From the NCBI GenBank assembly GCA_035293285.1, contig DATDOM010000066.1, positions 20,249 through 84,248 of the forward strand: a stretch of 64,000 nucleotides of DNA, given 5' to 3'. Position 1 is the first letter of the stretch. Each line of letters opens with the position of its first letter. This DNA is from Candidatus Nanoarchaeia archaeon (GTDB lineage Archaea > Nanobdellota > Nanobdellia > Woesearchaeales > GW2011-AR4). The notes beneath the pieces were generated by a model. It made no database searches, was not told where the DNA came from, and saw only the letters and a list, made by a program, of their open reading frames with translations. Below are positions 1-64,000 of the stretch, piece by piece. The position numbers were made by a program, and so were the translations under genes.

Positions 1-2
1 TA

Positions 3-257
3 AGGCTCAAATACGGCGTCAAGGAAGAGCTTTTGCCGCTTGTCAGGCTTGAGAACATTGGACGGGTAAGGGCAAGGCTTCTTTTCAAAAACAAAATCAG
101 GGACTTGCAGGGATTAAAAGACATTGATTTGTCGAGCTTAAAGCAGATACTTGGAGAAAAAACTGCAGTTTCAATAAAAAACCAGCTTGGGCAAAGCGCA
201 GAAGAAGTTTCTGAGAATAAAAGAAAAGGGCAGATTAGCCTAAAGGACTGGGACTGA
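3..257 (+). CDS. Hel308/Ski2-type helicase, C-terminal end only (gene starts upstream of window)
   Basis: Frame is open from the window edge. It reads RLKYGVKEELLPLVRLENIGRVRARLLFKNKIRDLQGL..., resembling the helix-hairpin-helix tail of archaeal Hel308. Stop TGA at 255-257. Confidence 0.6.
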   Translation, partial: RLKYGVKEELLPLVRLENIGRVRARLLFKNKIRDLQGLKDIDLSSLKQILGEKTAVSIKNQLGQSAEEVSENKRKGQISLKDWD

Positions 258-258
258 T

Positions 259-1011
259 TTATTTTTTAGTTTCGTAAACAACAGATTTATTTCTGCCGGA
301 ATTTTTTGCCGAATACAATGCCGAGTCTGCATTTTTTAATACTTCATGAGGAGATTCCTTCATTTTATTATCTGCTATCCCAATGCTTACAGTTATTGAG
401 TCAAGGTTGCTTAAATCAACAGATATCTCTCTTTTTTGCAAATCAGCCTTTATGTAATTCACAGCTTCATTCCGGATTTTTTCCCTCAATCTTTCTGCGA
501 TTTTCAGGGCATTTTTAGCGTCAACATTGTTTAATTCTATGTAGAATTCTTCTCCGCCGTATCTTGAAACATAAGACTCACGCAGGGTTTCCTGAACTAT
601 TTTTACGATGTTTTGGATTACATAGTCTCCTATCTGGTGGCCGTTATTGTCATTAACTTTTTTAAAATTATCTATGTCGACCATCAGAACTGAATAAATA
701 GAATCTGACGCCCTAAGGTTAGATTCCATGTGCATCCGGTTATAAGCGCCCGTAAGGCCGTCCCTTTCTGCCATATACTGTGCCTGCACTATTGCAGGCC
801 GCTGCAAAGTAGTTACTATCTCAAAAACATCATTATCAAAAGTTACTGTGTCTAAGTCTAGATTGATGAAAGTTGATATTCTGTTAAGATACCCCAATAC
901 TTCAAATGGATTATTTTGCAGCGTAGTAACGTCAGAAATAACCCTATCCCTGGTTATACGGCCTTCTGCAATTATATCCTGCACCAATGAGTCTACTGAT
1001 GGGCTTTTCAT
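259..1011 (-). CDS. GGDEF-domain diguanylate cyclase-like protein
   Basis: 250 aa. Motifs DGLTGAYNR, MVDIDNFKKVNDNNGHQIGD and RYGGEEF. About 80 aa of unassigned N-terminal region. Confidence 0.85.
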   Translation of the reverse strand: MKSPSVDSLVQDIIAEGRITRDRVISDVTTLQNNPFEVLGYLNRISTFINLDLDTVTFDNDVFEIVTTLQRPAIVQAQYMAERDGLTGAYNRMHMESNLRASDSIYSVLMVDIDNFKKVNDNNGHQIGDYVIQNIVKIVQETLRESYVSRYGGEEFYIELNNVDAKNALKIAERLREKIRNEAVNYIKADLQKREISVDLSNLDSITVSIGIADNKMKESPHEVLKNADSALYSAKNSGRNKSVVYETKK

Positions 1012-1088
1012 ATATCACTCAATAAAAACATCATTTATAAAGCTTTCGTTTTTGTTACTATATTTTAGTAGTAATAATTTTATAGAAT

Positions 1089-1346
1089 TTATGGTTTGTA
1101 CTGCTCTTTGACCCTTAAGACTTCTGTTGAAATTTCTGACGCCTGGCTTCCATTAAGACTGTAGATGGTCCACCAGCCAGTATTGCCTCCAAGTATTTGT
1201 TCAACAATTCTTTGCTGGTCGTTAGGGCCTATCCTATATCGCTGTAAAGCTGAACTTGCATTGTCGCATACATACCTGACCATTTTTGCGTCAAGCTGAG
1301 TTACTGTTCTTTCAATTGTCATAATGCCCGGTAAGTCTTTTTTCAA
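1089..1346 (-). CDS. hypothetical protein (85 aa)
   Basis: ORF only, no recognisable motif. Confidence 0.35.
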   Translation of the reverse strand: MKKDLPGIMTIERTVTQLDAKMVRYVCDNASSALQRYRIGPNDQQRIVEQILGGNTGWWTIYSLNGSQASEISTEVLRVKEQYKP

Positions 1347-1421
1347 TATAAACTTATTGAGTATTCACAGGCTGTTGCATTCAACAACATTTATAATAAG
1401 ATATTTTTACCTCTAGATAAT

Positions 1422-1495
1422 GCCCGTGTAGTGCAGCCTGGATAACACGCAAGCTTGCGGAGCTTGAAACCGGAGTTCAAATCTTCGCACGGGCG
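1422..1495 (+). tRNA. tRNA-Arg (anticodon GCG)
   Basis: Cloverleaf read by eye. Acceptor GCCCGTG/CACGGGC, anticodon stem CAAGC/GCTTG with loop TTGCGGA, T-arm CGGAG-TTCAAAT-CTTCG. No encoded CCA. Confidence 0.85.
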
Positions 1496-1540
1496 TTAAA
1501 TTTAAACTCTGAAGGCAAACTTCCATAATTCGAAAGTTGG

Positions 1541-2578
1541 GTGGTGAAATTAGTCATGGAAGAAATAGAATTTTGGAAAGAAAATGATACATTGCGGCGT
1601 ATATGGGACCCATTGCATGAGCTGCCGCGTTGGATTAATCCATACGAGGAAGATTCATACCGTTATTATTACGGATCTTTGCACATTTTTAATGAGTCTC
1701 TTCAAAAGACGATGTCCAAGTTTCTTGGGTTTATGAAATACGGATTTCAAGAGCATTATGCGCTGACAGCCACAGGAAGTGACGGACGCTTCGAAAAAGG
1801 CCCTCAGTCAAAAATAGAAATATTAATGCTTAAAAAGGAAGGCAGTGAATTTGATGAGGAAATAAGGGAATTTGAAGATAAACTGAAACACCCGCCATTC
1901 GCTTATTTTTTTGATTCTTTGGAAGTAAAAAATCTTGACAGCCACACGCTTAGTTATTTTCGCAATGATCCAAAAAGAGTGCACCCTACCAGAATGTTTG
2001 ATATGAGATTTTTGGGAGGCAATAGAGCTTTAATGGAAGAGGCTTATAATGTGCTATTTCGTGAAATTACAGAAGAAGAAGGCGCCAGAATCAGACATTA
2101 TGTAAGAGACTCAAAAGACATAGCAAAAAAAGTTATGAAGAGGGGCAAGCAAAGTTTTGGAGGCGAAACCTTTACACATTATGACCTTGAAAGTGGCATA
2201 GCCTACTATGGACCTAGAGAGAATGAAAGAGGAATGTTTACTTCTTTTAAGAATGGTCCGTTAAGGTACATTCAATATGAATTTGCTGACGAACTGATAA
2301 AATACCTAAGAAGCACGCAAGATGAGGGGGCGCTACATAATCTTCCAAAAGGCACAATAGAGAGATTTCTCATGTTGGAACCCGGAGTCACCACAAAACT
2401 TTCTCCCTCGGAAATTTCGGATATTGTCGATAACTATGCATATTTCCTGCATCTCCTTCACATGTCGGAATTCAAATATAGGAACGGCAATGGAATGACA
2501 AGTTTTTATGTTCCGGAAGTAAAAGAAAGGATTAATGCGCTTGAATCAATTATGAGAAATGGTGTTCTTAAATATTAA
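1541..2578 (+). CDS. GlnD/DUF294-like nucleotidyltransferase-fold protein, atypical active site
   Basis: 345 aa, GTG start at 1541 (ATG alternative at 1556). ALTATGSDGRFEKGPQSKIEILML aligns with the G-x2-GR-x-E-x2-P-x-S-D-I-D-L motif of pol-beta type NTases, but has K-I-E in place of D-I-D. Confidence 0.5.
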   Translation: MVKLVMEEIEFWKENDTLRRIWDPLHELPRWINPYEEDSYRYYYGSLHIFNESLQKTMSKFLGFMKYGFQEHYALTATGSDGRFEKGPQSKIEILMLKKEGSEFDEEIREFEDKLKHPPFAYFFDSLEVKNLDSHTLSYFRNDPKRVHPTRMFDMRFLGGNRALMEEAYNVLFREITEEEGARIRHYVRDSKDIAKKVMKRGKQSFGGETFTHYDLESGIAYYGPRENERGMFTSFKNGPLRYIQYEFADELIKYLRSTQDEGALHNLPKGTIERFLMLEPGVTTKLSPSEISDIVDNYAYFLHLLHMSEFKYRNGNGMTSFYVPEVKERINALESIMRNGVLKY

Positions 2579-4464
2579 ACAATATTAACATTGATTATTT
2601 GCTCTGCTGTGTCTATTCCGTCACTGACTTTTACTACAACTCTTTTTGGCCCTTTGGTTGTGAATTTTCTCAGGTGGCTCTTGGTCCCCTTGTAAGTATC
2701 CAAAAACCCAAAGTTCCAGGTATACTCAAGATTGTCCCCGTCATCGTCAACTGCATCTACAACCATCAGCACAGGCTGGTTTAGCCTTGCAGTGACTGTC
2801 TTTGTTGCGTTTATTATTCTTGGCTTCATGTTAACATCTTTTATTTCTGCTGCTACCACCTGCTTTGCAAAGGATTCTTTGTCGCGTGCAACAAAAACCA
2901 GGTTAATGGTTTTAGTCTGGCCTTTTGAAGAAAATTCATTAGGCACGTTCCAGTAGAAGACGCTTTCTTTGACAGAAGCATCCTCTGGCAGGTTTTCCAC
3001 ATCAAAAGTTACTTCGTCTCCGTCTGGGTCTTCTGCTTTCAGTATTATTGCAATCAAATCTCCCTCTGATGCTGTTATTTTCCTGATTTTTTCAAAAACA
3101 GGCGCCCTGTTTGTGTTCTGTATTTCTATGTCAATATTTTCCGAGGTCTGTGACATTCCGTCGCTTGCTGTTATGGTCTCTGCGTACTTGCCTGCCTTGT
3201 CAAATCCTGCAACATAAGTTTTCTTGCCAGTCAGACCGGAATATGATAATTTGATTTTGTCCCCGTCAAGATCATAGGCAACAGGGTTAAGCTCAAGTGA
3301 CTGGCCTTCGCTTATTTTTATGTCATCCATTTCTTCCATCACAGGCGGCCTGTTTTCATCCTTGACCGTTATTATTGCATTCTGGACCACTTTTAAGTCC
3401 TTTGAGGATGCTGAGAACTGCACATAGAATGTTTTTGTAAGCGGTCCAAACTTGTCCACAATCCAGTCAACAAAATTCTGGCGCCTTACTGTGTCAAAGT
3501 CCGGTTTCCAGGTAAACTTGTTGCCATCAAATTCTGCGCCCTGGGGAAGACCTTCTGCAGAATAAGTAACCCTGTCTCCGTCGGGATCTTCTGCTTTCAG
3601 GGCAATCTCGAGCGTTTCGTCCTCGTTTATGAACTTGCTTTCAAGATTTTCCATCACAGGCGGCCTGTCAAGATTGTTTACCCTAAGCTCAACGGTCTTT
3701 GTTTTTTCGTATCCTTTTCCTTCAACCTTTACTTTAATGAAGTAAAGCCCGGAGTCATCATAGCCAGTCTGCCATTCGGTTTTATCGGCAAGTATTCCTG
3801 AAACAGTGTAAGTTAGGCCATATTGTGAAAAATCGGGAAGTGAAAGCATTGCAATTTCTGTCTCGCTTATTTCAATATTAGGAATTGAGTCTACAACCGA
3901 GTCAATGTCAACGTCGGCAACATTTGCTTCCCATTCAAAGCCTGATTTTAGTTTTCCGTCAGAAACAGTTACTTCTACCTTATGCGAGCCGCTGTCTTTG
4001 TATCCAGGCTTGTAAGTAAATTCTTGGGATTCAGAAGCTGCCTTTCCGTCCACTTTCCAGTTGTATGAAAGCTCGTCCTTGTTTAAGTCAATTGCAGAAA
4101 CTCTGAAATTTACCGACTCTGCCTCGCTTATTGAAATCCTGCTTTCAGAAGGCTTGGTAATCTCTATCTTGGGCGGCTCCTCTTTTCTTTGCACGACTAT
4201 GATAATTTCTTTTGACACAGAGCTCTCTCCGTCTGAGACTGTAACAGAAGATTTGTATTCACCTGCATCGCCGTAGGTTGTCTGCCACTGCCCGCTTTGA
4301 TTAAGGGGAGGAGAATAAGTTATTGTTGTTTGGTCTCCGTCGGGGTCGTTTTCATTAGTTTCAAGCGAGATTTTTTCGGTTTCCTTGATTGTGAATTTAT
4401 CCGCAGAGTATACCAACTGCACGAGCAATAGAATTAATAATATTCCCACAATCCTTTTTTTCAT
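2575..4464 (-). CDS. secreted multi-domain Ig-like (PKD/cadherin-like) repeat protein
   Basis: 629 aa. N-terminal hydrophobic signal (ILLILLLVQLVYSA). Repeated ~90-aa modules with DPDGD, Y.W..DG and TVSDG motifs. Confidence 0.75.
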   Translation of the reverse strand: MKKRIVGILLILLLVQLVYSADKFTIKETEKISLETNENDPDGDQTTITYSPPLNQSGQWQTTYGDAGEYKSSVTVSDGESSVSKEIIIVVQRKEEPPKIEITKPSESRISISEAESVNFRVSAIDLNKDELSYNWKVDGKAASESQEFTYKPGYKDSGSHKVEVTVSDGKLKSGFEWEANVADVDIDSVVDSIPNIEISETEIAMLSLPDFSQYGLTYTVSGILADKTEWQTGYDDSGLYFIKVKVEGKGYEKTKTVELRVNNLDRPPVMENLESKFINEDETLEIALKAEDPDGDRVTYSAEGLPQGAEFDGNKFTWKPDFDTVRRQNFVDWIVDKFGPLTKTFYVQFSASSKDLKVVQNAIITVKDENRPPVMEEMDDIKISEGQSLELNPVAYDLDGDKIKLSYSGLTGKKTYVAGFDKAGKYAETITASDGMSQTSENIDIEIQNTNRAPVFEKIRKITASEGDLIAIILKAEDPDGDEVTFDVENLPEDASVKESVFYWNVPNEFSSKGQTKTINLVFVARDKESFAKQVVAAEIKDVNMKPRIINATKTVTARLNQPVLMVVDAVDDDGDNLEYTWNFGFLDTYKGTKSHLRKFTTKGPKRVVVKVSDGIDTAEQIINVNIV

Positions 4465-4507
4465 TTATTCCCCCAAACCAAAAAAGAAAAGATAAAAAAA
4501 TGCAGAA

Positions 4508-6286
4508 TTATTTTTTCTGCACTATGTCTGTTATCACTGGCGGCCTGTTGACATTTTCAACCATGACCTTGAAGGCCTTGGATGTTGTGTCCTGCCCGTC
4601 ACTGACACTCACTATCACATCATAAGCGCCCGCGCTTGAGTAATCGGTTTGCCAGGTGAAAACATTGTCTTCCTGCTTGAACCTGCTGTCGCTTATTGAG
4701 TAAGTGAGTTTATCCCTGTCTTCATCAGTTGCAAGGGCAGTTATTACAATCTTGTCTGTTTCCTTGGCGCTGATGTCATTAACATTTTCAAGCACAGGCT
4801 TTCTGTTTACATTATCAACTTCAACTGACCAGATTTTGCTGGCAACTGAAATTCCATCAGTGACATCAGCCTTGACTGTGTGAGTCCCTGCATCATCATA
4901 AGTTGAACTGTAGGTATACTCGCTTTCGGTTCCTGCTTCCTTGCCGTCAAGCTTCCACGAGTATGACAACGGGTCTTTGTTAAGGTCGCTTGCAGACAAG
5001 CTGAATTTCAAGGATTCAGTTTCCTGAATCTTTAGCCCGGTTTCAAGCGGCTTTGCCGAGTCTATAGCCGGCGCTTCCTCTTTCTTGTTTACAATTATTA
5101 ATACATCCCTCTGGGTTGCTGACTCTCCGTCTGATGCAGTCACAGAAACGGTGTACTCGCCTGCATCGCCGTAGGTTGTCTGCCATTGGCCATTTTGGTC
5201 AAGGGGCGAAGTAAAAGTAAATCCTATCTTGTTGTCCTGGTCAGGGTCCTCTGCTTTTGTCTGAAGCTCAACCTTTTCTGTTTCAGATACAACAACGACA
5301 ACCGGCTTTTCATCCGACTTGATTACTTCCTGAGGCACTTTGACTTCGTCATTAGGAGTTTCCTCTGGAACTTCGGTTTGAGTTTCTGTTTCTTCATTTA
5401 CATCCCCAGATGGAGCTTCATCTGTTTTATCTTCTGAAGGCATTGCTCCTTCATTCTCCTTTTCATCAGGAACTGTTTCCTCGACCTCTTCATCCGGAGC
5501 TTCTTCTGTTTCTTTTTCGACAAAAACGTCCTGCTCGGGGAATCCAAGTGCAATGTGATCTTCCATCTTCACGTCAACATCAAAAGATTCTACGTCTTTT
5601 TTCTCTTTTGGTAAAAGGAAAGCAAGCTGTGTATGGGTATCCATTCCAAATTCGCCCGGTTCTGCGCCATGTGTTTTTCCGTCGCTTTGGTATGCAAGAC
5701 CGACGAGTGAAATTGATTTTTCAGTGCTTGACGCAAGCGGTGCCATTTCTACGCTAAACTTTGCGCTGCCTTTATTGTCTGCAGTGAATGAATTTTGTGA
5801 GCCATCCGCTTTTCCGCACGGCATGACTTCCATTTTGTATTCCGGAGGCAGGATTAATTTAGAGCACCATAGTGTATAAACTCCATCAGGAACCAAGTTG
5901 GAAAATTCGAGAGAAAGTGTTGCTTTGCCATCCTTTACCGAGTATTTTCCATTTCCTTCCCCCATAAGCCATTGTTCAAGCGTGAATCCAAGGGATTTAC
6001 CGGCGTCATATGGGCCAAGAGGGTTTTCTGAAAGCTTTAGAGGGTCGTGGGCGACATAATCTTTGGAAGCATATACTTCCTGATTCAAAAACTCAGGATT
6101 TTTTGCGTCATCGCCTTCAATACGCCAAACTTTTTCAGCAGCCTGCGGCCCAGTGTCTTTTGTCTTGCCTTCAGAGGAAACTGTGTTTCCTGTCGGACTA
6201 TAAAGGGTATTGTAAACTTCGCAGCTGCTCAACAAGAACATAGAAAGTATCATCAACACTACAAGAGATTTTGTTTTAAAATTCAT
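4508..6286 (-). CDS. secreted lipoprotein-like protein with PKD-like repeats
   Basis: 592 aa. Lipobox-like LLSSC, unique ~230-aa N-domain, acidic E/D/P/T linker, then 3 PKD-like modules paralogous to those in 2575-4464. Confidence 0.75.
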   Translation of the reverse strand: MNFKTKSLVVLMILSMFLLSSCEVYNTLYSPTGNTVSSEGKTKDTGPQAAEKVWRIEGDDAKNPEFLNQEVYASKDYVAHDPLKLSENPLGPYDAGKSLGFTLEQWLMGEGNGKYSVKDGKATLSLEFSNLVPDGVYTLWCSKLILPPEYKMEVMPCGKADGSQNSFTADNKGSAKFSVEMAPLASSTEKSISLVGLAYQSDGKTHGAEPGEFGMDTHTQLAFLLPKEKKDVESFDVDVKMEDHIALGFPEQDVFVEKETEEAPDEEVEETVPDEKENEGAMPSEDKTDEAPSGDVNEETETQTEVPEETPNDEVKVPQEVIKSDEKPVVVVVSETEKVELQTKAEDPDQDNKIGFTFTSPLDQNGQWQTTYGDAGEYTVSVTASDGESATQRDVLIIVNKKEEAPAIDSAKPLETGLKIQETESLKFSLSASDLNKDPLSYSWKLDGKEAGTESEYTYSSTYDDAGTHTVKADVTDGISVASKIWSVEVDNVNRKPVLENVNDISAKETDKIVITALATDEDRDKLTYSISDSRFKQEDNVFTWQTDYSSAGAYDVIVSVSDGQDTTSKAFKVMVENVNRPPVITDIVQKK

Positions 6287-6331
6287 AATTCACCACTCCT
6301 CCGATCTTTTTTGCATTAGGAAATAATTATT

Positions 6332-6353
6332 GTTGCTATTTTAAAATAGCAAC
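6332..6353. promoter_or_regulatory. perfect 22-bp palindrome upstream of the 4508-6286 gene
   Basis: GTTGCTATTTTAAAATAGCAAC equals its own reverse complement. It lies about 46 bp upstream of the start codon at 6286. Confidence 0.35.
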
Positions 6354-6617
6354 TTATATTTAAACTTTATGGTGGTTAATAAAAATTCCTTAAAATAAAT
6401 TCGTTTTTTGCTATCGACAAGTAACGCCATGAAATTTTCAATACTGAAAAAATTGGCAAATTGAATTCAAACGCTTTTTGCGGCAAAATTAAAACCCCTG
6501 GATTCTATAATAATTAGTATTGAAAAAATTATGGTTTATTATAGGATAATAACTGGTAACAAATGTTCTTTCAGGAGTGGGGAATCAAGTGTCATCTATT
6601 GGAATATGAATAGTGAA

Positions 6618-6692
6618 TGGGCCTGGGCAGATTCGAACTGCCGACCTCTGCCTTATCAGAGCAGCGCTCTAACCAGGCTGAGCTACAGGCCC
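6618..6692 (-). tRNA. tRNA-Ile (anticodon GAT)
   Basis: The reverse complement reads GGGCCTGTAGCTCAGCCTGGTTAGAGCG-CTGCT-CTGATAA-GGCAG-...GGTCGGCAGTTCGAATCTGCCCAGGCCC. Confidence 0.9.
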
Positions 6693-6827
6693 AACAGGAA
6701 TGTTTTGAAAAGCTGGTTGGTTTATAAAGTTTATTGGGAAAGTTGAAGCCAGTTTGATAAAAAATAATTTTTAAATTAGAGTTGATTTTATTGCAGTTTG
6801 ACAAATTAAAGAGTACGCTCAAATGAT

Positions 6828-6900
6828 AGGCCTCGCCATTTGCTCGGCGTACATTGCGCTGTAACCTTCCTGATTCGCCTGCATTTGGGCGAAGGTTAAT
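6828..6900 (+). repeat. GC-hairpin mosaic repeat, copy 1 (modules A-B)
   Basis: AGGCCTCGCCATTTGCTCGGCGTACAT followed by the hairpin TTCGCC-TGCATTT-GGGCGAA. Matches the other copies. Confidence 0.7.
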
Positions 6901-6914
6901 GAAAGAAATAAAAC

Positions 6915-7220
6915 TTATCTCAAATCTTTTACAGAATCCATTATCAAATCTTTTATTTTCTGCACTTCTTCTTTTTTGACTTCCTTAAACCAAAGCTGGT
7001 CCGGATATATTACAATTGTTGCGCCATTCCTGTTGCAAAAGCCAAGGCAGCCTGTCCTTGTCACCCATATAATTGAGCGAAGGCCTTTTTCTCTCACGAA
7101 ATTTTTTAATTCATGGTAGATTTCAAGGCTCCCAGTTTCAGAGCAGCATTCCCTGCCGTCAGTTCTTTCATTGGTGCATACAAGAATATGTTTTATCGGC
7201 CTTAATTGGATTTGTTGCAT
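6915..7220 (-). CDS. thioredoxin-like [2Fe-2S] ferredoxin
   Basis: The ATG at 7220 gives MQQIQLRPIKHILVCTNER. Cys pattern VCTNERTDGRECC...GCLGFCNRNG. The longer tracked ORF would overlap tRNA-Asn. Confidence 0.7.
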   Translation of the reverse strand: MQQIQLRPIKHILVCTNERTDGRECCSETGSLEIYHELKNFVREKGLRSIIWVTRTGCLGFCNRNGATIVIYPDQLWFKEVKKEEVQKIKDLIMDSVKDLR

Positions 7221-7229
7221 TTTAAAAAG

Positions 7230-7302
7230 CGCCTCCGACCAGACTCGAACTGGTGACCCCATGATTAACAGTCATGTGCTCTACCTGCTGAGCTACGGAG
7301 GC
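7230..7302 (-). tRNA. tRNA-Asn (anticodon GTT)
   Basis: The reverse complement reads GCCTCCGTAGCTCAGCAGGTAGAGCA-CATGA-CTGTTAA-TCATG-GGGTCACCAGTTCGAGTCTGGTCGGAGGCG. Confidence 0.9.
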
Positions 7303-7443
7303 AGAAGAGCTTAGAGGTTGAAAGTTTTGTTTAAATAGGTTTCGTTGAAAATTATTGTATTTGTTTTAAAGGGAGAAACTAAAACCGGCCTTCGGCGAAT
7401 GTTAGGCTCGCGCAATGGCTCGCATTATTGATGAACGGACAAT

Positions 7444-8622
7444 ATGGACAAATTTTTATACGGCAATAACAAAGTTGGAGAAATGCCAAAGAAAGAATCA
7501 AAAAAGACTGTGAGGGCTTTTGCGTTTGCTTCTTTTTTTAACGATATGGGCTCTGACATAATCGCTCCAATCTGGCCGCTGTTTGTAACTACATTTGCCG
7601 GCGCAAACATGCAGGTGCTTGGGCTTATCGACGGGATTGGAGAAGCTATCGTTTCAATTTCCCAGGCAGTTTCAGGATATCTTTCTGACCGCCTCAAGAA
7701 AAGAAAATTTTTTATTTGGTTAGGGTATTTATTCGGCGGCCTTTCGAGAATCGGATACGCACTTTCAACTGCGTGGCAGCATCTGATTCCATTCAGGATT
7801 CTTGACAGAGGAGGTAAAATAAGAAATTCCCCAAGAGATGCAATAGTTGCAGATTTGTCAGGAAAAGAAAAGGGCAAGAATTTTGGGTTCATAAGGGCCT
7901 TTGACAATCTTGGCGCTGTTTGCGGCATTTTGATAAGTATTTTCTTTTTAGGATTTTTTGGCTACAAAAAAATGTTTTTGCTTGCGGCAATTCCATCCGT
8001 TATTGCCGTCGCTATTGTCTTGATATTTGTAAAGGAAAGGAAGAACCACATAAAACTTCATAAAGGAATGTCGCTAAAAAACCTAAGCCCTCGGCTGAAA
8101 GTGTTTCTAGTTTCAAGCTCGCTTTTTTCGCTAAGCGCATTTAGCTATTCGTTTTTGCTCATTTATGCAAAAAATTTCGGATTTAAAATTGCAACAATAC
8201 CTGTATTATATTTGGTGTTTACTGCGGTTGCGTCTGCAACTTCAATTTATTTTGGCAAATTGTCAGATAAAGTTGGCAGGAAAAATATTTTGTATCTTGC
8301 TTATTTTTTTTGGATAATCAGCTGCGGGGCGTTTATCATTTTGCAAAGTTATTTTACAATAGTTTTAGCATTTGTCTTTTATGGGCTGCATAAAGGGGCA
8401 TTTGAGCCGGTGCAGAGGGCATTTGTTTCAGAGCTTTCTGTCCCGAGATTTAGGGCAAGCACGCTTGGAGGATTTCAGATGGTAATAGGGCTGATTGCAC
8501 TTCCCGCTTCGTTCCTGGCAGGGATTTTGTGGAGCAAAGTGAGCGTCAGCGCGCCGTTTTATTTTGCTATTGGACTGACTCTAATGTCTATGGTTATCTT
8601 GATCTTTGTAAAAGAAAAATAG
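7444..8622 (+). CDS. MFS-type transporter
   Basis: 392 aa, about 12 hydrophobic spans, with a GxLSDRLxKRK-like loop (GYLSDRLKKRKF) after TM2. Confidence 0.75.
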   Translation: MDKFLYGNNKVGEMPKKESKKTVRAFAFASFFNDMGSDIIAPIWPLFVTTFAGANMQVLGLIDGIGEAIVSISQAVSGYLSDRLKKRKFFIWLGYLFGGLSRIGYALSTAWQHLIPFRILDRGGKIRNSPRDAIVADLSGKEKGKNFGFIRAFDNLGAVCGILISIFFLGFFGYKKMFLLAAIPSVIAVAIVLIFVKERKNHIKLHKGMSLKNLSPRLKVFLVSSSLFSLSAFSYSFLLIYAKNFGFKIATIPVLYLVFTAVASATSIYFGKLSDKVGRKNILYLAYFFWIISCGAFIILQSYFTIVLAFVFYGLHKGAFEPVQRAFVSELSVPRFRASTLGGFQMVIGLIALPASFLAGILWSKVSVSAPFYFAIGLTLMSMVILIFVKEK

Positions 8623-8663
8623 ATCATATTTTGTATTATATCTGCCGGAATTTTAACTATATT

Positions 8664-10406
8664 TTACCTTTTTGGTATTTCATACAAAAGATGCCTGATG
8701 TAACTTTTAAGAGCTGATTTATCTATATCGTTTATGTCTGAGGTTATGCTGTAGCAGCCCGGGAACCTGCCGCCGCTTCCTTTACCTTGCTTGAATGTTA
8801 AAATAACCCCATCCGATATTAATTTTCCAAACTCGCCGTCAAATCCATCCATATCCCGTTGTGTCACATTAGAATCATGGCTTGTGTGTTTCTTTATTCT
8901 GGGAAAATTTTTATAATTCATGACTATCCGCGGCCTTATTGAGTCCAGCTCAAAACCATGCCTCATCATTGCATCAAGCAGTCTAAAATTACCATAACCC
9001 TCATTGCTTAAAGGCCCAACCCATCGCACATTCTCGTCAGAATCATTTCCAACAATTTTTTCTTCAAGCATCTGGCTTAGCACATTCAACCCTTCTATTG
9101 AAGAAAATGCAGTCGGGTTTCTGTTAATTGAAAAAGAATCCGGAACTTCTGACTCAAATCTCGAAGTTATTGCACCGTAAGTTGAAAACAGAGAGCTGAA
9201 ATACCTGTCTATTCTCCTTTCATCCAAAAATAAAAGACTTGGATTCGCCTTCAAAATCGGCTTATAAATTTCCTGCCCTAAACTTTCTGCCCTGAGTATA
9301 AATGCATTTACCTGCCTTATTGGTACGGACCTTGCCAGCCTTCTTGCAAATTCATCGTCAAATCCCAAGGTGTAGGCAAAATCATAAGTTTCCCTGTGAT
9401 AAGGGCTCCTTGATTGAGGTTTAACTTGCAGTTGGTGCCTACCAGTCGAAGCTTGAGGCTTGGCATTTGCCGGCTTTTGAGGCTTGCTTGAACAGGCAAT
9501 TTCAATTTGCCTTCTGGATTCTTTTATACTGTCCATGCCTGAATTCCCGTTAAGATATTGGATGCAGCTTTCCCCGAAATTGTTTACCAGCTGTTCGTAT
9601 TTTTCCTCATCAAAATCTGATAAATTCTTCAGCAGTTGCATTTCACCTAAAACAACATTTAGCCTCTTAATCCCATTTTTTATGTCCCGCGGGACTTTTA
9701 CCATCGATAAGGCTCCCTTGCCTCTTTCAACAAGAGTCTGGTAGTAATGTGCCTTTACACGAAAAGAAGGTGCTATCATACCCATTAGCAAAAATTGTGA
9801 AGGGAGGAAGGCATAAGCTGAAGCACTTCTTCCATAATCAGGGTTTCCAGTCAGCAAATAATAAGAAAGAAATTCGAGGGATGGCAATACACTAAAACCA
9901 AAAGCCTTAAGGTTGTCTTTTGTGATGAGTGAGCCTTTATCGTTGAATGTATCTTTTATGTAATATGCAGCTGAGGTCAAAACTGGCAGGGCAATGGAAA
10001 AATCGTGCTTAAATAATGAATAACATCCAACTCCGGCATAAAGAACAACTCCAAAATTATCAACTATTTGGCGCACTCTAGAGGCTGCCAGTTCCATTCT
10101 CCTTTCAAGGCTTAGTCTTTTGATTTTTTCTTTGTCTTCTTCTAATATCCTGCCAAGCTCTTTTGCCGGGTCTATTGCCTGCTGCCGCAGTATATTTAGC
10201 TCTGCTGTATAAAGTTCAGTTGGGAATTCTGATATTGAAGTTTCAAAGTCCAGTCTGCCTTCTAAGCCGGATTTTAATTGCGCAATTCCCCCCCTTACAT
10301 TAGTTTTAGAATCAGCAGCGCTCTCAATCTTTAAACGAAGACTATAAACTTTATCCGCTAAATCCAATAAATTTCCCCTTACTCTAAGGCCTAATTGTTC
10401 CATCAA
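8664..10406 (-). CDS. hypothetical protein (580 aa), coiled-coil N-terminus with central hydrophobic segments
   Basis: Long ORF with typical local codon and amino-acid usage. No motif recognised. Confidence 0.55.
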   Translation of the reverse strand: MMEQLGLRVRGNLLDLADKVYSLRLKIESAADSKTNVRGGIAQLKSGLEGRLDFETSISEFPTELYTAELNILRQQAIDPAKELGRILEEDKEKIKRLSLERRMELAASRVRQIVDNFGVVLYAGVGCYSLFKHDFSIALPVLTSAAYYIKDTFNDKGSLITKDNLKAFGFSVLPSLEFLSYYLLTGNPDYGRSASAYAFLPSQFLLMGMIAPSFRVKAHYYQTLVERGKGALSMVKVPRDIKNGIKRLNVVLGEMQLLKNLSDFDEEKYEQLVNNFGESCIQYLNGNSGMDSIKESRRQIEIACSSKPQKPANAKPQASTGRHQLQVKPQSRSPYHRETYDFAYTLGFDDEFARRLARSVPIRQVNAFILRAESLGQEIYKPILKANPSLLFLDERRIDRYFSSLFSTYGAITSRFESEVPDSFSINRNPTAFSSIEGLNVLSQMLEEKIVGNDSDENVRWVGPLSNEGYGNFRLLDAMMRHGFELDSIRPRIVMNYKNFPRIKKHTSHDSNVTQRDMDGFDGEFGKLISDGVILTFKQGKGSGGRFPGCYSITSDINDIDKSALKSYIRHLLYEIPKR

Positions 10407-10475
10407 TCGTGAAAAATGATTTAGTTATATAAATTTTACTACTAAGAAATGAATAAAAATTATTTTGCCAAGAAA

Positions 10476-10898
10476 TTAATTTATACCGACAACTTTAATC
10501 TTGAAAGTCAAATCTTTTCCTGCAAGCTGGTGGTTTAAGTCAATCTTTACGATTTCTTTCCCGATTTCTGAAACCAAAGCAGGCATTGACTGGCCTTCCG
10601 GGTCTTTTAGCATCAATTGTCCGCCGACTTGGATATTTTCAGGAAACTTGCTTCTTGGAACTTCCAAAACAAGCTCGTTGCTTTTTTCGCCGTAAGCGTC
10701 TTTTGCAGGAATCTTAACTGTCTTTTCCCCATTAATCTTCATCCCAAGAACTCCTTCGTCAAATCCTTTTATGACGTGGCCTTTTCCTACTGTGAATTCA
10801 AGAGGGTCTTTTCCTTCTGAAGAGTCAAATTTAGTTCCGTCATCCAAAGTTCCTGTGTAGTGGACTTTTACTTTGTCGCCTTTTTTCATTTTATTCAA
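10476..10898 (-). CDS. FKBP-type peptidyl-prolyl cis-trans isomerase
   Basis: 140 aa. KGDKVKVHYTGTLDDGTKFDSS...FTVGKGHVIKGFDEGVLGM is typical of the FKBP/SlyD family. Confidence 0.9.
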   Translation of the reverse strand: MNKMKKGDKVKVHYTGTLDDGTKFDSSEGKDPLEFTVGKGHVIKGFDEGVLGMKINGEKTVKIPAKDAYGEKSNELVLEVPRSKFPENIQVGGQLMLKDPEGQSMPALVSEIGKEIVKIDLNHQLAGKDLTFKIKVVGIN

Positions 10899-10931
10899 GC
10901 GAAGAAAAAAGTTCCTTTATATAAATTTATT

Positions 10932-11813
10932 TTATTTTTGATAAGTAACCATTGCACGCTTAAGCGGGATAAGGTCAATGCCTTGCTTTTGAGGAACTCT
11001 CATATGTGCAAGCATGTAATCCTCTCCGTTCCAAATCAGCGTCTGATCTGGGCCAAAGTAATGAGTAAAAGCATTTTGGACTTGGTGGGAATTGTCCAGG
11101 AATTCTGAAACTGCAGGGATATTTTGAAACTGATGGATTATGTAAGAGAATTTCATCATTGGGCTTGCTCTTGTGATTATTTCGTTTTCTCCAACAGTTC
11201 GCATTGATACTACATCAAAATTATTGCTTATAAATTTAGGGTCTTTTGTATTTAGAAGTTCCAAAAATGCCAAAGCTGAACTTCTTAGCAAAGGAAGGTG
11301 GTCTTCGGTTATAGAATTTTGGTGTCTAACCCAAGCCCTGTAGCATTCGTTGAATTTTTCCAGCGCCCTGTTTCCAAGGTAACTTGCAGCCATTTGGCTT
11401 GTGCCAATGCTTTTGGCAAGTTCAGGAATGCAGCCCTGCAAATGATTAATGACATCTCCCAAATCAGCAAATTTTAATACAGGCTGGTCCGTAAAATCAG
11501 AATCATCACTCAAAAGCACATTAAATCCACTTGCTATTGCATCGTAATGCCAAAAAAGGTAAGGATGATTTCTTTCAACTTCCCCTCTCCTGGTATTTCT
11601 TGCATATAATCTAGGGTCTGGAATATTCAGCATTTTATATCCCTCCCCCTCTACTAAAATCACTCTGGATCGTGTCAAAAAGTCATCAAAAGAGGTAAAT
11701 GGCGCTTTGTCAAACCTGCTTCTTGGAGAAACCTCCTGCATGCTGTCAATAACCCTTATCCTGGTTCCAATATCTTCAGTTAAATCACTTATTTCGTAAA
11801 TTGTTTGAACCAT
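10932..11813 (-). CDS. hypothetical protein (293 aa)
   Basis: ORF only. Confidence 0.5.
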   Translation of the reverse strand: MVQTIYEISDLTEDIGTRIRVIDSMQEVSPRSRFDKAPFTSFDDFLTRSRVILVEGEGYKMLNIPDPRLYARNTRRGEVERNHPYLFWHYDAIASGFNVLLSDDSDFTDQPVLKFADLGDVINHLQGCIPELAKSIGTSQMAASYLGNRALEKFNECYRAWVRHQNSITEDHLPLLRSSALAFLELLNTKDPKFISNNFDVVSMRTVGENEIITRASPMMKFSYIIHQFQNIPAVSEFLDNSHQVQNAFTHYFGPDQTLIWNGEDYMLAHMRVPQKQGIDLIPLKRAMVTYQK

Positions 11814-12000
11814 CTTTACTACTAAACAGAAGTCATTTTTAAATATATCTATTCTTTAATTGTGAAAATATCTATCTAGCAGCAGGAATTGTTTTGTTGT
11901 ATTGTTCATTCCTGTAAGAAATCCAAAATTAATGGTTGCCATTTGGTTTCCAGTGAGTTATTATATACAAGGCTCGCTTTCCACGCCTTGGTGAATTAAG

Positions 12001-13551
12001 ATGAAGTTTCAAAAATTATTAATTATTATCGCAGTTATGATGGCAATGGCAATCTCAGCCAGTGCTCTTGAGATAGTGTCGCCTTCTGAACAAACATACT
12101 TTACAGGATTAATTGATTTAAACATAACATCAAACCAGACTCTTGACAGTGTGTTATATTCTATTGACAGTGCTGCAAATATTACAGGGTGTCAGAACTG
12201 CAGCGCATTTAATGGCGTGCTAAACTTAAGCAATGGCAACCACACAATTGAAGCAAACGGCATTTTGGGAAACGAAACTTTTTTTGACAGCACCTCTTTT
12301 GCTGTTGAGGAAAGTGTTTCTAATGAGACAAACGAAACTCTGCCTGTAGTAAATTTTAGCATAGAGATAATTGAGCCAAAAAATCTTGTTTATAACTCAA
12401 CAGAAATCAATGTTTCAGTTTCATCAAACGAGACTGTTGATAATCTCAGTGTAAAGCTTGACTCTGGAAGCTACGAAGTTTTGTGCAGCAACTGCTCATC
12501 TTATTCAAAGACAATCAATGTCTCCACTGGCGGCCATACTTTAAGCGCAAAGGGAAGCAAAAGCTCAGTCGAAAAAGAGAAGAGCGTATCATTCAGCGTT
12601 GTGATTCCAAGCGAGCCTGTTGTGCTTTCGCTTCTTGTGAACAGCCCAGAGGCAAAGAACTACACAAGCAAAAATATTTTGCTTAATTTTTCAACAAACC
12701 TTGATTCAACAATAAGGTATTCGCTTGACGGAAATAATTACACTGCATGCGGCGCCTGCAAAGAGTTTTCATCGCAGGTTGAAGTTTCATTTGGAAGCCA
12801 TAATCTCTTGGTAAATGCAAGCACTGAAAACCAGACTGATTCAAAGACTATGGAATTTTCAGTTATCAATGTTTCCAACGGGGGAAACAATACTCCAAAA
12901 AACAACTCCAAAGGAAATTCAACATTCACAAAAGGATTTGAGAAACTGCCAAAGATGATAGAAGCTGGCGAGATAAGTGACGAAGAGCTTGCCCAAATAA
13001 TAAGAAACAACAAATTGAATCCTGGCGTCTTGAACAGGCTGATAAAAACAGGAAAACTTGGACCGGATTCAATTGATGCAATCCTTGATACCCAGTTCCT
13101 TCCACAAGGGATTTTAAGAAAGCTTCTTGCATTTTTTGGGATAAGCCAAAAAACCTATCCGGAGCTGATAATCGATTATTACGATGTTACCGAAAAGGCA
13201 GAGCAGAAGATTATCTCAAGAGAGGACCTTTCAGAAAAGTATGCTGATAAAATAGAGAAAAATCTTGAAAAGAAAATTGAAAATGAGATAAAGAGCGGTA
13301 GTGGAAATTCTGGCAACTCGGGAAAAGGAAACTCTGATGAAGGAAAAAAAGGTAATTCTGGAAAGAGTGAAGATAAGGAGATAGAGAAAGTTAAAAAGGA
13401 AGAAAAAGAAAACAAGGGACCAGGAAAAAAATCCTTTAACGCTGGAAAACAGAATGGGAATAGCGGAAAATCCGGAAATGAAGAAGGACCGGGTAATTCC
13501 GGCAAGGGCAATGAAAAATCTGGCAATTCCGGAAAAGGAAAAGGCAACTAG
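12001..13551 (+). CDS. secreted surface protein rich in N-glycosylation sequons, with a GNSGK-repeat tail
   Basis: 516 aa. Signal peptide (IIIAVMMAMAISASA). Very many N-x-S/T sequons in the first ~300 aa. C-terminal K/E-rich region with repeated GNSGK. Confidence 0.7.
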   Translation: MKFQKLLIIIAVMMAMAISASALEIVSPSEQTYFTGLIDLNITSNQTLDSVLYSIDSAANITGCQNCSAFNGVLNLSNGNHTIEANGILGNETFFDSTSFAVEESVSNETNETLPVVNFSIEIIEPKNLVYNSTEINVSVSSNETVDNLSVKLDSGSYEVLCSNCSSYSKTINVSTGGHTLSAKGSKSSVEKEKSVSFSVVIPSEPVVLSLLVNSPEAKNYTSKNILLNFSTNLDSTIRYSLDGNNYTACGACKEFSSQVEVSFGSHNLLVNASTENQTDSKTMEFSVINVSNGGNNTPKNNSKGNSTFTKGFEKLPKMIEAGEISDEELAQIIRNNKLNPGVLNRLIKTGKLGPDSIDAILDTQFLPQGILRKLLAFFGISQKTYPELIIDYYDVTEKAEQKIISREDLSEKYADKIEKNLEKKIENEIKSGSGNSGNSGKGNSDEGKKGNSGKSEDKEIEKVKKEEKENKGPGKKSFNAGKQNGNSGKSGNEEGPGNSGKGNEKSGNSGKGKGN

Positions 13552-13563
13552 GGCAAAAACTGA

Positions 13564-14418
13564 TTATTTTATTTTTTCCTTTAGGTAAAGAAGGTTTGTC
13601 TTGAAATGAGGCTTTCTTTCCAAGAGGCATTTTTCCTCAAGCCGCCTTACAATTTTGCTCATTTTTGATTTTGAGAATCCAAGCTTTGCCGCTATTTCTT
13701 TCTGCTTTTTGTTTCCTGCCCTTATTTCTTCTATTATTTTAAGCTCGTCAGATGAAAGCATCTCACCAATTTCCTTTCTGGCTTTTCTTTTGTAGAAACT
13801 AAAAAATACAAAAGCTATCACGACTATTGCTGCCAAAAAAGAAAATATTGCAATCAGGCTGAATTCTTCTTCTCCCTTGTAAAACACTGAAATGTCAGCA
13901 TAATCTGAGTTTTCAAATTTCCATTCAAGGGTTATCCTTTGGCCGTCAGTGCTTACCGAGGCAGGCTTTGGAATTGCACTCGGTTCTTTTTCTGAAAGCG
14001 CAAAATGAAGCGGAATGTTAAGCTTTACTTCCATGTCTGATTTTGAAGATGGATAAAAAGATGTCCTGAGGTTTCTCTCTCTGCCGTTTGATTCCACCAT
14101 ATCGTTATAGATAAGCGTGAAATTTATGCTGTTAGCACCCTTGACTATGTTCCTTTCAAAGTTTATTGTGTAATAATTGCCGTCCTGAGATATTGAATAG
14201 TCGCCATCATAAAGAATGCTTAATGGCCGGTTTACTGTCGTGAAAGAAAGGCTGTCATAAGTCTCGTTTGCAATAAAATTAAGTGATATTTTCTCCTCAA
14301 CTATGTCATTTTTTGAAACGCTTATGTCTATAATCAGTTTTTCTTCAGCGTAAACCCCTTGCGCCAAAAGTGCAGAAAGCAACGCAAAAACTGCAATCAG
14401 CGCTAAAAACGGTTTCAT
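13564..14418 (-). CDS. membrane-anchored protein with C-terminal winged-HTH
   Basis: 284 aa: signal peptide, extracellular domain, one TM (LIAIFSFLAAIVVIAFVFFSF), then ELKIIEEIRAGNKKQKEIAAKLGFSKSKMSKIVRRLEEKCLLERK. Confidence 0.65.
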   Translation of the reverse strand: MKPFLALIAVFALLSALLAQGVYAEEKLIIDISVSKNDIVEEKISLNFIANETYDSLSFTTVNRPLSILYDGDYSISQDGNYYTINFERNIVKGANSINFTLIYNDMVESNGRERNLRTSFYPSSKSDMEVKLNIPLHFALSEKEPSAIPKPASVSTDGQRITLEWKFENSDYADISVFYKGEEEFSLIAIFSFLAAIVVIAFVFFSFYKRKARKEIGEMLSSDELKIIEEIRAGNKKQKEIAAKLGFSKSKMSKIVRRLEEKCLLERKPHFKTNLLYLKEKIK

Positions 14419-14450
14419 AATACCGATATAATCAGTAGAGTATAAAAAGA

Positions 14451-15563
14451 TTAAGTCTTAAACTTAGTCTCGTCTTTTTCAAGTCCCAATCTTTTAAAAT
14501 ATTTTTCAGGAATTAATTTTGGGTCTTTGTAGATTGTCCAGCCGCAGGGCTTTTTTGGGTCAGGATTAAATTCAGTAACCCAAGCAGGATAGCCTAATAT
14601 TGAGATTGAAGTTATTTCGTTTCTTGCGCAGTGCGAGCAGTAAGGCGGGACTTCATTTTTTAAATTCCAGGTTTCTGGAGACGCTTCAGGAAATTTTGTT
14701 AATCCTTTTATGTTTCTTAACCTTAATGCCTGGCCTGTGCCGCATGGCTCAAAAATCAGCCTGTATTTTTCTTCATCTTCAACAATTTCAACTGAGCCTT
14801 TTCTGTCTTTTCCTGAAAAATGGCACCTTAAATGCTCTGCCATTACTGCGGAAAGCTCTTCAGGAGTAATGCTTTCGACAAGGGACCACATTCCTGCAAC
14901 AAAAGGGCAGCTTTCTAAAGAGTGCTGCATAACATCTGCTGCAATTTTCTGACTTGTTTTTTCCTCAATCCTGCTTATGTAAGTTGAAACAAATTCACCT
15001 GCAAGGTCGTGAAGCAATCTCATTTCTCCAAAGTAATTTGCAAAATACATTTTTGCATTGTCGAAATCCTTGTTTGCAATTGATTCAGTCAGATTTTTGT
15101 AGTGCTCAAAAGCATTTTGAAATAATACTGTTGCCTGATTTGATTCGTTTTTTTGCTGTTTTTCCCTGAAATCTTTAATTGATTCAGGATTAAGATTTTG
15201 AAGAGCAAGTTTCATCAATTCTATTGTTTCATTGTGTTTGTATTGCTCAATTGCGCCTTCAAGCCAAATCTCAAAGCTCTCTTTTGTTATTTTTGGCTCA
15301 AGCTCTTTGTATCCTTTGCTTGAAAGTGTTGAGGGCAGTGCAATTCCCCACTCAAAAAAAGTTGAGTTTGTAGCAGTATAAAGCGCGTGCATCAAGCCAA
15401 GATAAGACATTGCCTTTTCTTGGTCTTTTTTTTCCAGTGCCTGCTTGACTTTATCAAAATCAGAAACCTTAATTTGTTCAAAGTCCCCTTTTCTTATTGG
15501 CCTCCCGAACGCTTTTGAGAACTCTATCCTGTCAGGGCCGTAGAATAAATCTTGTGATTCCAT
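14451..15563 (-). CDS. hypothetical protein (370 aa) with a C-terminal Cys cluster
   Basis: C-terminal third contains RCHF, EPCGTG, YCSHCA and KPCGW. Family not recognised. Confidence 0.55.
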   Translation of the reverse strand: MESQDLFYGPDRIEFSKAFGRPIRKGDFEQIKVSDFDKVKQALEKKDQEKAMSYLGLMHALYTATNSTFFEWGIALPSTLSSKGYKELEPKITKESFEIWLEGAIEQYKHNETIELMKLALQNLNPESIKDFREKQQKNESNQATVLFQNAFEHYKNLTESIANKDFDNAKMYFANYFGEMRLLHDLAGEFVSTYISRIEEKTSQKIAADVMQHSLESCPFVAGMWSLVESITPEELSAVMAEHLRCHFSGKDRKGSVEIVEDEEKYRLIFEPCGTGQALRLRNIKGLTKFPEASPETWNLKNEVPPYCSHCARNEITSISILGYPAWVTEFNPDPKKPCGWTIYKDPKLIPEKYFKRLGLEKDETKFKT

Positions 15564-15578
15564 TTAATTCCTTTGATG

Positions 15579-15725
15579 TTAGGAGTTTTTAATTGTTTTG
15601 GGAACTCTCTTAAAAATCTCGAAATGAACAATATCTCCGACTTTTAGATTTTTTTCTTTCATATATTCTGGTGGAATGATAATGGCGTGACCTTTTCCGA
15701 ATTTTATTATTTTTGAGGTTGGCAT
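15579..15725 (-). CDS. AbrB/SpoVT-type small DNA-binding protein (48 aa, not in ORF track)
   Basis: Own translation: MPTSKIIKFGKGHAIIIPPEYMKEKNLKVGDIVHFEIFKRVPKTIKNS. Ends 15 nt before the start of the 370-aa gene. Confidence 0.5.
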   Translation of the reverse strand: MPTSKIIKFGKGHAIIIPPEYMKEKNLKVGDIVHFEIFKRVPKTIKNS

Positions 15726-15837
15726 AATGTTGTCAATAGTGCAGAAGTATTTTAAGGTTTTGGGAAAATTCTGAATATTTTGAAAAATAAAGAGAAAATG
15801 GTTCGGGATGTGGGTTTTGAGTTTTATATTAAAATAA

Positions 15838-16482
15838 CTATTTATGTATTGATATATACTTTATATCTTTAATGCTTATCACATGAATTAATTTTTTATC
15901 TTGAATTTTTAATTCAGATAATCTATAGATTTTTTGACGCCTTTTTGGTACTAAACCTGAGATTATTTTTCCATCTTGCAAAGTAAATGTAATCTTACTT
16001 CCATTTTGCATTGCTTTTAAAATTTCTTCATATCTTGCGTCTGAAAAGTAACTATAAAGTGGAAGACTTTGCCAAATTTTAACTAACCTCTCCTTAGAAA
16101 AATAGATATATTTTTTGCCTTTAGGTTTAAAATAAAATAAGAAAGATAAAAATGTAATCAAAACATGCAAAATCAAGATTATTAGAAAAATAGATATTGA
16201 TATAACTTCAGCTATTCCAACAGAAACTATTATTGAGAGAAATAGGTTTAATACATTTAAATTTTCTAAAAGTGAATTGTAATCTGAAAACTTAAAGAAC
16301 GTAAAAGTGATAGAACTCCAAATAACTGAAATTACTATCATGCTTAAAAAATTTATATTTTCCCACCTATATTTAAAAGCCTTAAAGAAAGTTATCATAA
16401 ATAATATGAAAGTATTAAAACCTATATAACCAGGTATAATAAATATTAAAATAAATAATGCGTCCTTTGTTAAAAACTCCAT
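15838..16482 (-). CDS. integral membrane protein (214 aa)
   Basis: Four hydrophobic spans followed by a soluble C-terminal tail. Confidence 0.5.
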   Translation of the reverse strand: MEFLTKDALFILIFIIPGYIGFNTFILFMITFFKAFKYRWENINFLSMIVISVIWSSITFTFFKFSDYNSLLENLNVLNLFLSIIVSVGIAEVISISIFLIILILHVLITFLSFLFYFKPKGKKYIYFSKERLVKIWQSLPLYSYFSDARYEEILKAMQNGSKITFTLQDGKIISGLVPKRRQKIYRLSELKIQDKKLIHVISIKDIKYISIHK

Positions 16483-16517
16483 TTTTCTATTTATTTCATT
16501 TATGTTTTTATAATTAT

Positions 16518-18005
16518 CTAAACTACAACTTCTTTCTTAACAACAACCTTACCAGTTATTGAACGCAACATATGCCCGAATATTTCCAAATCATAGAATT
16601 TCTTTAATTCCAAACGGCCTTTAACTCCAACAATTAATGGGTAAGTTCCAAATTGTCTGCAAAAAGTTGTGTTGCCATCATAAATTTCGGCGTAGCAGTT
16701 AGTTAAAACAGTTCCAGATGGAACAACTCTTTGGAGCATTGGCCAGTCTATTTTTTGCCTTATTTCGTTTCTCCATTTCCAGTACATTTTCTTGTTTTTC
16801 CTAAGGAATTTGTCTTTTCCTTCGTTAAACAATGGAGTGCCTTCAAAGATTGCGACTTGCCTTATGTTTATTCTTCTAAGCATCAAGCCTTCATCGTAAA
16901 CTCTTTTTAACCATTTCATGTTTTCTTCATGGGTTTTTTTAGACTCATTTCTAAGTCCAAATATAATATTAATTCCGGGCAAAAATCTTGGCATTCCGTC
17001 TTCCCCTCTTTCTGCACCATACTTATTCAAAACCTTGATTGCCTCGTAAGCAATGACTGGCACTGTATTCAGTGTGTTTGCCTTGACAACTTCCATGTCA
17101 AATGATTCCACTCCGAATGCAGCGATGTTTCCTGAAGTGCAGTATTTTACAACTGCTTTTGTGATTTCAAAGTCATTTTTCTTGTCCATCACAACCTTTA
17201 CAGGATTGACATTGTCAATGTGGAGGACTTTTATGTCAGGGCAATTCGCCCGTATATCTTTAAGCAGTTCAACAGCATAAGGCAAAGTGTAAAAGCAGGT
17301 TTGCTTGCCTAATCTAAAGAACCTTGCACCAAGATTATAAAACTCAATTACTTCATTCAAAACATCTTCTTTATCCCTAAATTCAACTTTATTCTTGATT
17401 GGTTCAGTGCAAAAAGAGCATTTTCCAATATCACAGCCGTGGCCTGTTTCTATCTCAATCATCCTTATGTCAGGAATTTGCTTAATGATTGAAGCACCCT
17501 TGATTGAAAGCTCCTTTACATTTTTGTAAGTGAAGTTGAACATTTCATACGAAATCTTGTCAAAGATGCTTGTGTCTGCTTTTTCATAGAACTTGCCGCC
17601 AAATAATTGAGTACCAAAGACAGCAGGTCCAGTCAAAATCTTCTTGCAGTTCAAATCCCTAATCATTGGAATTAGCTCATTCAAAGTGCCAGGCACTGCT
17701 GAAAGGTATTTTCCAGGAACATGGACTCCAAGAACTACAATAAGTGTATCAGTTTCATCAAGTATTTTTGAAACATTCTTGTAGTTTACAGTAAGGTTGT
17801 ATGTAGTGCTGCTGGTTTTTTCAGATTTCTTTGGTACTTTTAAAACTCCGTTATACTTCTTCCAAAGCCTTAGGTCATCTATAGTAATATAATAGGGAGT
17901 TTCATCAAGCGAGCCTGCTATGTATCTTGGATAAGTGCCTAAGTATGGTGGCACTCCAAGGCCTGCCGGCTCATCTGTATAACAATCAAGGATTGTGGTG
18001 ACCAT
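16518..18005 (-). CDS. radical SAM-family protein
   Basis: 495 aa. Cys triad in ETGHGCDIGKCSFCTEP with C-x4-C-x2-C spacing. Conserved N-terminus LDCYTDEPAGLGVPPYLGTYPRY. Confidence 0.65.
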   Translation of the reverse strand: MVTTILDCYTDEPAGLGVPPYLGTYPRYIAGSLDETPYYITIDDLRLWKKYNGVLKVPKKSEKTSSTTYNLTVNYKNVSKILDETDTLIVVLGVHVPGKYLSAVPGTLNELIPMIRDLNCKKILTGPAVFGTQLFGGKFYEKADTSIFDKISYEMFNFTYKNVKELSIKGASIIKQIPDIRMIEIETGHGCDIGKCSFCTEPIKNKVEFRDKEDVLNEVIEFYNLGARFFRLGKQTCFYTLPYAVELLKDIRANCPDIKVLHIDNVNPVKVVMDKKNDFEITKAVVKYCTSGNIAAFGVESFDMEVVKANTLNTVPVIAYEAIKVLNKYGAERGEDGMPRFLPGINIIFGLRNESKKTHEENMKWLKRVYDEGLMLRRINIRQVAIFEGTPLFNEGKDKFLRKNKKMYWKWRNEIRQKIDWPMLQRVVPSGTVLTNCYAEIYDGNTTFCRQFGTYPLIVGVKGRLELKKFYDLEIFGHMLRSITGKVVVKKEVVV

Positions 18006-18053
18006 ATTGGACAGAAAGAATAATTGATTAATAAAAGCTTTGAAGAGTAAACG

Positions 18054-18578
18054 TCAATTTATTAATTCCAGATAAGCAGTATAAGGGCCTTTGCCTAATC
18101 TTTGGTCATAGTCAAATATGGTGGCACTGTTAAAATCATCCAGCTTCAATATTGTAGGATGACCGGCAGAATTGACCAGTACCAGGCTAGCGATGTTTTC
18201 CAAGGGAAGGTAAGCTTCAGCATCGTTTGAGTGAAAGTCTGCAATCCGCACTGCAAGATTAAGATCTAAATTCCCTGCGGCTTGCCTGCCTAATATCGCG
18301 GTTATTCTGAGCTTGTCATCCAAAGTGCCTATTTCCTCGCCGCCTAGTCGCTCTGGGCCCTCAACAGTAAAATGCCCATAAGCTGCAGGACATCGAAATG
18401 AAATGAAATTTGGAAAATACGATGCATAATCATTACTTTCTTTTGAACCTAAGGCATTTAGAAAGTATTGAAAATCAATAGGCACTCTGTGGCTTAGGTA
18501 TGGGGCAAGAAGTTCAGATGTGTCTGGTTTTAATTGCGGAGAGGGTTTACTAGCGGCAACTGCATAGCTAGAACTCAT
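18054..18578 (-). CDS. hypothetical protein (174 aa)
   Basis: ORF only. VPIDFQYFLNALGS weakly recalls SMI1/KNR4-type proteins, but this is not reliable. Confidence 0.45.
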   Translation of the reverse strand: MSSSYAVAASKPSPQLKPDTSELLAPYLSHRVPIDFQYFLNALGSKESNDYASYFPNFISFRCPAAYGHFTVEGPERLGGEEIGTLDDKLRITAILGRQAAGNLDLNLAVRIADFHSNDAEAYLPLENIASLVLVNSAGHPTILKLDDFNSATIFDYDQRLGKGPYTAYLELIN

Positions 18579-18762
18579 TTAAGGACCTCCACTATGAAAT
18601 AATGGAAAATATCCATGCCATTAAACTTGAGCTAATATATTTTAAACTTTTCCTAAATAGTATACTTTTTAATATATATTTTTAATCATATATTTTAACC
18701 AAATTTCGCCACAAAGCTTAAATACCTCTCTTTTCAGGGTATAGGAAGTATATACTTAGATC

Positions 18763-19143
18763 ATGGAGGTGATCTATATCGCAGAAATACAAAAGACATA
18801 CGGAATGATTTTAGGTGTAGTGTTAGTATTGGTTGGTATACTTGGATTTGTTCCAGGCGTTACAACTGATGGCTTGCTGCTAGGAATATTTGGTGTAAAC
18901 GCTGTAGAGAACGTGGTTCACCTGCTAGGTGGCGCTGCAATTCTATACTTTGTAAGCAAAGGAAGCGCAAAGACAACAAACATGTATCTAGGATACGTTG
19001 GACTTGCTTTGGCAGTCTTGGGATTTATACCAGGAGTCAGCGGATTGTTGCTTTCAATCTTTGGAATCAACATGGCAGCAACAGTATTGCATCTTGCAAT
19101 CGGGCTTGTCAGCCTTGGAGTTGCATACGGAGTAAAGGAATAA
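18763..19143 (+). CDS. small membrane protein, DUF4383-like
   Basis: Four TM spans. ILGFVPGV...GIFGVNAVENVVHLLGG pattern. Confidence 0.55.
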   Translation: MEVIYIAEIQKTYGMILGVVLVLVGILGFVPGVTTDGLLLGIFGVNAVENVVHLLGGAAILYFVSKGSAKTTNMYLGYVGLALAVLGFIPGVSGLLLSIFGINMAATVLHLAIGLVSLGVAYGVKE

Positions 19144-19206
19144 ATTTCCTTTATTTTTTCTTTCTTTTATTTTTTTATTTAACCATAAAGAACTACATCT
19201 AAGAAT

Positions 19207-19533
19207 ATGAAAAAAGACCAAAACAGCGGATTTTTCAGGCAAAACAGGAAAGGGCTTCTTATAGGATTCATATTTGGAGCAATAGTCGCGCCGTTTCTTG
19301 CAACATTCGGACTCATACTCCCTTTCTTTGAGGTAATCAGGCCAATATTAATTGGTCCAATGGATTTTATGGGGCATCTTATCCCAAACATCCAGACTGC
19401 ACCAGATACTTTTTATGCTCCATGGTACAAGTGGGTCTTGACCCTTGGCTTTAACGGAATCTGCTATGCATTACTTGGAGGGTTAATTCAGGCATTCACA
19501 AGAAAAAGCGACAAGCATCCTTATCTAAAATGA
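19207..19533 (+). CDS. small membrane protein (108 aa)
   Basis: Hydrophobic ORF. Its stop overlaps the start of the next ORF (ATGA at 19530-19533). Confidence 0.5.
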   Translation: MKKDQNSGFFRQNRKGLLIGFIFGAIVAPFLATFGLILPFFEVIRPILIGPMDFMGHLIPNIQTAPDTFYAPWYKWVLTLGFNGICYALLGGLIQAFTRKSDKHPYLK

Positions 19534-19760
19534 AAATCAAAAAGGCACCAAAGGTCAAAGCACTGGAAATTATAGGTACAATAATACTGTTTTTTGGAAT
19601 CTTGTTTGCTTTTTTGCCGCATGCATGGCACGATGCGATTCTTCAGGAAGAGGTTGGAGTGTCCCACTTTACACATACAATTTATGGCATCCTGGCTGCG
19701 ATTGTTGGATTGGGAATTTTGATTTGGAGCAATAAAATTCCTAAAGGGACTAAAAATTAG
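19530..19760 (+). CDS. small membrane protein (76 aa)
   Basis: Two TM spans, coupled to the preceding ORF. Confidence 0.45.
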   Translation: MKIKKAPKVKALEIIGTIILFFGILFAFLPHAWHDAILQEEVGVSHFTHTIYGILAAIVGLGILIWSNKIPKGTKN

Positions 19761-19806
19761 ATTTTTGTGATTTGACTGTGTTCTGGTTAAACCCCTTACG
19801 CCATAA

Positions 19807-19985
19807 TTACGCCTCGCCATTTGCTCGGCATACATGGGATTATCAACCTTGCAAAATTCGCCCCATTTGGGGAAGGTTAATATCTTACTTCGCAAGATTT
19901 CAAATCAAGGAAGAATTTACCCGCAATGCAACGGGTTGTGATAAAATAAATGCGGCCCAATGCAGGCCGCCTATCTATGCGGAGC
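19807..19985 (+). repeat. GC-hairpin mosaic repeat, copy 2 (modules A-B-F)
   Basis: TTACGCCTCGCCATTTGCTCGGCATACAT ... TTCGCCCCATTTGGGG ... CCCGCAATGCAACGGG ... GCGGCCCAATGCAGGCCGCCTATCTATGCGGAGC. Confidence 0.75.
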
Positions 19986-20058
19986 TGATTTAAGTTGAAA
20001 GTTAAACTCAAAGCTTTCAAACAAAAACCTTTAAATCAACCAATCCAAACCCATAGTT

Positions 20059-20682
20059 ATGCTTTGGGTTATAGCAGTTGTCCTGTTTTTTGTCATTATT
20101 GTAATACTTTTCCTGCTTAATTTCTACAGAGACCCTGAAAGGCAGGTTCCGAAAGGAAACAACATAGTTTCGCCGGCTGACGGAAGGGTAATCAGCATAA
20201 TTGACACTTCAAAAGGCAGTGTGAAAGTAAGCAAGGGGTATTTTGGCAAAATAAGGACACTCACAAAAGACATTGCAAAAGAAACATACGTAATCTCAAT
20301 TTTTATGTCCCCTTTGGACGCACACAAAAACAGGTCGCCGATTGAAGGCAAGATTGTTTCAATGAATCATACCAAAGGAAGATTCTTTAAAGCATATGAC
20401 TTGGAAAAAAGCCTGGAAAACGAAAAAAACGAGATAATAATACAAAACAAGGCAATGAAAATCAAGGTAATCCAGATTGCAGGTTTTCTTGCAAGAAGGA
20501 TTATACTTTACGTGAAAGTCAATGAAAAGGTTAATAAAGGACAGAAAATAGGCATGATAACTCTTGGAAGCCAGGCTACTTTGATAATTCCAAAGAAATT
20601 GGTTGAGTTAAGAGTCAGGCTTAATGACAAGGTCAGGGCAGGGGAATCGATAATCGCAGAAATTGGGGTGCAGGATGAATAA
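20059..20682 (+). CDS. psd: phosphatidyl/archaetidylserine decarboxylase proenzyme (short form)
   Basis: 207 aa. N-terminal TM, FYRDPER, SPADG, FMSPLDAH.NR.P..G and a G-S self-cleavage-type site (ITLGSQATL). Confidence 0.8.
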   Translation: MLWVIAVVLFFVIIVILFLLNFYRDPERQVPKGNNIVSPADGRVISIIDTSKGSVKVSKGYFGKIRTLTKDIAKETYVISIFMSPLDAHKNRSPIEGKIVSMNHTKGRFFKAYDLEKSLENEKNEIIIQNKAMKIKVIQIAGFLARRIILYVKVNEKVNKGQKIGMITLGSQATLIIPKKLVELRVRLNDKVRAGESIIAEIGVQDE

Positions 20683-21232
20683 TTCACTTATGTTTTTCCA
20701 GAGTTTCATGAAAAATCCAAAGGAGATTGGGGCAATAGCTCCGAGCTCAAAATTTCTAACTGAAGAAATAATGAAGCAGATTGACTTTGAAGAAGCAAAG
20801 ATTATTGTCGAGCTTGGGCCAGGCTCAGGCGCTTTTACGAAGGAGATTGTAAAAAGGCTTGGAAGCGATGCCAGGCTTATCTGCTTTGAAGTCAATAAAA
20901 AATTCTGCTCCCATATAATAAGGTCAATGGATGATGAAAGGGTGACTGTAGTAAACGCTGGGGCAGAAAAAATGCAGGACTACCTGAAAAAACTCGGAAT
21001 TGAGGAGGCAGATTACATAGTTTCAGGCCTGCCTTTCAGGAATTTTCCAATTCCAAAAAAGAAGAAGATACTGGACAGCGCCTCCAAATCGCTCACTGAA
21101 GGCGGAAAATTCGTGCTTTTTCAGTATACCAACAGCCTTGGAGAATTGCTCGCAAAATATTTTGCAAAGGTTGAAAGAAAATTTGTTGCCTTAAACGTTC
21201 CGCCTTCTTTTGTTTACAGCTGCGGGAAGTAG
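20675..21232 (+). CDS. class I SAM methyltransferase, COG3963 phospholipid N-methyltransferase-like
   Basis: FFQSFMKNPKEIGAIAPSSKFL, VELGPGSGAFT, IVSGLPF and FVLFQYT match the Rhodobacter-type PmtA pattern. The ATG at 20675 overlaps the psd stop. Confidence 0.7.
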   Translation: MNNSLMFFQSFMKNPKEIGAIAPSSKFLTEEIMKQIDFEEAKIIVELGPGSGAFTKEIVKRLGSDARLICFEVNKKFCSHIIRSMDDERVTVVNAGAEKMQDYLKKLGIEEADYIVSGLPFRNFPIPKKKKILDSASKSLTEGGKFVLFQYTNSLGELLAKYFAKVERKFVALNVPPSFVYSCGK

Positions 21233-21236
21233 CCAA

Positions 21237-22313
21237 ATGAACCTAAGGATAAGAAGGGAAAGAATTTACTATACTGTAACCTGGCTTCGGTGCCTTTTAG
21301 CTGCAATTGTTGCGGTTTCCGTCTTTGTCAACAGAAAGAACATAGCCCTGTTTTTCTTCATTTTTACTGCACTGCTCGGATTTTTTGAGAATTTTATCTC
21401 AAGAAAGCACCCGTCACAGCTTCGGGCAGTGATAGACTTTTTTGCAGACAAGATGCTTGTCAATTTTACGGCAATAGTGCTTGCAATAAAAGGGATTATT
21501 CCATTTTGGGTTGCGCTTATTTTCCTTGCACGCGACCTTTTGACAATACTGATAGGAACTTATCTGCTTTACAAGGACTTAAGGAAGGAATTCAAGCCGA
21601 CAGTGCTTGGAAAAGTCAGCTACTTTTTCCAGCTTATGGCACTCATCTCCCCCATCATAGCCAAAGAAATAGACTGGGTATTGATGACTGCCGCAATTTC
21701 ACTCACCATTGTTTCCGGAGTGTACTCCCTTTTCAAGTCTGAGTTTAGGCTAATAAGAAGCAAAAGAACATCAGACCTTGATGATTTTCGGATTACGAGG
21801 CTTTTGAAGCTTGCAGATTTTTTCACGCTCGCAAGCGTTGCTCTTGGAATGATAAGCATAGTGCTTGCAATAGGCAACCGCTTCAATGATGCTGCGATTG
21901 CGCTCTTGGTTGCAGTTGTGTTTGACTATCTGGATGGGAAGGTTGCAAAATCAATGCACCAGCAGAATAGTTTCGGAAAGGAGCTTGATTCACTTGCCGA
22001 CACTGTTGCTTTTGGAGTGGCGCCTGCAATTTTTGGATTCAGCCTGATGCAGGACGCCTCAAGATTCAGCAATCTACAGGTTTCATTTGGAATAATAGCT
22101 TTCACGATTTTTCTTTTCTGCGGAATTCTCAGGCTTGCAAGGTACAACATTATGGACTTCAAGGGGGCTTATCAGGGAATGCCTATAACCCTAAACGGGA
22201 TAATAATCCCGATTGCATATTTTGCCAAAGTGCCGCTTGGATATTACCCGTATATTTTTCTTGCACTCGGAATTCTGATGATTTCTGCAATAAAGATAAA
22301 GAAGATATTTTGA
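21237..22313 (+). CDS. pssA: CDP-alcohol phosphatidyltransferase, archaetidylserine synthase-like, with a degenerate N-terminal duplicate half
   Basis: The C-terminal half has DYLDGKVAK-x8-GKELDSLADTVAF (D-G-x2-A-[RK]..G-x3-D-x3-D). The N-terminal half keeps only VIDFFADK. Confidence 0.7.
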   Translation: MNLRIRRERIYYTVTWLRCLLAAIVAVSVFVNRKNIALFFFIFTALLGFFENFISRKHPSQLRAVIDFFADKMLVNFTAIVLAIKGIIPFWVALIFLARDLLTILIGTYLLYKDLRKEFKPTVLGKVSYFFQLMALISPIIAKEIDWVLMTAAISLTIVSGVYSLFKSEFRLIRSKRTSDLDDFRITRLLKLADFFTLASVALGMISIVLAIGNRFNDAAIALLVAVVFDYLDGKVAKSMHQQNSFGKELDSLADTVAFGVAPAIFGFSLMQDASRFSNLQVSFGIIAFTIFLFCGILRLARYNIMDFKGAYQGMPITLNGIIIPIAYFAKVPLGYYPYIFLALGILMISAIKIKKIF

Positions 22314-22385
22314 ATTTGTTTTTATTTGGTATTAGGGTTTTTTAAATTATATAGATTATTTTTGACTGAATGTTTTCTAAAATCC

Positions 22386-22559
22386 GCTCCGCGATAGATA
22401 GGCGGCCTGCATTGGGCCGCATTTATTACTCACAAACCGCTGCATTACGGGAGTTGCTTCTTTGATTTAAATTCTTACGAGATAAAGTATTGACTTTCGC
22501 CCAAATGAAGGCGAATGTGCGGATTGCTAACAATGTATGCCGAGCTGATGGCGAGGCCT
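22386..22559 (-). repeat. GC-hairpin mosaic repeat, copy 3 (modules A-B-F, inverted)
   Basis: The reverse complement aligns module by module with copy 2: GCTCCGCGATAGATAGGCGGCCTGCATTGGGCCGC ... ATGCCGAGCTGATGGCGAGGCCT. Confidence 0.75.
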
Positions 22560-22627
22560 AGATTGAGTAAGGATTTAAGAGTTATTTAGTAAAGAAAAAT
22601 AAAATCAAAGACAAAAGTAATTTAAAA

Positions 22628-23686
22628 TCAACCAATCTTATGCTTTATGCTCCAGGCCTTGAAAACATAGACTGCCATTGTGGCATAAACCATCACAAGT
22701 ATTGCCTTAAGCAGATAATCTGTGACAATCTCAAAGAATTCTATGTGAAAGGTTATCTTTAGGAGTATTATTATGAGCGTGGTGTAAGTGAGAGCAACAC
22801 TTAGCCTTGCAATCAAAGTAACAGGCACCGTCTTTTTCTTCCTTGCATAGAACATTTTCATTGCCCCGCTTACAAGCGGAGGTATCACAATAAGCACAAC
22901 CCAGCTTTTGTTTATGAAACCCTGAAGAAAAAGAAGTGAAAATGAGACTATTATCACGGTCCAGTCCGTAAATGAGTCAAGGCCCGAGCCAAGCTCGGTC
23001 TTTTGGTCCATCAGACGCGCTGAGATTCCGTCAAGCTTGTCGCTTAGAGTTATTACTGAAAAAATTATGAGAGCTATAAGGTGCTTGGAATTTACAATAT
23101 AATAAGCAAACGGGAAGATAAGCAAAAGCCGTGTAATTGTTATAAGGTTTGGAATATTTACAACTTTATAACCCGTCAGCTTCCTGATTTTTATGAGGTA
23201 GTCTATTCCTGAAACTACTGTAAGGAAAACTGCTATGAGCATTAGATAATACCCTGCCTTGAGGTCAAGAAGCACAAAAACAATGCCTATGCTTTGAAAA
23301 ACAGTCTTAAGTTTCCCTATGTTTCCTGCAGGGACAACGAGCTTGCTTGGCAAAAGATAAATCCTTATTGCAGTAAGTATCATCTCCCTGGAAATTATCA
23401 CTACTGCAATCCACAAGTCAAGCCCCCGGATTACGAGAAAAATCAGCGCTGTTGATATAAGCAGCTTGTCTGCTATCGGGTCAATTAGCTTTCCAAAATC
23501 AGTTACCTGCTTTTTCTTCCTTGCAATGTAGCCATCGAAAAAGTCAGAAACTGACAAAAGCACGAAGATTATTGCAGAAAATATGTTCTTGTGGGGAATT
23601 TTGGCAAGCAGAACTACGGCAAAAAGAGGAACCAAAGCAATCCTTATCAGAGTAATCCTGTTGGGAACATTAAATTTAAACTCCAT
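22628..23686 (-). CDS. tandem fusion of two CDP-alcohol phosphatidyltransferase domains
   Basis: 352 aa with two complete signatures: SDFFDGYIARKKKQVTDFGKLIDPIADKL and LSDKLDGISARLMDQKTELGSGLDSFTDW. Confidence 0.8.
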   Translation of the reverse strand: MEFKFNVPNRITLIRIALVPLFAVVLLAKIPHKNIFSAIIFVLLSVSDFFDGYIARKKKQVTDFGKLIDPIADKLLISTALIFLVIRGLDLWIAVVIISREMILTAIRIYLLPSKLVVPAGNIGKLKTVFQSIGIVFVLLDLKAGYYLMLIAVFLTVVSGIDYLIKIRKLTGYKVVNIPNLITITRLLLIFPFAYYIVNSKHLIALIIFSVITLSDKLDGISARLMDQKTELGSGLDSFTDWTVIIVSFSLLFLQGFINKSWVVLIVIPPLVSGAMKMFYARKKKTVPVTLIARLSVALTYTTLIIILLKITFHIEFFEIVTDYLLKAILVMVYATMAVYVFKAWSIKHKIG

Positions 23687-23751
23687 GGTTTCATAAGATT
23701 TATAACTGCTTATATAATTTTCGCTGAATATAAGTTAAATAAAATAGCAGG

Positions 23752-24050
23752 GATTCAAACACGGGTTTTGTTAAAAATTTAAAAATTGTATTTTAATAAG
23801 ATTTCAGGAATAGTTACGCCTCGCCATTTCGCTCGGCATACATGGATTATCAAATCCGCACACTCGCCCCATTTTGGGCGAAAATTTATCCGTGGGACTT
23901 CAAGTCCCACTTGATTCGCCGTTAACTCGCGCAACGGTTATCGGTGTTCATCCACGCCACGTAAAATTATTGAAATATTACGAGGCAAAATTTTACTGGA
24001 AACAAAAAATTTGCCGAGCGAAACTAGGGTTGGCTCAAGACAACGGATTT
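23752..24050 (+). repeat. GC-hairpin mosaic repeat, copy 4 (leader-A-B-C-D-E)
   Basis: Aligns with copy 6 over a ~65-nt AT-rich leader plus modules A-E. Contains the hairpin GTGGGACTTCAAGTCCCAC at 23892-23910. Confidence 0.75.
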
Positions 24051-24074
24051 AAGATTTGAATTTTAGAAATTAAA

Positions 24075-24713
24075 ATGAAAAAATACGATTTACACGTCCA
24101 CACTCACTATTCCAGATGCAGCAACCTTGAGCCAAAAACAATTCTAAGGATAGCCAAGAAAAAAGGGCTTGACGGCATAGCAATAACCGACCATCACGAG
24201 ATAAAAGGGGCTTTGGAAGTAAAAAAATTAAACAAAGACAAGAATTTCGAAGTAATAGTTGGAGAAGAAATAAGCTCAACTTATGGAGATGTTCTGGTTT
24301 ATTACCTCAAGAAAAAAATAAATGAGATTGATTTTTACAAGGTAGTTGACGAGGCAAGAAAGCAAAATGCACTTGTTGTCTTGCCGCACCCATTCAGAAG
24401 GACCCTGATAAATGACCACAAGTTCCAGGTCCCGATTGAAAAAGTAAAAGGCAAGATTGATGCAGTTGAGTGCTTTAATGCGCGCCTCTTGTTTCCAGGC
24501 GACAACAAGAAAGCGGATATTGTTGCCGACAGGCTTAATATTGCAAAAACCGGCGGCTCTGATTCACACTTTTTTTTCGAAATCGGGACGGCAAAGACTG
24601 TTTTTGAAGGCGACTTGAGAACTGCAATAAAGAAGAAAGAAACAAAAGCAGAAGGCAGGATAAGGCTTGGGGCTTTTGGCGGGGCGCTTAGCTATATCAG
24701 AAAGAAGTTTTGA
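24075..24713 (+). CDS. PHP-domain metal-dependent phosphoesterase
   Basis: YDLHVHTHYSRCS, GLDGIAITDHH, LPHPF and GGSDSH motifs. Confidence 0.8.
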   Translation: MKKYDLHVHTHYSRCSNLEPKTILRIAKKKGLDGIAITDHHEIKGALEVKKLNKDKNFEVIVGEEISSTYGDVLVYYLKKKINEIDFYKVVDEARKQNALVVLPHPFRRTLINDHKFQVPIEKVKGKIDAVECFNARLLFPGDNKKADIVADRLNIAKTGGSDSHFFFEIGTAKTVFEGDLRTAIKKKETKAEGRIRLGAFGGALSYIRKKF

Positions 24714-24730
24714 GATTTAATTTTGATTTA

Positions 24731-25177
24731 TCAAAAGAATTCTTGAAGGTACATACTATGAGGGAAGATGAATATGTGCACTGTGAGCCATAAAATGGAT
24801 AATACCCGGGCTGGAACTACAAATTTTGGATATTTTAAAGATAAGTAATATCCAAGGACCAGCATCAATGGGTCAGCTATAAGCCTATTAGGCCACGACT
24901 CCACCCCCTGAAACCAATACTTTATTTTTTCTCCAAGCAATCCTGATTCAAGATAGTGCTCTATGGCTTCCCAGAGGTAGCCTAAAAAAAGAACTCCGAC
25001 GAGATCGAATCTTATTGCGCTTTTATGGGAGTGCGGCGCATTTTTGTGTATCCTTAAGATGTGCTTTCTGTTATCTTTTTTTACTGCATGACCAATTGAA
25101 ATTCCACTCAAGATATGCTCAAATGTCCAAAAATCAAAAATCGCTACGGTTTTTAGTCCCCACAAGTATCCCAGCAT
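24731..25177 (-). CDS. integral membrane protein (148 aa)
   Basis: Four hydrophobic spans, no family recognised. Confidence 0.5.
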   Translation of the reverse strand: MLGYLWGLKTVAIFDFWTFEHILSGISIGHAVKKDNRKHILRIHKNAPHSHKSAIRFDLVGVLFLGYLWEAIEHYLESGLLGEKIKYWFQGVESWPNRLIADPLMLVLGYYLSLKYPKFVVPARVLSILWLTVHIFIFPHSMYLQEFF

Positions 25178-25308
25178 AAAAAAAAATTATTCGGGGTGTT
25201 TATAAATATTTACTTCAAATCTGCATTGCAAAAACATGGGCTTAGAGTGAGTCTGGCTTAACGGCAAATTTAGAAAACATTAAATACTGGAATAAAGCAG
25301 ATTTTTAG

Positions 25309-26148
25309 ATGACTCACCTTAAAAGGAATATTGGAAACAAAAAAATATTGTTCTCCTATATCATTGTTTTTTTGATAGTTTTGTTTTTATCAGTCTATTA
25401 TTTTGACAAGATTAAACTTGTTTATTCTGACCCTGAGTCTGTAAAAAACTTCATCAACGGATTTGGGGCTTTGGCGCCCGTTGCCCTGATAATAGCCCAG
25501 GCAGCTCAGGTAGTAATCTTTGTAATCCCCGGTCCTGTTTTCACAGTTGCAGGCGGATATATTTTTGGAGTTTTTCTTGGAACAGTTTATTCTTTAATCG
25601 GGACTTTCATAGGCTCAATACTTGTTTTTTTTATTGCGAAAAGATTCGGCAGGCCGTTTATTGAAAAGATAATAAACAAAAAAGACCTTGAGCATTTTGA
25701 CTATTATTTCAAAAAGAAGGGCAAGACTGCGTTGTTTGTGACAAGGCTGATACCAATTCTTTTTCCAAATGATGTTGTGTCTTTTGCAGCAGGCCTCACG
25801 CCATTAAGCCTAAGGTCTTATGCAGTCATTTCGTTTTTTGGGTTTATACCAAACATCCTGGCCCTTAATTTTTTCGGAAATGCGCTTTCGCAGAATTTCA
25901 ATCCTTATTTGCCGATTATTCTTACATTAATCGGCTCTTCTGCGTTTTGTTATATAATCAGGCACAGGCTCAAGAAAGTATTTATTTATGAGGTAAGGGT
26001 TTGTGAAAATGAGCTTGCCTTGGTTGAAGAAAAGTCAATACGGGAGGTTAAATTTGTGAAAAAATATCTGATATGTGATTTCAAAAGAGTAAAAAATGAG
26101 ATGGGGCTTATCGAAAAAATTGTAATAAGCAAAAACCGGGGGGCCTGA
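25309..26148 (+). CDS. TVP38/TMEM64 (DedA/SNARE-associated) family membrane protein
   Basis: VIPGPVFTVAGGYIFG and RLIPILFPNDVVSFAAGLT motifs. Confidence 0.75.
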   Translation: MTHLKRNIGNKKILFSYIIVFLIVLFLSVYYFDKIKLVYSDPESVKNFINGFGALAPVALIIAQAAQVVIFVIPGPVFTVAGGYIFGVFLGTVYSLIGTFIGSILVFFIAKRFGRPFIEKIINKKDLEHFDYYFKKKGKTALFVTRLIPILFPNDVVSFAAGLTPLSLRSYAVISFFGFIPNILALNFFGNALSQNFNPYLPIILTLIGSSAFCYIIRHRLKKVFIYEVRVCENELALVEEKSIREVKFVKKYLICDFKRVKNEMGLIEKIVISKNRGA

Positions 26149-26948
26149 TGAAAAAATTAGGCATTGCTTTGGGCGGGGGCGGTTCAAGATGCTTTGCGCA
26201 TCTCGGAATGCTTGAAGAATTGCAAAGAAACAAAATTAAGATTGACTATATAGTTGCCTCAAGCACAGGCTCATTGATTGCAGCTCTTGTATCTAATGAA
26301 GTTCCAATTGAAAAAATCAAAGAAGAGTTCTATAAAACGACGACCAGGTTTAAATGGACGGTACCAAACGGCGCGACTACTTTAAGCCAGATGGCTGTAA
26401 AGAGTATTCTTAAAAACCTTTTAGAAAACAGGCTCATTGAAAAGTCAGCGATACCGGTTACATTTACAGGAACCAACATGAACAACGGAAATGAAGTCTT
26501 GCTTGAAAGTGGGGACATAATCAAGGCGGTTTGCGCATCCTGCGCACATCCGCTAGTAAACAGGCCAATAAGGTACGGAAGGCAGTTCATTGCGGACGGG
26601 GGCATACTTGATAATATTCCGTCATATATTTGCAGGCAAAAAGTCGGAAAAAACGGGATTGTACTCACTTCGTCACTTGGCGGCACTCTTGACCCTGAAA
26701 TCGGAAGGCTTAGCAAGATAAACATAATGTTCAGGGCATTTTACATACCACTGATTCACTTCAGGAAAATAATGGTTAACCAATATTCAGATATCATAAT
26801 TGAACCCCTTAGTGATATTAAATTTAACATAAAGGATTGGAGAAAAATAATGAACTTCCGTGATTTGGACGCCATGGAAGATTGCTACAAAAGAGGCCTT
26901 GAAGAAACAAGGCGAAAAATTCCAGTTATTAAAAAGATGCTAAGGTAA
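26148..26948 (+). CDS. patatin-like phospholipase
   Basis: GIALGGGGSRCFAHLGMLEEL, the nucleophile elbow ASSTGS, and ADGGILDNIP. Its start overlaps the upstream stop. Confidence 0.8.
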   Translation: MKKLGIALGGGGSRCFAHLGMLEELQRNKIKIDYIVASSTGSLIAALVSNEVPIEKIKEEFYKTTTRFKWTVPNGATTLSQMAVKSILKNLLENRLIEKSAIPVTFTGTNMNNGNEVLLESGDIIKAVCASCAHPLVNRPIRYGRQFIADGGILDNIPSYICRQKVGKNGIVLTSSLGGTLDPEIGRLSKINIMFRAFYIPLIHFRKIMVNQYSDIIIEPLSDIKFNIKDWRKIMNFRDLDAMEDCYKRGLEETRRKIPVIKKMLR

Positions 26949-26992
26949 CATATTCAAAAATTATTTAAACATATCATCAAATTTTTACTAAA

Positions 26993-27541
26993 ATGGAAGG
27001 GAATTTTGGATTTTTTCTTTTGAAGTGTTTTTACCTCATGCTGCCCGCCTATTTTGCAAATATGGCTCCCGTGATTGTAAGAAAAATAAATTTTCTTGCC
27101 CATCCCATTGACTTTAAAAAAAAATTCGGGAAAAAGCCCATCCTTGGAAAGAACAAGACTTTCAGGGGAGTTTTTTTCGGTATTTTGTTTGCAATCATAA
27201 TTGTTTATATCCAGTTTATTTTTGAGCAAAAAGGATTATTTCCAAACATCTATTTTTTTAGCTACAAAAACTGGATTTTGGCAGGACTGCTAATGGGAAG
27301 CGGGGCTTTGATTGGGGACCTTGTAAAAAGCTTCTTTAAAAGAAGAATCGGAATTGAGCCAGGCTCAAGGTGGGTTCCTTTTGACCAGACTGATTTTGTA
27401 ATCGGAGCGCTTTTTTTCTCGCTGTTTGCATTTGAAATCACTTTTCAGATTTTTGCAGTATGCATCCTTTTGAGCTTTGCGCTGCACATAGTTGTGAACC
27501 ATATTGCATTCTATACCAAAATAAGAAAAGAAAAGTGGTAG
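26993..27541 (+). CDS. carS: CDP-archaeol synthase
   Basis: 182 aa membrane protein. LPAYFANMAPV and KRRIGIEPGSRWVPFDQTDFVIGA are typical of CarS (DUF46). Confidence 0.8.
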   Translation: MEGNFGFFLLKCFYLMLPAYFANMAPVIVRKINFLAHPIDFKKKFGKKPILGKNKTFRGVFFGILFAIIIVYIQFIFEQKGLFPNIYFFSYKNWILAGLLMGSGALIGDLVKSFFKRRIGIEPGSRWVPFDQTDFVIGALFFSLFAFEITFQIFAVCILLSFALHIVVNHIAFYTKIRKEKW

Positions 27542-28009
27542 CTAAAGTAAGTATACTGAATTTGCCAAAATGAGGAATCCAAGATTATAAAAAAGTATTC
27601 TGAAGTGATTTTTTTCCTTTTGGCTGTAAAGTGAGCAGGAAGTCCCTATTCCAAAAAGAAAAACAAGGCTTGATTCTATCACGAGCAGGTTTGCATTTTT
27701 TGCGCTTAGGGAGAGTACTATCCCAAGAACAGCATAATTAAGCATTGACAGTTTGAACTTTTCGTTTGGTCTGTAATTTATGAATATCAAAAAACCAAAG
27801 TAGGCAAGCAGGACAAGAAAGCTAAAGATATTATTAAAGTAGTAAAACAACACAAATCCAAAAATGGCAAAAAGCAGGATTCTTTCAAAGATTTTCAGAT
27901 ACTTTCCAAGCGGTTTTTGCTCTTCAGGAGCAATTTTTACAAGAGCAATTCCTGCAGCTAATCCCAGGTATGAAATAAGCGAAACAAGAAAATAAGTTAT
28001 GAATTGCAT
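27542..28009 (-). CDS. integral membrane protein (155 aa)
   Basis: Hydrophobic ORF only. Confidence 0.45.
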   Translation of the reverse strand: MQFITYFLVSLISYLGLAAGIALVKIAPEEQKPLGKYLKIFERILLFAIFGFVLFYYFNNIFSFLVLLAYFGFLIFINYRPNEKFKLSMLNYAVLGIVLSLSAKNANLLVIESSLVFLFGIGTSCSLYSQKEKNHFRILFYNLGFLILANSVYLL

Positions 28010-28010
28010 A

Positions 28011-28460
28011 TTATTTGTCGAGCTTTTTTATTCTCCTTAAGTGCCTTTCCTCGCCTGCAAAATCTGTTGAAAGCCAAAGCTTTACTGCTTCAATTGCGTG
28101 GCTTTTTGCAACGAATCTTGCGCCGATTGAAAGAACGTTTGCATTATTGTGGATTCTTGAAAGTTTTATCAGCTCAAAATTATCTGTGTTATATACTGCA
28201 GCCCTCACACCTTTTATCCTGTTTGCGCAGGTTGCCTCGCCCTGCCCCGAGCCTCCGAAAATTATGCCCACCGAGCCCTTGTCTTTTGCCACTTCTTTTG
28301 CCGCAGGAAAAATGAAGTCAGGATAATCATCTTCCTTGTCGTAAGAATGCGCGCCCTTGTCATCAACTTTGTAGCCTTCCAAAAGCAGGAATTTTTTGAC
28401 TTCTTCTTTTAGCTCGAATCCTGCGTGGTCTGTTGCAAGGATTATCTTTGGATTTGCCAT
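28011..28460 (-). CDS. rpiB: ribose-5-phosphate isomerase B
   Basis: KIILATDHAGFELKEEVKKFL, GGSGQGEATCANRIKGVRAA and ARFV motifs. Confidence 0.9.
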   Translation of the reverse strand: MANPKIILATDHAGFELKEEVKKFLLLEGYKVDDKGAHSYDKEDDYPDFIFPAAKEVAKDKGSVGIIFGGSGQGEATCANRIKGVRAAVYNTDNFELIKLSRIHNNANVLSIGARFVAKSHAIEAVKLWLSTDFAGEERHLRRIKKLDK

Positions 28461-28464
28461 AATG

Positions 28465-28863
28465 CTAAATTAAGCCAAGAACTTTTAAATCTTTCTTTAG
28501 GCCAGGCACTCCGGGATAGTTTTTGAGCTCTTTTGGTTCAATCCACCTGAATTCCGTATTTTCATGGCAAAGCCTTACTTTATCAGAAGAAGGCGTGCAC
28601 AAAAAGCATTGGACTGTCCATATTTTTTTGAGCTTTTTGTCCGCAATCTGGAAAATATTTGCTTTCTTTGTGATTTTCGCTTTTAATCCCGTCTCTTCCC
28701 TTATTTCCCTTATTACTGTGTCTTCTGCTGCCTCAAATTCCTTGATAAATCCCGAGCAAAATCCCCATTTATTCGGATAGTTATAATCATCCGGCGCTTT
28801 TTTCAGAACTAGTATTTTGTCTTTGTGATTTATGACTCCAGTAACTACGAAATAGGTTTTCAT
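28465..28863 (-). CDS. NUDIX hydrolase
   Basis: Nudix box GFCSGFIKEFEAAEDTVIREIREETGL. Confidence 0.85.
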   Translation of the reverse strand: MKTYFVVTGVINHKDKILVLKKAPDDYNYPNKWGFCSGFIKEFEAAEDTVIREIREETGLKAKITKKANIFQIADKKLKKIWTVQCFLCTPSSDKVRLCHENTEFRWIEPKELKNYPGVPGLKKDLKVLGLI

Positions 28864-28935
28864 TCCGGATGAGAAAAAACTATCCTTATTTAATGTTTTG
28901 ATTTAAGTGATTTTTAATTTTACTTTTTAAAATAT

Positions 28936-29110
28936 GCTCCGCGATAGATAGGCGGCCTTCATTGGGCCGCGTGCATAATACGGTTGATTCGTTGCATTGC
29001 GAAGGTTGCTTTTGTGATTTGGTCGTAAAATAAAATGAGCAATTTTCGCCCAAATGGGGCGAGTGTACGGGTTTGATGAACAATAAATGCCGAGCGAAAT
29101 GGCGAGGCCT
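28936..29110 (-). repeat. GC-hairpin mosaic repeat, copy 5 (modules A-B-F, inverted)
   Basis: GCTCCGCGATAGATAGGCGGCCTTCATTGGGCCGC ... TTCGCCCAAATGGGGCGAG ... ATGCCGAGCGAAATGGCGAGGCCT. Confidence 0.75.
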
Positions 29111-29200
29111 AAATTTCTTTGTAGTTTTTATAAAATAACTGTAATTAGAGATTATTTATCAGAATAATTATCAAATCACAAGGATATTCTAAGTTAGGTA

Positions 29201-29467
29201 TTAATACCAAGTTCCTCGCCATGTTGAATGGCCCCACTGGATAAGAAGGTCAACTCCTAACCTGTCTACCTGGAGCGGCACGTCGCATGCGCCGTAGCAC
29301 GAGCCCATCCAGATTACAACACTTGCATCAGTATTTTTTTCTATTGAGTGCTGGATTTCATTTGCCCTTGGCTTTAGCCCGTCGGGCAATTGGACGCAGA
29401 CAATCTTAGGCTGGTCTTTTTTTATTCTTTCAATGACTTTGTTAAGTTCAAGGTCGTAGTTTTCCAT
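29201..29467 (-). pseudogene. dph2: Dph2 (diphthamide synthesis, radical SAM ACP transferase), N-terminal ~80 aa only
   Basis: MENYDLELNKVIERIKKDQPKIVCVQLPDGLKPRANEI...GSCYGACDVPLQVDRLGVDLLIQWGHS matches the Dph2 N-terminus as I recall it from Pyrococcus (...YGACD...ALIHLGHS). The frame then reads TWRGTWY-stop, whereas full-length proteins are about 330 aa. Confidence 0.7.
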
Positions 29468-29498
29468 AATATTAAGAAAGAATAGGTATTTTAAAAAA

Positions 29499-30251
29499 CT
29501 AATGATTTTTATGCCTGCCAGTCTTTGGTTTTGGCTTTTGGTGCTCAACTTTTGGCTCAGGCCAGTTTACAACTTTGACAAGATTTCTTGATATTTCTCC
29601 GTAATATCCCTTAGGGTCTGACTGGGATGCCATATTAAGGTATTCAGTTGATTTGGCTTTGTGGGATTGTTTATCCTTCTTTGCAACTTTTGACGATTGT
29701 GCCCATTCCAAGATGCCAAGAAAGTAATATGCCCTGGATTTTGTTTCATTATCTTTTGATAGATTGATTCCTGACTGAATCCTGGATACTGCAGTTTCAT
29801 AATTTTTGCCGCTTTGCCTGTAAAGAAATGAGCCTGAATTAATGTAAGCATCTGCCACGTGCTTGCTTTTTTTGTGATTGTTGATAATGTCATCATAGAA
29901 AATGAGAATCTCTGATTCATAATGTTTGTCATTTTTGTTTTTTGCAATAAGTTTTAAGTACAGTTCTCCTAATTTTTTGATTGCATCATCTGCTAAGTTT
30001 TCGTTTTCACCAATAATGTTTTTGTATAACGGGATTGCTGCATCCGGATTTTTTTCTTCAGTCTTGGCAATCTCGGAGAGCTTATCGTCCAAACTTGGAG
30101 TTGGTTTGGAATGAATTTGCGGCTCGGCCTGGATTTGTATAGAATATGCGCGCTCGGTAAACAAAGCTGGAACTAAAGAAGCTGATAAGATTCCGGCAAG
30201 TGCGCTTTTGGCATAATTGTTTATTCTCATTTTATTGTAAGAAACAGTCAA
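29499..30251 (-). CDS. secreted helical-repeat (TPR/Sel1-like) protein
   Basis: 250 aa. Signal-like N-terminus (ALAGILSASLVPALF), then a helical repeat character. Confidence 0.5.
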   Translation of the reverse strand: MTVSYNKMRINNYAKSALAGILSASLVPALFTERAYSIQIQAEPQIHSKPTPSLDDKLSEIAKTEEKNPDAAIPLYKNIIGENENLADDAIKKLGELYLKLIAKNKNDKHYESEILIFYDDIINNHKKSKHVADAYINSGSFLYRQSGKNYETAVSRIQSGINLSKDNETKSRAYYFLGILEWAQSSKVAKKDKQSHKAKSTEYLNMASQSDPKGYYGEISRNLVKVVNWPEPKVEHQKPKPKTGRHKNH

Positions 30252-30874
30252 ATGTTAATATGCTTAACTTTTTTAGTATCTTTAACAGGTATTGGAACTA
30301 AGTATCCGCCTCCCATCATCAGATAATCAGAATGTGAATTTTGCGGAGAATATGAGAAAGTCAAAGAAGAGTTTAAAGGAATGCTTGTTAATCCTCTGTA
30401 ACCTTTCTTCCTTAAAGATGTGGAATATTCGCTAGAGTCTAATGCGTCAAAAAGCTCAAGTTTAGCCTTCCTGGCAGAATTTTTAATTACTTTGTAAGAT
30501 AAATTAAAGGTGTTGCCTTTTATTACTTCATAGGTTCTATTTAGGCTTTTGTCGCCAGCAATGTGTGGCAGAATTACGAATTTTTCATTTTTGTAATCTG
30601 CAAAAAACCCTTCTTTGGTATGGGTTATTTTTACAGTGTATTTTTTCTGTTTTTCAGCGGATTTTGGGTCTGAAGAGCCTACCTCAACCAAATTTTCAAG
30701 GCTGCTGACAGGTTGCGCATCATTGTTGCTGTATGCAGCCCGTGTTTCTCCGCTCGTTTGGTTTTTGTTTAGACCCGTACTTCCGGAATTCAAGTTATTA
30801 CTATAATCCGGCACTGAAGTTAGTGCAGACAGCAAAGCCAATATTAAAGCTCCATTTTTTATTTTGTTAGTCAT
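30248..30874 (-). CDS. secreted hypothetical protein (208 aa)
   Basis: Signal peptide GALILALLSALTSVP. Overlaps the downstream gene by 4 nt. Confidence 0.5.
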   Translation of the reverse strand: MTNKIKNGALILALLSALTSVPDYSNNLNSGSTGLNKNQTSGETRAAYSNNDAQPVSSLENLVEVGSSDPKSAEKQKKYTVKITHTKEGFFADYKNEKFVILPHIAGDKSLNRTYEVIKGNTFNLSYKVIKNSARKAKLELFDALDSSEYSTSLRKKGYRGLTSIPLNSSLTFSYSPQNSHSDYLMMGGGYLVPIPVKDTKKVKHINI

Positions 30875-30922
30875 ATTTGTGAGAATAATAATGTAATTAA
30901 AAATATTTCTTTCTAAGAATTC

Positions 30923-31489
30923 TTAATTATTCTTAATTGAATATGGAACTAGGTATGTAGACTCTCTCTTCATTGATGTATCCATTTCCTTAAATTCAAT
31001 TTTTGCAGACTGTCCAGGAAGCAATGCTTCTATGCTACTTTTATTTTGCTTAACAGCAGAGAATGCCTGCTCCAAGCTATATAAAGTTGCAGGGTCAAAT
31101 TCTGTTTTGTAACCATCCAGTTTTTGCATCACGCGAATAAGCGCATCGCCATCTTTAGCACTATAAGGAGTTAGCTTAATTGTCTTTCCGTCGATTTTGA
31201 CCTCATAATTTTGGCCGCCTATATTTGTAACTTCCATTTCCTGATGATAAGCATCACTTATTTTTTGAGCCAAATCGTTCCTTACCTGAGGTTTCCTTAA
31301 CTCGTTTGCTACAGGTAATGCCAGGAGTGCTAATATTCCCCCACCTAAAAGCAAATTCCTCATCCTTTTAGTTTTTCCTGCCTGAGAAGCTTGATATTCT
31401 ATTGTTGTAGGAGTCTTTACATAAGTCCTGTCACTTCTAGGAGCCGTGTATCCTACCATTTTATTCACCGAAAATCTCGTCCATTTCAA
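30923..31489 (-). CDS. membrane-anchored hypothetical protein (start may be the ATG at 31459)
   Basis: Single TM (LLLGGGILALLALPV) followed by a soluble domain. Confidence 0.5.
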   Translation of the reverse strand: MKWTRFSVNKMVGYTAPRSDRTYVKTPTTIEYQASQAGKTKRMRNLLLGGGILALLALPVANELRKPQVRNDLAQKISDAYHQEMEVTNIGGQNYEVKIDGKTIKLTPYSAKDGDALIRVMQKLDGYKTEFDPATLYSLEQAFSAVKQNKSSIEALLPGQSAKIEFKEMDTSMKRESTYLVPYSIKNN

Positions 31490-31613
31490 AACCGGACAAG
31501 TCTCTTTTGTTAATTAATTTTGCGAAATCCTTCTCGCCCATTTTCTTTCTGGCACTTCGCATGTTTTCAATCTGCTCCATGTCCTCGTCCAAAAACATTT
31601 CTTCTGCTTCCAT
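31461..31613 (-). CDS. possible small acidic protein (50 aa, not in ORF track)
   Basis: Own translation: MEAEEMFLDEDMEQIENMRSARKKMGEKDFAKLINKRDLSGFEMDEIFGE. Abuts the 30923 gene. Confidence 0.25.
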   Translation of the reverse strand: MEAEEMFLDEDMEQIENMRSARKKMGEKDFAKLINKRDLSGFEMDEIFGE

Positions 31614-31897
31614 TTTAGTAGTTTGATTTAGTAATTTATGTTTCCTGTTTGGTATAATGGATTTGATGAATATGACTGGTCATTAGCTGAATAGTCAATT
31701 TTACTTTCAAGCTCCTGAGGACTTTTACCGTCAAAAGCTGCCTGACAAAATACACACATTTCAAATACCCCCAAACTTTTGTTACTGTGTAGTGATAGAG
31801 GTTGTATATAAAGTTTTCGATTGTTATGACTAAACAGGGATTATTTTCAATATAGAAGGAAATAAAGTTTAAAAGTGATAATTGATTAGTTTATAGA

Positions 31898-32341
31898 ATG
31901 TATGGGACTCAAAAATATTATTTGATAGGAAGTAACAACCCTTTGCTTAGGCAGGAAGCAGAGGAAGTAACAGATTTTTCCGGAATTGAGGGTTTAGTTA
32001 ATGATATGAAAGTTTTACTTAGTGAACAGAAGAAGGCCGCCGTTGGTTTGGCTGCTCCCCAAATAGGTGTTTCCAAAAGAGTGTTTATAGCAAAAATGGG
32101 GAGAGAAATCAAAGAATTTGTAAATCCAAAGATTATAAACTCAAAATGGTATTCCCTTTCCTGGGAAGAATGCCTGAGCATGCTTGAACTTACAAATCTA
32201 AAAGTGCGCAGATATTCAATTACCGTTGAATACCAGAATATGTACGGAGAACAAAGAACAGAAAAATATAGGGGTCTTAACTCGAGAATTGTCCAGCACG
32301 AAATAGACCATTTGAATGGAATTTTGATAATAAGAGATTAA
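31898..32341 (+). CDS. def: peptide deformylase
   Basis: GLAAPQIGVSKRVF, EECLS and HEIDHLNG motifs. Confidence 0.9.
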   Translation: MYGTQKYYLIGSNNPLLRQEAEEVTDFSGIEGLVNDMKVLLSEQKKAAVGLAAPQIGVSKRVFIAKMGREIKEFVNPKIINSKWYSLSWEECLSMLELTNLKVRRYSITVEYQNMYGEQRTEKYRGLNSRIVQHEIDHLNGILIIRD

Positions 32342-32649
32342 TGAACAGGAAACCTCATAAAACTTTTACAGTTCTGGCAATAATAAATCAATCTGTGCTT
32401 GTGGATTCTCACTCGGCAGTTTTTTCCCTGTGCAAGAAAACAATGGCAATTTTTGCAGAACATTTTCTTCTGCTCTTTCGTAAATCCGGCCTTGTTTTTT
32501 AACGCAATTTTTATGGCAGTTTCGACATATTTGTCTGCAAGCTTCCTGTCTTCCGGAAATATTTTTTTTGCAAGCTCAAAAAGAAACTGGATTCTTGCAT
32601 TTGCAATTTTGAGCTGGCTTTGGGGCTTTTTACTGTATTTTTTCTTCAT
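32338..32649 (-). CDS. rnp4: RNase P protein component 4 (Rpp21/Rpr2)
   Basis: 103 aa. Helical N-terminus (RIQFLFELAKK...) and Zn ribbon CKNCHCFL...CQNCKS. Confidence 0.8.
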   Translation of the reverse strand: MKKKYSKKPQSQLKIANARIQFLFELAKKIFPEDRKLADKYVETAIKIALKNKAGFTKEQKKMFCKNCHCFLAQGKNCRVRIHKHRLIYYCQNCKSFMRFPVH

Positions 32650-32660
32650 AATAAGCCAAA

Positions 32661-33458
32661 ATGAATAATTATATAAAAATCTACTCTGTTGATTTATCTA
32701 TGTATGAAAGAATTGTTTCACTAGCGCCAAGCAATACTGAAATTATCTATGCGCTTGGTGCAGAAGATAAGCTTGTAGCCTGCACAAGATACTGCGATTA
32801 TCCAGCACAAGCAAAATCAAAGCCCAGGATTGGAGGCTGGCTTGACATAAATGACGAGCTTGTAAAAAGCTACAATCCGGACTTAATCCTGACTTCAACT
32901 TTTGTGCAGGACAAAATAACTGAAAGATATAGGAAAAATAGGATGAATATTGTTGCACTGATGCCAAAAACTTTGGATGGGGTTTTTGAAAGTATTGTTA
33001 AAATAGGAGAATTGGTTGAAAAACAAAAAGAAGCAAAAAAATTGGTTGAATCAATGAAAAATGGGATTAATGAAGTTGGAAATAAAACAAAGGCAGTTAA
33101 AATCAAACCAAGAGTTTATATCGAGGAATGGCATAAGCCGCCGACAGTTTCAGGCAATTGGGTTCCTGATTTGGTAAAGGCTGCAGGCGGAAATTACAGA
33201 CTGATAAAATCAGGAGAGTACAGCAAAGAAGTAACTACCAAACAAATACAGGATTATGATCCTGAAATAATAGTTGTTTCAATCTGCGGAATGTGCGACA
33301 AAGTTCCAAGAGAATGGATTACAAAACGGGAAGGCTGGCAGAATTTAAGCGCAGTAAAAAATGAAAAAGTTTTTGTTTTTGACGATTCTTTACTCAACAG
33401 GCCGGGGCCAAGGCTGGTTGAAGGGTTAAGAAAATTGTATGAAGTTGTACGTGTTTAG
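32661..33458 (+). CDS. periplasmic-binding-protein fold protein, BtuF/cobalamin or iron-siderophore binding-like
   Basis: RIVSLAPSNTEIIYALGAEDKLVACT, PDLILTS, and a C-terminal NRPGPRLVEGL. Confidence 0.7.
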   Translation: MNNYIKIYSVDLSMYERIVSLAPSNTEIIYALGAEDKLVACTRYCDYPAQAKSKPRIGGWLDINDELVKSYNPDLILTSTFVQDKITERYRKNRMNIVALMPKTLDGVFESIVKIGELVEKQKEAKKLVESMKNGINEVGNKTKAVKIKPRVYIEEWHKPPTVSGNWVPDLVKAAGGNYRLIKSGEYSKEVTTKQIQDYDPEIIVVSICGMCDKVPREWITKREGWQNLSAVKNEKVFVFDDSLLNRPGPRLVEGLRKLYEVVRV

Positions 33459-33475
33459 AAATATTAAAGTTAATT

Positions 33476-33551
33476 CAATCTGTCGCTTTGAGCGACCCTA
33501 GTTACACTCGGCGAAATTTGACAGACACTAAATTTCGCCTCGAAATATTGC
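33476..33551 (-). repeat. GC-hairpin mosaic repeat, copy 7 (module E only)
   Basis: The reverse complement reads TTCGAGGCGAAATTT-loop-AAATTTCGCCGAGTGTAACTAGG-GTCGCTCAAAGCGAC-AGATTG. Confidence 0.75.
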
Positions 33552-33617
33552 AATAAATAACGGAACTCTGATAGGCATCTTAGGTTAATTAATTGCCAGA
33601 AATCATTAAATTTTCAA

Positions 33618-33977
33618 TTAGTGTGCGGGCGCTGGTTCTGGATTAGAATCTGGTTTATTAGACGAACCTGAATAGGACATTGAACTATTGAACCAATCAT
33701 AAAATCCACTCCCAAATTGAATGCCGCTATCTGCCAAATATTTACCAGATTCTCCAAGATCTCCAAAAAATCTTCCTAAGCCATATGGCTGCTTCTTTTT
33801 TTCGTGTCCATTGGCAGCATGGTCCTGTCCCGGGATTCCGTGAGGAGCAGCGCCATGGTCTCCCTGAGCCTGAGCATTATGTATCATTTGTTCCAGTTGC
33901 TGCTGTGACGGCTGCGCCTGTTGCCCACCATGTCCTTCTGGAGATTCTCCGTGTTTTTCTTCTTTGTGTTCTGCCAT
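33618..33977 (-). CDS. His/Gln/Gly-rich small protein (119 aa)
   Basis: Low-complexity H/Q/G/A-rich N-terminal half (HKEEKHGESPEGHGGQQ...DHGAAPHGIPGQDHAANGHE). Noticeably GC-richer than its surroundings. Confidence 0.5.
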   Translation of the reverse strand: MAEHKEEKHGESPEGHGGQQAQPSQQQLEQMIHNAQAQGDHGAAPHGIPGQDHAANGHEKKKQPYGLGRFFGDLGESGKYLADSGIQFGSGFYDWFNSSMSYSGSSNKPDSNPEPAPAH

Positions 33978-34039
33978 TTTGTTTATTGTTGTAATGTAAT
34001 TGTGTTTTAATGTAATTGTGTTTTTAATGTTTTTTGTTC

Positions 34040-34945
34040 TTAAGCAGGGTTTTCTGCCGGCGCTGCTTTTGGAGCCGGAGCTGCTCCTGAAAAATAACTG
34101 TCAAGGGTTTTTCCAATAGCATAAATTGGCTCTGAAACCGCCTTAAGTGAATTTGAATAAAGCTTTCCTGTTACGCTGACAGCACCTTCAATAATTGGAA
34201 GCGGGTTCAATGCTTTTGTCAGATTACTGATTTTTGCATTTTCTGATTTTACGCCTACAATCCTAAATAACAGGCCCATCAGTGAAGAGTATGCAAGCTG
34301 AACCGGCAATCCGTAAGGAGCCAAGAATAGGACGTTAATTGCAGCTAATGGCAATACATATTTCCAGGTCCTCTTGACTGTTTGCATGAATTCTTTTTTG
34401 TACAGTTCACCTAATCCCTTAAAACTGTGGTTTTGGATTATATGATTTAAGCCCATGTATGCTCCGACAAAAACAGCCTGTCCTAGTGCCAATCCACCAA
34501 CAGCAGCAACTCCTCCTAAAATTGGACCACCTAAACCTGTAACATATTGCTTTCCAACTTCAATATTTGAAAACATCCATCCAAGTCCCGGTGCTAATGC
34601 CGTCCCAACAACTGCTTCTTTTCCAGCCTTGACAAAATTAAGAGACTTGTTTTCAAGTTTATCCTGAATCAATGAGCCAAGCGCTAATGGTCCTGCAACA
34701 AGACCGGCATTCAAACTCATCATAGGATTGTAAATTGGCGTGTTTGGAATATTAAATACAAGCGGAGACGCAAGACCTGCTCCCAAAGCTGCAGTTTTCG
34801 AAAGCCCTTCAACTATTTCGTCAAGTGGTTTTTGGGATTTAGGTTCTTTTCCTTGCTCGCCCGTACCGTGGTCGGCATTGTTGCCTTGAGCTTCTTTCAG
34901 TTTTTCTTCGAGTCCTGACGGAGTTTCTTGAGCTTCTTCAGCCAT
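34040..34945 (-). CDS. Gly/Ala-rich integral membrane protein (301 aa)
   Basis: Acidic N-terminus followed by several glycine-zipper-like hydrophobic spans. Confidence 0.6.
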   Translation of the reverse strand: MAEEAQETPSGLEEKLKEAQGNNADHGTGEQGKEPKSQKPLDEIVEGLSKTAALGAGLASPLVFNIPNTPIYNPMMSLNAGLVAGPLALGSLIQDKLENKSLNFVKAGKEAVVGTALAPGLGWMFSNIEVGKQYVTGLGGPILGGVAAVGGLALGQAVFVGAYMGLNHIIQNHSFKGLGELYKKEFMQTVKRTWKYVLPLAAINVLFLAPYGLPVQLAYSSLMGLLFRIVGVKSENAKISNLTKALNPLPIIEGAVSVTGKLYSNSLKAVSEPIYAIGKTLDSYFSGAAPAPKAAPAENPA

Positions 34946-35078
34946 CTTTCTCCTCCAAGAGTTTTCTGACTGCGTACTCTACAACATGGCTTTTGTTTCG
35001 GAATTTTCCGGAAGAAAGAGATTTCATTACCTTAAGGACAAGTTCTTCGTCCATTGTAATACTCATTTTATGTTTCAT
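34938..35078 (-). CDS. ribbon-helix-helix (CopG-like) DNA-binding protein (46 aa, not in ORF track)
   Basis: Own translation: MKHKMSITMDEELVLKVMKSLSSGKFRNKSHVVEYAVRKLLEEKDG. The stop overlaps the ATG of the 301-aa gene by 8 nt. Confidence 0.6.
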   Translation of the reverse strand: MKHKMSITMDEELVLKVMKSLSSGKFRNKSHVVEYAVRKLLEEKDG

Positions 35079-35197
35079 AAATTCCCAAAAATGTTAGCAC
35101 TTAAAAGTAGTATTTTATACTACTAATATAAAAAGTTTTCTATTTGTCATTACTAAAAAATAGTTACAAATTTGAGAAACTGTTGTATTTTTGGATA

Positions 35198-35274
35198 CAA
35201 TCGGTCGCTTTAAGCGATCCTAGTTACACTCGGCAAAACTTCTTCTGCCATTAAAGTTTTGCCTCGGAATATTC
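35198..35274 (-). repeat. GC-hairpin mosaic repeat, copy 8 (module E only)
   Basis: The reverse complement reads TTCCGAGGCAAAAC-loop-GTTTTGCCGAGTGTAACTAGG-ATCGCTTAAAGCGAC-CGATTG. Confidence 0.75.
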
Positions 35275-35325
35275 ACTAATTTTTAAAAAGTGACGAAGCG
35301 CGGCTTTTTATAAATTCTACCAAAA

Positions 35326-35490
35326 GGTATATATACCAATAATATGAAAGATAAAACCACAAGATTTAAATATGACTGTTATACAGAATGGAATATAAAT
35401 TTTAGATTAATATACCAAATAGTATAGTAATACTAAATCAAAACTTTTAAATATAAAATAAGTAAATAGGTATATATTCCAATTGGTATA
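35326..35490. promoter_or_regulatory. palindromic operator-like sites in the divergent RHH / ATPase intergenic region
   Basis: GGTATATATACC (35326-35337, perfect palindrome), TATACCAAAT (35411-35420), and GGTATATATTCCAATTGGTATA (35469-35490, contains the palindrome CCAATTGG). Confidence 0.45.
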
Positions 35491-35502
35491 GAGTTGACGT
35501 AA

Positions 35503-36645
35503 TTGAATAAAAGAGGGTTAGCCGGCAGGGAGTACTACATAGACTTATTAGATAAAAATACAAATTCTTTCAGAAAAGGCGAAGGGAAAAATATTGCACT
35601 CCTCGGCCCAAGAAGATGCGGCAAGACTTCAATTCTAAAGCACCACGCCCAAAACTCAGGCGAGATTATTTCAGTTTACATTGACGTTGAAAAAATCAGC
35701 CTGAATCCTGAAAATTTTGCTGTTGAGTTTGTGTGGAATATAATCCAGTCTTCTGTCAAAAAAACCTTTTCAGAAAGCGAGGGCATTGGATTTCTTGAAA
35801 AAATAAAAAAACACGAAGCTGAACTCGGTAAAAATTCTTTTTCTTTGATAAAAACAATCGAAAATGAACTATTAAAAATAAAGCCTGACCAGAGGCTTTT
35901 GGTAAAAAGTGCATTTGATTTTGCCAATGTTTTTGGAACAGAGAAAAACAAAAAAATCCTCCTGTTATTGGACAATTTTGAAAATATTTTTGATTTGAAC
36001 AATTTTTCTCAGGTAAAAGATGCCATTTCATTAATAGATTATGGCGCAAAATATGTCAGATATGTTGTTGCCAGCTCTGCCGTAAGGGAATGCATCTCGC
36101 TTCTGAAAAATTTTGAATGCTTTGAAATAAAGAATCTCGAAAAATCAAAGTGTGTTGAGTTAATTGAAAGCATTATCGGAAATGCTAACAGAAAAGCCTG
36201 TGAAGAAATTTTTTCATTCAGCAAAGGCCATCCGTTTGTTGCGGTCTCCATTGCAAAAAGATTTCTTGAGACAAAAGACGCAAAAAAAGCATTTTTAGTG
36301 GAACTCCTTGTAAAAGACAGTCCTGTCTATAATTACTGCAGCGAATCATACAATTATTATTACAATCGTGCACGCGGCCAGACTCTGCTCAAGACTATCC
36401 TGAAAGTTGTTGCAAGTGAAGAGCTCAGGCTAAGCGAGATAGCAAAGAAAATTTACAGAAGCGCGCCTGTAACAAAGGCAATTCTTGAAAGGCTAATTGA
36501 TGCGGATATAATCCACAAAAAAGACAATAAATTCTATTTTGGAGATGACGTTCTTAGGGTGTGGGTCAAACTGACTTCTGATGGTTACGATTTCATTGAT
36601 TCTATTGATGATAAAATTTTGGAGGAAGCTGGCAAAAAACTATGA
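35503..36645 (+). CDS. Arch_ATPase (PF01637-like) AAA-type NTPase with C-terminal wHTH
   Basis: TTG start. LAGREYYIDLL, Walker A LLGPRRCGKTS, Walker B-like ILLLLDNFE, and a C-terminal LRLSEIAKKIYRSAPVTKAILERLIDADII. Confidence 0.75.
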   Translation: MNKRGLAGREYYIDLLDKNTNSFRKGEGKNIALLGPRRCGKTSILKHHAQNSGEIISVYIDVEKISLNPENFAVEFVWNIIQSSVKKTFSESEGIGFLEKIKKHEAELGKNSFSLIKTIENELLKIKPDQRLLVKSAFDFANVFGTEKNKKILLLLDNFENIFDLNNFSQVKDAISLIDYGAKYVRYVVASSAVRECISLLKNFECFEIKNLEKSKCVELIESIIGNANRKACEEIFSFSKGHPFVAVSIAKRFLETKDAKKAFLVELLVKDSPVYNYCSESYNYYYNRARGQTLLKTILKVVASEELRLSEIAKKIYRSAPVTKAILERLIDADIIHKKDNKFYFGDDVLRVWVKLTSDGYDFIDSIDDKILEEAGKKL

Positions 36646-39140
36646 GCAAAAAAAACCTTAGCTGGATTTTTGCAATGATTTTGCTAGCTTTAGTTCCTGC
36701 AGTTTATGCCCAAAGCTGGACTCAAGGAATTGGTTTTGTCGTAATTAATGCGCTTGTAGTTGGGATTGTGTTATTTGTATTGCAGTCATTCCTTATACCA
36801 AACAAGGAGGGTAAAGAAAAAACTGCAATCTGGGTTGTAATAGCAGTAACTTCGCTCTTGATTTCGTGGTTCTATGGACGTGGCGGATTTATCTGGAACA
36901 CTGGGCCCCTTGCAAAATTCTTCAATGTGTACTTATTGGTCAATGCGCTTGTAATCGGAACCTTCCTTTACGTTGTGCTTGGCTTGATGGGATTAAAAGA
37001 AAAGCTTGGCTCCAAGGAAGGAACGACCGGCTACATCATTTTGCTTTTCATAGTATCAGTAATGTTTGCATTCCAGCTTGGCAACCAGTGGATATGGAGC
37101 CAGACAACAGTAGCCAGATTCATAGACTCATTATTTGGAACTGACGGAATTTTAAATCCGAATCCTCCATTGTACAGGCTCTGGGTTTTCCTGTCAAGCG
37201 CAGTCTTGTTATCATTTTTCTTTGCAGGATACCTGCTAAAAGGAGGAGTAAACGGCAAAAACGGTGTAAGCTACGCACTTGCAATTGTCCTTGCTGCAAG
37301 CATGGCAAGCCAGGGTGCAAGCCTTGGTGCAGTCATACAGTTGGGAGAGCTTGTGTTTACAATATTATTTTTCCAGACCGTAAATGAAACATTCGGAAAA
37401 GATAATCAAATAATAGCGGGGTTTGTTTCAATTAGCCTGGTAGCCTGGGCTTCTGCTGCGGCTACCGCATCAATACCCGAGTACAGGGGATTGTTAGGGT
37501 CAATGTTCTGTAAAACTGGATTAATAGAATGCACTCAGCTGGCGGCACAATCGGCTGCAGCAACTGGCGTTTTTGGGTGGATAAAAACGCTTGGGATGTG
37601 GATTCTCATAATAATTGCAGTAATTGTGGTTTTATTATACAAGGCATTTAAAGGCGGCGGAGAGGACAAGAAGAAATGGCTTACAATACTTGCAGTATTA
37701 GCAATCTTAGGGATAATATTGCTGCCAGGATGGATATTCATTCCATTTTTGATTTTCATGGCCATAATAGGGCTGATTGTTTGGGGCATGAGCAGGGGAG
37801 AGAAGAATAGCAGAATTTTTACACTTGGTTTAGGAGGCCTAAAAAAGAAATTGAGTACAATATTTACAAATGCCAAGCTTTATAGGGATGTTCCTGAAGG
37901 AAGGGAGCCTCAAATATTCAAAGAAAATAAACATATGTTCCAGGCACTGGCAAATTATGTGACTCGTTCGGAAATAAATTACAGGTATTGGGCTTTCATC
38001 AAGACCGGAATAAAATTAGGAAATCAGCTTGCCCCAAAGATAGGAAAATTCAATGATCCAAAAAAACTTAGAAAAGATATAATATATTACAGAAGCGGGG
38101 GCACAGTTATAGAAGGCAATAGGCCAATAAAAGTAGAAGGCTGGAACAGGCTAAATCTTGAAGCGGTTAATTTGATGAATCGATTTTACTATTTGATTAG
38201 TATGGCGTATATTGCCGCAGAGTACAACCTCAAAGCAACTAACCAGTACCACACAGAAGCGGCAGAATTTGTTGCAATTGAAGTTGCGGCAAGGGAACTG
38301 TTAGAAAAAATGAAGAGAAATCATGAACAATACAAAAGAAGGTTAGACGCCTATGGCAACCATCATGTCCTAAAAGTCTACAGGGACATAACATTAGACA
38401 TGTCAAACCCAACAGGGGAAGTGGAGCAGCATCCGCAAATATTCGCCAGGCCCGGCGCTGCATTTGATATGGGAAACCAAGATCCCGCTGTAAAAAATAA
38501 TGTAGCCAAAGCGGACCAATTTGGAGTTGGCGAGGAATTAAACCAGTATGGGGAAGTAGTAGCTGACATAATTGGACAAAAAGCAAAGGATCCAAGAGAA
38601 TATAAAAAACCAAGAAGGATTGTTAATCCGGAGGATATAATAAATTTCCCGGATTTTATACAATTCATGGAAAACATCTCAAAGGATTGGAAAGGATTGG
38701 CAGAAGATGTAAGATACGGACTGCACCACCCAAAAAGCAGAACTTTAGGTGCTTATATAACTGCTTATAGAGAACATAAATATTATCCTGAATGGGCTGA
38801 TGAGCTAATAAAACCAACCGGTTCGCCAACTCAAGAAGACCCTGCTATAGATTACAGGGCCATGGCAGACCCGGGTAAAAATATTTATTGGGGAAGAAAG
38901 AACTATTACGATGGAAGCGAGGGAATTCCAAGAGATAATCCCTATCCGAACCTATGCTCTTTAGGCTTGACCAAATACTTGAAATTACGTGTTGAATTGG
39001 ACATAAAGGACCATCATAAAGTAGAGGAATTTTTGTACAAGTATCCGGCTGATAGCGGAGTCCCGGAAAAAAAGATGCCTGGCCAGCCAATAGGAATACA
39101 TTTGTCTGACAAGCCTCCAGAGCCGGCACAAGGTGGATAG
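36642..39140 (+). CDS. 832-aa polytopic membrane protein with a ~450-aa soluble C-terminal region of unknown family
   Basis: ATGA overlap with the ATPase gene. Signal-like N-terminus (ILLALVPAVYA-QS), about 10 hydrophobic spans to about aa 385, and a C-terminal domain shared with the 972-aa protein. Confidence 0.8.
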   Translation: MSKKNLSWIFAMILLALVPAVYAQSWTQGIGFVVINALVVGIVLFVLQSFLIPNKEGKEKTAIWVVIAVTSLLISWFYGRGGFIWNTGPLAKFFNVYLLVNALVIGTFLYVVLGLMGLKEKLGSKEGTTGYIILLFIVSVMFAFQLGNQWIWSQTTVARFIDSLFGTDGILNPNPPLYRLWVFLSSAVLLSFFFAGYLLKGGVNGKNGVSYALAIVLAASMASQGASLGAVIQLGELVFTILFFQTVNETFGKDNQIIAGFVSISLVAWASAAATASIPEYRGLLGSMFCKTGLIECTQLAAQSAAATGVFGWIKTLGMWILIIIAVIVVLLYKAFKGGGEDKKKWLTILAVLAILGIILLPGWIFIPFLIFMAIIGLIVWGMSRGEKNSRIFTLGLGGLKKKLSTIFTNAKLYRDVPEGREPQIFKENKHMFQALANYVTRSEINYRYWAFIKTGIKLGNQLAPKIGKFNDPKKLRKDIIYYRSGGTVIEGNRPIKVEGWNRLNLEAVNLMNRFYYLISMAYIAAEYNLKATNQYHTEAAEFVAIEVAARELLEKMKRNHEQYKRRLDAYGNHHVLKVYRDITLDMSNPTGEVEQHPQIFARPGAAFDMGNQDPAVKNNVAKADQFGVGEELNQYGEVVADIIGQKAKDPREYKKPRRIVNPEDIINFPDFIQFMENISKDWKGLAEDVRYGLHHPKSRTLGAYITAYREHKYYPEWADELIKPTGSPTQEDPAIDYRAMADPGKNIYWGRKNYYDGSEGIPRDNPYPNLCSLGLTKYLKLRVELDIKDHHKVEEFLYKYPADSGVPEKKMPGQPIGIHLSDKPPEPAQGG

Positions 39141-40958
39141 ATGGCAGATACAAACCAAGATAATCCAGAATCAGGTTCGCCCGTTGTGAAGATAGATTTA
39201 GTCATAAATATTTTGACCCGAATCACAACGCTTCAAGACCAGATGGAAGAAACAATAGATACAAAGAATAAGTACAGATTGCTGCTTTTTGAGCCCAAAT
39301 TATTGTTTGGATACAAAAAAGACTTTGCTGCATTTTTTGTTGCTTTTAACCTATACAAAGATTACTGCTCTTCTGTAATGGGCGCTGAAGAAATAAGGAG
39401 AGAGATAAATAAAATAAGGATATATGATGCGCGTTTAGCCCTTAGCATAGAAAACTTATTGGGCTTATCAAATAGTTATGGCTCTTTATTCTCCGGTTTG
39501 ATTGCTGCATTACGGCAAGGCAAAGAGTATTTTGTTTCATATATTTCTACCCATGACAAAGAATTGGCTTTAAGGGCCAAATCAATAAGCAACAATAGAG
39601 TATCGAGCCAATTGACCTTCCTGTTTTCCTCCATTAGCGGCCGAGAAGTTGATTACCTCCTTTCATACAAAAATGATTCCGGCAACTGGGGCAATTACTC
39701 CATAAATAATAGGATAGAATTTTTCATATCAAGAGTGAATTTGTACTTAAGAGGAGGCAATGAAAGCAATAATCAATTTAAGGGATTGTTAAATGATTTT
39801 GGTGACAAGGAAGTTACCGTTTCAATCTTGAAAAACAAAGCTGTCATGTACTTGTGGAAATATAATGAACAAATAAAATTCCTTAATTCCCTTATAGAGT
39901 TATGTAAAAAATCAGGAGAGAGCGGAGAATGGAAAGGGTTTTTTGGGAAGCAGGGATTTTGGACTAATATTGACAAATATGCCGCCAGATTGGAAAAAGA
40001 GTTTTCCAATGAGGAGTTCGCAAAAACCATAATTTCAAAAAAGAAAGAAATTGGGGAGAGCCCGGAAGGGTGGGGGGGCAGTTGGAACGGAGTGAATCTT
40101 GCGACTCCCGGATTATTGAATAATTTGCTGTATAAATTAAATCATCCTTCTTTTCAAAGGAAAATGATAATAATTCCGGCATCCCAGGAATTAAGAATAA
40201 TTTTTGAGAATAGGGAAGCTGTATTGAAAGAAAACAGGGATAATCATATAAAAGAACTTATTGGAATCATAACAAATACAGGCGGTTTAAAATCTAAAAA
40301 AAGAATAGCTGAAAATTTCAGGTCAGAATTAATAGGTTATAGTAAAAAATCAATAGAGCGTTTGGGTGAAGATTTATCCAGGTTCGCGAAGGTTGCAAAT
40401 GAGCCGTTGTTATCTTATGAGGAATTCATGGAAGAGTTTGACAAATACACTTTAAAAATAGACCCGCAAACACTCTGGAGCAGCATAAGCCGTTTGTCAG
40501 GCATAATGAAATCAAATGACAGTTACACAGCAGATTCCATAAACAACTTTAAATTTCTAAGAAGCATAAGCGATTTGACTTTGGTTAGTGGCGCAGACTT
40601 GTCAGCAAAGCAAGCATTGTTAAAGATAGAGATGCTTAGGAGCTTTGACCACTTAAACGATGAAGACATAAAAAATTTGGAAAGCTTGGTTCCAAAAGCT
40701 GAAGGCTTATTGGTTAAACTAAATAATTTAGGAGAATATTTAAAATCCAAAATAAATGAGAGTTACACTCTCAGACCTGAGTTTATCCTGAATCTGGACT
40801 TTAATAATATCAGAATAAGAAATTTAAACAATGATTTAGGTTATGTGAGAAAAGTTCTCTTAAGGCTCGTTAAGGATTTCAGGATTAAAGAAGTTGCAGA
40901 TCAATCTTACTTTACCAGCAGTACGAAAGATAATAGAATAGAAAACAGGGGTGCTTAA
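39141..40958 (+). CDS. 605-aa soluble helical protein, unknown family
   Basis: The ATG directly abuts the upstream TAG, with AGGTGG 5-10 nt upstream. No motif recognised. Confidence 0.75.
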   Translation: MADTNQDNPESGSPVVKIDLVINILTRITTLQDQMEETIDTKNKYRLLLFEPKLLFGYKKDFAAFFVAFNLYKDYCSSVMGAEEIRREINKIRIYDARLALSIENLLGLSNSYGSLFSGLIAALRQGKEYFVSYISTHDKELALRAKSISNNRVSSQLTFLFSSISGREVDYLLSYKNDSGNWGNYSINNRIEFFISRVNLYLRGGNESNNQFKGLLNDFGDKEVTVSILKNKAVMYLWKYNEQIKFLNSLIELCKKSGESGEWKGFFGKQGFWTNIDKYAARLEKEFSNEEFAKTIISKKKEIGESPEGWGGSWNGVNLATPGLLNNLLYKLNHPSFQRKMIIIPASQELRIIFENREAVLKENRDNHIKELIGIITNTGGLKSKKRIAENFRSELIGYSKKSIERLGEDLSRFAKVANEPLLSYEEFMEEFDKYTLKIDPQTLWSSISRLSGIMKSNDSYTADSINNFKFLRSISDLTLVSGADLSAKQALLKIEMLRSFDHLNDEDIKNLESLVPKAEGLLVKLNNLGEYLKSKINESYTLRPEFILNLDFNNIRIRNLNNDLGYVRKVLLRLVKDFRIKEVADQSYFTSSTKDNRIENRGA

Positions 40959-43877
40959 GTGGCAGACGCGCATGGTGCAGAAGGTGGAGGAGATGCCAAG
41001 GGAGGAGGCAAAGCAGGCTTTTTTTCTGAATGGGTAGAAATTGGCAGGAATTGGTTTAAAAGAAAAGTACCATTTGTAGACAGGTTCAGATTTGGGAGAA
41101 GGAAAGTAGGTGACAGGCCGCATCCAATTCAATATGAGCTTCAGAGCACCTGGATAGAAAAAAATACCAATTTGTTTGGCACCACTTTAAAGAGGGTAGA
41201 AAACGAGTGGGCTAAATTGGCAGTTTCAATGGGTGAAGGGCAAGACCCTAACAAAGGTTTTCTGGAAGATCCTCAAGGGATAGTTCCTCTTTACCAGAAA
41301 CTCGGGGTTTATGCCGACTTGGAAAGGATACCCCTGGAAGTAAACTGGTTTGAAACAGGAACGGGATTTCATGAAAGCAAGTTGTCATTTGAGATGCCTG
41401 AAGAAGCTGTTTGGAGAAAATATGGCTGGATAGAAGATGAGGTAAAAAAATTAAAGAAAAACTCAAGCAAAATCAAAGCAATAAGTGATAATGTAAAGAT
41501 AAAGAGGATTTCACTTCACCCGGGAACAGTCATTCATGAAGGCAAAATTGAAGAAGATATCTATGCTTTTGGCATTGAAAGGGCAAAACAAATGATAGGG
41601 GAAATGACAGCTTATTCTGAAATACTTAGCGTAGGCTATTTAAGACAAAAAGGTGTCGGCACTGAAGTTAGAACAAAAATTGATAATCTGATAAAACAGT
41701 TTACTTCGTTATTCCAGCAAATTGCGGAAATGGAAAATGAGGCATATAGTTTGCTCCAGGATTTGACCGGTGATGCCAAAATACTAAAAGGAAGATGGGA
41801 ACTTATAGCTGACCAGACTGCGCCAGAGTCAACAAACGTATCAACAATAAGATTTCCCCATACTTTTAGAATTATCAGGCAATATGCACTTCTGGAAATA
41901 ACTGAAAAAATAGAGAAAAAAACCGGAATTACTACTGAGAGCTATGAAAATAAAAGAGTAGTTACTTCTTACATAGATCCCAATCAGCATACTGCTACCA
42001 GTAATATTTATACAATAGAAAAGCAGAAACTTAATGATGAATTGGCATCAATAAACAGCATTATGACTGACGAATTGAAGTATATAGTTCGTGATATTCA
42101 GAGTTTTGAGCAATTGGTTAACAATACTGGAAGTTTTGAGAATGTCATAAAAGGGATTATCAGAGCAGAAAGAAATAATTTGATTGGCGTTCTTAACAGC
42201 ACCGACCTGCCAGAAGCCAAAATACAGAATATAACAGATTTGATTACTCATCCCGATCCTACTTTGGCCAGTTTGCTCGAAGAATCACTCAAAAATATTG
42301 TTTCAATAATTTCAAGTGTGGTAAACTCCAGAAAATCCGCTGACGAAAAAGTGGATGATATAGAAAACTCGTTGCTCAATTCATTTAGTGCAATCAGGAT
42401 TATTGAAGAGTTCCTTGCATATCACGAAAATGACGTAGTGGGTATTCTAAAGGAACGGGATGATAGGGGGAATAAAAGAAAAGTTGATGATGTTTTTGAG
42501 GATATCAGGCATGTTTTACTCCCAAATGAATTGGCCACAAGCAGTATTATAGACACCATATTAAATGATAAAAATCATCGGGCTCAAATAAAAGCATTAA
42601 TCAATAAACAAAAGGATGAGTTTGTAACGGCAAGAACCATAATTCGATTCATACGAATTTCTGTAGTGAGGAAAAATCTAGATGATAAAGAAGCTGGATT
42701 AAAAACAAGGCTGGAAATACTCAATATCAAGAAATCTGACATTGAATTAAAATTTCTGGAAGAAAAAAAGAGGCTTCAGGATAGGTTAGACGAGATAGAT
42801 GGTATAAGTCCCCGCGATATGCAGGATATTCTTGATTCTATCAGGCCAAAAATTAGCGCCCCGAATGCCGGGACAAAAGGTTTTTACAAAAGACCGGAAG
42901 AGCTAAAGTATGGTTTAGATGAATATGGGTACCCGTTAGAAATTGATCCAGGTAATGGGATAGTGCTAATTGATAAATGGTGGCATGAGATAGGCCAAAA
43001 TGAATGGCAAATGAAGACAATTGCACAAAAACATGAAGGTGCGGATACATTAAGAAAAAATTTGGGCGTTACTGTCAATTATACTTCCAATCCTGGTGAA
43101 AAACCAAAATTAGGGGATATAAACATTGCCGGAACTCCTGCCAGAGAAATACGTTATGTAACTGATCAAAGATTTATAGGGCAGGTCGATATACTTGACT
43201 TAAGTGCGTTTATGTATTCTTATTGGGATGCTGTAAGAGATGATTTAAGGGATGGCAGATACCACCCCCATTCAAAAAGTACTGGTGACTATGTTATAGA
43301 AGCTATGGGGGGATATCATAAGGATTTGGGCGCACCTTATTCCAGAGACTGGGTTCCTGGCTTAAAAAGCAAGGGAATGTTTTTTTCGAGAAGGGGTGTT
43401 GTGCCATTAAAGCCAATTCAACTTCACATAGACGTGCCAACAGAGCTTATTAAAAGTAATCCTGAAACTTTCAATAAGCATATCCCTGATGATGAGAAAA
43501 CAGTAACAAGGGATTACGCCATGAGAATGCCGGACGGCAGTGTAGAAAAAGGAGAAAGGCATCCTTCAAAGTATAATCCAGCATTTGATAGAAGGTCGTG
43601 GCACATTGAAAAATATGTACATTGGGGAAGAATGTATTATTGGGAATGGGCAGGCGGAATAAACAGGTGGTCAGAAAATACATTCCCCCATGTTTCAACC
43701 AGAGGATTGGCATTGTACATAGCCCATCTTGCATCTACAGACACTTATTATTATAAAGAAGCAGAAGAGGCAATCGAAGGGCATTCGTTTGATTACGGAA
43801 CCAGGGGAATGGGTGCATTCCCAATTATGAACCCATTAAGCGGAAAAAACATAGTAGGGGAAGGCACAGAAAATTAA
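40959..43877 (+). CDS. 972-aa protein, unknown family: Gly/Lys-rich N-terminus, long helical middle, conserved C-terminal domain
   Basis: The GTG start directly abuts the upstream TAA, with AGGGGTG upstream. The C-terminal ~320 aa are paralogous to the C-terminus of the 832-aa protein. Confidence 0.8.
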   Translation: MADAHGAEGGGDAKGGGKAGFFSEWVEIGRNWFKRKVPFVDRFRFGRRKVGDRPHPIQYELQSTWIEKNTNLFGTTLKRVENEWAKLAVSMGEGQDPNKGFLEDPQGIVPLYQKLGVYADLERIPLEVNWFETGTGFHESKLSFEMPEEAVWRKYGWIEDEVKKLKKNSSKIKAISDNVKIKRISLHPGTVIHEGKIEEDIYAFGIERAKQMIGEMTAYSEILSVGYLRQKGVGTEVRTKIDNLIKQFTSLFQQIAEMENEAYSLLQDLTGDAKILKGRWELIADQTAPESTNVSTIRFPHTFRIIRQYALLEITEKIEKKTGITTESYENKRVVTSYIDPNQHTATSNIYTIEKQKLNDELASINSIMTDELKYIVRDIQSFEQLVNNTGSFENVIKGIIRAERNNLIGVLNSTDLPEAKIQNITDLITHPDPTLASLLEESLKNIVSIISSVVNSRKSADEKVDDIENSLLNSFSAIRIIEEFLAYHENDVVGILKERDDRGNKRKVDDVFEDIRHVLLPNELATSSIIDTILNDKNHRAQIKALINKQKDEFVTARTIIRFIRISVVRKNLDDKEAGLKTRLEILNIKKSDIELKFLEEKKRLQDRLDEIDGISPRDMQDILDSIRPKISAPNAGTKGFYKRPEELKYGLDEYGYPLEIDPGNGIVLIDKWWHEIGQNEWQMKTIAQKHEGADTLRKNLGVTVNYTSNPGEKPKLGDINIAGTPAREIRYVTDQRFIGQVDILDLSAFMYSYWDAVRDDLRDGRYHPHSKSTGDYVIEAMGGYHKDLGAPYSRDWVPGLKSKGMFFSRRGVVPLKPIQLHIDVPTELIKSNPETFNKHIPDDEKTVTRDYAMRMPDGSVEKGERHPSKYNPAFDRRSWHIEKYVHWGRMYYWEWAGGINRWSENTFPHVSTRGLALYIAHLASTDTYYYKEAEEAIEGHSFDYGTRGMGAFPIMNPLSGKNIVGEGTEN

Positions 43878-43898
43878 AGTGTTTCGAATTATTGGCAA

Positions 43899-44690
43899 AT
43901 GACAAAAATATCATTCCTCGGAACAGGAAAAATGGCGGCAGCATTGATTAGCTCAATCCATAAAAAAGATTTTGTCAAGTCAATTATTGCAAGCGGAAGA
44001 AATGAAGAAAATCTTGATAAAATAAAAAATAAATTCAATATCAAGACAACCAAAGACAACAAAGAAGCTGCAAGAAATTCGGATGTGATTTTTCTCTGCG
44101 TCAAGCCGCAGGATTTTGATTTGTTATTAAATGAAATAAAAAGTGAAGTAAAAAGCCAGTTAATTGTCTCCATTGCCGCAGGAATAAGAACAATCCACAT
44201 TGAAAAAATTCTTGGCAAGAGAAGAGTAATACGAGTGATGCCTAATGTCAACTGCCTTGTCGGCGAGATGGCTGCAGGATTTGCAGGCGGAAAATACGCA
44301 AAAAAAGAAGATATGGATTTAGTTGAAAAAATTTTAAGTGTATCCGGGCTTGCAATAAAAGTAAAAGAAAACCAGCTGGATGCGCTTTCAACTATAAGCG
44401 GCTGCGGTCCTGCATTTTTTGCTTATTTCATAAAACATATGTGTGACGCTGCTGCAAAAAAAGGACTGCCAAGAGAAACTGCATATAAGCTTGCTGCAAA
44501 AACACTGCAAGGCACTGGAAAGCTTCTTTTGGAAAAAAACCTGAGTCCGGATGAATTGATTAAAATGGTTACATCAAAAAAAGGCGTCACCCTTGCCGGG
44601 CTTGAAGTGCTTGAAAAGGAAAAAGCTGGTAAAATCCTAGAAAAAATGATATTCGCAGCGCATAAAAGGAGTCTTGAGTTAGGTAAATAA
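43899..44690 (+). CDS. proC: pyrroline-5-carboxylate reductase
   Basis: ISFLGTGKMAAALI, VIFLCVKPQD, VIRVMPN and SGCGPAFF motifs. Confidence 0.9.
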   Translation: MTKISFLGTGKMAAALISSIHKKDFVKSIIASGRNEENLDKIKNKFNIKTTKDNKEAARNSDVIFLCVKPQDFDLLLNEIKSEVKSQLIVSIAAGIRTIHIEKILGKRRVIRVMPNVNCLVGEMAAGFAGGKYAKKEDMDLVEKILSVSGLAIKVKENQLDALSTISGCGPAFFAYFIKHMCDAAAKKGLPRETAYKLAAKTLQGTGKLLLEKNLSPDELIKMVTSKKGVTLAGLEVLEKEKAGKILEKMIFAAHKRSLELGK

Positions 44691-44715
44691 ATTCTTAAAA
44701 ACATTTAATAATCGA

Positions 44716-46014
44716 ATGAGTACACTAAAAACAATGATTGAAAAGGCCAAAATTGCAAGGGAAGCGACGCTTAAATTAGCCGCGCTGAAGAATGAAGTAA
44801 AAAACAAGGCGCTTGTTGCAATAGCTGCTGCCATAAAGAAAAATTCTGGCAGGATAATTGGCGCAAACGAAAAAGATGTCACTGAATCAAAAAAAGCAAA
44901 GATTAGTGATGTGCTGATAAAAAGATTGCTCATTGATGGAGATAAAATAAGTGAGATTATTGAAGAAATTGAAAGCGTTGCCAAGCTTGATGATCCAAAC
45001 GGAAAAATTCTGTCACAAGTGGAGCTTGATAGAGGCCTCATGCTTTATCAGGAAACCTGCCCAATAGGGGTAATTGGGGCAATTTTTGAGTCAAGGCCTG
45101 ACGCGCTTGTCCAGATCGCAGCCCTTTGCATAAAATCCGGAAATGCTGTGATTCTGAAAGGCGGTTCTGAAGCAAAAAATTCAAACAGGATTTTAGTAGA
45201 AATAATTTCAGATGCCTGTGAAAAAAATGGAATTCCAAAAGGAGCTGTTCAGTTAATAGAAACAAGGGACGAAGTATCTGAAATGCTGAAGATGAATGAT
45301 TTTATCAGCATGATAATTCCAAGAGGGAGCAATAATTTTGTAAAATATGTTCAGCAAAATACGAGCATTCCCGTGCTTGGTCATTCTGATGGGATATGCC
45401 ATGTTTTCATTGATGAGTCTGCTGAAATGAAAAAAGCGCTTGACATTGCTTATGACGCAAAATGCCAGTATCCTGCTGTCTGCAATGCAATGGAGACTTT
45501 GATTGTCCACAAAAATATTGCAAAAAAATTCCTGCCGGAGATTGCAAAAAAATATGCAGGTTCAAAAGTAGAAGTCAGAGGAGACGAAGAAACAGGAAAA
45601 ATACTGAAAGGAATAAAAAAAGCAACAGAACTGGACTGGAAAACAGAATACAATGATTTAGTGCTTTCAATAAAGATTGTTAATAATTTAAGCGATGCAG
45701 TTAGCCATATCAACAAATACGGCTCAAAACATACTGAGGCAATAGTCACAGAAAACAAAAAAAACGCTGAAGAATTCATGGATTTGGTTGATGCGGCATC
45801 AGTAATGTGGAACGCGTCAACAAGATTTGCCGATGGGTTTAGGTACGGAAAAGGGGCAGAAGTAGGAATAAGCACTTCAAAAATTCACGCAAGAGGGCCA
45901 GTAGGGCTTGAAGGCCTTGTGATTTACAAATACAAGCTGGTTGGACACGGCCAGATTGTAGGAGATTACAGTGGAAAAAATGCAAAAAAGTTTTTGCATA
46001 AAAAAATTAAGTGA
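44716..46014 (+). CDS. proA: glutamate-5-semialdehyde dehydrogenase
   Basis: 432 aa. GVIGAIFESRPDA, ILKGGSEA, CNAMETLIVH, GSKHTEAIVT and NASTRFADG motifs. Confidence 0.9.
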   Translation: MSTLKTMIEKAKIAREATLKLAALKNEVKNKALVAIAAAIKKNSGRIIGANEKDVTESKKAKISDVLIKRLLIDGDKISEIIEEIESVAKLDDPNGKILSQVELDRGLMLYQETCPIGVIGAIFESRPDALVQIAALCIKSGNAVILKGGSEAKNSNRILVEIISDACEKNGIPKGAVQLIETRDEVSEMLKMNDFISMIIPRGSNNFVKYVQQNTSIPVLGHSDGICHVFIDESAEMKKALDIAYDAKCQYPAVCNAMETLIVHKNIAKKFLPEIAKKYAGSKVEVRGDEETGKILKGIKKATELDWKTEYNDLVLSIKIVNNLSDAVSHINKYGSKHTEAIVTENKKNAEEFMDLVDAASVMWNASTRFADGFRYGKGAEVGISTSKIHARGPVGLEGLVIYKYKLVGHGQIVGDYSGKNAKKFLHKKIK

Positions 46015-46020
46015 TTTTTA

Positions 46021-46803
46021 ATGGCAAGAAACATAAAAGCAAAAAATGTACTGATAAAAATCGGCACAAACACCCTGACCAATAATGAAGGTGATTTGGA
46101 CAATGCAGCAATAAAAAATATTGTAAACCAAATTGCAGACATAAAGAAAAAAGGGAAAAATGTAGTGCTTGTAACAAGCGGCGCAATAGGCGCAGGAATG
46201 AAAGAGCTTAACTTAAAATCAAAGCCGCAGGATATTACTATGAGGCAGGTTTGCGCTGCTGTGGGCCAAAGCATTCTGATGGACACTTACCAGTCCTTAT
46301 TCGGAAAACATAACATAAAAATTGCCCAGATTCTTTTAACTTACAGTGATTTCTCCAACCAAAAAGTTTTTTCAAATTTCCAGAAAGGAATTAGCAAAAT
46401 GCTTGAGATGGGAATAGTCCCCATAATAAATGAGAATGACCCAATTTCAATTGATGAAATAGGCCCTTCATTTGGAGACAACGATATGCTTTCTGCAATG
46501 ATTGCCACAAGCCTCGATATTCAACTGCTTTTAATACTTACAAATGTCGACGGGCTTTTTGACAGGAATCCAAAGGAAAACGGCGCAGTGCTGATAAATG
46601 AGATAGGGGATATTGAAAAATGCAAGAAATATGTCGATGACAAATCAAGCAGCCTTGGAGTCGGCGGGATGAGAACAAAGATTAAAGCTGCAGAGATGGC
46701 TGCAAAAAAAGGCATACCAACAATTATTGCCAACGGAAAATCCAGAAATGTGCTATTAAAGATTTTTGAAAATGAAGAAGTCGGGACCATGTTCCCTGCA
46801 TAA
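46021..46803 (+). CDS. proB: glutamate 5-kinase (no PUA domain)
   Basis: VLIKIGTNTLT, VLVTSGAIGAG, PIINENDPIS, FGDNDMLSA and GVGGMRTKIKAA motifs. Confidence 0.9.
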   Translation: MARNIKAKNVLIKIGTNTLTNNEGDLDNAAIKNIVNQIADIKKKGKNVVLVTSGAIGAGMKELNLKSKPQDITMRQVCAAVGQSILMDTYQSLFGKHNIKIAQILLTYSDFSNQKVFSNFQKGISKMLEMGIVPIINENDPISIDEIGPSFGDNDMLSAMIATSLDIQLLLILTNVDGLFDRNPKENGAVLINEIGDIEKCKKYVDDKSSSLGVGGMRTKIKAAEMAAKKGIPTIIANGKSRNVLLKIFENEEVGTMFPA

Positions 46804-46863
46804 TGAATATAGAAATGTTTTTAAGCATCTGGTTGCGGATTGATTAAGAAAGAGAGGTGCCTT

Positions 46864-47574
46864 ATGGAATATATTTTAAAAAAAAAGCCGAAGAACTGCA
46901 CAATAATTGAGGGTTTTCCGGGATTTGGCCTTGTTGGAACAATAGCATCAGAGTTCTTAATTGAGCACTTGAAAACTGAGCAGATTGGAAAAATAGTTTT
47001 TAACCAGATTCCGGCGCTTGTTGCCATTCACGAGGACAAAGTTGTCGAGCCTTTTGGGATTTTTTACAACGAAAAATACAACCTGCTCATTATACACGCG
47101 ATTTCAGCTGCCCCAAAGCATGAGTGGGACTTTGCTGAGACAATAGCAAGAATTGCACTTGAGTTAAGCGCCGAGGAGATAATATCTCTTGAAGGAGTAG
47201 GGGCTACTGAAGACAGCGAGGGCTGCAGGGTATTCTATTACGCAAGCGATGAGAAAAGCGCAAAAGCGCTTGAAAAGCTGGATGTAAAGCCGCTCAAGGA
47301 AGGGATAATCATGGGAGTTACAGGCGCGCTTCTTTTAAGGGCAGAAAAGACTCCAATGTGCTGCTTATTTGCAGAGACCCATTCAAACCTTCCCGACAGC
47401 AAGGCAGCTGCAAAAATAATTGAAGTGCTTGACAAATACATTGGAATGGAACTCGACACAAAGCCGCTTTTGCAGCAGGCTGAGAAATTTGAAGAGAAGG
47501 TAAAGATGATAATGCAAAAAAGCCAGGAAGCCCAGGAAATAAGCGACAAGAAAAAGCTGAGTTATTTGGGATAA
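46864..47574 (+). CDS. PAC2-family proteasome assembly chaperone
   Basis: The ATG at 46864 gives MEYILKKKPKNCTIIEGFPGFGLVGTIA, the typical PAC2 N-terminal motif. Confidence 0.75.
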   Translation: MEYILKKKPKNCTIIEGFPGFGLVGTIASEFLIEHLKTEQIGKIVFNQIPALVAIHEDKVVEPFGIFYNEKYNLLIIHAISAAPKHEWDFAETIARIALELSAEEIISLEGVGATEDSEGCRVFYYASDEKSAKALEKLDVKPLKEGIIMGVTGALLLRAEKTPMCCLFAETHSNLPDSKAAAKIIEVLDKYIGMELDTKPLLQQAEKFEEKVKMIMQKSQEAQEISDKKKLSYLG

Positions 47575-47576
47575 AT

Positions 47577-49568
47577 TTAATATAATCTTCCTGGAAACAT
47601 TTGTATTCCTGTTTTTGATTCTACAATATCCACTGTTCTTTTGTAGAGGGCATTATAATTAAAATCAAATTTAGTTCCGGACTGGTATAAGCCGTATTTT
47701 TTTACCATTTCAATTGCCTTGGGCTCTCCGGCAGCAGCGTGCCTCATTATGCCTGACATTGTATCATTCATTAATATCCAAAATAGTTTACGCTGAGATT
47801 CAGGCTTGCCATCTGCGAGGGCGATGTAGTTTGTTGCCAATGAATTTCCTACACCTACTCCGCCTCCATCATGTATAGCCACGGAAGTTGCGCCATTCAT
47901 TACAGCTGAAGCGAAATTTGCCATCACATATGTGGCTATCGGGTCACTGCCGTTTGGCATTTCCCTAGTTTCTCTTTGGGGTGAAGCAACCGAGCCTCCA
48001 TCTAACTGGTCTCTTCCGATTATGATTGGAGCCTTAATCTTGCCATCTGCAACCAGTTTATTGAACAGCATCGCAACAGCAGCTCTTCCCGGCAACTCCA
48101 TGCCACCATAGCCTGCCCAGACAACTCTTCCAGGAAGGCCGGGCTCTACAGGAACATATTCTGAAGCTAAATTAAGCCAGTTAGTGGCAATAGGGTCATC
48201 ACTAAGCAAAAGTTTAGCATAGTGGTCAGTTGTCCTTAAGTCTTTTACATCGTTAGAAAGAACTTCCCATCTGAAAGGGCCCCTTCCTTCGCAAAAAAGA
48301 GGGCGCACGAACATTGGAATAAATCCTCCTATATTTTTTGCCTCATTGAATCCGGCATGCATTGCCGTTCCGACCAAAAAATTTCCATAGTCAGTAACTA
48401 TTGCCCCGCGATTCTGAAGCTCCAACATCTGCCTTGCTTGCATAACTACACTTTCCAATGATTTTTCGAGATATTCCTTAGGTGAGTTATTTCTCTTGTC
48501 AAGAGCTTGTTCCGGAGTCCAGCCAACAGGACAGTAAAAGAAATTTTTGTAAGTGTTTTTTCCTTTAGTGTTTGTTTGCAATACTTCGTGAATTGAAGAT
48601 TGGGATGTTACAAAATGAGGAGTTATTTGTTTTTCAACCAGATAATTCAATAAATCAACAGCATTGGTATGAACTCCTATAGATATTGCTTCGTCGCGTT
48701 CAGCATATTCTCTTGCTATCGCAAAAGCTTCATCTATGGTTTTTGCTTTTTTATCCAGATATCCTCTGGATATTGTTTCGTCAATTCTTTCTTCAGAAAC
48801 TTCTGCTATCATAGCGATTTTGTTTTGTTTTCCGCTGGTTGGGCTTGTTACCATTGTGAATGCAAGCGGCTGAGCCCCGCTCATATGCCCCAGCCCTTCT
48901 GAAACCATTAAGCGCTGCTCTAATTTACTCATTGAAGAATATTTTGGAGATATTTCTGCGACCTCTACTGCCTTACCTGCAGTTTCATAAGTTCCCTGTG
49001 CGATGCCTTGAAATCCCATATAAATCCAGCTTCCTGCCGTCATTTGGCCAAAAGATATCATTCCTGCAGCCTGATATTGTGGGAAAAATTCTGCCCAGTT
49101 TCCAACCATCATAGAATTTGCAATGATAACTCTCGGCTTGTCTTTGCCACGAAAATTGCCCCCAATAAAATAGTCTCCTCCTGCAGATACGTGAAGAGTT
49201 TCATATGGTTTAAGGTTTCTTAGAGAGAGCTGTATATTGTTAAAATCTTGCCAATTTCTGGCTGCCTGTCCTGTCCCTCCATAGATAATCAGACCTTCGG
49301 GGTCATCACCATGGCACAAATTACTAATCATTGCCCTCAATAAGGCTTCAGTTGGCCAGCCAGCTTTTGTCGTAGGACTCAAAGCAGATTTTCCCCTCGG
49401 AAGGGGGTTTTTTTCGCGGTCTTTCCAATCAACTTTAGATAAAATTTTGAAATCATCTGGCATAGAATTAATCCTGTATCTTTCCTCAGGATCAGATATT
49501 GCCCTTTGGCCAGCGATAACTTGTCCGTATGCAGTTAACTGTTCTAAATTAGTAATTAGTATCCCCAT
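47577..49568 (-). CDS. hutU: urocanate hydratase
   Basis: 663 aa. IYGGTGQAARNW, GQMTAGSWIYMGFQGI, GLGHMSGAQP and RDQLDGGSVASPQRET motifs. Confidence 0.85.
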   Translation of the reverse strand: MGILITNLEQLTAYGQVIAGQRAISDPEERYRINSMPDDFKILSKVDWKDREKNPLPRGKSALSPTTKAGWPTEALLRAMISNLCHGDDPEGLIIYGGTGQAARNWQDFNNIQLSLRNLKPYETLHVSAGGDYFIGGNFRGKDKPRVIIANSMMVGNWAEFFPQYQAAGMISFGQMTAGSWIYMGFQGIAQGTYETAGKAVEVAEISPKYSSMSKLEQRLMVSEGLGHMSGAQPLAFTMVTSPTSGKQNKIAMIAEVSEERIDETISRGYLDKKAKTIDEAFAIAREYAERDEAISIGVHTNAVDLLNYLVEKQITPHFVTSQSSIHEVLQTNTKGKNTYKNFFYCPVGWTPEQALDKRNNSPKEYLEKSLESVVMQARQMLELQNRGAIVTDYGNFLVGTAMHAGFNEAKNIGGFIPMFVRPLFCEGRGPFRWEVLSNDVKDLRTTDHYAKLLLSDDPIATNWLNLASEYVPVEPGLPGRVVWAGYGGMELPGRAAVAMLFNKLVADGKIKAPIIIGRDQLDGGSVASPQRETREMPNGSDPIATYVMANFASAVMNGATSVAIHDGGGVGVGNSLATNYIALADGKPESQRKLFWILMNDTMSGIMRHAAAGEPKAIEMVKKYGLYQSGTKFDFNYNALYKRTVDIVESKTGIQMFPGRLY

Positions 49569-49623
49569 TCCTGGGAAAAATAAGAAGTTTTTATAGTTTT
49601 CTACCTAAAAGAAATAACAAATT

Positions 49624-50505
49624 TCAAAAATATAATTTATCAAAAACTGATAGATATTTTCTTGTCAAATCATCATGCAAATCAATCGCTTTTCTTCCTT
49701 TTCCCATCATCAAACTGACAAATGCGAAAGCGATGTCGTGAAGCCCGTTTCTTGCAGGCTCAAAATCAAGCACATCCTTAATCGACGAGCCGATGCCGGC
49801 AATGTTGTGATTTTTTATTGTATTTGCCCACTCAACTGAAAATGCAAATGCCTTTGCCTCCTCGTCGTGTTTGTTTGAGAGTGTCGGAGTTAAGATATGC
49901 CCTATTTCGTGGCCAATGACGAGCATAACTGCATCAAGGGAATTTTCCCTTATAAAAATTTCTTTTGTTTTGTTGAGAGAGAACCCAAGGATTCCATTAT
50001 TCCATTTTCCAAATACAGAATGAGCTAACTTGAAGTCTGAATCATTTAGCAAGTATATTGCCATTTTTGGCATTTTCTTATCCATCATAAGCTCAAAGGT
50101 TTCTTTTACCGCATCAATAATTTCAGTTTTGTCGTCGACAAATTTGGTTTTTGGCCGAGACGGCAGAAGAAAAACCTCAGGTGTAAATGAGTGGTAAAAA
50201 GATTCGGAAGATTCCTTATATGAGAAAATATAGAAGCCGTTAGTACTAACTCTCACTTTTGGCGCTGAGTAGTTTAAATCAGGATTTTCTTTGGATGAAT
50301 CTACCCCATAAACGGGCCGGTTTACCAGTAAGTACCCCGTGTCAGGAGCAGACTGTCCAAAATAACTGTTTAGTCTGTACTCCAAAGGCAAGTTTGAGTA
50401 ATCCATGGATTTGGATAAGATAACTGAAATAAAAGCCTTTGCGAATCTGAGGTTATAACCCTTATAAGCCCCAAATTTAGCCTTAATAGACTTTTTAATT
50501 GCCAA
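49624..50505 (-). CDS. ImmA/IrrE-like HExxH metallopeptidase
   Basis: TTG start. VIGHEIGHILTPTLSNKHDEEAKAFAFSVEW fits the HEhGH...E-EA-x-FA pattern of COG2856 peptidases. Confidence 0.6.
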   Translation of the reverse strand: MAIKKSIKAKFGAYKGYNLRFAKAFISVILSKSMDYSNLPLEYRLNSYFGQSAPDTGYLLVNRPVYGVDSSKENPDLNYSAPKVRVSTNGFYIFSYKESSESFYHSFTPEVFLLPSRPKTKFVDDKTEIIDAVKETFELMMDKKMPKMAIYLLNDSDFKLAHSVFGKWNNGILGFSLNKTKEIFIRENSLDAVMLVIGHEIGHILTPTLSNKHDEEAKAFAFSVEWANTIKNHNIAGIGSSIKDVLDFEPARNGLHDIAFAFVSLMMGKGRKAIDLHDDLTRKYLSVFDKLYF

Positions 50506-50940
50506 AATAGGGATAAATTCCTAGTGCCTAACTTTTCAATTGACACTCACTTTCGAGTATATGGGGTTCATGAAAATAAGTTTGGCAGCTGTAAAAGGGG
50601 GTAAAAGAACTAAATAAATTCTAAATCGTTAATAGTCCACGCGCCTAGTAAGAGGCAAGCCAGTACATCAGTCCCACTCATTGTCAAGGCACCATATCTT
50701 AAAGGTTTTAGTCTACCCTATTTCATTCGGATAGGGAGGGCAATTTGGGACTTTCAAAAAATTAAGAATTATGGCTTATCTCTTTAAGCTGCCCTGTAGA
50801 TCAAATCTGCCCCCCTGCCAGTATTCTTTTTTACCGGATTTATGAGTCAAACCATAAACTAAGAAAACTACATGAGTCACTTCCTGCTTTTAACTCTCAC
50901 TTCTTATGAGTAAGATTCATACTGAAAGTCTTCTTACAAC

Positions 50941-51130
50941 CATTTTTAGTTGCCTAAATGGATATTTAAAAAAATATAATATAAAGATTATGTTATAAAA
51001 TATATTAATTAACAAATAGTATATAACATAATTTTTATTAAATAACTTATAGAATAATATCTTTGAACAAATTAATTAAACTAAATTATTTAATAATTAA
51101 TAGTATATTTTAGTTATTTCTGAGTTTTTA
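50941..51130. other. extremely AT-rich non-coding block (possible DNA-unwinding element)
   Basis: About 190 nt of almost pure A/T with repeated ATAGTATAT(A/T). No ORF. Confidence 0.3.
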
Positions 51131-51311
51131 TGAGTAAAAATAGAATTTTTGAGAAAGCCAATGAAACAAAAAAATTTCGATAAAAAATCGAAAAATCATT
51201 CAGAAAAATTTGGCGGGTTTTTGTAATTTGACGTCTTTAAAATAAAAACAAATCCATAAAAAAATATTGCAATTACAAAAATTTATAAATCACCTATTGT
51301 GTGATTTTCCA

Positions 51312-51467
51312 ATGGACGAAAGACAGTGCAAAAAATGCAAGGCAAACATGCACAAAAAAGGCGTGATGCAGAGCGGAAATTCAAAATACGAGATTTACAT
51401 TTGCAATGAATGCGGAAGCGAAGAAATGAAGGCAATCAGTGTGAATGAAAAATATCACCGTCAGTAA
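51312..51467 (+). CDS. small Zn-ribbon protein (51 aa)
   Basis: CKKC...17 aa...CNEC. The ATG at 51312 is preferred over the TTG at 51267. Confidence 0.5.
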   Translation: MDERQCKKCKANMHKKGVMQSGNSKYEIYICNECGSEEMKAISVNEKYHRQ

Positions 51468-51665
51468 TTCTAAAATTTGCCTTATTTGTTCGAAGAATTT
51501 ACCCTACTTAAAGGTTCAGAATAAGGTATCGGATTGATTTTCTCGATGACAAAACTCAAGATGGTTTATTTTTGCAGATTTTTAGGTAAAAAAGAGTTCG
51601 CCTAATACGCATTATGCGAAGTTTTATATACTAGTATACACATCTTATGCAAAAAAGGTGTCTGA

Positions 51666-52481
51666 ATGCTTGGTATTCTAGAAACAGAACTTAAAATCAG
51701 GGGATTTAGCGATAGAACAGTGCAAAGTTATCTGGCACATAACAAGAGTTTTCTCCAGTTTATAAATAAAGAGCCTCAGCTGGCGGATACAAGTGATGCA
51801 AAAAGATACCTTGCGTATTTGATGTCAGACCGAAAATACAGCCCAAGGAGCGTAAATCTTGCCCTAAGTAGCGTGAAGTTCCTTTTTAGGGAGATCTTGC
51901 AAAACACGGCCTTTAATGCAGTCAGGGCACCAAAGATAGAGAAAAAGATCCCGACAGTTCTCTCAAAAGATGAGATAAGGAAGCTTTTGGACGCTGCAGT
52001 TAACCCAAAACACAGGCTTTTGATTAAGTTTCTTTACTCGACAGGCATGCGTGTGAGTGAATGTGTAAATATTCAAATTGATGACCTGGATTTTGATGAA
52101 AAAATCGGCAAAATAATGCACGGAAAAGGCAACAAGGAAAGGTATTTGATACTTTCTGAAGGACTTATCAAAGATCTCAAAAGCTACCTTGAGACCAAAA
52201 AAGACAATGGAGATTATGTGTTTTCAGTTAAAGGCAGTCCAATCACGACAAGACAGGCACAAAAAATTGTGAAGGAAACTGCAAAGAAAGCAGGCATAAA
52301 GAAGAGGGTTTTCTGCCATGCCCTGAGAAGCAGCTTTGCGACACATTTGCTTGAATCCGGGACGGACATAAGGGTTATACAGGAGCTTTTAGGGCATGCT
52401 GATCTTTCTACCACTCAGATTTACACAAAGGTGTCAACTGAGCAGCTAAAAAAAGTGAAAAATCCTCTTGATCAGCTATAA
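51666..52481 (+). CDS. xerA: tyrosine recombinase, XerA/XerC-D-like
   Basis: 271 aa. N-terminal SAM-like domain (RTVQSYLAHNKSF), catalytic residues in STGMRVSE, HALRSSFATHLL and LGHADLSTTQIYT. Confidence 0.85.
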   Translation: MLGILETELKIRGFSDRTVQSYLAHNKSFLQFINKEPQLADTSDAKRYLAYLMSDRKYSPRSVNLALSSVKFLFREILQNTAFNAVRAPKIEKKIPTVLSKDEIRKLLDAAVNPKHRLLIKFLYSTGMRVSECVNIQIDDLDFDEKIGKIMHGKGNKERYLILSEGLIKDLKSYLETKKDNGDYVFSVKGSPITTRQAQKIVKETAKKAGIKKRVFCHALRSSFATHLLESGTDIRVIQELLGHADLSTTQIYTKVSTEQLKKVKNPLDQL

Positions 52482-52512
52482 AATTAAAACTTTTAATAAA
52501 AAATAAAAAGAA

Positions 52513-53064
52513 TTAAAATCCAAACTCCTGCAAGCTGAACTGCAAGATGTTTTCTTTTGTCTGCAGAGTCTTGAATTCCTTATCAAGCCTCAAGTGCGGC
52601 TTAAGGTTGATATAGCGCTTTATTACAGGAACTCCCTTCTCGATAAGCGAAGTCACGTAGCTTGCCGCAAGATGTTCAGAAATCCCAAGTCTTTGCGCAA
52701 TATCTCCGTAAGTGACTGCGCCTTTCTCCTCTTCTAAAGTGTAGATTACCAAAAAAACTTCCTGCTCTTTTCTGTCAAGCCTTTTTACGTTAAATTCTTT
52801 TTTTCTTTCAGACGGCACCCCTGAACTGGCCTCAATATACATCTGAAGATTGTCAACTCTTGAGCTAAGCCTGTCAAGCTTGTTTTCAAGCTCGCAGATG
52901 TACTCAAAATTTGAAGAAATCTCATTAGTGTTCTCGTTAATTGACTGCAAATGCTCGTCAAACTCGTGCCTGATTTTCGTAAATTCAAGCTTTAGCATCC
53001 TGTTTAGCCTGGATATCTCCAGCCCCACCCCTCTAAGAAAAATTTTTCCTAAAATACCAATCAC
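52513..53064 (-). CDS. coiled-coil plus winged-HTH protein
   Basis: 183 aa. C-terminal QEVFLVIYTLEEEKGAVTYGDIAQRLGISEHLAASYVTSLIEKGVPV. Confidence 0.6.
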   Translation of the reverse strand: MIGILGKIFLRGVGLEISRLNRMLKLEFTKIRHEFDEHLQSINENTNEISSNFEYICELENKLDRLSSRVDNLQMYIEASSGVPSERKKEFNVKRLDRKEQEVFLVIYTLEEEKGAVTYGDIAQRLGISEHLAASYVTSLIEKGVPVIKRYINLKPHLRLDKEFKTLQTKENILQFSLQEFGF

Positions 53065-53107
53065 CCCCCAACCTCAACCAACGATGAGGGGTTTAAAAAA
53101 GTTTCGT

Positions 53108-53797
53108 TTAAGCCTGATTTGACCTCGACAATTTGTAGATGTAGTGTATTTCTTTGCCTTCCTTAATTACTGCAATTTCACCAGATTCTGCTATTTCATC
53201 CATTAAGCGGTAAAATGAGCTTTTTGAGCAAAATTTCTGCTCGTCAACGACCATTTCCTTAAGTTTTAGGGAAGATATTTTTCCATATTTTTTAATGTAG
53301 GAGATTGCCATGCTCTTGACGTATTCCTTTGAATTTCTTGTGATGTTTTTGATGATTTTTTCCTTTATTGAGTACTTTTTGTCTTCAAGCCTTTCAAGCC
53401 TTCTTTTTATAGTCGTCAAATCCTCACTTGGTTGCACAGGAATTTCTCTTTGCACTGCCCGAACAGGCTGCATTTGGGCCTGTGGCACCCTCACTCTTGA
53501 AAGCTCTTCAACCCTATAATTCAAGTCCCTTAGCTTTGCCATTATGCCTTCAAATGAGTAATAATCGTCAATTATTTTTCTTATTTCTTCTCTTGTTTTT
53601 GGCATGTAATTCAACTCATTTTTCATCTGCCTAATGACGTCTTCTTGCTCTAATGATTTTTTGTAAAAAAAGTTGACCCATTCAAAGAGGTTTGAGGTAT
53701 CTTTTTTGACATTTGAAAATGACTTTTTTACAATCAAGTTAATCTGCATGAGTCTCTTTTCTGTTTCAATATTTTTTTGCTCCTTTTTCCAAAACAT
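53108..53797 (-). CDS. coiled-coil plus winged-HTH protein
   Basis: 229 aa. C-terminal KISSLKLKEMVVDEQKFCSKSSFYRLMDEIAESGEIAVIKEGKEIHY. Confidence 0.6.
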   Translation of the reverse strand: MFWKKEQKNIETEKRLMQINLIVKKSFSNVKKDTSNLFEWVNFFYKKSLEQEDVIRQMKNELNYMPKTREEIRKIIDDYYSFEGIMAKLRDLNYRVEELSRVRVPQAQMQPVRAVQREIPVQPSEDLTTIKRRLERLEDKKYSIKEKIIKNITRNSKEYVKSMAISYIKKYGKISSLKLKEMVVDEQKFCSKSSFYRLMDEIAESGEIAVIKEGKEIHYIYKLSRSNQA

Positions 53798-53837
53798 AAA
53801 AACAGATAAATACTAATTATTATTTAAATATATTTAT

Positions 53838-53947
53838 TTCTGGGACTATCTTGGGACTATGCTGGGACTGGATTGGGACTATCTTTAGATGTCAAAATAA
53901 TTTTCTGGGACTATCTTGGGACTATGCTGGGACTGGATTGGGACTAT
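53838..53947 (+). repeat. iteron array: two exact 45-bp units, each with four TGGGACT heptamers at 11-bp phasing
   Basis: TTCTGGGACTATCTTGGGACTATGCTGGGACTGGATTGGGACTAT occurs at 53838-53882 and again at 53903-53947. Heptamers start at 53841/52/63/74 and 53906/17/28/39. Confidence 0.85.
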
Positions 53948-54472
53948 AATTTTTTAATAGAATTAAAGTAAGTTTTAGAAAAATTGATAGGTCATTCAAA
54001 GATAGTTCAAAAAATTGGACAAAAAAATGGATTGATTTTGGCAAGATTTTTGCAATAAAAAACAAGGGAAAAATGGTATAAAAGGACCTTATAAAAGCCG
54101 CAAAAAAGAGGAGCTTTTAAATGAAATTTTGTGGGAATTTGGCTTTAAAATAGGCTGAATTCTGCAGAAAAGAAGGTTAAAAGTGAGAACCAATGTGAGT
54201 CAACTTGGTCGATATAAGGGCTATTTTAGCCTAGGAATGGTATTTTCAGCCATATTCTTAGATAAATAAGGATGTAAAGGTGATTTACGAGCAAAAAGTG
54301 AGGTTTTAAGATTTATTTTCTATATAGAAAATTTAAATATTTATATGTAAAAAGGCAAAGCAGCGGGAAGAAGAGAGATTTGACGAGATTTATTGAGATA
54401 TTATTTACAATATTGAAAAAATATAAACAAATATAAATATAAGAAGTTTACTCATGAAAAGTGAGAGTTCAA

Positions 54473-55111
54473 ATGAGTAAAAAGATGTCAAAATCGGCCT
54501 TGGCTATTATTTTATCACGATTAGAAGGGTTTTCTAAGCCAAAAGTGGACCAGGAGCAGTATGTAACAGACAGTGAAGTGGCTGCATTTAACCTCTGGAA
54601 CGCCTATATATTGGGAGATATAGAAGAAAAAGAGATAGCTGACATTGGGTGCGGCACTGGAATTCTTGGTATAGGGACCCTAGTGCTTGGCGCAAAGAAG
54701 GTCTTCTTTGTGGACTCTGACAAAAGTGCCCTGGAAACGCTAAAAATCAATATTTCAAAGGTGAGAAGTGAGGGTTACATCATAAATGGTGCCTTTGAAA
54801 TCATGAATAAGGATATAAAAGACCTGGATTTTAAGGCAGAGGTAGTAGTACAAAACCCGCCTTTTGGGACCAAAAACAAGCATGCCGACGTCATATTTCT
54901 TGAAAAGGCACTAAAAACAGCCAAAATTATCTATTCATTCCATAAAAGCGAGACTAAGTCATATATAAACAAGTTTTGCAATGAGAAAGGCGCAAAAATT
55001 ACCCATGTTTGGGACTTTGACTTCCCACTCAAATCTACCTATAAGTTTCATAATAAGAGGATTCACAGAATAAATGTAAGCTGCTTTAGGATAGAATCAG
55101 GTCATTTATAA
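54473..55111 (+). CDS. METTL5/COG2263-type N6-adenine RNA methyltransferase
   Basis: DIGCGTGILGIG and the VVQNPPFG catalytic motif. The ATG at 54473 is preferred over the GTG at 54461. Confidence 0.75.
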   Translation: MSKKMSKSALAIILSRLEGFSKPKVDQEQYVTDSEVAAFNLWNAYILGDIEEKEIADIGCGTGILGIGTLVLGAKKVFFVDSDKSALETLKINISKVRSEGYIINGAFEIMNKDIKDLDFKAEVVVQNPPFGTKNKHADVIFLEKALKTAKIIYSFHKSETKSYINKFCNEKGAKITHVWDFDFPLKSTYKFHNKRIHRINVSCFRIESGHL

Positions 55112-55234
55112 GCTATTAAATATATTTACATGGGTTCTTGATCTCGTATAATGAAAAGTGAGTTCAGATAAGGTAAGTAGCCAAATTTCAGGCTTTCCAA
55201 AAGCTTTTTAAATAGATTTAGGTTTCTTAAATAA

Positions 55235-55513
55235 ATGGAAATAAAAGTTCTCGACGATAAAAAAAACAAATTAATCGTGGAAGTCAAAGGTGTTGACCAC
55301 ACTCTGTGCAATGCACTAAAGACCGAGCTTTATAATGACAAGCACGTCAAGATTGCAACTTACAGCATAAGGCATCCTCAGATAAGCATACCACAAATAA
55401 TTGTTGAGACTGATGGAGAAGTGAGTCCTAAAAACGCGCTGATTAGCGCTGTTGACCGCATGCACAAAGTTAATGACAAATTCAGGAAAGAAGTTGCAAA
55501 AGAAATAAAGTAG
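55235..55513 (+). CDS. rpoL: DNA-directed RNA polymerase subunit L (Rpo11)
   Basis: 92 aa. KLIVEVKGVDHTLCNALKTELYNDKHVKIATYSIRHP. Confidence 0.85.
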   Translation: MEIKVLDDKKNKLIVEVKGVDHTLCNALKTELYNDKHVKIATYSIRHPQISIPQIIVETDGEVSPKNALISAVDRMHKVNDKFRKEVAKEIK

Positions 55514-55962
55514 TGTTCGCGATTTTATCAAAATGAAACGACAAACCTTGCCAGATGTTGTCACAGAACGACAATTTCTATATTTAACGAGAGTTGCGGC
55601 CAGGATATTTGAAGAAGTGATTGGGGATCCTGACGCTGGACTCAGGAGCCAGATAATAAACGTGCACGTTAGTCCTGGAGTGCTTCATAGAAGCTTTGAA
55701 TTAAGACGTTCTGAAAGCGGAAGAGTGACTGTGCATAATACTTTTTATGGGTGCTCGTATGACGATAGAGCGAACCTGCCAAATAGGCAATACGATGTCC
55801 GGGGAGAGTAATTGAGCCGAATTGAGGATGGGCTAATGTTTCTGCTAGAAAATTATTCTAATAGGCATGACTAATTTGTTCGCCTAATCTTTCTTTTTAT
55901 ATAGGAAAATAATTCTAAAACAGACAGAAAAGCATATAAATTCCTAGTGCCTAACTTTAGAT

Positions 55963-56460
55963 ATGGCATTCTTTAGAATCAAGAAAATCAAGGGAAATGA
56001 GTATGCTTACAGGGTTGAAAATGAGTGGAAAAAAGGGACAAGCGTGCAGAAAGTAAAGGGATATTTGGGACGAGTTTTCAGATTTGAAAAAAGCCAGCAG
56101 ATTGAGTTTCAGAAATTTATTAATATTGAAGATCTAAATGAATACACGTCGTCAAATGACTGGATGAAAATAATAAAAAGTCTTGTTGAGTGGGAAATTT
56201 ACCAGCACAGCATAGACAGGACAAAATTCAATATTGATTTGAATTCCTTTAAAGTCCAGAGGAGAAAAAGAAATTCTGTCTTCGCCATCAATGAAGGGTA
56301 CATGTGCAATCTTACACTATCGAACCTTGCAAACTTCAAAAAAGAAGATGAAAGTGTCGACGGCTTTAGGCTTGCAAGGGTATTCATAGAAGCAGGGGTA
56401 AAAGTCCCGCAGGATGCCTTTGTCGGAATCTACGGAAAACTATATAAAACTGAAGAATGA
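55963..56460 (+). CDS. hypothetical protein (165 aa)
   Basis: N-terminus MAFFRIKKIKGNEYAYRVENEWKKGTSVQKVKGYLGRV. The ATG lies 4 nt after the 23-bp repeat, which supplies a TATA-like ATAAATT. Confidence 0.5.
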   Translation: MAFFRIKKIKGNEYAYRVENEWKKGTSVQKVKGYLGRVFRFEKSQQIEFQKFINIEDLNEYTSSNDWMKIIKSLVEWEIYQHSIDRTKFNIDLNSFKVQRRKRNSVFAINEGYMCNLTLSNLANFKKEDESVDGFRLARVFIEAGVKVPQDAFVGIYGKLYKTEE

Positions 56461-56470
56461 ATCTTTGATT

Positions 56471-56704
56471 ATGGTAAAAATTTTGGGAGCCTTGTTTATC
56501 ATAAGCAGCATTGCTGCATTGATTTTTGGAGCATATATCGATATCCATTATGGGGCAGGTTCCCAAGTTACTGGAAACCTCATTAAGGAGATTGTGACGC
56601 AGCCAAGCGTTTCTGTTAATTTTTTTGAATACGTTGAAGCAGGCGCGTTTGCCTACTGCGTCTTAAGCTTCATAGTCGGGGCTGTTCTTCTTTATAGGTT
56701 CTAA
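56471..56704 (+). CDS. small membrane protein (77 aa)
   Basis: MVKILGALFIISSIAALIFGAY plus a second TM near the C-terminus. Confidence 0.45.
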   Translation: MVKILGALFIISSIAALIFGAYIDIHYGAGSQVTGNLIKEIVTQPSVSVNFFEYVEAGAFAYCVLSFIVGAVLLYRF

Positions 56705-56732
56705 ATTTTGGTTTTTTGGTTACCTCAAGCAG

Positions 56733-57150
56733 AATTCACACACGGGTTTTGTTAACAATTTAAAAACTGTAGTTTTATAAAATTTTAGGAATAGTTACGC
56801 CTCGCCATTTCGCTCGGCATATGCGGACAAACCAAAATTATTTTAAATTTGTTTGGTTTGTCCTGACGTTCAGACACATAAGTAATAACAATAAAATTGT
56901 ATGTCTGAACGCATTGTTCATCAAACCTGCACATTCGCCCCATTTCGGGCGAAAACTTATCCGTGGGACTTTGAGCCCCACTTGATTCCGCCGGGGCTCG
57001 CGGAAGGGTTGTCGGTGTTCATCCACGTCGTAAAGTCATTGCCATGTTCCGAGGCAAATTTTAGTGCGGGGACTTGTGAGAGCTCGCTCTCACTCGCTCA
57101 GGTCCCCAAAAATTTGCCGAGTGTAACTATTGTCGTCAAACGACCGATTG
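56733..57150 (+). repeat. GC-hairpin mosaic repeat, copy 6 (leader-A-[2 inserted hairpins]-B-C-D-E), the longest copy
   Basis: Collinear with copy 4. Extra hairpins are GGACAAACCAAA..TTTGGTTTGTCC and GTTCAGACA..TGTCTGAAC. The module E loop carries a nested hairpin GGGGAC..GTCCCC. Confidence 0.75.
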
Positions 57151-57229
57151 AAGTAAGAGGTCCGAACTAGGTATTTAATCAAGTAATACAATTCAAAATC
57201 TTTTTATAAGAAGGTGTATTCCAGAGCTT

Positions 57230-57934
57230 ATGGTTTCTAAAGTCCCAAAGCACATAGCCATAATCCTCGATGGCAACAGAAGGTATGCCAAAAAGCTTGG
57301 AATCCAGATGTGGAAAGGTCACAAAATTGGAATGCAAAAAATCAAGGACTTGGTTGACTGGTGTGTTGAAATCGGAGTTGAGGAGCTGACACTTTACTGC
57401 TTTTCAACAGAGAACTTCAACCGCTCAAAAAAAGAAATAGATTATTTATTCGGCATTTTCAGGAATGAGCTTAAAAAGATGCACAATCCCGAAAAACAGT
57501 TCAAGGGCAAAATCAGGATAAAAGTCATAGGGCGAATTGAAATGTTTCCAAAGGACATGGCTAACCTGATGAAAGACGTTATGAAAAAGACTGAAAAAAA
57601 TGATAAATTTGTCCTTAACCTTGCGCTTGCTTACGGCGGACGGCAGGAGATAGAAGATTCTGTCAAAAAAATATGTAAAAAAGTAAAAAACGGTAAAATG
57701 AAGCTAAGCGAAGTAAATGAAAGCACGATAAGGGAAAATCTTTATCTGTCGAGCGAGCCTGATTTGATAATAAGGCCGGGCATGGAAGTCAGGATATCAA
57801 ACTTTTTAATATGGCAGGGAGCTTACAGCGAATGGATTTTTCTAAGGGACAGGCTATGGCCGGAATTCTCAAGAAAGGACTTTGACTACTGCATGGCTGA
57901 ATTCAACAGGCGGGAAAGAAGGTTTGGCAATTGA
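57230..57934 (+). CDS. uppS: undecaprenyl/di-trans,poly-cis-prenyl diphosphate synthase
   Basis: HIAIILDGNRRYAKK, ELTLYCFSTENFNRSK, RISNFLIWQGAYSE and RRERRFG motifs. Confidence 0.9.
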   Translation: MVSKVPKHIAIILDGNRRYAKKLGIQMWKGHKIGMQKIKDLVDWCVEIGVEELTLYCFSTENFNRSKKEIDYLFGIFRNELKKMHNPEKQFKGKIRIKVIGRIEMFPKDMANLMKDVMKKTEKNDKFVLNLALAYGGRQEIEDSVKKICKKVKNGKMKLSEVNESTIRENLYLSSEPDLIIRPGMEVRISNFLIWQGAYSEWIFLRDRLWPEFSRKDFDYCMAEFNRRERRFGN

Positions 57935-57940
57935 GGCTTT

Positions 57941-59359
57941 ATGGATAAATATGAACAATTTAATGAAGTGCTGAAAAATGCCGCAGTTGAGTTTGGCAAG
58001 ATAGACAAAAAAGAAGTGATAAGGGTAGTAAGCCATCTTGATGCCGACGGCATAAGCGCCTGCTCACTCCTCCTTAAATTGCTAAACAATGAAAGCAGGA
58101 AATACTCAGTATCAATTGTGCAGCAGCTTAACAGAAAAGTTGTGGAGCAGCTTTCGCTTGAACCCTACAACAATTTTATTTTCACTGACATAGGCTCCGG
58201 CGCGCTAAGGGAAATAAAGGAGCTTTTGCCGAAGAAGAAAATTATAATTCTTGACCACCACATAATTCCAGATGTCGGAGAATTAAACGGAATTGTCCTT
58301 GTAAACCCGCACCTTTGCGGAATAGACGGAGGAAAGGAAATAAGCGGCGCTGGTGTTGTATTCAAGTTTGCCTGCTGTGTTGACCCTGCAATTGAGGATT
58401 ATGCGCACATTGCAATAGTCGGGGCATTAGGAGACGTGCAGGAGCAAAATGGATTTTTGAGGCTGAACCAGGAGATTCTTGATACTGCAATAAAAAGAAA
58501 CAAGATTAATGTGACTAAAGGCCTCAGGATTTTTGGAGGGCAGACAAAGCCACTTCACAAGGCGCTTGAATACTGCACTGACCCTTATATTCCCGGAGTT
58601 TCTGGAAGCGAAAGCGGTGCAATACAATTCCTTTCACAAATAGGAATAGACCCAAGAAACGGAAGCGGCTGGAAAAAAATCGTGCATTTGGATGAAGAAG
58701 AGATGAAAAAACTGGTTACTGGTGTAATAATGCGGCGCCTTGGGGAGGCAAACCCTGAAGATGTGCTTGGGGATGTCTACATTTTGCCTCACGAGCAAGA
58801 AGAAAGCCCGACAAGGGATGCAAAAGAGTTTGCAACACTTCTGAATGCTTGCGGCAGGCTAGGACGGGCATCTTATGGAATCGGGGCATGCCTAGGCGAC
58901 AAAAAAATAAAGCAGCAGGCAATAAGAAGCCTTGCAGACTACAAAAAAGAAATTGTCAATGCACTAAACTGGTACCATGATAACAAATTCAGTGATGATG
59001 TATTTTGGGGAAAGGGGTATGTGATAATCAACGCAAAGGACAAGGTGATGTCAACAATGATTGGAACATTGGCATCAATCCTTTCAAAATCAAATGTTAT
59101 GGTCAATAATTCTTTTATCCTTTCAATGGCGCAGTCAAATGACGGCAACACAAAAGTGTCTTTGAGAAGCGCAAAAACCGGAAACACTTCTGACCTGAAA
59201 AAAATAATTGAAGAAGCAATAGTTGGAATAGAAAATGCAGAGTCAGGCGGGCACCAGAACGCTGCCGGCGCTGTTTTTCCGACGGTGCACGAGGAAAGGT
59301 TTACAATTGCCGCAAAAGAAATTCTTTCGAAGTATGCGCAGGAAGAGAAAATAAGCTGA
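57941..59359 (+). CDS. DHH-family RecJ-like (GAN/Cdc45-like) exonuclease
   Basis: 472 aa. SHLDADGISA, ILDHH, GDVQEQNG, and a DHHA1-like C-terminus GGHQNAAGA. Confidence 0.8.
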   Translation: MDKYEQFNEVLKNAAVEFGKIDKKEVIRVVSHLDADGISACSLLLKLLNNESRKYSVSIVQQLNRKVVEQLSLEPYNNFIFTDIGSGALREIKELLPKKKIIILDHHIIPDVGELNGIVLVNPHLCGIDGGKEISGAGVVFKFACCVDPAIEDYAHIAIVGALGDVQEQNGFLRLNQEILDTAIKRNKINVTKGLRIFGGQTKPLHKALEYCTDPYIPGVSGSESGAIQFLSQIGIDPRNGSGWKKIVHLDEEEMKKLVTGVIMRRLGEANPEDVLGDVYILPHEQEESPTRDAKEFATLLNACGRLGRASYGIGACLGDKKIKQQAIRSLADYKKEIVNALNWYHDNKFSDDVFWGKGYVIINAKDKVMSTMIGTLASILSKSNVMVNNSFILSMAQSNDGNTKVSLRSAKTGNTSDLKKIIEEAIVGIENAESGGHQNAAGAVFPTVHEERFTIAAKEILSKYAQEEKIS

Positions 59360-59397
59360 TAATTCAAACTAAAATAGAATACTTAAAATATTATAAA

Positions 59398-59670
59398 TTA
59401 CAAAATTGCCCTAATGCCGTCAATCTTTTCTGCAACATCAGCGCCGGTTTTTGTTAAAGTAAGAAGTTTTAACCTTCCCTGCTTTTCAAAATTTATAAGG
59501 CCGGCTTTTTGCATCTGCTGGAGAATTTTGACAACGTGGGAATATGTGCAGTCAACCTGCTTTGCAATTGAGGAAGCATAAATCTCGCTTTTTGCGTTCC
59601 TTAGCTCTACGAGCATCATTGCCGGCTTTTCGCGAAAAAAAACATTGAATATTTCCTTATTGTTGACCAT
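59398..59670 (-). CDS. small winged-HTH transcriptional regulator
   Basis: 90 aa. EIYASSIAKQVDCTYSHVVKILQQMQKAGLINFEKQGRLKLLTLT. Confidence 0.65.
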   Translation of the reverse strand: MVNNKEIFNVFFREKPAMMLVELRNAKSEIYASSIAKQVDCTYSHVVKILQQMQKAGLINFEKQGRLKLLTLTKTGADVAEKIDGIRAIL

Positions 59671-59793
59671 TTATACAACCCCCAAACATCTCTTTCAGAA
59701 TATAGTTTACATTAGCTAATTCATATTTAAACATTTCTATTTTAGCCTGGAAGTTTTATTTTGAAAAATTTTGATTTCCTAGATTATAAAATT

Positions 59794-59938
59794 GGGCTCC
59801 GCCAATAGGTACTCGCGCCCGCAATAGCGCAATATATATGTATATATTAGACGTTGAAATTATTGAATGTTTTCGAGGCGAATTTTAGTGTAAGTCAAAA
59901 TTCGCCGAGTGTAACTGCTGTGAGCGAAGCGAACGGAT
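59794..59938. repeat. GC-hairpin mosaic repeat, copy 9 (F-like arm inverted, plus module E)
   Basis: GCTCCGCCAATAGG... is followed by TTCGAGGCGAATTTT-loop-AAAATTCGCCGAGTGTAACTGCTG. Confidence 0.6.
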
Positions 59939-60029
59939 AATATAAAAATTATAAAAAATAAAACTAGATTAAAAAAGTAAATCAAGTTCCTTCCAATGCC
60001 AATCTTTTACGAAAAGCTTGACCAAAAGT

Positions 60030-60055
60030 GCGGGTTTCGCTCTGCTCAAGCCCGC
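60030..60055 (-). terminator. hairpin immediately after the stop of the ahcY remnant (possible original ahcY terminator)
   Basis: GCGGGTTTCGCTCTGCTCAAGCCCGC with stem GCGGG/CCCGC. It abuts the TAG stop at 60055-60057. Confidence 0.3.
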
Positions 60056-60285
60056 TAAGTCCCTTCCTGCCAGCTTTCAAGATATTTTTTCTGTTCGGCA
60101 GTCAATACATCGATTGAGATTTCCATTGCATCAAGCTGAAGCCTTGCAATGTCGTCGTCTATCTGCCCAGGCAGCTGGATTACTTCCGGCTTCATTTTTC
60201 CCTTGTTCTTGACTGCGTATTCGCACGCAAGAGCCTGGCCGCAGAATGAAGTTGACATTACTTCGCTTGGGTGCCCCTCCGCTCC
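60055..60285 (-). pseudogene. ahcY: orphaned 3' end of ahcY (last 75 codons plus stop)
   Basis: Translates as (G)AEGHPSEVMSTSFCGQALACEYAVKNKGKMKPEVIQLP...KKYLESWQEGT. By hand alignment 54 of 75 residues are identical to the C-terminus of the intact ahcY at 61998-62225. Confidence 0.85.
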
Positions 60286-60307
60286 TAATTTAAATTTTTA
60301 GATACAA

Positions 60308-60853
60308 CTACTTTATTTGCCCTGCTCTAATCTCTTGTGCGTAATGCGCAGCTAACTTAAAAAATTCTTCTAATTCATCTTGATTGTTGAAACGCTTTAT
60401 ATAAACCAATCTTCTTGTAGATTTCAAAAAAAGAAAAGCTGTGAAAGGATTTATAGAAACAAAAAATAAATCATAAAAAGCATTCAATATGCGTGGCTTT
60501 TTTTCTATCTTTTCCTCTTTTCCCAACCATTTTCTTGCAAGATGTTTAACAATTGGCAACTCATGACTGGTCAAATAAGTCTGAATGTTGTCTAACCAAT
60601 AATTTATTGCCTTTGTTATCTCGTTGGGATGTAATAGAGCTACGTGTTTAATGGCATCAACTACATCATCATCTAAAATCAAAACCAAATTCTCCCCGTA
60701 GTTAAATTTGAGCAAAGAACCGAAAATATGGGCTTGTATACTGCACCTTCTAAAATCTGAGATATTTTGTATTTCTCCTTTATCAATTATATCAACTTGG
60801 ATATCAGGATATTTATTTTTTATAATATCGGCAATTTGTTTTGATGTAAGCAT
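60308..60853 (-). CDS. hypothetical protein (181 aa) inside the HEG cassette
   Basis: ORF only, 18 nt downstream of the endonuclease gene. Confidence 0.5.
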   Translation of the reverse strand: MLTSKQIADIIKNKYPDIQVDIIDKGEIQNISDFRRCSIQAHIFGSLLKFNYGENLVLILDDDVVDAIKHVALLHPNEITKAINYWLDNIQTYLTSHELPIVKHLARKWLGKEEKIEKKPRILNAFYDLFFVSINPFTAFLFLKSTRRLVYIKRFNNQDELEEFFKLAAHYAQEIRAGQIK

Positions 60854-60871
60854 TTGATAATAATTTATTTG

Positions 60872-61771
60872 TCATGATTTAAATTTAACTAATTTTAAAT
60901 AAACTTCAATTTTCGATCTCTTTATAATGTGCCTGCTATCAATCATTTTAATAAATCTTAAAAAATCCCTTTGCCTTGTAATAACAATATTATACCACTT
61001 CCAGTTCCCTCTTGTTTCATTACAAACTCTGCTGTAAATTCCAACTTTATTCAAAAGTTTTTGAATATGTAAAGCATGAAACTCAGAATCAGTTGTTATT
61101 TTTATAGTTGGTATTGTAATTCTCGAATTTTTATAAATATAAATAGTTCCGTCACCGTCAAATAATCCAGTTAGGTAAGAAGATATTTCTTTTTCTGAGA
61201 AATCCAAATTAGGGTAATTTTTTGTTTTCCATCCTATCTTTTTTGCAATTATTCTCCCAACAACAGATGGAGGATAAGCGTAATATGTTTCATCTCTTTT
61301 GTCTTTCTTTATGTAAATTTTACATTCAAAAGTACTCCAGATTAAGCCACAAAATCTGTCAATCAATTCTTTGTGCTGATTAGAAAAATAGAATATTTGT
61401 CCTTTGCCTGATTTTATCAAGTTAAGATGCCCATCAGAATGAATGAGTCCAATTAGTTCAGGAGAAATATGGTTATTTTTGATACTTATCGATTTCGCAT
61501 TTCTTGATGACAAAATCAATGAATTTATACTTGAGTCTAATTTTAACATATCCAAGAATGAAAAATACAGTTTTGTAGATGGCTTGACTTTACCAGTTCT
61601 TATTTGATAAAGAGTAGTTTCATCATGATTTAAAATTTTTGCTAATTCTTTTATGCTGTAAAATTCATTAATTTTTTTGAATATTTTAATTCTTTCATCA
61701 CCCCCCCAGTTAACAAATATAGAATAATCTGTCAAATCTTCCTTTGTAATTTTTAAAATTGAATTTTCCAT
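60872..61771 (-). CDS. double-motif LAGLIDADG homing endonuclease with N-terminal HTH
   Basis: Motifs LIGLIHSDGHL and YLTGLFDGDGTIY. N-terminal ELAKILNHDETTLYQIRTGK. The ATG at 61771 (MENSILKI) is preferred over the longer tracked ORF. Confidence 0.8.
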   Translation of the reverse strand: MENSILKITKEDLTDYSIFVNWGGDERIKIFKKINEFYSIKELAKILNHDETTLYQIRTGKVKPSTKLYFSFLDMLKLDSSINSLILSSRNAKSISIKNNHISPELIGLIHSDGHLNLIKSGKGQIFYFSNQHKELIDRFCGLIWSTFECKIYIKKDKRDETYYAYPPSVVGRIIAKKIGWKTKNYPNLDFSEKEISSYLTGLFDGDGTIYIYKNSRITIPTIKITTDSEFHALHIQKLLNKVGIYSRVCNETRGNWKWYNIVITRQRDFLRFIKMIDSRHIIKRSKIEVYLKLVKFKS

Positions 61772-61997
61772 TTTAATCAAGCCTCCAAAGTTTTTTATTT
61801 TCCTGAAAACTTTGAAGTGGTAAGAAAAAGAGAATTTGAAGCGAAACTGCGTAATTGATTTTCTGGCAAAGCCAAAAATCATTATTTAGCAGTTTTGCGT
61901 ATTCTCTTTTTTGATTTGAAAATCATGTTAACTTAAATACTTGGCGTCGACAAATGTCCAGTGGCCAGTGAAAAAGAAAAAATAAGAAAAGTGGTAC

Positions 61998-63263
61998 TTA
62001 TGTACCTTCTTCCCAAGAATTCAGGTATTTAATTTGTTCTTCATCCAATTCGTCAATCACTACCCCATAAGCTTCTAACTTAAGTTTTGAAATGATATTG
62101 TCTATTTCTTCTGGAAGCTGGATTACTTCCGGCTTCATTTTTCCTCTGTTCTTTGCTGCATATTCGCAAGCAAGAGCCTGTCCACAGAAAGATGTGTCCA
62201 TAACCTCACTTGGATGCCCCTCTGCAAGAGATAAATTAACCAAGCGCCCTTGCGCAAGGCAAGTTATTTTATGCCCATTTTTTAGTATAAAATCCTCCAC
62301 TAATGGCCGGACTTCTTTCATACTTTTTGCTATCGATTTTAATCCTTTGTAATCAATTTCGACGTCAAAATGCCCTGAATTGCATATAATTACGCCATCT
62401 TTCATTTTTTCCATGTGCCTTGTCTTTATTACTTTAATATCTCCAGTCACAGTTATAAAAACATCTCCGCATTTTGCAGCGTCGTCCATTTTCATGACTT
62501 GGTAACCGTCGTACAATGCCTGCAAAGCCCTAAATGGGTCAATTTCTGTTACAATAACATTAGCTCCCATTCCCTTTGCCCTTAAAGTAACTCCTTTTCC
62601 GCAAGAGCCATATCCAGCAACAACAACATTTTTTCCGCAAACTAGAACATTTGTCCCCCGTTTAATTCCATCCCAAGTTGATTCGCCAGTTCCAAGATAA
62701 TTGTCAAGCAGATGTTTTGTCTTGTTGTCATTCACTGCAATCATCGGATATTTGAGTGCCCTGTCTTTTTCCATTGCCTTCAATCTTATGACTCCTGTTG
62801 TAGTTTCCTCACATCCTGCAATTATATCTTTAATCAGATGAGCGTGCTTTTGGTGTATTTCGCTGACCAGATCGCATCCGTCATCAATTGTAATGTGCGG
62901 CTTAAAGGCAATTACGTTATTCAGGTATCTGTAATAGTCTTCGCGGTTTTCTCCCTTGTATGCCCAGACTTTTATGCCGTCTTTTGCAAGCGCTGCTGCA
63001 ACATCATCCTGCGTGCTTAATGGATTGCATCCTGTGATTGCAACATCTGCGCCTCCTGCAATCAAAGTCCTTACAAGAATTCCTGTTTCTTTTGTGACGT
63101 GAAGCGCCATTCCAATCCTTACGCCCTTAAGCGGCTTTTCTTTTGAAAATCTTTGTTTGACTTTCATCAGGGCCTGCATCCTGGATTCTGCAATTTCTAA
63201 ATTAAGCAGCCCCTGCTCTGCAAGCTTCATGTCCTTAACTTCGTAATTTGCTCCTTTGTCCAT
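61998..63263 (-). CDS. ahcY: adenosylhomocysteinase (archaeal short form)
   Basis: 421 aa, uninterrupted. GCNPLSTQDDVAAAL, CEETTTGV, VVAGYGSCGKG, NSGHFDVEI and LAEGHPSEVMDTSF motifs. Confidence 0.9.
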   Translation of the reverse strand: MDKGANYEVKDMKLAEQGLLNLEIAESRMQALMKVKQRFSKEKPLKGVRIGMALHVTKETGILVRTLIAGGADVAITGCNPLSTQDDVAAALAKDGIKVWAYKGENREDYYRYLNNVIAFKPHITIDDGCDLVSEIHQKHAHLIKDIIAGCEETTTGVIRLKAMEKDRALKYPMIAVNDNKTKHLLDNYLGTGESTWDGIKRGTNVLVCGKNVVVAGYGSCGKGVTLRAKGMGANVIVTEIDPFRALQALYDGYQVMKMDDAAKCGDVFITVTGDIKVIKTRHMEKMKDGVIICNSGHFDVEIDYKGLKSIAKSMKEVRPLVEDFILKNGHKITCLAQGRLVNLSLAEGHPSEVMDTSFCGQALACEYAAKNRGKMKPEVIQLPEEIDNIISKLKLEAYGVVIDELDEEQIKYLNSWEEGT

Positions 63264-63398
63264 AAAATCACCAAAACAAGGAATATTCGGGAGATTTATA
63301 TATTTTTTTAGGAGAAAAGTAAAAAAAATACGAATAAATGTAAAAATATTAGAAAAAATAGCAAAAATTTAATAAAATAGTGGAAATTAACCAATCAA

Positions 63399-63827
63399 AT
63401 GATGGACAAAAAGGATTTTGAGATAATTGAGCAGCTAAAAGCTGACTCAAGGGCTTCGATAAAAAAAATCTCCCAGAAAACAAAACTGAGGCCAAGCACG
63501 GTGCATAAGAGGATTGAAAAGCTTAAAGGGAAGAAAATCATCGAGAGCTTCACAATCAGGCTTAATGACAAAGAGGTTGGCGAGAGCTTTATTGTCTTCA
63601 TGCTGGTCAAAGGCGGAACTGAAGAATATATTGACAACAGGTTCATCAATAACAAAAATGTAAAAGAAGTCTTTGGAATAACTGGAGAGTACGACCTTTT
63701 GATTAAGCTCAAGTTTGGAAATGTTGAAGAGTTTAATGACTACATACTCGGGTTTCGGAAAAATAACAAGAATATTGCGTCCACACTTACAATGGTTGCG
63801 ACAAAAAAAATCAAGGAGGAATTTTAG
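63399..63827 (+). CDS. Lrp/AsnC-family transcriptional regulator
   Basis: DKKDFEIIEQLKADSRASIKKISQKTKLRPSTVHKRIEKL followed by a RAM-like domain (VFGITGEYDLLIKL). Confidence 0.85.
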   Translation: MMDKKDFEIIEQLKADSRASIKKISQKTKLRPSTVHKRIEKLKGKKIIESFTIRLNDKEVGESFIVFMLVKGGTEEYIDNRFINNKNVKEVFGITGEYDLLIKLKFGNVEEFNDYILGFRKNNKNIASTLTMVATKKIKEEF

Positions 63828-63893
63828 CAGCTCAACAAAATCTTTAAATACCACCTAAATAGATTGATTTTTCAGCTTGCGATACATTTTAAG

Positions 63894-64000
63894 ATGAAAA
63901 GAGGAAAATTAGCAGTATTCTTGGTTATATCTGTCATATTATTAGTCCAGTTTTCAAAAGCTGATTCTCAAAATCCCTGCATAAACTTAAAGGGGAACAA
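63894..64000 (+). CDS. secreted protein, N-terminus only (runs off the window)
   Basis: Own translation: MKRGKLAVFLVISVILLVQFSKADSQNPCINLKG, a signal-peptide-like start. Confidence 0.35.
   Translation, partial: MKRGKLAVFLVISVILLVQFSKADSQNPCINLKGN

Follow-up and report, generated by a model that had tools for sequence, protein, structure and literature searches.

The window, a stretch of 64,000 nucleotides of one contig, carries nine GC-rich islands in the spacers between its genes (Table 1). The source organism is archaeal, with its closest relatives in protein comparison named Candidatus Woesearchaeota or Nanoarchaeota, and on this sequence evidence the host genome is assigned to Candidatus Woesearchaeota. 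The host is a tiny-genomed DPANN archaeon. Copies are 75-420 nt long and intergenic, and fragments also occur. Their flanking genes stand in every relative orientation, and the elements keep no consistent direction with respect to them. Searches of the window with nhmmer profiles and a covariance model detected no copy beyond the nine; two extra copies lie within 10 kb of the same contig directly upstream, which gives 11 copies in 74 kb. About 15 further copies were found on short groundwater metagenome contigs, adjoining unrelated housekeeping genes, and core-gene neighbours of these other copies include eRF1, Spt5, aIF5A, RNase PH, tRNase Z and NMD3. In other assemblies the elements are break points of contigs.

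Table 1. Repeat copies and nested insertions in the window (positions are those of the window)
Feature	Position	Strand	Components	Location
c1, singlet A-B	6800-6900	+	AT-rich stretch, ATAG, hairpin A 6830-6848, linker, hairpin B 6874-6894	tRNA-Ile / tRNA-Asn spacer
c2, type I inverted doublet	19807-19993	+	A 19811-19829, B 19857-19875, F1 19920-19935, F2 19952-19970, tail GCGGAGC 19979-19985; 160 bits	co-directional gene pair, upstream of phosphatidylserine decarboxylase gene
c3, type I inverted doublet	22378-22585	-	A 22539-22557 (loop CAUCA), B 22495-22515, F1 22436-22451, F2 22402-22420, tail 22386-22392; AT-rich box at each end; 179 bits	between two convergent CDP-alcohol phosphatidyltransferase genes
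c4, type II mosaic	23753-24052	+	65-nt AT-rich leader, AATAGTTAC, A 23818-23837, B 23863-23883, C 23892-23910, D, E stem-loop 23981-24018, terminal hairpin 24029-24044	divergent CDP-OH transferase / PHP spacer
c5, type I inverted doublet	28923-29138	-	A 29089-29108, B 29044-29063, F1 28988-29003, F2 28952-28970, tail 28936-28942; TATA-like TTTTATAAAA box 19 nt outside hairpin A, mirrored TTTTAAAA box outside tail; 173 bits	between NUDIX and diphthamide-synthesis genes
c6, solo E-T unit	33473-33558	-	E stem-loop 33507-33542, G-C variant of fourth stem pair; GTGTAACT 33500-33507; terminal hairpin 33482-33496	
c7, solo E-T unit	35194-35282	-	E stem-loop 35229-35266, compensatory C-G pair; terminal hairpin 35205-35217	
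c8, type II mosaic	56734-57153	+	leader, A 56799-56818, B 56934-56954, C 56963-56981, D, E 57050-57121, terminal hairpin 57132-57144	upstream of undecaprenyl-diphosphate synthase gene
N insert, separate 91-nt two-hairpin element	56822-56912	.		nested in c8 between hairpin A and linker
Nested hairpin	57067-57106	+	GGGGAC...GUGAGAG-CUCG-CUCUCAC...GUCCCC	inserted in c8 E loop
c9, variant mosaic	59781-59943	+	AT-box, GCTCCGC, CAATAG, A/F2-type hairpin variant (GCGC...GCGC), AT spacer, E stem-loop 59874-59909, mini-hairpin GCGAAGC 59922-59934	

An earlier note had described the nine islands as one non-coding repeat family with interchangeable modules. A blastn-short self-comparison showed that they are genuine homologous repeats: the modules lie where they had been placed, differences of 1-2 nt aside, and the links between copies are far beyond chance (c4 and c8, 92% over 88 nt, E = 2e-29; c2 and c3, 96% over 48 nt, E = 3e-15; c6 and c9, 91% over 46 nt, E = 6e-12). 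Divergence between copies is 7-28%, and thus there has been no recent burst. Two open reading frames overlie these copies (23874-24059 and 56901-57170), but they read the homologous DNA in different frames in five of the six aligned blocks of c4 and c8; no reading frame common to the copies was found in these blocks, and 1-nt indels occur within conserved segments. The family is non-coding. A search against Rfam 15 gave no family match to the elements at gathering or permissive thresholds, and the view that they are not a described archaeal family held. The only matches reaching gathering score were three tRNAs. The sole overlap at E <= 5, an antisense mir-31_2 match inside the N insert of c8, is at chance level (it scores 20 bits where gathering needs 97; E = 1.7).

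Two different hairpins, A and B, make up a unit of about 75 nt. The A-type unit consists of an AT-rich box, 17-19 nt, NTAG (sometimes with TTAC), a GC-rich imperfect hairpin with a C/UGCAUU-like loop, and ATWYATT; the B-type unit consists of CACA, a hairpin and RRTTGCT. Module F had been regarded as its own kind of sequence, but it proved to be A-B in inverted orientation. F1 is module B inverted (CACA, TGCATT and RRTTGCT are common to B and the reverse complement of F1), and F2 with its tail is module A inverted, its reverse complement reading GCTCCGC-N-GATAG, GCGGCC-TGCATTG-GGCCGC and ATTTATT against NTAG, GCCTCGC-CATTTC-GCTCGGC and ATWYATT in A. Both the A-type and the inverted F2-type hairpins carry a 5' tag (ATAG, CTAG or TTAG, sometimes then TTAC). 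The reverse strands of type I copies score 10-31 bits against the type I covariance model (E down to 6e-6), and alignment of copies with their own reverse complements gives z = 1.8-4.1. Because A and F2, and likewise B and F1, are the same units in opposite orientations, the A-B-F arrangement is an inverted doublet. In this type I form, 175 nt long, two A-B pairs are inverted around a variable spacer (A B, then B' A'). Singlets are single A-B pairs (c1, L202, L211); type II adds C, D and an E-T unit, which is related to A but inverted, to the A-B pair; solo E-T units are another mosaic form, and there are fragments as well. The modules are indeed interchangeable and used in both orientations, as in c9 and L207.

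The proposed stem covariation was borne out for the type I alignment, the E stem and the terminal hairpin. In the type I alignment pairing is seen in 88.8% of cells, compared with 33-47% when partners are slid, and two-sided changes occur in 6 pairs, against 1.9 +/- 1.0 in shuffles (none of 500 shuffles reached 6). Three positions of the E stem show compensatory changes. Terminal hairpin stems are wholly different between copies (GUCGCU/AGCGAC, GUCGU/ACGAC, GAAAAUUC/GAAUUUUC and GUUG/CAAC), the A' variant GCCGCAC/GUGCGGC restores full pairing, and F2 stems vary as GCGGCC, GCGCGCC and GCCGCCGC. Hairpins A, B, F1 and F2 are 16-21 nt each. Hairpin A has a conserved tandem mismatch, which is U.C/C.U in the top strand and G.A/A.G in the bottom one, and a tandem G.A is present in E; such conserved imperfections are characteristic of the hairpins that HUH enzymes read. 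The exact 12-nt complementarity of A and E that had been pointed out in c4 (TTTCGCTCGGCA/TGCCGAGCGAAA) is present and was found again in L194; it may serve as a helix in RNA or as an inverted repeat in DNA.

Orthologous intergenic regions were compared in related Woesearchaeota, which have about 65% protein identity and keep gene order in two synteny blocks (PHP / CDP-OH x2 / MTase / PSD and NUDIX / Dph). Their spacers are 0-42 nt and without the element. The CDP-OH transferase / PHP spacer (c4 site) is 42 nt in L215, the convergent CDP-alcohol phosphatidyltransferase genes (c3 site) overlap in relatives, and the NUDIX / diphthamide-synthesis spacer (c5 site) is 32-33 nt in L212 and L215, whereas the spacers in this contig are 388, 314 and 337 nt. 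In L218 the NUDIX / diphthamide-synthesis spacer is 170 nt and the element is absent, and nhmmer and covariance model searches of about 100 kb from relatives gave no match. Because the relatives keep gene order with short, element-free spacers, the copies are insertions; the comparison shows addition at the DNA level, at places where the spacer otherwise measures 0-42 nt or the genes overlap. From these relatives, all of them distant, we infer that the family is mobile.

The elements in turn tolerate and attract nested insertions. The N element entered c8 at GCATAT^ATT, which reads AAT^ATATGC on the opposite strand, and produced no target duplication; copy X1 (L226) has an insert at the same site, and L203 carries an inverted, diverged N at another AAT^ATATGC site. 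The nested hairpin in the E loop of c8 recurs as the same insert, at the same E-loop position, in L198 (1991-2029). The earlier note had assigned nested hairpins and the second copy of module D to its copy 6; the copy in question is its eighth island, 56733-57150.

In about 13 of 19 copies an AT-rich, TATA-like box stands 15-19 nt (mostly 17-19) outside the A-type hairpin, as part of the repeated unit; doublets have it in mirrored form at their two ends. Native promoters have the same kind of box, with a TATA-to-ATG spacing of 20-31 nt (mostly 20-23). Since the boxes match native TATA boxes at near-native spacing, inward transcription from them is possible. One could then regard the copies as multi-copy genes for small structured RNAs, each with its own TATA promoter and a start at or just inside hairpin A, whose regulatory, scaffold or antisense function would reside in the RNA; we consider this rather unlikely. 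Type I RNAs would end at an oligo-U run (GCGGAGC-NNN-UUUUA), and the RNAs of the two types would have the 5' A-B domain in common but different 3' domains. Consistent with structured RNAs, type II folds much better than shuffled sequence (z = -5.8, c4), with a closing A:E helix of 9-12 bp that retains a G.U pair in c8; loop sequences are conserved, and CAUU in the loops of A and B can pair with AAUG in those of F1 and F2. Hairpins A and F2 are also nearly invariant while linkers and spacers drift, although the metagenome copies were chosen by an exact module-A pattern, which inflates the apparent conservation of A. However, the putative terminator is the promoter box mirrored at the far end of the doublet at equal spacing, which fits a palindromic DNA element, and the U-run is absent from type II. 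The sense fold of type I is no better than shuffles (z = -1.1) and the antisense fold is better (z = -2.2), copy X2 does not preserve the predicted A2:tail helix, and the place of the TAGTTAC/GTAACTA complementarity is upstream of where transcription is predicted to start. The use of modules in both orientations, the inconsistent orientation to neighbours, and relatives that do without the family and whose spacers are too short for an equivalent gene also argue against RNA genes.

The presence of a TATA box next to a palindrome also raises the idea of non-mobile host regulatory cassettes, in which a host protein would bind a palindromic operator or terminator and insulate or regulate the neighbouring genes. 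A GC-rich palindrome right downstream of TATA is in the classical position of an archaeal repressor site, the flanking genes occur in every relative orientation, and the 3' end of c4 provides the PHP gene with its TATA-like box, 20 nt ahead of the start codon. Yet the A, A' and F2 stems vary with pairing kept, which favours hairpin formation over a fixed double-stranded recognition sequence; relatives run the same operons without the elements; and the truncated and nested copies resemble decay rather than regulation. Such cassettes are therefore very improbable.

Classical MITEs, that is, deletion derivatives of insertion sequences with DDE transposases that move by cut-and-paste via terminal inverted repeats, would share the size, the intergenic position and the occurrence of fragments. 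Type I copies have imperfect inverted termini (GCCTCGCCAT / ATCGCGGAGC, 8/10), and type II copies have ATTCAA...TTGAAT plus AATAGTTAC...GTAACTATT. The conserved inverted repeats, however, are imperfect and subterminal, no target-site duplication was found at any boundary tried, the contig contains no related insertion sequence, and the interior is put together, mosaic-like, from hairpin units that also occur independently, instead of being one deleted insertion sequence. We thus regard a MITE origin as improbable. In archaeal MITEs such as the Sulfolobus SM families, the terminal inverted repeats and the target duplications match known IS families; the present family resembles these MITEs as small, non-coding, dispersed intergenic repeats, but such IS-matching features were not found here. 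BOX elements of Streptococcus pneumoniae and Correia elements of Neisseria are likewise intergenic, modular A-B-C-type mosaics with stable secondary structures, and Correia elements, which have clear terminal inverted repeats and a TA duplication, also bear promoter-like sequences at the ends. Their sequences and hosts are unrelated to this family, and the likeness is an analogy only.

The earlier note had likened the family to REP/BIME mosaics or MITEs; this likeness is supported, and the inverted-doublet layout strengthens the REP/BIME side of it. The unit of bacterial REPs and REPINs is a GC-rich, hairpin-forming imperfect palindrome of 20-40 nt; a genome has tens to hundreds of copies, all extragenic, and REPINs have a cognate RAYT gene, usually single-copy and flanked by repeats. 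With REP, BIME and REPIN elements the present family shares imperfect palindromes that are short and GC-rich and bear a short conserved tag on one side, singlets and inverted doublets around a variable spacer, mosaics of units and linker motifs in both orientations, and an extragenic, locally dense distribution. It also hosts other site-specific insertion elements, as bacterial REPs are targets of such elements, e.g. ISPpu9, as described in PMC8450116. It differs in its archaeal host, in having two different hairpins per unit and a TATA-like box on each A-type unit, and in its tag, NTAG instead of the GTAG or CGTC of bacterial REPs. Comparison with the palindrome-associated elements (PATEs) derived from IS200/IS605 reveals hairpins with conserved imperfections, absence of target duplication and, for the nested N element, a fixed short target, AAT^ATATGC, in c8, X1 and L203. 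PATEs insert 3' of a fixed tetra- or pentanucleotide and leave no duplication. Their end hairpins, however, are subterminal, direct and on the same strand, whereas they are inverted in type I, and no tnpA or tnpB partner was seen in the 85-kb contig.

On balance, we favour, by a modest preference, lineage-specific, non-autonomous, hairpin-based dispersed repeats that in their organisation are the archaeal counterpart to the REP/BIME/REPIN elements of bacteria. A trans-acting enzyme would copy the elements by recognising the tagged imperfect hairpins in single-stranded DNA; it may be of the HUH/Y1 type, as for REP-RAYT and IS200/IS605, and IS200-type TnpA (Y1 subclass 1.1) is the sole Y1 subclass that PMC6006769 reports in archaea. 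It should be noted that no gene for a RAYT, an IS200-type or another HUH/Y1 transposase was detected in the 85-kb contig, where the only recombinase is a tyrosine integrase (51666-52481) within a seemingly unrelated island. This, together with the divergent tag and the lack of a recent burst, speaks against mobile repeats, and the near-invariance of A and F2 with drifting linkers could fit a function of each copy, as RNA or as a protein-binding site. The AT-rich boxes may drive inward transcription, which would yield hairpin-rich RNAs. Judged from its sequence, the family is most plausibly one of REP/BIME-like mobile repeats, possibly transcribed, and it would place this kind of organisation in an archaeal host, where, according to one preprint, REP/BIME/REPIN elements were not detected.

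We read all nine GC-rich islands listed in the earlier note (c1 to c9 in their order along the window), and each contained the modules, A to F, quoted for it. That they form one repeat family was also confirmed, as similarity in a blastn-short self-search was well above chance: c4 and c8 were 92% identical over 88 nt (E = 2e-29) and 85% over 109 nt in a second segment, c2 and c3 96% over 48 nt, c3 and c5 97% over 35 nt, c6 and c9 91% over 46 nt, and c6 and c7 92% over 37 nt. A repeat finder recovered identical families in the window, and neither nhmmer profiles of the modules nor an A-B-F covariance model detected a tenth copy there. Every copy is intergenic. The pair of ORFs previously cited for a non-coding nature indeed reads homologous DNA in different frames in 5 of 6 aligned blocks, and single-base indels are present in conserved segments; the family is therefore non-coding. 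A small peptide in the region from F2 (the second hairpin of F) to the tail was ruled out because a 1-nt indel between c2 and c3 breaks its frame. Nor is this a known RNA family: Rfam searches at gathering and permissive thresholds showed no noteworthy match to the elements at E <= 5 (at the gathering score, the window yielded three tRNAs only), inspection of the elements by eye revealed no conserved motifs of RNase P or SRP and no K-turn, C/D or H/ACA boxes, and a literature search for a described repeat or RNA family of Woesearchaeota or DPANN found nothing relevant.

The proposed stem covariation was borne out by pairing statistics and by compensatory variants. In the alignment of type I copies (A-B-F; c2, c3 and c5 in the window), 88.8% of cells were paired versus 33-47% with slid partners, and both-side changes occurred at 6 pairs versus 1.9 +/- 1.0 in shuffles (0/500). 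Compensatory stem variants were found in F1, the first hairpin of F (CCCG/CGGG, UUCG/CGAA and CCCU/AGGG), in F2 (GCGGCC, GCGCGCC in metagenome locus L207 and GCCGCCGC in X1, a copy upstream of the window) and in B (UUCACC/GGGUGAA in L198). The E stem showed compensatory variation at three positions, and the terminal hairpin after it (T) has wholly different stems between copies. The A stem, GCCUCGC/GCUCGGC, has a conserved tandem U.C/C.U mismatch; in X2, the other upstream copy, the stem reads GCCGCAC/GUGCGGC and pairs fully. A tandem G.A/A.G occurs at the base of E in every intact copy. The strand could not be told from G.U versus A.C in hairpin B. Three other structures were considered and rejected. 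RNAalifold proposed long-range pairing of the tail with the 3' arm of A, but an A' variant disrupts it and keeps the local A hairpin through compensatory changes. The stretch from B to F1 is no guide-like variable region, as it can be aligned across copies and has simply diverged, and the R'/R'' box consensus of integron attC sites was unmatched by eye.

The six-module scheme of the earlier note stood as far as the presence of the modules is concerned, but these are not six unrelated kinds; they are oriented hairpin units. On the opposite strand, the 3' end of type I reads GCTCCGC-N-GATAG GCGGCC-TGCATTG-GGCCGC ATTTATT, and the 5' end, NTAG GCCTCGC-CATTTC-GCTCGGC ATWYATT, has the same layout. 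Reversed F1 is CACAA CCCG-TTGCATTG-CGGG or GA TTCG-TTGCATTG-CGAA GGTTGCT and mirrors B, CACA TTCGCC-TGCATTT-GGGCGAA RRTTGCT. Type I is thus an inverted doublet (A-B, then B'-A') around a diverging spacer, since its reversed 3' end shares the A layout and reversed F1 mirrors B. In agreement, the type I reverse strand scores 10-31 bits against the sense covariance model, and alignment of type I copies with their own reverse complements lies above shuffles (z = 1.8-4.1). Copies with A-B only are singlets or truncated doublets, one of which (L189) retains the spacer as far as F1. In type II (A-B-C-D-E; c4 and c8), the E unit is related to A in inverted orientation: AATAGTTAC lies ahead of A and GTAACTATT after E, and CTCGGCA and GCCTCG of A are complementary to TGCCGAG and CGAGGC of E, respectively. 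In the variant mosaic c9 an A/F2-type unit is directly joined to E-T, and in L207 the linker-B segment is inverted.

The units are themselves interrupted. A 91-nt two-hairpin insertion (N) lies between hairpin A and the linker in c8, and comparison with L211 places its junction at GCATAT^ATT with zero duplicated bases. A similar insert occupies the same site in X1, and a diverged N, inverted with respect to the element it interrupts, is located between F1 and F2 in L203 at AAT^ATATGC. Four compensatory stem changes distinguish the N of c8 from that of L203. N is a separate, site-specific, hairpin-based mobile element targeting the main family; a BHB intron was ruled out because both orientations relative to the host element occur. 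REPs are likewise described as targets of some bacterial IS elements (PMC8450116). The E loop of c8, like that of the L198 copy, also contains a nested hairpin of 40 nt. In the related Woesearchaeota contig L212, the Rpr2 gene is lengthened (176 aa versus 104 aa in L215), and a GC-rich stretch at its 5' end (3131-3225, …GAGAGCTCAACCTGCTCGCGAGAACGCGAGCTCGCG…CTCTCTCGCTCGCTCAGCTCAC…) resembles the nested hairpin of c8 (GTGAGAGCTCGCTCTCACTCGCTCAG) and may be another small hairpin insert common to the group.

Local gene order is kept by three groups of related Woesearchaeota contigs, one conserved order being PHP, two CDP-alcohol phosphatidyltransferases, methyltransferase and phosphatidylserine decarboxylase and a separate one a NUDIX gene adjoining a diphthamide-synthesis (Dph) gene. 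The PHP/transferase junction measures 42 nt in L215 and 388 nt in the window, where it contains c4; the two convergent transferase genes overlap in relatives and are separated by 314 nt, with c3, in the window; and the NUDIX/Dph junction is 32-33 nt in L212 and L215, 170 nt in L218 and 337 nt, with c5, in the window. Neither nhmmer nor a covariance model detected family members in ~100 kb of related Woesearchaeota. The copies are insertions into otherwise minimal spacers. The best relatives of one window protein were named Candidatus Woesearchaeota or Nanoarchaeota and, other than the same organism (99% identity), were only ~60-66% identical; since no relatives above ~66% protein identity were found, we infer the gain at each site over a long distance. 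Classical MITEs would be a quite improbable source of these insertions, as target-site duplications were absent at several candidate boundaries checked. Other assemblies contain contigs of the same organism (L222, L223, L225 and L002) that begin or end inside elements, which is expected because the elements are dispersed repeats; they break metagenome assemblies of this lineage. Two loci from sister metagenomes, L196 and L197, share a type I element and its left flank at 99% identity, diverge in the last ~12 nt of the element and have unrelated right flanks; either copies have recombined or the assembly is chimeric at the repeat.

The window lies within an 85.7-kb metagenome contig (ENA ERZ27254861 k141_1131249), on which X1 and X2 are located within the 10 kb upstream of the window. 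Together with the nine islands, they make 11 copies in 74 kb, from which a genome-wide number is an extrapolation. A scan of JGI metagenomes with an exact 21-base module-A pattern matched 23 loci: 16 were AT-rich contigs with true family members and 7 were chance matches in GC-rich DNA. One true locus (L199) is the window itself, and in the other 15 the element is the sole similarity to the window, the neighbors being unrelated core genes (eRF1, Spt5, aIF5A, RNase PH, tRNase Z, NMD3, acetyl-CoA synthetase and others). A single organism or population is the probable source of most of these loci, since L199 is identical to the window. Invariance of A among JGI copies is partly ascertainment owing to the exact pattern, and A does vary in loop and even stem (X1, X2, c3). 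A genome-collection scan with GCCTCGCCATN{2,3}GCTCGGC proved too loose, giving 120 chance matches in GC-rich bacteria (L004-L123), confirmed as such by nhmmer. Viral contigs scanned for modules A, E and F2 gave zero or chance matches only and no family member.

Other features of the window are collected in the table. The region with the S-adenosylhomocysteine hydrolase gene resembles a free-standing homing-endonuclease cassette by which the gene-end copy was brought in or left behind, and the region with the tyrosine recombinase is a possible integrated element. A run of large ORFs with zero Pfam matches begins just downstream of c7, a solo E-T copy. The repeats of the PKD/Big_9 genes, in which an CACAGGCGGCCTGT motif recurs, are ordinary domain repeats with no relation to the hairpin family.

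Coordinates of further features in the window
Feature	Position	Strand	Remarks
Apparent homing-endonuclease cassette	60055-63263	-
S-adenosylhomocysteine hydrolase gene	61998-63263	-
LAGLIDADG/HTH ORF	60872-61882	-	After hydrolase gene
Unknown ORF	60308-60853	-	After LAGLIDADG/HTH ORF
Duplicate of hydrolase gene 3' end	60128-60282 vs 62071-62225		77% identical; called as 67-aa AdoHcyase fragment
Possible integrated element	50881-54480
Tyrosine recombinase	51666-52481		Within possible integrated element
Two small HTH or unknown ORFs		Opposite to recombinase	Within possible integrated element
Iteron-like tandem repeats	53837-53958		Rich in TGGGACT; two exact 46-nt copies
Bracketing inverted repeat	50881-50921 / 54440-54480		41 nt, 78%
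Co-directional large ORFs	35503-43877		380 aa (weak AAA-ATPase hits), then 832, 605, 972 aa
Two adjacent large PKD/Big_9 surface-protein genes	2575-6286	-	Common internal DNA repeats, e.g. 4225-4320 vs 5123-5218 at 79%
Element N	56822-56912		Nested in c8
TTAAA(A)TCAACCAATC	20038-20056; 22613-22631		Beside c2; beside c3

A TATA-like octamer (TTTTATAA, CTTAAAA, TTTAAAA) lies outside hairpin A in ~13 of 19 copies, mostly at a distance of 17-19 nt (15 nt in L195). The bases between it and hairpin A, TAGTTTGRRA-ATAGTTAC, are homologous among copies, which makes the box part of the unit. In the genome's own genes, the ATG follows the TATA box by 20-31 nt (mostly 20-23), and tRNA 5' ends follow it by 23-27 nt; the boxes of the units would therefore start transcription at hairpin A or a few bases within it, and transcription from them is possible. 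What looks like an oligo-T terminator beyond the type I tail (GCGGAGC-NNN-TTTTA) mirrors the AT box, and this mirrored box lies at equal spacing from the inverted F2; the two boxes may be convergent promoters or belong to a long terminal inverted repeat. Such boxes bear on the alternative of a small-RNA gene family whose function resides in the RNA. Folding z-scores were -5.8 (sense) and -4.4 (antisense) for type II (c4); for type I (c5), they were -1.1 and -2.2, respectively, leaving this form without strand-specific support for a functional RNA. We regard the small-RNA alternative as rather unlikely, and host regulatory cassettes as very improbable.

Many protein genes of the window (e.g., at 20038, 57200 and 23710) also have a TATA-like octamer so close to the ATG that no room is left for a leader, which suggests that mRNAs of this genome are mostly leaderless. 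ATAG/TTTAG motifs are frequent just 5' of gene starts and likewise 5' of hairpin A. The near-identical 17-nt strings TTAAA(A)TCAACCAATC beside c2 (the decarboxylase TATA region) and beside c3 may reflect chance or a further small repeat.

Y1 transposases reported from archaea are of the IS200 type only (PMC6006769). The family described here is non-coding, lineage-restricted and dense; its tagged imperfect hairpins form a mosaic of singlets, inverted doublets and composites, and another small element targets it. Its organisation is the same as that of bacterial REP/BIME/REPIN elements, which one preprint describes as undetected in archaea, and we lean towards a REP/BIME-like mobile-repeat family. 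Propagation would depend on an enzyme acting in trans and recognising the hairpins in single-stranded DNA, a specific HUH mechanism being less certain than the REP/BIME-like reading itself. No gene for such an enzyme was found in the 85-kb contig, and a cognate protein among the neighbors of the copies was rejected, as all are unrelated housekeeping genes. A joint reading, which we consider unlikely, is that this is the first archaeal REPIN/BIME-type replicator system, in a streamlined DPANN host, with an own TATA promoter per tagged hairpin unit and convergent complementary hairpin RNAs, and thus both mobile DNA and a self-expressed small-RNA gene. To our knowledge, an own TATA promoter on each tagged hairpin unit has no precedent in bacteria. 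If the joint reading is true, the element RNA might help its own propagation or host regulation.

DPANN archaea have among the smallest and most compact cellular genomes, and in relatives the same genes overlap or stand 30-40 nt apart; here, structured repeats wedged in the spacers make up ~2.5% of the DNA. More than 25 natural variants provide a ready set for testing how hairpins are recognised, how archaeal promoters work and whether small RNAs are expressed. Even compact DPANN genomes can let selfish or co-opted hairpin elements flourish, and an archaeal analogue of the bacterial elements would extend the host range known for hairpin-based replicators and point to an undiscovered archaeal enzyme handling hairpins.

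What the first reader, a model, noticed from the sequence alone, without database searches (positions are those of the whole stretch)
35503..43877. Translationally coupled four-gene module: NTPase, 832-aa polytopic membrane protein and two large orphan proteins (605 and 972 aa). Best candidate for an undescribed system.
Four same-strand genes are packed with no spacing:
- ATGA overlap at 36642-36645.
- TAG directly followed by ATG at 39138-39143.
- TAA directly followed by GTG at 40956-40961.
- Each junction is preceded by a purine-rich GGAGGA, AGGTGG or AGGGGTG element.

Gene 1 is an Arch_ATPase-type P-loop NTPase (GPRRCGKTS, LLLDNFE) with a C-terminal wHTH. Gene 2 has a signal-like N-terminus, about 10 TM spans and a ~450-aa soluble region. 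Genes 3 and 4 together give about 1,580 aa of mostly helical protein in which I recognise no known domain. Gene 4 begins with a Gly/Lys-rich, basic amphipathic segment (GGGDAKGGGKAGFFSEWVEIGRNWFKRKVPFVDRFRFGRRK) that could bind membrane or nucleic acid.

The module sits between a repeat-flanked cassette and the housekeeping proCAB operon, under palindromic operators. An NTPase with an HTH, a membrane platform and giant helical partners fits either a defence or abortive-infection-like machine, or a cell-envelope or host-contact apparatus of a DPANN-type archaeon. Both ideas are inference only.
Basis: partly seen in the sequence, partly recalled or inferred. Interest (0 to 1): 0.85.

Follow-up and report, generated by a model that had tools for sequence, protein, structure and literature searches.

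The report
Hypervariable membrane-complex operon of Woesearchaeota
A tightly packed four-gene operon is real and sits at the same chromosomal place in dozens of tiny DPANN (Woesearchaeota/Nanoarchaeia) archaea; three of its proteins resemble nothing known, they exist as deeply different exchangeable versions, and the fourth protein most likely switches the operon on and off.

Summary
Four same-strand ORFs (380, 832, 605 and 972 aa) have the stated ATGA, TAG-ATG and TAA-GTG junctions.

The order g1-g2-g3-g4 recurs in 30 non-redundant complete loci from Woesearchaeota/Nanoarchaeia MAGs and metagenomes, usually with the same housekeeping flanks.

Genes 2-4 match nothing in Pfam, NCBIfam, PADLOC, PHROGs, PDB sequences, or Foldseek against PDB and BFVD.

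New findings:
- The cytoplasmic C-terminus of g2 and the C-terminus of g4 share one new domain (hhalign 98.8%).
- g2 is often split into two genes.
- A ~190-nt block upstream of g1 holds two BRE/TATA-like promoters and 4-5 palindromes (TATAC-N6-GTATA). It is conserved in 25 of 25 testable loci, as is g1's recognition helix. Three lineages lacking g1 lack the palindromes and carry a small RHH-like gene in its place. g1 is therefore most likely the operon's ATP-binding regulator, not its motor.
- A divergent RHH plus Mpv17-like membrane-protein pair always accompanies the module.
- Between genomes whose flanks and g1 are 85-96% identical, g2-g4 and the Mpv17-like gene can be only 21-57% identical. 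Elsewhere they are as conserved as the flanks. This suggests exchangeable allelic cassettes.

Function is unproven. The pattern best fits a membrane-anchored recognition or conflict module.

The parts
33473..33519 (+). Left copy of a dispersed two-hairpin repeat (~85 nt with flanks). Together with the copy at 35195 it brackets the RHH / Mpv17-like / small-ORF unit.
   Evidence: Direct repeat D1, 87% identity. There are four copies in the window and none in other loci. A few compensatory changes occur in both hairpins.
33618..33977 (-). 119-aa Gln/His/Gly-rich ORF downstream of the Mpv17-like gene. No homologue was found in any related locus, so its membership in the module is doubtful.
   Evidence: ORF list. 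BLASTP against ORFs of the 17 loci held at that point (L002-L019, duplicates excluded) hits only itself. No Pfam hit.
34040..34945 (-). 301-aa membrane protein, Mpv17/PMP22-like, transcribed divergently from g1. One or two copies accompany the module in every locus with enough sequence. It is part of the hypervariable set.
   Evidence: Pfam PF04117: E 3.4e-3 for the window copy (below cut-off) and 1.3e-8 / 35.2 bits for a paralogue in L005 (above cut-off). Co-occurrence. Between L011 and L014 it is 36-57% identical while the flanks are 85-96%.
34938..35078 (-). 46-aa ribbon-helix-helix-like protein (MKHKMSITMDEELVLKVMKSLSSGKFRNKSHVVEYAVRKLLEEKDG). It overlaps the start of the Mpv17-like gene by 8 nt.
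   Evidence: Called gene in the source contig. 50-78% identical copies pair with each Mpv17-like gene in 15 other loci. Weak VapB/ParD RHH hits.
35195..35241 (+). Right copy of the dispersed two-hairpin repeat.
35316..35490 (+). Conserved promoter/operator block. 16-bp palindromes of the TATAC-N6-GTATA type lie at 35316-31, 35380-95, 35411-26 and 35475-90. Two BRE/TATA-like boxes lie at 35365-72 (TTTAAATA) and 35445-53 (TTTTAAATA). The last palindrome lies between TATA box 2 and the g1 start codon.
   Evidence: Sequence. Enrichment against shuffles. 13-locus alignment with long invariant blocks. 3-6 sites within 260 nt upstream of g1 in 25 of 25 loci. Present in distant L019. Absent upstream of the g1-less operon in L018.
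35503..36645 (+). g1: a 380-aa P-loop NTPase (AAA_14 / Arch_ATPase-like) with a C-terminal winged helix. Proposed ATP-binding autoregulator of the operon.
   Evidence: Pfam. 80% mean column identity in 14 sequences. The helix IYRSAPVTKSLLERL is kept even at 36-40% overall identity. The ATGA overlap with g2 is kept in most loci.
36642..39140 (+). g2: 832 aa. It has a signal-like N-terminus, about 11 TM helices (aa ~1-385) and a cytoplasmic region (aa ~400-832). The last part of that region, the 'X domain' (aa 622-814, nt 38505-39083), is homologous to the C-terminus of g4.
   Evidence: Hydropathy and positive-inside loops. AF2 model, pLDDT 71 overall and 80-90 in the C-terminal region. 12 homologues. 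hhalign 98.8%, E 1.4e-16. Split into two genes in many loci, with the C part keeping 2-3 TM helices. No Foldseek match in PDB.
39141..40958 (+). g3: 605 aa, with no TM segment in 25 of 30 loci. It is the most divergent member of the module and is unrelated to g2 and g4.
   Evidence: 13-sequence alignment. hhalign negative against g2 and g4. No consistent Pfam hit among members. Always sits between g2 and g4.
40959..43877 (+). g4: 972 aa. It has a basic Trp-rich N-terminal helix, a conserved helical N-region (aa ~55-330), a variable helical insert (aa ~330-635, absent in the 'short forms' of 550-650 aa) and the X domain (aa 653-949, nt 42915-43805).
   Evidence: Alignments. 77 homologues. 292 clusters at 50% identity. 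AF2 pLDDT above 90 for aa 650-780 and most of 830-950, with a low-confidence dip at about aa 790-820. No match in PDB or BFVD.

Best explanation
This is a lineage-specific operon fixed in the chromosome of Woesearchaeota/Nanoarchaeia (DPANN) archaea.

Its core is g2-g3-g4. g2 anchors in the membrane through about 11 helices and exposes a large domain on the cytoplasmic face. g4 is a soluble paralogue of that domain, extended by a variable helical spacer. g3 is a helical partner. Together they are inferred to form a complex on the inner face of the membrane. A divergently encoded Mpv17-like membrane protein probably belongs to it.

g1 is most likely not the motor. It appears to be a nucleotide-binding winged-helix regulator that binds 4-5 TATAC-N6-GTATA palindromes around two tandem promoters, so that it controls its own operon. 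One palindrome lies between TATA box 2 and the start codon, so repression is the likeliest mode.

The structural genes occur as deeply diverged allelic cassettes that are replaced within this conserved regulatory frame. That is the signature of a recognition or conflict function, for example against viruses or in dealing with partner cells, rather than plain housekeeping.

Shown: anatomy, co-conservation, domain sharing, the operator array, and the divergence pattern. Inferred: complex formation, binding of g1 to the palindromes, repression, and the conflict role.
For: Gene order g1-g2-g3-g4 is invariant in 30 non-redundant complete loci, with conserved 4-nt overlaps.

The X domain is shared by g2 and g4 (BLASTP; hhalign 98.8%). 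Both have the same order of secondary-structure elements before it.

The topology is consistent in fused and split g2.

The operator array is conserved more strongly than the coding sequence. It is enriched against shuffles. It is present upstream of g1 in 25 of 25 loci and makes up nearly all sites in each locus.

The g1 recognition helix is invariant down to 36% overall identity.

The three g1-less loci have a 52-56-aa RHH-like ORF in g1's position, overlapping g2; in L018, the one searched at one mismatch, no palindrome lies upstream of the operon.

The RHH plus Mpv17-like pair is linked to the module in both arrangements.

Divergence pattern:
- L011 vs L014: flanks 85-96%, g1 90%, Mpv17-like 36-57%, g2 29-41%, g3 23%, g4 21%.
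- In that pair, nucleotide homology stops about 280 nt inside g2.
- L008, L010 and L052 show cassette identity equal to or above that of g1 and the flanks.
- Identity of g1 and g4 is barely correlated (Spearman rho 0.17, 435 pairs).
Against: - No protein of the core has a recognisable effector, sensor or enzymatic domain, so the conflict role rests only on the evolutionary pattern.
- The module sits at a fixed syntenic position in every related contig recovered, which is unusual for defence systems.
- The extracellular loops of g2 are short and relatively conserved, so there is no obvious surface-recognition element.
- Some of the low identity may reflect weak constraint on helical regions.
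- Binding of g1 to the palindromes is untested. The conserved RHH protein is an alternative binder. The negative evidence comes from three related g1-less loci only, and the one-mismatch palindrome search was run on just one of them (L018).
- Translational coupling of g1 to g2 could mean that g1 is also a stoichiometric subunit.
Confidence: 0.4

Rival explanations
1. Housekeeping envelope or membrane scaffold. g2-g3-g4, with the Mpv17-like protein, would be a lineage-specific structural or transport complex, for example membrane shaping, division-site or lipid/solute uptake machinery of a reduced-genome archaeon. The high divergence would reflect weak constraint plus co-evolving subunits that can only be replaced together.
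For: The locus is fixed, syntenic, apparently single-copy and lies among housekeeping genes such as the proCAB and PAC2 genes and a periplasmic-binding-protein gene. It is present in every related contig with enough sequence. There are no defence-HMM hits. Long helices and a variable helical spacer suggest a structural role. Within one type the genes evolve at ordinary rates (L008, L010, L052).
Against: Genomes with 85-96% identical flanks carry cassettes only 21-41% identical. g1 and g4 divergence is decoupled. This is hard to explain for a pure housekeeping complex. An elaborate multi-operator promoter implies conditional expression.
Confidence: 0.25
2. One reading: a defence or abortive-infection machine. 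The NTPase-wHTH would be the sensor or motor subunit of the complex, and the membrane proteins would be the effectors.
For: g1 is a STAND/Arch_ATPase-like NTPase with weak hits to defence-associated P-loop models (mad8 and PDC-S01 at E ~7e-4; BrxF at 2e-3). The cassettes are hypervariable. Mpv17-like channel-type membrane proteins could act as effectors. VapBC modules are inserted next to the locus in some genomes. g1 is translationally coupled to g2.
Against: No PADLOC model matches g2-g4. The defence-model hits to g1 cover generic P-loop regions and fall far below curated cut-offs. The locus is fixed, not sporadic. g1 evolves like a housekeeping gene while the rest varies, and it can be replaced by a 52-56-aa RHH-like protein. 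That fits a regulator better than a sensor that must track variable partners.
Confidence: 0.12
3. One reading: a secretion or host-contact apparatus. g2 would be a translocon that exports g3 and g4, which lack signal peptides, to the cell surface or into a host cell.
For: g2 has a conserved polytopic membrane domain with invariant polar residues in its helices. g3 and g4 are large, fast-evolving and helical, like many translocated or surface proteins. DPANN archaea depend on host contact (own knowledge).
Against: The g4 X domain is homologous to a g2 domain that topology places in the cytoplasm, in both fused and split forms. No secretion ATPase or known translocon fold was found. The best-conserved part of g4 is its C-terminal domain, not a variable tip.
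Confidence: 0.1
4. Replication origin plus initiator. g1 would be a divergent Orc1/Cdc6-like initiator, and the palindrome array would be origin recognition boxes.
For: The ATPase-plus-winged-helix architecture sits next to an AT-rich, extremely conserved array of repeated palindromes.
Against: No member gave a Cdc6_C hit, and only 2 of 14 gave a weak AAA_22 hit. The PDB profile search found no ORC/Cdc6. The palindromes flank two BRE/TATA-like boxes at promoter distances from the start codon. g1 overlaps g2. A small RHH-like gene takes its place in g1-less lineages. The cumulative GC-skew minimum lies near 16-18 kb, not at 35.3 kb.
Confidence: 0.03
5. Remnant of an integrated mobile element or provirus.
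For: The proteins are unknown and divergent. A tyrosine-recombinase gene lies about 8 kb downstream. A repeat brackets the neighbouring cassette.
Against: The flanks are the same in many genomes, including the recombinase, which looks chromosomal. There are no PHROGs hits and no BFVD fold match. The bracketing repeat is a dispersed genome-specific element.
Confidence: 0.02

Closest known systems
Arch_ATPase / AAA_14 P-loop NTPases with C-terminal winged helix (Pfam PF01637, PF13173; COG1672/COG1373-type archaeal ATPases)
   Same: g1 has Walker A, a Walker-B-like strand, the same size and a C-terminal wHTH. AAA_14 is hit in 14 of 14 members and ATPase_2 in 5 of 14.
   Different: ATPase_2 scores below its gathering cut-off. 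Walker B reads hhhhDNFE: by own recollection, not checked here, the family's usual acidic residue after the Asp is replaced by Asn. No PDB relative is found even with a profile. These families have no established function, whereas here there is a specific conserved operator array and a specific operon.
NTPase-regulated biological conflict systems (STAND/nSTAND-type modules described by comparative genomics; own knowledge)
   Same: An NTPase with an HTH heads an operon of fast-diversifying partner proteins. There is a weak nSTAND_NTPase4 hit in the wHTH region.
   Different: No recognisable effector domain. The chromosomal position is fixed across a whole order-level lineage. The NTPase is the conserved part and behaves like a transcription factor.
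Allelic cassette loci kept in a conserved frame (for example capsule/O-antigen loci, hsdS specificity cassettes, pilin or S-layer variants; own knowledge)
   Same: Conserved flanks and regulators surround a block of co-inherited genes that exists as deeply diverged types. The block's divergence is decoupled from that of the genome.
   Different: The variable products here are mostly cytoplasm-facing proteins of unknown fold, not glycosyltransferases or surface fibres. No invertase or recombinase is associated with the locus.
RHH-regulated two-gene units / type II toxin-antitoxin organisation
   Same: A 46-aa RHH gene overlaps the start of its downstream partner. There are weak VapB/ParD hits.
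   Different: The partner is a ~300-aa Mpv17/PMP22-like membrane protein, not a known toxin. The pair is fixed next to the module, often in tandem duplicate.
Mpv17/PMP22 family (PF04117; by own recollection a eukaryotic organelle-membrane family)
   Same: The divergent membrane protein family matches PF04117 above the cut-off in one paralogue (35.2 bits).
   Different: The window copy scores below the cut-off (17.8 bits). The proteins are archaeal, with a long acidic N-terminal extension. Function is unknown.

Membership tests
AAA_14 / Arch_ATPase (ATPase_2) NTPases (g1) | Walker A P-loop GxxxxGK[ST] | tested here: met
   GPRRCGKTS. G35, G40 and K41 are invariant in both g1 alignments; T42 is invariant among the 14 close homologues and is Ser in one distant sequence, L062, which still fits the GK[ST] pattern.
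AAA_14 / Arch_ATPase (ATPase_2) NTPases (g1) | Score at or above Pfam gathering cut-off | tested here: inconclusive
   AAA_14 scores 29.2 bits against a cut-off of 27, which is met. ATPase_2 scores 25.6 bits against 33.2, which is not met. AAA_14 is hit in 14 of 14 members and ATPase_2 in 5 of 14.
AAA_14 / Arch_ATPase (ATPase_2) NTPases (g1) | Walker B hhhhDE with a catalytic Glu | tested here: not met
   The motif is LLLDNFE. The Asp is kept, the next residue is Asn in nearly every sequence aligned (Asp in L043), and a Glu follows two positions later. Hydrolysis competence is unknown.
AAA_14 / Arch_ATPase (ATPase_2) NTPases (g1) | C-terminal winged helix-turn-helix | tested here: inconclusive
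   Only weak hits: HTH_45, MarR and HTH_24 at E 0.02-0.09, and HTH_Cmi2_C in 8 of 14 members. The segment is the best-conserved part of the protein.
Known anti-phage defence systems (PADLOC-DB 2.0) | Component proteins match system HMMs | tested here: not met
   g2, g3 and g4 give no hit. g1 gives only generic P-loop hits at E ~7e-4.
Known anti-phage defence systems (PADLOC-DB 2.0) | Sporadic, island-like distribution in variable genomic contexts | tested here: not met
   The chromosomal neighbourhood is the same in many genomes.
Orc1/Cdc6 initiator plus origin | AAA+ Orc/Cdc6 ATPase and Cdc6_C winged helix detectable by profile | tested here: not met
   No member gave a Cdc6_C hit; AAA_22 is weak, in 2 of 14. 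The PDB profile search found no ORC/Cdc6.
Orc1/Cdc6 initiator plus origin | Replication starts at the repeat array | not testable with these tools
   Only GC skew is available. Its cumulative minimum is near 16-18 kb, not 35.3 kb. This is weak evidence.
Mpv17/PMP22 (PF04117), for the divergent 301-aa gene | Score at or above the gathering cut-off (27 bits) | tested here: inconclusive
   The window copy scores 17.8 bits (E 3.4e-3). A paralogue at L005:6827-7654 scores 35.2 bits.
Type II toxin-antitoxin pair (RHH antitoxin plus toxin) | Small RHH gene overlapping a downstream gene that belongs to a toxin family | tested here: not met
   The RHH-like gene overlaps its partner. The partner is a ~300-aa membrane protein with no toxin-family hit.
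Secretion systems or archaeal pili | Signature secretion ATPase or known translocon fold | tested here: not met
   g1 is not of the PilB/VirB11, VirB4 or FtsK type. Foldseek of the g2 model against PDB gives nothing below E = 3.

The most novel reading that the evidence does not exclude
A core locus of Woesearchaeota/Nanoarchaeia carries an ancient, balanced polymorphism. Interchangeable cassettes encode a previously unseen membrane-anchored, cytoplasm-facing complex built around a new protein fold (the X domain shared by g2 and g4). The complex is paired with Mpv17-like membrane proteins. It is kept under ATP-gated transcriptional control by a dedicated NTPase-winged-helix factor acting on a five-site operator array. 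This would be a new class of intracellular recognition or immunity system in DPANN archaea, whose genomes by own recollection (not tested here) carry few known defence systems.
Probability: 0.3. Interest if true: 0.85.

Novelty: categorically new. Interest (0 to 1): 0.74.

Why it matters
DPANN archaea have tiny genomes in which a large share of the conserved genes has no known function. How they deal with hosts and viruses is largely unknown.

This locus spends about 10 kb of such a genome. It recurred at a syntenic position in every related Woesearchaeota/Nanoarchaeia contig recovered here. It contains two protein families with confident predicted structure and no known relatives. It also shows two features that can be tested directly:
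- A sharply defined regulator-operator pair (g1 and TATAC-N6-GTATA).
- A pattern of exchangeable allelic cassettes that usually marks molecular recognition or conflict.

It gives a concrete handle on the biology of an uncultured lineage: specific proteins to localise by cryo-ET or proteomics, a promoter to follow in metatranscriptomes, and alleles to correlate with viruses or hosts.

Tried and rejected
Searches on g1-g4 that gave nothing for g2-g4:
- Pfam, NCBIfam, PADLOC and PHROGs on the window proteins.
- Pfam on every member of the g2, g3 and g4 families. This gave only scattered single-member chance hits.
- Profile searches of PDB sequences with the g2, g4 and g1 alignments and a single-sequence search with g1.
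- Foldseek of the g2 model against PDB (best E 3.2), and of the g4 model against PDB (best E 0.35) and BFVD (best E 0.17). All matches were long-helix noise.

Other dead ends:
- The first word-indexed search with full-length g4 found nothing. So did the first genome scan with g4 peptides. This was a sensitivity artefact: the C-terminal-domain profile later found 77 proteins.
- g3 is not a paralogue of g2 or g4.
- Rfam found only three tRNAs in the window and nothing in the upstream region.
- An ncRNA reading of the conserved upstream block was dropped in favour of promoters plus operators. The reasons are the BRE/TATA-like boxes, the palindromes and the fixed distance to the start codon.
- The origin-of-replication and mobile-element readings were considered and rated low (see rivals).
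- Literature searches found no description of this cluster.
- dN/dS was not attempted. The informative pairs are either nearly identical or saturated.

Full report
**1. Observation**

The junctions were read directly from the sequence. ATGA lies at 36642-45, TAG-ATG at 39138-43 and TAA-GTG at 40956-61. Each is preceded by GGAGGA, AGGTGG or AGGGGTG.

The window is a stretch of an 85.7-kb ENA metagenome contig. Its flanks are housekeeping genes:
- Upstream: peptide deformylase, an RNase P subunit and a periplasmic-binding protein.
- Downstream: the proC, proA and proB genes, PAC2 and urocanase.

**2. The four proteins against what is known**

g1 matches AAA_14 just above its cut-off and ATPase_2 (Arch_ATPase) below its cut-off. 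It has weak winged-helix hits at its C-terminus.

g2, g3 and g4 have no hit in Pfam, NCBIfam, PADLOC or PHROGs. Scanning all family members individually gives no consistent hit either. Profile searches against all PDB sequences find nothing.

AlphaFold2 models were built with family alignments:
- g2: mean pLDDT 71, with 80-90 in the C-terminal region.
- g4: mean pLDDT 70.6, with above 90 over aa 650-780 and most of 830-950.

Foldseek finds no significant match for either model in PDB, or for g4 in BFVD. No AlphaFold DB library was available, so 'new fold' is provisional.

**3. Internal anatomy**

Hydropathy, loop charges and the AF2 helices give g2 a signal-like N-terminus (conserved ...P[IV]AYAQ) and about 11 TM helices. 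Lys/Arg-rich loops fall on one side. This places the 450-aa C-terminal region in the cytoplasm.

g1 and g4 have no TM segment in any of 30 loci. g3 has none in 25 of 30.

BLASTP gives two collinear hits. Profile-profile comparison gives 98.8% probability, E 1.4e-16, for g2 aa 622-814 against g4 aa 653-949.

The shared motifs are [ED]D[IL]R.G..HP.S[KR], A[FI]D.R, [HY]WGR..[FY]Y and NP[FY]P.[IL]S[ST].G.

The elements before the domain come in the same order in both proteins: a beta-hairpin containing GTVI.EG, a ~25-residue helix and a ~50-residue helix. g4 therefore looks like a soluble paralogue of the whole cytoplasmic part of g2. Between the long helix and the X domain g4 carries a variable helical insert. 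This insert is absent in the commoner 'short forms' of 550-650 aa.

g3 is unrelated to both.

In many loci g2 is split into two genes. The C-terminal piece keeps 2-3 TM helices, so the X domain stays membrane-anchored on the same side.

**4. Distribution and co-conservation**

- g2 has 12 homologues in the 5.8-billion-protein index.
- A profile of the g4 C-domain finds 77 proteins.
- An exhaustive HMMER scan of 1.84 billion cluster representatives finds 292 clusters (171 at E <= 1e-30).

Wherever a source gives a name, it is 'hypothetical protein' from Woesearchaeota or Nanoarchaeota.

Genome and metagenome scans plus contig look-ups gave 63 related loci. The named MAGs are Woesearchaeota or Nanoarchaeia. 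A few are labelled Methanosarcinales and are probably mis-binned.

HMMs of each part were run on all ORFs of these loci. They show the order g1-g2-g3-g4 in 30 non-redundant complete modules, without exception in order or strand. The 4-nt g1/g2 overlap is kept in most of them.

The neighbourhood is also syntenic: the periplasmic-binding protein upstream, and the proCAB genes and/or PAC2 downstream. The locus behaves as vertically inherited core genome, not as a mobile island.

**5. The regulatory frame**

The ~190 nt directly upstream of g1 are conserved at the DNA level more strongly than the genes themselves. A 13-locus alignment shows long invariant blocks.

The block contains:
- Two BRE/TATA-like boxes, at window 35365-72 and 35445-53.
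- Four to five 16-bp palindromes of the type TATAC-N6-GTATA, at window 35316, 35380, 35411 and 35475. The last lies between TATA box 2 and the TTG start.

In the window there are 6 sites with at most one mismatch, against 0.68 expected in 64 kb. Four of them lie in this block.

In 25 of 25 loci with g1 and enough upstream sequence, 3-6 sites lie within 260 nt of the g1 start. These are nearly all the sites in each 10-20-kb locus. The distant L019 shows the same: 5 sites against 0.5 expected.

g1 itself is unusually conserved, with 80% mean column identity. In relatives only 36-40% identical overall, the segment LRLSEIARKIYRSAPVTKSLLERL stays almost unchanged, and those loci keep the same palindrome.

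Three loci (L018, L046, L051) lack g1. In its place a 52-56-aa RHH-like ORF overlaps the start of g2. In L018, the only one searched at one mismatch, no palindrome lies upstream of the operon.

I therefore read g1 as the operon's own DNA-binding regulator, with a nucleotide-binding domain as its input. Binding and repression are inferred, not shown.

Its Walker B reads hhhhDNFE in nearly every sequence aligned. This suggests a binding switch rather than a fast ATPase, which is also inference.

**6. A second conserved partner**

Divergent from g1, a 46-aa RHH-like gene (34938-35078, minus strand) overlaps the start of a 301-aa membrane protein (34040-34945, minus strand).

This pair occurs once or twice, in tandem, upstream of g1 in the g1-type loci. 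In the g1-less loci it sits convergent, right after g4.

The membrane protein is Mpv17/PMP22-like. One paralogue scores above the Pfam cut-off; the window copy scores below it.

**7. Evolutionary pattern**

g1 evolves like the housekeeping flanks. Median pairwise identity is 71-75% for g1, and the flanks range from 53 to 88%. The medians for g2, g3 and g4 are 33-38%, 25-26% and 30-31%.

This is not simply fast evolution.

L011 vs L014:

| Gene | Amino-acid identity |
|---|---|
| Flanking proteins | 85-96% |
| g1 | 90% |
| Mpv17-like genes | 57% and 36% |
| g2 TM part | 41% |
| g2 C part | 29% |
| g3 | 23% |
| g4 | 21% |

In that pair, nucleotide homology runs from the RHH gene through the promoter, g1 and the first ~280 nt of g2, then stops. 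The L003/L007 pair shows the same, with a stop about 460 nt into g2.

By contrast, L008, L010 and L052 have g1 at 70-80% and flanks at 77-85%. Their g2 and g3 are 70-83% identical and g4 is 88-90%.

Across 435 pairs, g1 and g4 identities are barely correlated (rho 0.17). g3 and g4 are correlated with each other (rho 0.48).

The simplest reading is that the structural block (the Mpv17-like gene, most of g2, g3 and g4) exists as old, deeply diverged types. Within a type it evolves normally. Types are replaced by recombination inside a conserved frame made of the RHH gene, the promoter, g1 and the g2 N-terminus. Formal tree-incongruence tests were not run.

**8. Interpretation**

What is shown:
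- A real operon.
- A new domain shared by the membrane anchor and a soluble partner.
- Strict co-conservation.
- A dedicated, conserved operator array that co-occurs with g1.
- Cassette-like divergence.

What is inferred:
- g2C, g3 and g4 form a complex on the cytoplasmic face of the membrane, probably with the Mpv17-like protein.
- g1 represses the operon through the palindromes in response to nucleotide state.
- The variable cassettes serve recognition or conflict.

Classical defence-island behaviour is not seen, and no effector domain is recognisable. The 'defence' label is therefore not justified as a membership claim. An extracellular host-contact apparatus is disfavoured by the topology. 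A housekeeping scaffold is the main rival. The origin-of-replication and mobile-element readings are unlikely (see rivals).

**9. Comparison with known systems, and novelty**

g1 belongs loosely to the AAA_14/Arch_ATPase group, which is itself functionally uncharacterised. The RHH-like protein and the Mpv17-like protein have weak family links.

g2, g3 and g4 lie outside every library searched, by sequence and by fold. No paper in the held library describes the cluster.

I rate the module as categorically new in kind.

**10. Verdict**

| Item | Verdict |
|---|---|
| Observation | Confirmed |
| Interest | 0.74 |
| Best mechanistic statement | Confidence 0.4 |
| Most novel reading not excluded (a new class of membrane-anchored recognition/immunity cassette system in DPANN archaea) | Probability about 0.3 |

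Noticed in passing
window 33455-33560, 35177-35282, 23965-24070 (-), 57068-57173 (-): A dispersed ~85-nt intergenic repeat with two hairpins (GGTCGC...GCGACC and CGGCAAAAyTT...AArTTTTGCC). A few compensatory changes occur between copies. There are four copies in 64 kb and none in the 63 related loci. No Rfam match was found in the one stretch searched permissively (33400-35520, holding two copies); the whole-window search at gathering thresholds found only three tRNAs. It could be a genome-specific REP/MITE-like element or a small RNA.
   Followed up: partly
window 34938-35078 (-) and 34040-34945 (-); L003, L005, L006, L011, L012, L014, L016 and others: An RHH-like gene of 46 aa is translationally coupled to an Mpv17/PMP22-like membrane protein. 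The pair is often tandemly duplicated. An Mpv17/PMP22-like protein was not expected in an archaeon (family distribution from own recollection, not checked here).
   Followed up: partly
L004:7827-7979; L005:7921-8540 and 5216-5802; L003:4120-4778: VapB/VapC (PIN) or MazE-like toxin-antitoxin pairs lie next to the module in some genomes. In L005 a pair is inserted between the RHH/Mpv17-like unit and the g1 promoter block; in L004 only a weak VapB-like ORF sits there. This shows where the frame tolerates insertions.
   Followed up: no
L003:16421-20485 (the same stretch in L004): Three AAA_14 + DUF4143 ATPase genes cluster directly downstream of g4 in one marine contig. They are paralogous-type ATPases of unknown function, related in kind to g1.
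   Followed up: no
window 51666-52481 (+); L019:15896-16711: A tyrosine recombinase (Phage_int_SAM_4 + Phage_integrase) sits at a syntenic position about 8 kb downstream in both the window and a distant MAG. It is probably a chromosomal Xer-type recombinase rather than a marker of a mobile element.
   Followed up: no
L007, L008, L009, L012, L015 (record titles): Several contigs carrying this Woesearchaeota-type locus are deposited as 'uncultured Methanosarcinales archaeon' MAGs. This is likely mis-binning or mislabelling.
   Followed up: no
window 33618-33977 (-): A 119-aa Gln/His/Gly-rich low-complexity ORF lies downstream of the Mpv17-like gene. It has no homologue in the 17 related loci held when it was searched (L002-L019). 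It may be a lineage-specific addition or not a gene at all.
   Followed up: partly
window 43877-43899; L011:17455-17470: Only 21 nt, with no T-run, separate g4 from proC in the window. In L011 the two genes overlap. proCAB may therefore be read through from the module's promoter in some genomes. In others PAC2 or different genes follow g4.
   Followed up: no
window 40959 (g4), 39141 (g3), 34945 and 33977 (minus-strand genes): Both large soluble proteins start with MAD, and most g4 homologues in the 13-locus alignment start with MA[DE] or MVE. The two minus-strand genes start with MAE. This is a recurrent N-terminal Met-Ala-acidic motif of unknown meaning, possibly N-terminal processing or acetylation.
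   Followed up: no

Follow-up and report, generated by a model that had tools for sequence, protein, structure and literature searches.

The two largest proteins of a four-gene operon in the window (the whole stretch of 64,000 nucleotides that was analysed) are, as judged from profile alignments, ancient paralogs. One is an 832-aa membrane protein and the other a 972-aa soluble protein, with homology that is nearly full-length over the soluble part, and both end in a common C-terminal domain of ~170–180 residues that is a real family outside all of the libraries searched. The best explanation, to which we give an even chance of being correct, is that the membrane-anchored copy would serve, on the cytoplasmic side of the membrane, as a dock for the soluble copy within a complex of the four gene products.

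The operon and its two paralogous proteins

The operon consists of four plus-strand genes in the order ATPase, membrane protein, 605-aa protein and 972-aa protein:

35503..36645, + strand, gene 1, a P-loop ATPase of 380 aa that ends in a winged helix (match to Pfam AAA_14)
36642-39140, + strand, gene of the 832-aa membrane protein, second in the operon
39141..40958, + strand, gene 3, a 605-aa orphan protein
40959-43877, + strand, gene of the 972-aa soluble protein, fourth in the operon

The stop of the ATPase gene overlaps the start of the 832-aa protein as ATGA, the TAG of the 832-aa gene directly abuts the ATG of the 605-aa gene (TAG-ATG), and the TAA of the latter directly abuts the GTG start of the 972-aa gene (TAA-GTG). 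The same gene order is kept in all related loci with enough flanking sequence, with the 605-aa protein found in the operon at every one of them. The ATPase matches AAA_14 in Pfam (29.2 bits, above the cut-off of 27), with a second match to PF01637 under its gathering cut-off (25.6 bits compared to 33.2) and weak wHTH matches at residues 293–347. Of the four genes it evolves most slowly, with a median identity across loci of 61% compared to 22–31% for the other three. Searches of Pfam, NCBIfam and PDB returned no family or structural relative for the 605-aa protein, only weak compositional matches to apolipoproteins, and the possibility that it represents a third paralog was rejected (hhalign probability ≤0.3% against every module). 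No description of this four-gene system was found in the literature on conserved clusters of the Woesearchaeota or on PF01637/DUF234.

The two paralogs were divided into the following parts:

36642..37790, + strand, 832-aa protein, N-terminal part (residues 1–383), with a signal-peptide-like segment and ~10 hydrophobic segments (Kyte-Doolittle)
37824..38603, + strand, 832-aa protein, predicted cytoplasmic helical module (residues 395–654), paralogous to the N-terminal module of the 972-aa protein
38604..39137, + strand, 832-aa protein, shared C-terminal domain (residues 655–832), with block A at ~38634–38801 and block B at ~38835–39086
40959..41918, + strand, 972-aa protein, N-terminal module (residues 1–320), paralogous to the helical module of the membrane protein
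41919..42845, + strand, 972-aa protein, long insert of variable length (~residues 321–629), a gap in the collinear alignment without counterpart in the membrane paralog
42846..43874, + strand, 972-aa protein, C-terminal globular region (residues 630–972), with core block A at ~43161–43304 and block B at ~43554–43829
43311..43553, + strand, 972-aa protein, family-specific insertion of ~66–80 aa between the H-P-x-S and W-G-R blocks

A sequence-only reading of the window had proposed, from a hand alignment, that the two proteins end in the same domain. Its coordinates were correct (nt 38523–38985 are residues 628–782 of the 832-aa protein and nt 42906–43725 are residues 650–923 of the 972-aa protein), and a BLASTP comparison of the two proteins yielded two collinear HSPs (729–807/869–948, E 1e-5; 642–706/722–779, E 2e-4). 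The family collection comprised 27 and 13 proteins for the two families and 25 genomic loci. An hhalign comparison of the first family alignments gave 97.6% probability (E 3.4e-12), and the formal profile alignment that the reading had put forward as its check proved significant with the wider family alignments (99.5% probability, E 2.5e-22). Similarity by chance, generated by the composition of Tyr/Pro/Gly-rich, loop-rich sequence, has in its favor a pairwise identity of 17–28% and a domain with few regular secondary-structure elements, but it is refuted by the controls and retains a vanishingly small probability. The profile score was 149.7, compared to at most 17.7 when columns were shuffled (30 profiles) and 10.9 when the profile was reversed, the HMM of each family matched the other family in hmmsearch at every independent locus (E 1e-7 to 1e-16), and the blocks are collinear with an identical order of secondary structure in both copies. 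Both window proteins also match the joint family profile (1e-72 and 1e-52).

While the homology proposed by the hand alignment held, its restriction to the C-terminus did not, as a single collinear profile alignment joins residues 398–809 of the membrane protein to residues 27–950 of the 972-aa protein (407 columns, 99.5%, E 1.8e-22). The helical modules alone could be aligned (415–490 of the 832-aa protein to 47–138 of the 972-aa protein; 90%, E 1.7e-6, score 50.9), compared to a maximum of 11.2 for shuffled profiles and ≤15.4 for all controls. Because the whole predicted cytoplasmic part is paralogous to the whole 972-aa protein, the pair are duplicated proteins, and not unrelated proteins sharing an acquired module. 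On this alignment, the membrane protein is a predicted polytopic membrane part joined to a copy of the soluble body of the 972-aa protein. The 972-aa protein has three extra pieces relative to its membrane paralog (~321–620, ~675–725 and ~785–865), which are insertions that it gained: a long helical stalk of variable length and a smaller pair. The long insert, for which PDB searches returned only weak matches of coiled-coil type, is probably helical or coiled-coil. Orthologs of the 972-aa protein vary from 554 to >1100 aa, with the domain C-terminal throughout.

Between HPxS and WGR lie 54 residues in the 832-aa protein but 120 in its soluble paralog, a difference of ~66 aa that agrees with the ~65-aa insertion noticed by eye; in the AlphaFold2 (AF2) model, this insertion inside the shared domain forms short helices and a beta-hairpin. 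The contrast drawn between one membrane-tethered and one soluble copy was borne out by Kyte-Doolittle scans, which marked ~10 hydrophobic segments in the membrane protein, whereas the 972-aa protein has neither a hydrophobic segment nor a signal peptide. Among the three motif blocks that had been aligned by hand, the second and third were recovered without change, while the first covers a homologous stretch in a register that was ~7 residues off (profile pairing: G628/G657, E632/E661, G637/G667, D642/D672).

Signature and predicted structure of the shared domain

The domain had been described as unrecognised, and this was upheld in every library consulted (Pfam, NCBIfam, PADLOC, PHROGs, PDB profiles, and Foldseek against PDB and BFVD). 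In Pfam (E up to 1), the 832-aa protein had no match and the 972-aa protein matched only Shugoshin_N, outside of the domain (E 0.14), and 46 domain sequences shared no common Pfam family (E up to 0.1). NCBIfam returned only TatA/TrbJ noise for the window proteins, and PADLOC-DB 2.0 and PHROGs contained no match for the three large proteins of the operon. The best hits of the family profiles in an hmmsearch against PDB were unrelated proteins (E 0.05–0.34). The description of the domain as aromatic/His-rich holds only modestly (Tyr ~7%, His 3.4–4.3%).

A survey of 214 family members (69 membrane-type and 145 soluble-type) identified a signature common to both families, R ... D-x-R-x-G-x-x-H-x-x-S-x5-Y ... 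A-F-D ... (W)-G-R ... P ... G ... D. The shared positions (832-aa/972-aa protein) are R658/R732, D689/D762, R691/R764, H696/H769, S699/S772, D737/D877, R752/R891 and D804/D945, together with G693, Y705, A735-F, G751, P769 and G775 in the numbering of the 832-aa protein. The invariant pattern suggested earlier was in part retained: the core D-x-R-x-G-x-x-H-x-x-S-x5-Y and the G-R persist across the survey, but the Pro after the His, the Gly before the Tyr and the Y-Y after the WGR do not, and within the W-G-R tripeptide only the G is invariant.

Two AF2 models were built from separate alignments, for residues 630–972 of the 972-aa protein (pLDDT 76, pTM 0.72) and residues 395–832 of the 832-aa protein (pLDDT 89, pTM 0.81; ~90 over the helical module and the shared domain). 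The helical module of the membrane protein is modelled as helices of 27–50 residues. In both models, the N-terminal portion of the shared domain contains a strand, a long helix ending at D-x-R-x-G and a short helix starting near the conserved Tyr, followed by the position of the insertion, a short helix after A-F-D, a long ordered loop holding W-G-R and N-P-x-P, and two helices. Foldseek searches against PDB reached a best E of 4.7 for the 972-aa domain model and 0.98 for the model of residues 395–832 (long helices only), with a best E of 0.63 against BFVD. Within the scope of PDB and BFVD, the modelled domain may provisionally be considered a new fold.

In the main rival to docking, the shared domain may be an enzyme or ligand-binding module that acts independently in both proteins, providing one activity or binding one kind of molecule both at the membrane and on a stalked soluble protein, with pairing of the copies being beside the point. 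The D/R/H/S/D residues are kept in both paralogs across the 214 sequences despite ~23% overall identity, and in the confident AF2 model these polar residues lie at the ends of helices and in well-defined loops. Set against this, strict invariance in both copies is limited to three Gly, one Pro, one Tyr and one Asp, which are typical fold determinants, several charged positions fall to 72–86% in the membrane copy and are near-invariant mainly in the soluble copy, and neither Pfam, PDB profiles nor Foldseek revealed similarity to an enzyme family or fold. An independent module of this type is possible, though we judge it less probable than docking. The strictly invariant set, mostly Gly, Pro and Tyr with a single Asp, resembles a fold signature more than it does a proven active site. 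The conserved polar residues (D, R, H, S, D) would fit an interface and a shared ligand or catalytic site equally well, and the docking and ligand/catalytic-site readings are not exclusive of each other.

Inheritance, distribution and possible function

In a maximum-likelihood tree of 46 domain copies, one branch separates the membrane-type from the soluble-type sequences (support 100/99) and the two subtrees are congruent. Paralogs from the same genome are 17–26% identical, which together with the single split points to one old duplication within the operon, followed by co-inheritance; a recent duplication or gene conversion was rejected on the same two observations. The soluble copy is the more conserved in all 171 of 171 locus pairs (42% identity compared to 27%), which indicates asymmetric constraint, with the membrane copy apparently evolving faster.

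An exhaustive search with profiles across 1.84 billion representatives recovered 352 proteins at E ≤1e-3, of which 333 were at E ≤1e-10, making the family sharply bounded. The domain was C-terminal in all of the representatives listed, and only two architectures occurred among 175 classified proteins (133 new representatives and 42 earlier matches). Each system comprises a membrane-anchored and a soluble copy, one of each. Related loci all belonged to MAGs of the Woesearchaeota/Nanoarchaeota. Across the phylum, the domain was present in 6 of 301 sampled genomes, all six from one order of Woesearchaeota-type archaea. At the family level, it occurred in 37 of 70 genomes, in 13 of the 19 that were ≥90% complete, and in 4 of 12 genera. 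Nearly all genomes of the genus to which the window belongs carry the system. Positive genomes almost always have exactly two matches, located 3–5 kb apart on one strand, and the window's own genome (1.76 Mb, 85% complete) contained no third copy.

Downstream of the operon, proC, proA, proB and PAC2 are retained even in loci with 25–30% protein identity, a synteny that argues for vertical inheritance and not a mobile island; a mobile or defence island was rejected as the main reading on these grounds. An accessory conflict system, in which a membrane effector and a soluble sensor under an ATPase, with the shared domain as part of this pair, would serve anti-virus defence or host interaction, faces the same constant neighbourhood, near universality within the genus, the lack of PADLOC or PHROGs matches for the three large proteins, and the lack of a recognisable nuclease, protease or other effector domain. 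What speaks for it is the patchy occurrence at large scale (the 6 of 301 phylum genomes and 4 of 12 family genera above), three fast-evolving genes beside a conserved ATPase, and matches of that ATPase to defence candidates in PADLOC, which are weak and at the level of the P-loop only (mad8 and PDC-S01, E 7e-4; BrxF, E 0.002). On balance, such a role appears improbable.

The preferred explanation, docking at the membrane, would place both domain copies in the cytoplasm. This placement draws on three features: the 832-aa protein continues beyond its final hydrophobic stretch with a strongly basic, K/R-rich segment, the 972-aa protein is without a hydrophobic segment, and the membrane gene is split at seven related loci into separate genes for a membrane half and a soluble half, the latter retaining two hydrophobic helices as a two-helix anchor. 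A topology drawn by hand from hydropathy and the positive-inside rule has an odd number of hydrophobic segments between the K-rich loops and is internally inconsistent in the poorly conserved region 276–381 of the 832-aa protein. For this reason, the proposed placement concerns the side of the C-terminal part only. Translational coupling, fixed gene order and strict 1:1 co-occurrence suggest that the products of the four tightly coupled genes form one complex. The faster-evolving membrane copy would be the docking partner, pairing pseudo-symmetrically with the more constrained soluble copy and thereby keeping the 972-aa protein with its stalk on the inner side of the membrane. Assembly or regulation of the complex is probably the task of the conserved ATPase/wHTH protein.

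A more far-reaching proposal, unlikely in our estimation, joins a new fold with a new catalytic or ligand site (D/R/H/S/Y/D) and treats the operon as an undescribed, lineage-specific membrane machine of the Woesearchaeota composed of a membrane-anchored scaffold, a stalked soluble paralog and an ATPase. Such a machine might have the cell envelope as its target, take part in cell division, or work where the cell touches a host. If true, either as a new fold with a new activity or as a new membrane machine, this would be a real addition to the cell biology of the lineage; otherwise, the databases still gain a clean new domain family.

Relation to known systems

Most DPANN archaea have yet to be cultivated, and a large share of their small genomes lacks annotation. 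In the present case, four neighbouring orphan genes turn out to form one conserved system with vertical inheritance, whose two largest proteins are duplicates, with a domain family defined by 352 representative clusters, a clear signature and a confident structural model, and with the docking of the soluble copy by the membrane copy as a simple testable hypothesis.

Several known systems offer points of comparison. The WGR domain (PF05406), which occurs in PARPs and bacterial MolR-type proteins, is a lead from its name, as the likeness consists of the conserved W-G-R tripeptide only; its profile gave no match to either protein at E up to 1 or to any of 46 domain sequences at E up to 0.1, and the shared domain is ~170 aa in length and possesses other motifs and another predicted secondary structure. 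The best Foldseek matches for the helical module of the membrane protein were antiparallel coiled-coil hairpins (PI3K p85 iSH2, AhlC, the arms of SMC/Rad50, and F-BAR), all non-significant (E ~1–2, TM 0.1–0.2) and covering helices only, while the shared C-terminal domain matches nothing. Gene 1 resembles the archaeal AAA+-type ATPases (PF01637 ATPase_2/AAA_14) in the P-loop region and the C-terminal wHTH, though we know of no member of PF01637/AAA_14 that works with a membrane protein and a paralogous soluble partner, and the resemblance is one of the neighbouring gene and not of the shared domain. Subunits duplicated side by side form pseudo-symmetric heteromers in heterodimeric ABC half-transporters and in nitrogenase NifD/NifK. 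These have no sequence or fold relation to the shared domain and a heteromer is suggested here by analogy, but heteromers of the NifD/NifK type appear to parallel the present pair in being old operon paralogs that are inherited jointly, with one copy less constrained than the other.

The membrane gene and its soluble paralog

The membrane protein of the operon (832 aa in the window) is encoded by two adjacent genes in seven of the related loci (L018, L019, L021, L022, L024, L025 and L029), for example:

L019:1506-2522 and L019:2522-4117, split membrane gene

The two products are a polytopic membrane half and a soluble half in which two N-terminal hydrophobic helices are retained, with the natural split point falling at the exact border between the membrane part and the body paralogous to the 972-aa protein. 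At its N-terminus the 972-aa protein carries FKRKVPFVDRFRFGRRKVGDRPHP, which aligned with LKKKLSTIFTNAKLYRDVPEGREP, the basic segment of the membrane protein that adjoins the membrane, so the soluble paralog may keep this membrane-proximal segment without the membrane helices.

Window 40959-41100, basic segment of the 972-aa protein
Window 37780-37900, aligned basic segment of the membrane protein

Among the copies of the membrane gene and of the gene for the 972-aa protein, several carry in-frame stops or a frameshift (L028:3402-6220, a gene with its split at about 5690-5786, and copies in genomes G334, G345, G348, G337 and G312); they could be decaying genes or artefacts of assembly.

Genes flanking the operon

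Downstream of the operon, proC-proA-proB and a PAC2-family gene were found in widely divergent genomes, and a XerA-type integrase lies ~9 kb downstream in L004, as it does in the window. The operon and proC-proA-proB/PAC2 are a long-lived syntenic block within otherwise fluid small genomes. Upstream, in divergent orientation, a Gly-rich membrane protein of 301 aa is encoded, with homologs at the same position in other loci, L007 having as many as three of them in tandem. This protein may be part of the operon's system, or may share a common control region with the operon.

Window 33618-34945, minus strand, 301-aa Gly-rich membrane protein
L005:2104-3915, L007:633-3387 and L011:2-..., upstream homologs
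Window 43899-47574, also L004, L007, L019, L021 and L031, proC-proA-proB and PAC2-family gene

Genomes carrying the operon

The Woesearchaeota-type operon, flanked by the same genes, also occurred in MAGs labelled ‘uncultured Methanosarcinales archaeon’ (L008, L012, L013, L016, L022, L030 and L031), a label that looks wrong for these automatically binned genomes. Some MAGs possessed two systems of differing subtypes (L010 with L028, both contigs of MAG RIFCSPHIGHO2_02_FULL_37_9; L012 and L013), one near that of the window and the other belonging to the divergent L026/L027 type. Provided that the binning is correct, such pairs suggest a second and more ancient duplication of the entire operon, or transfer between lineages.
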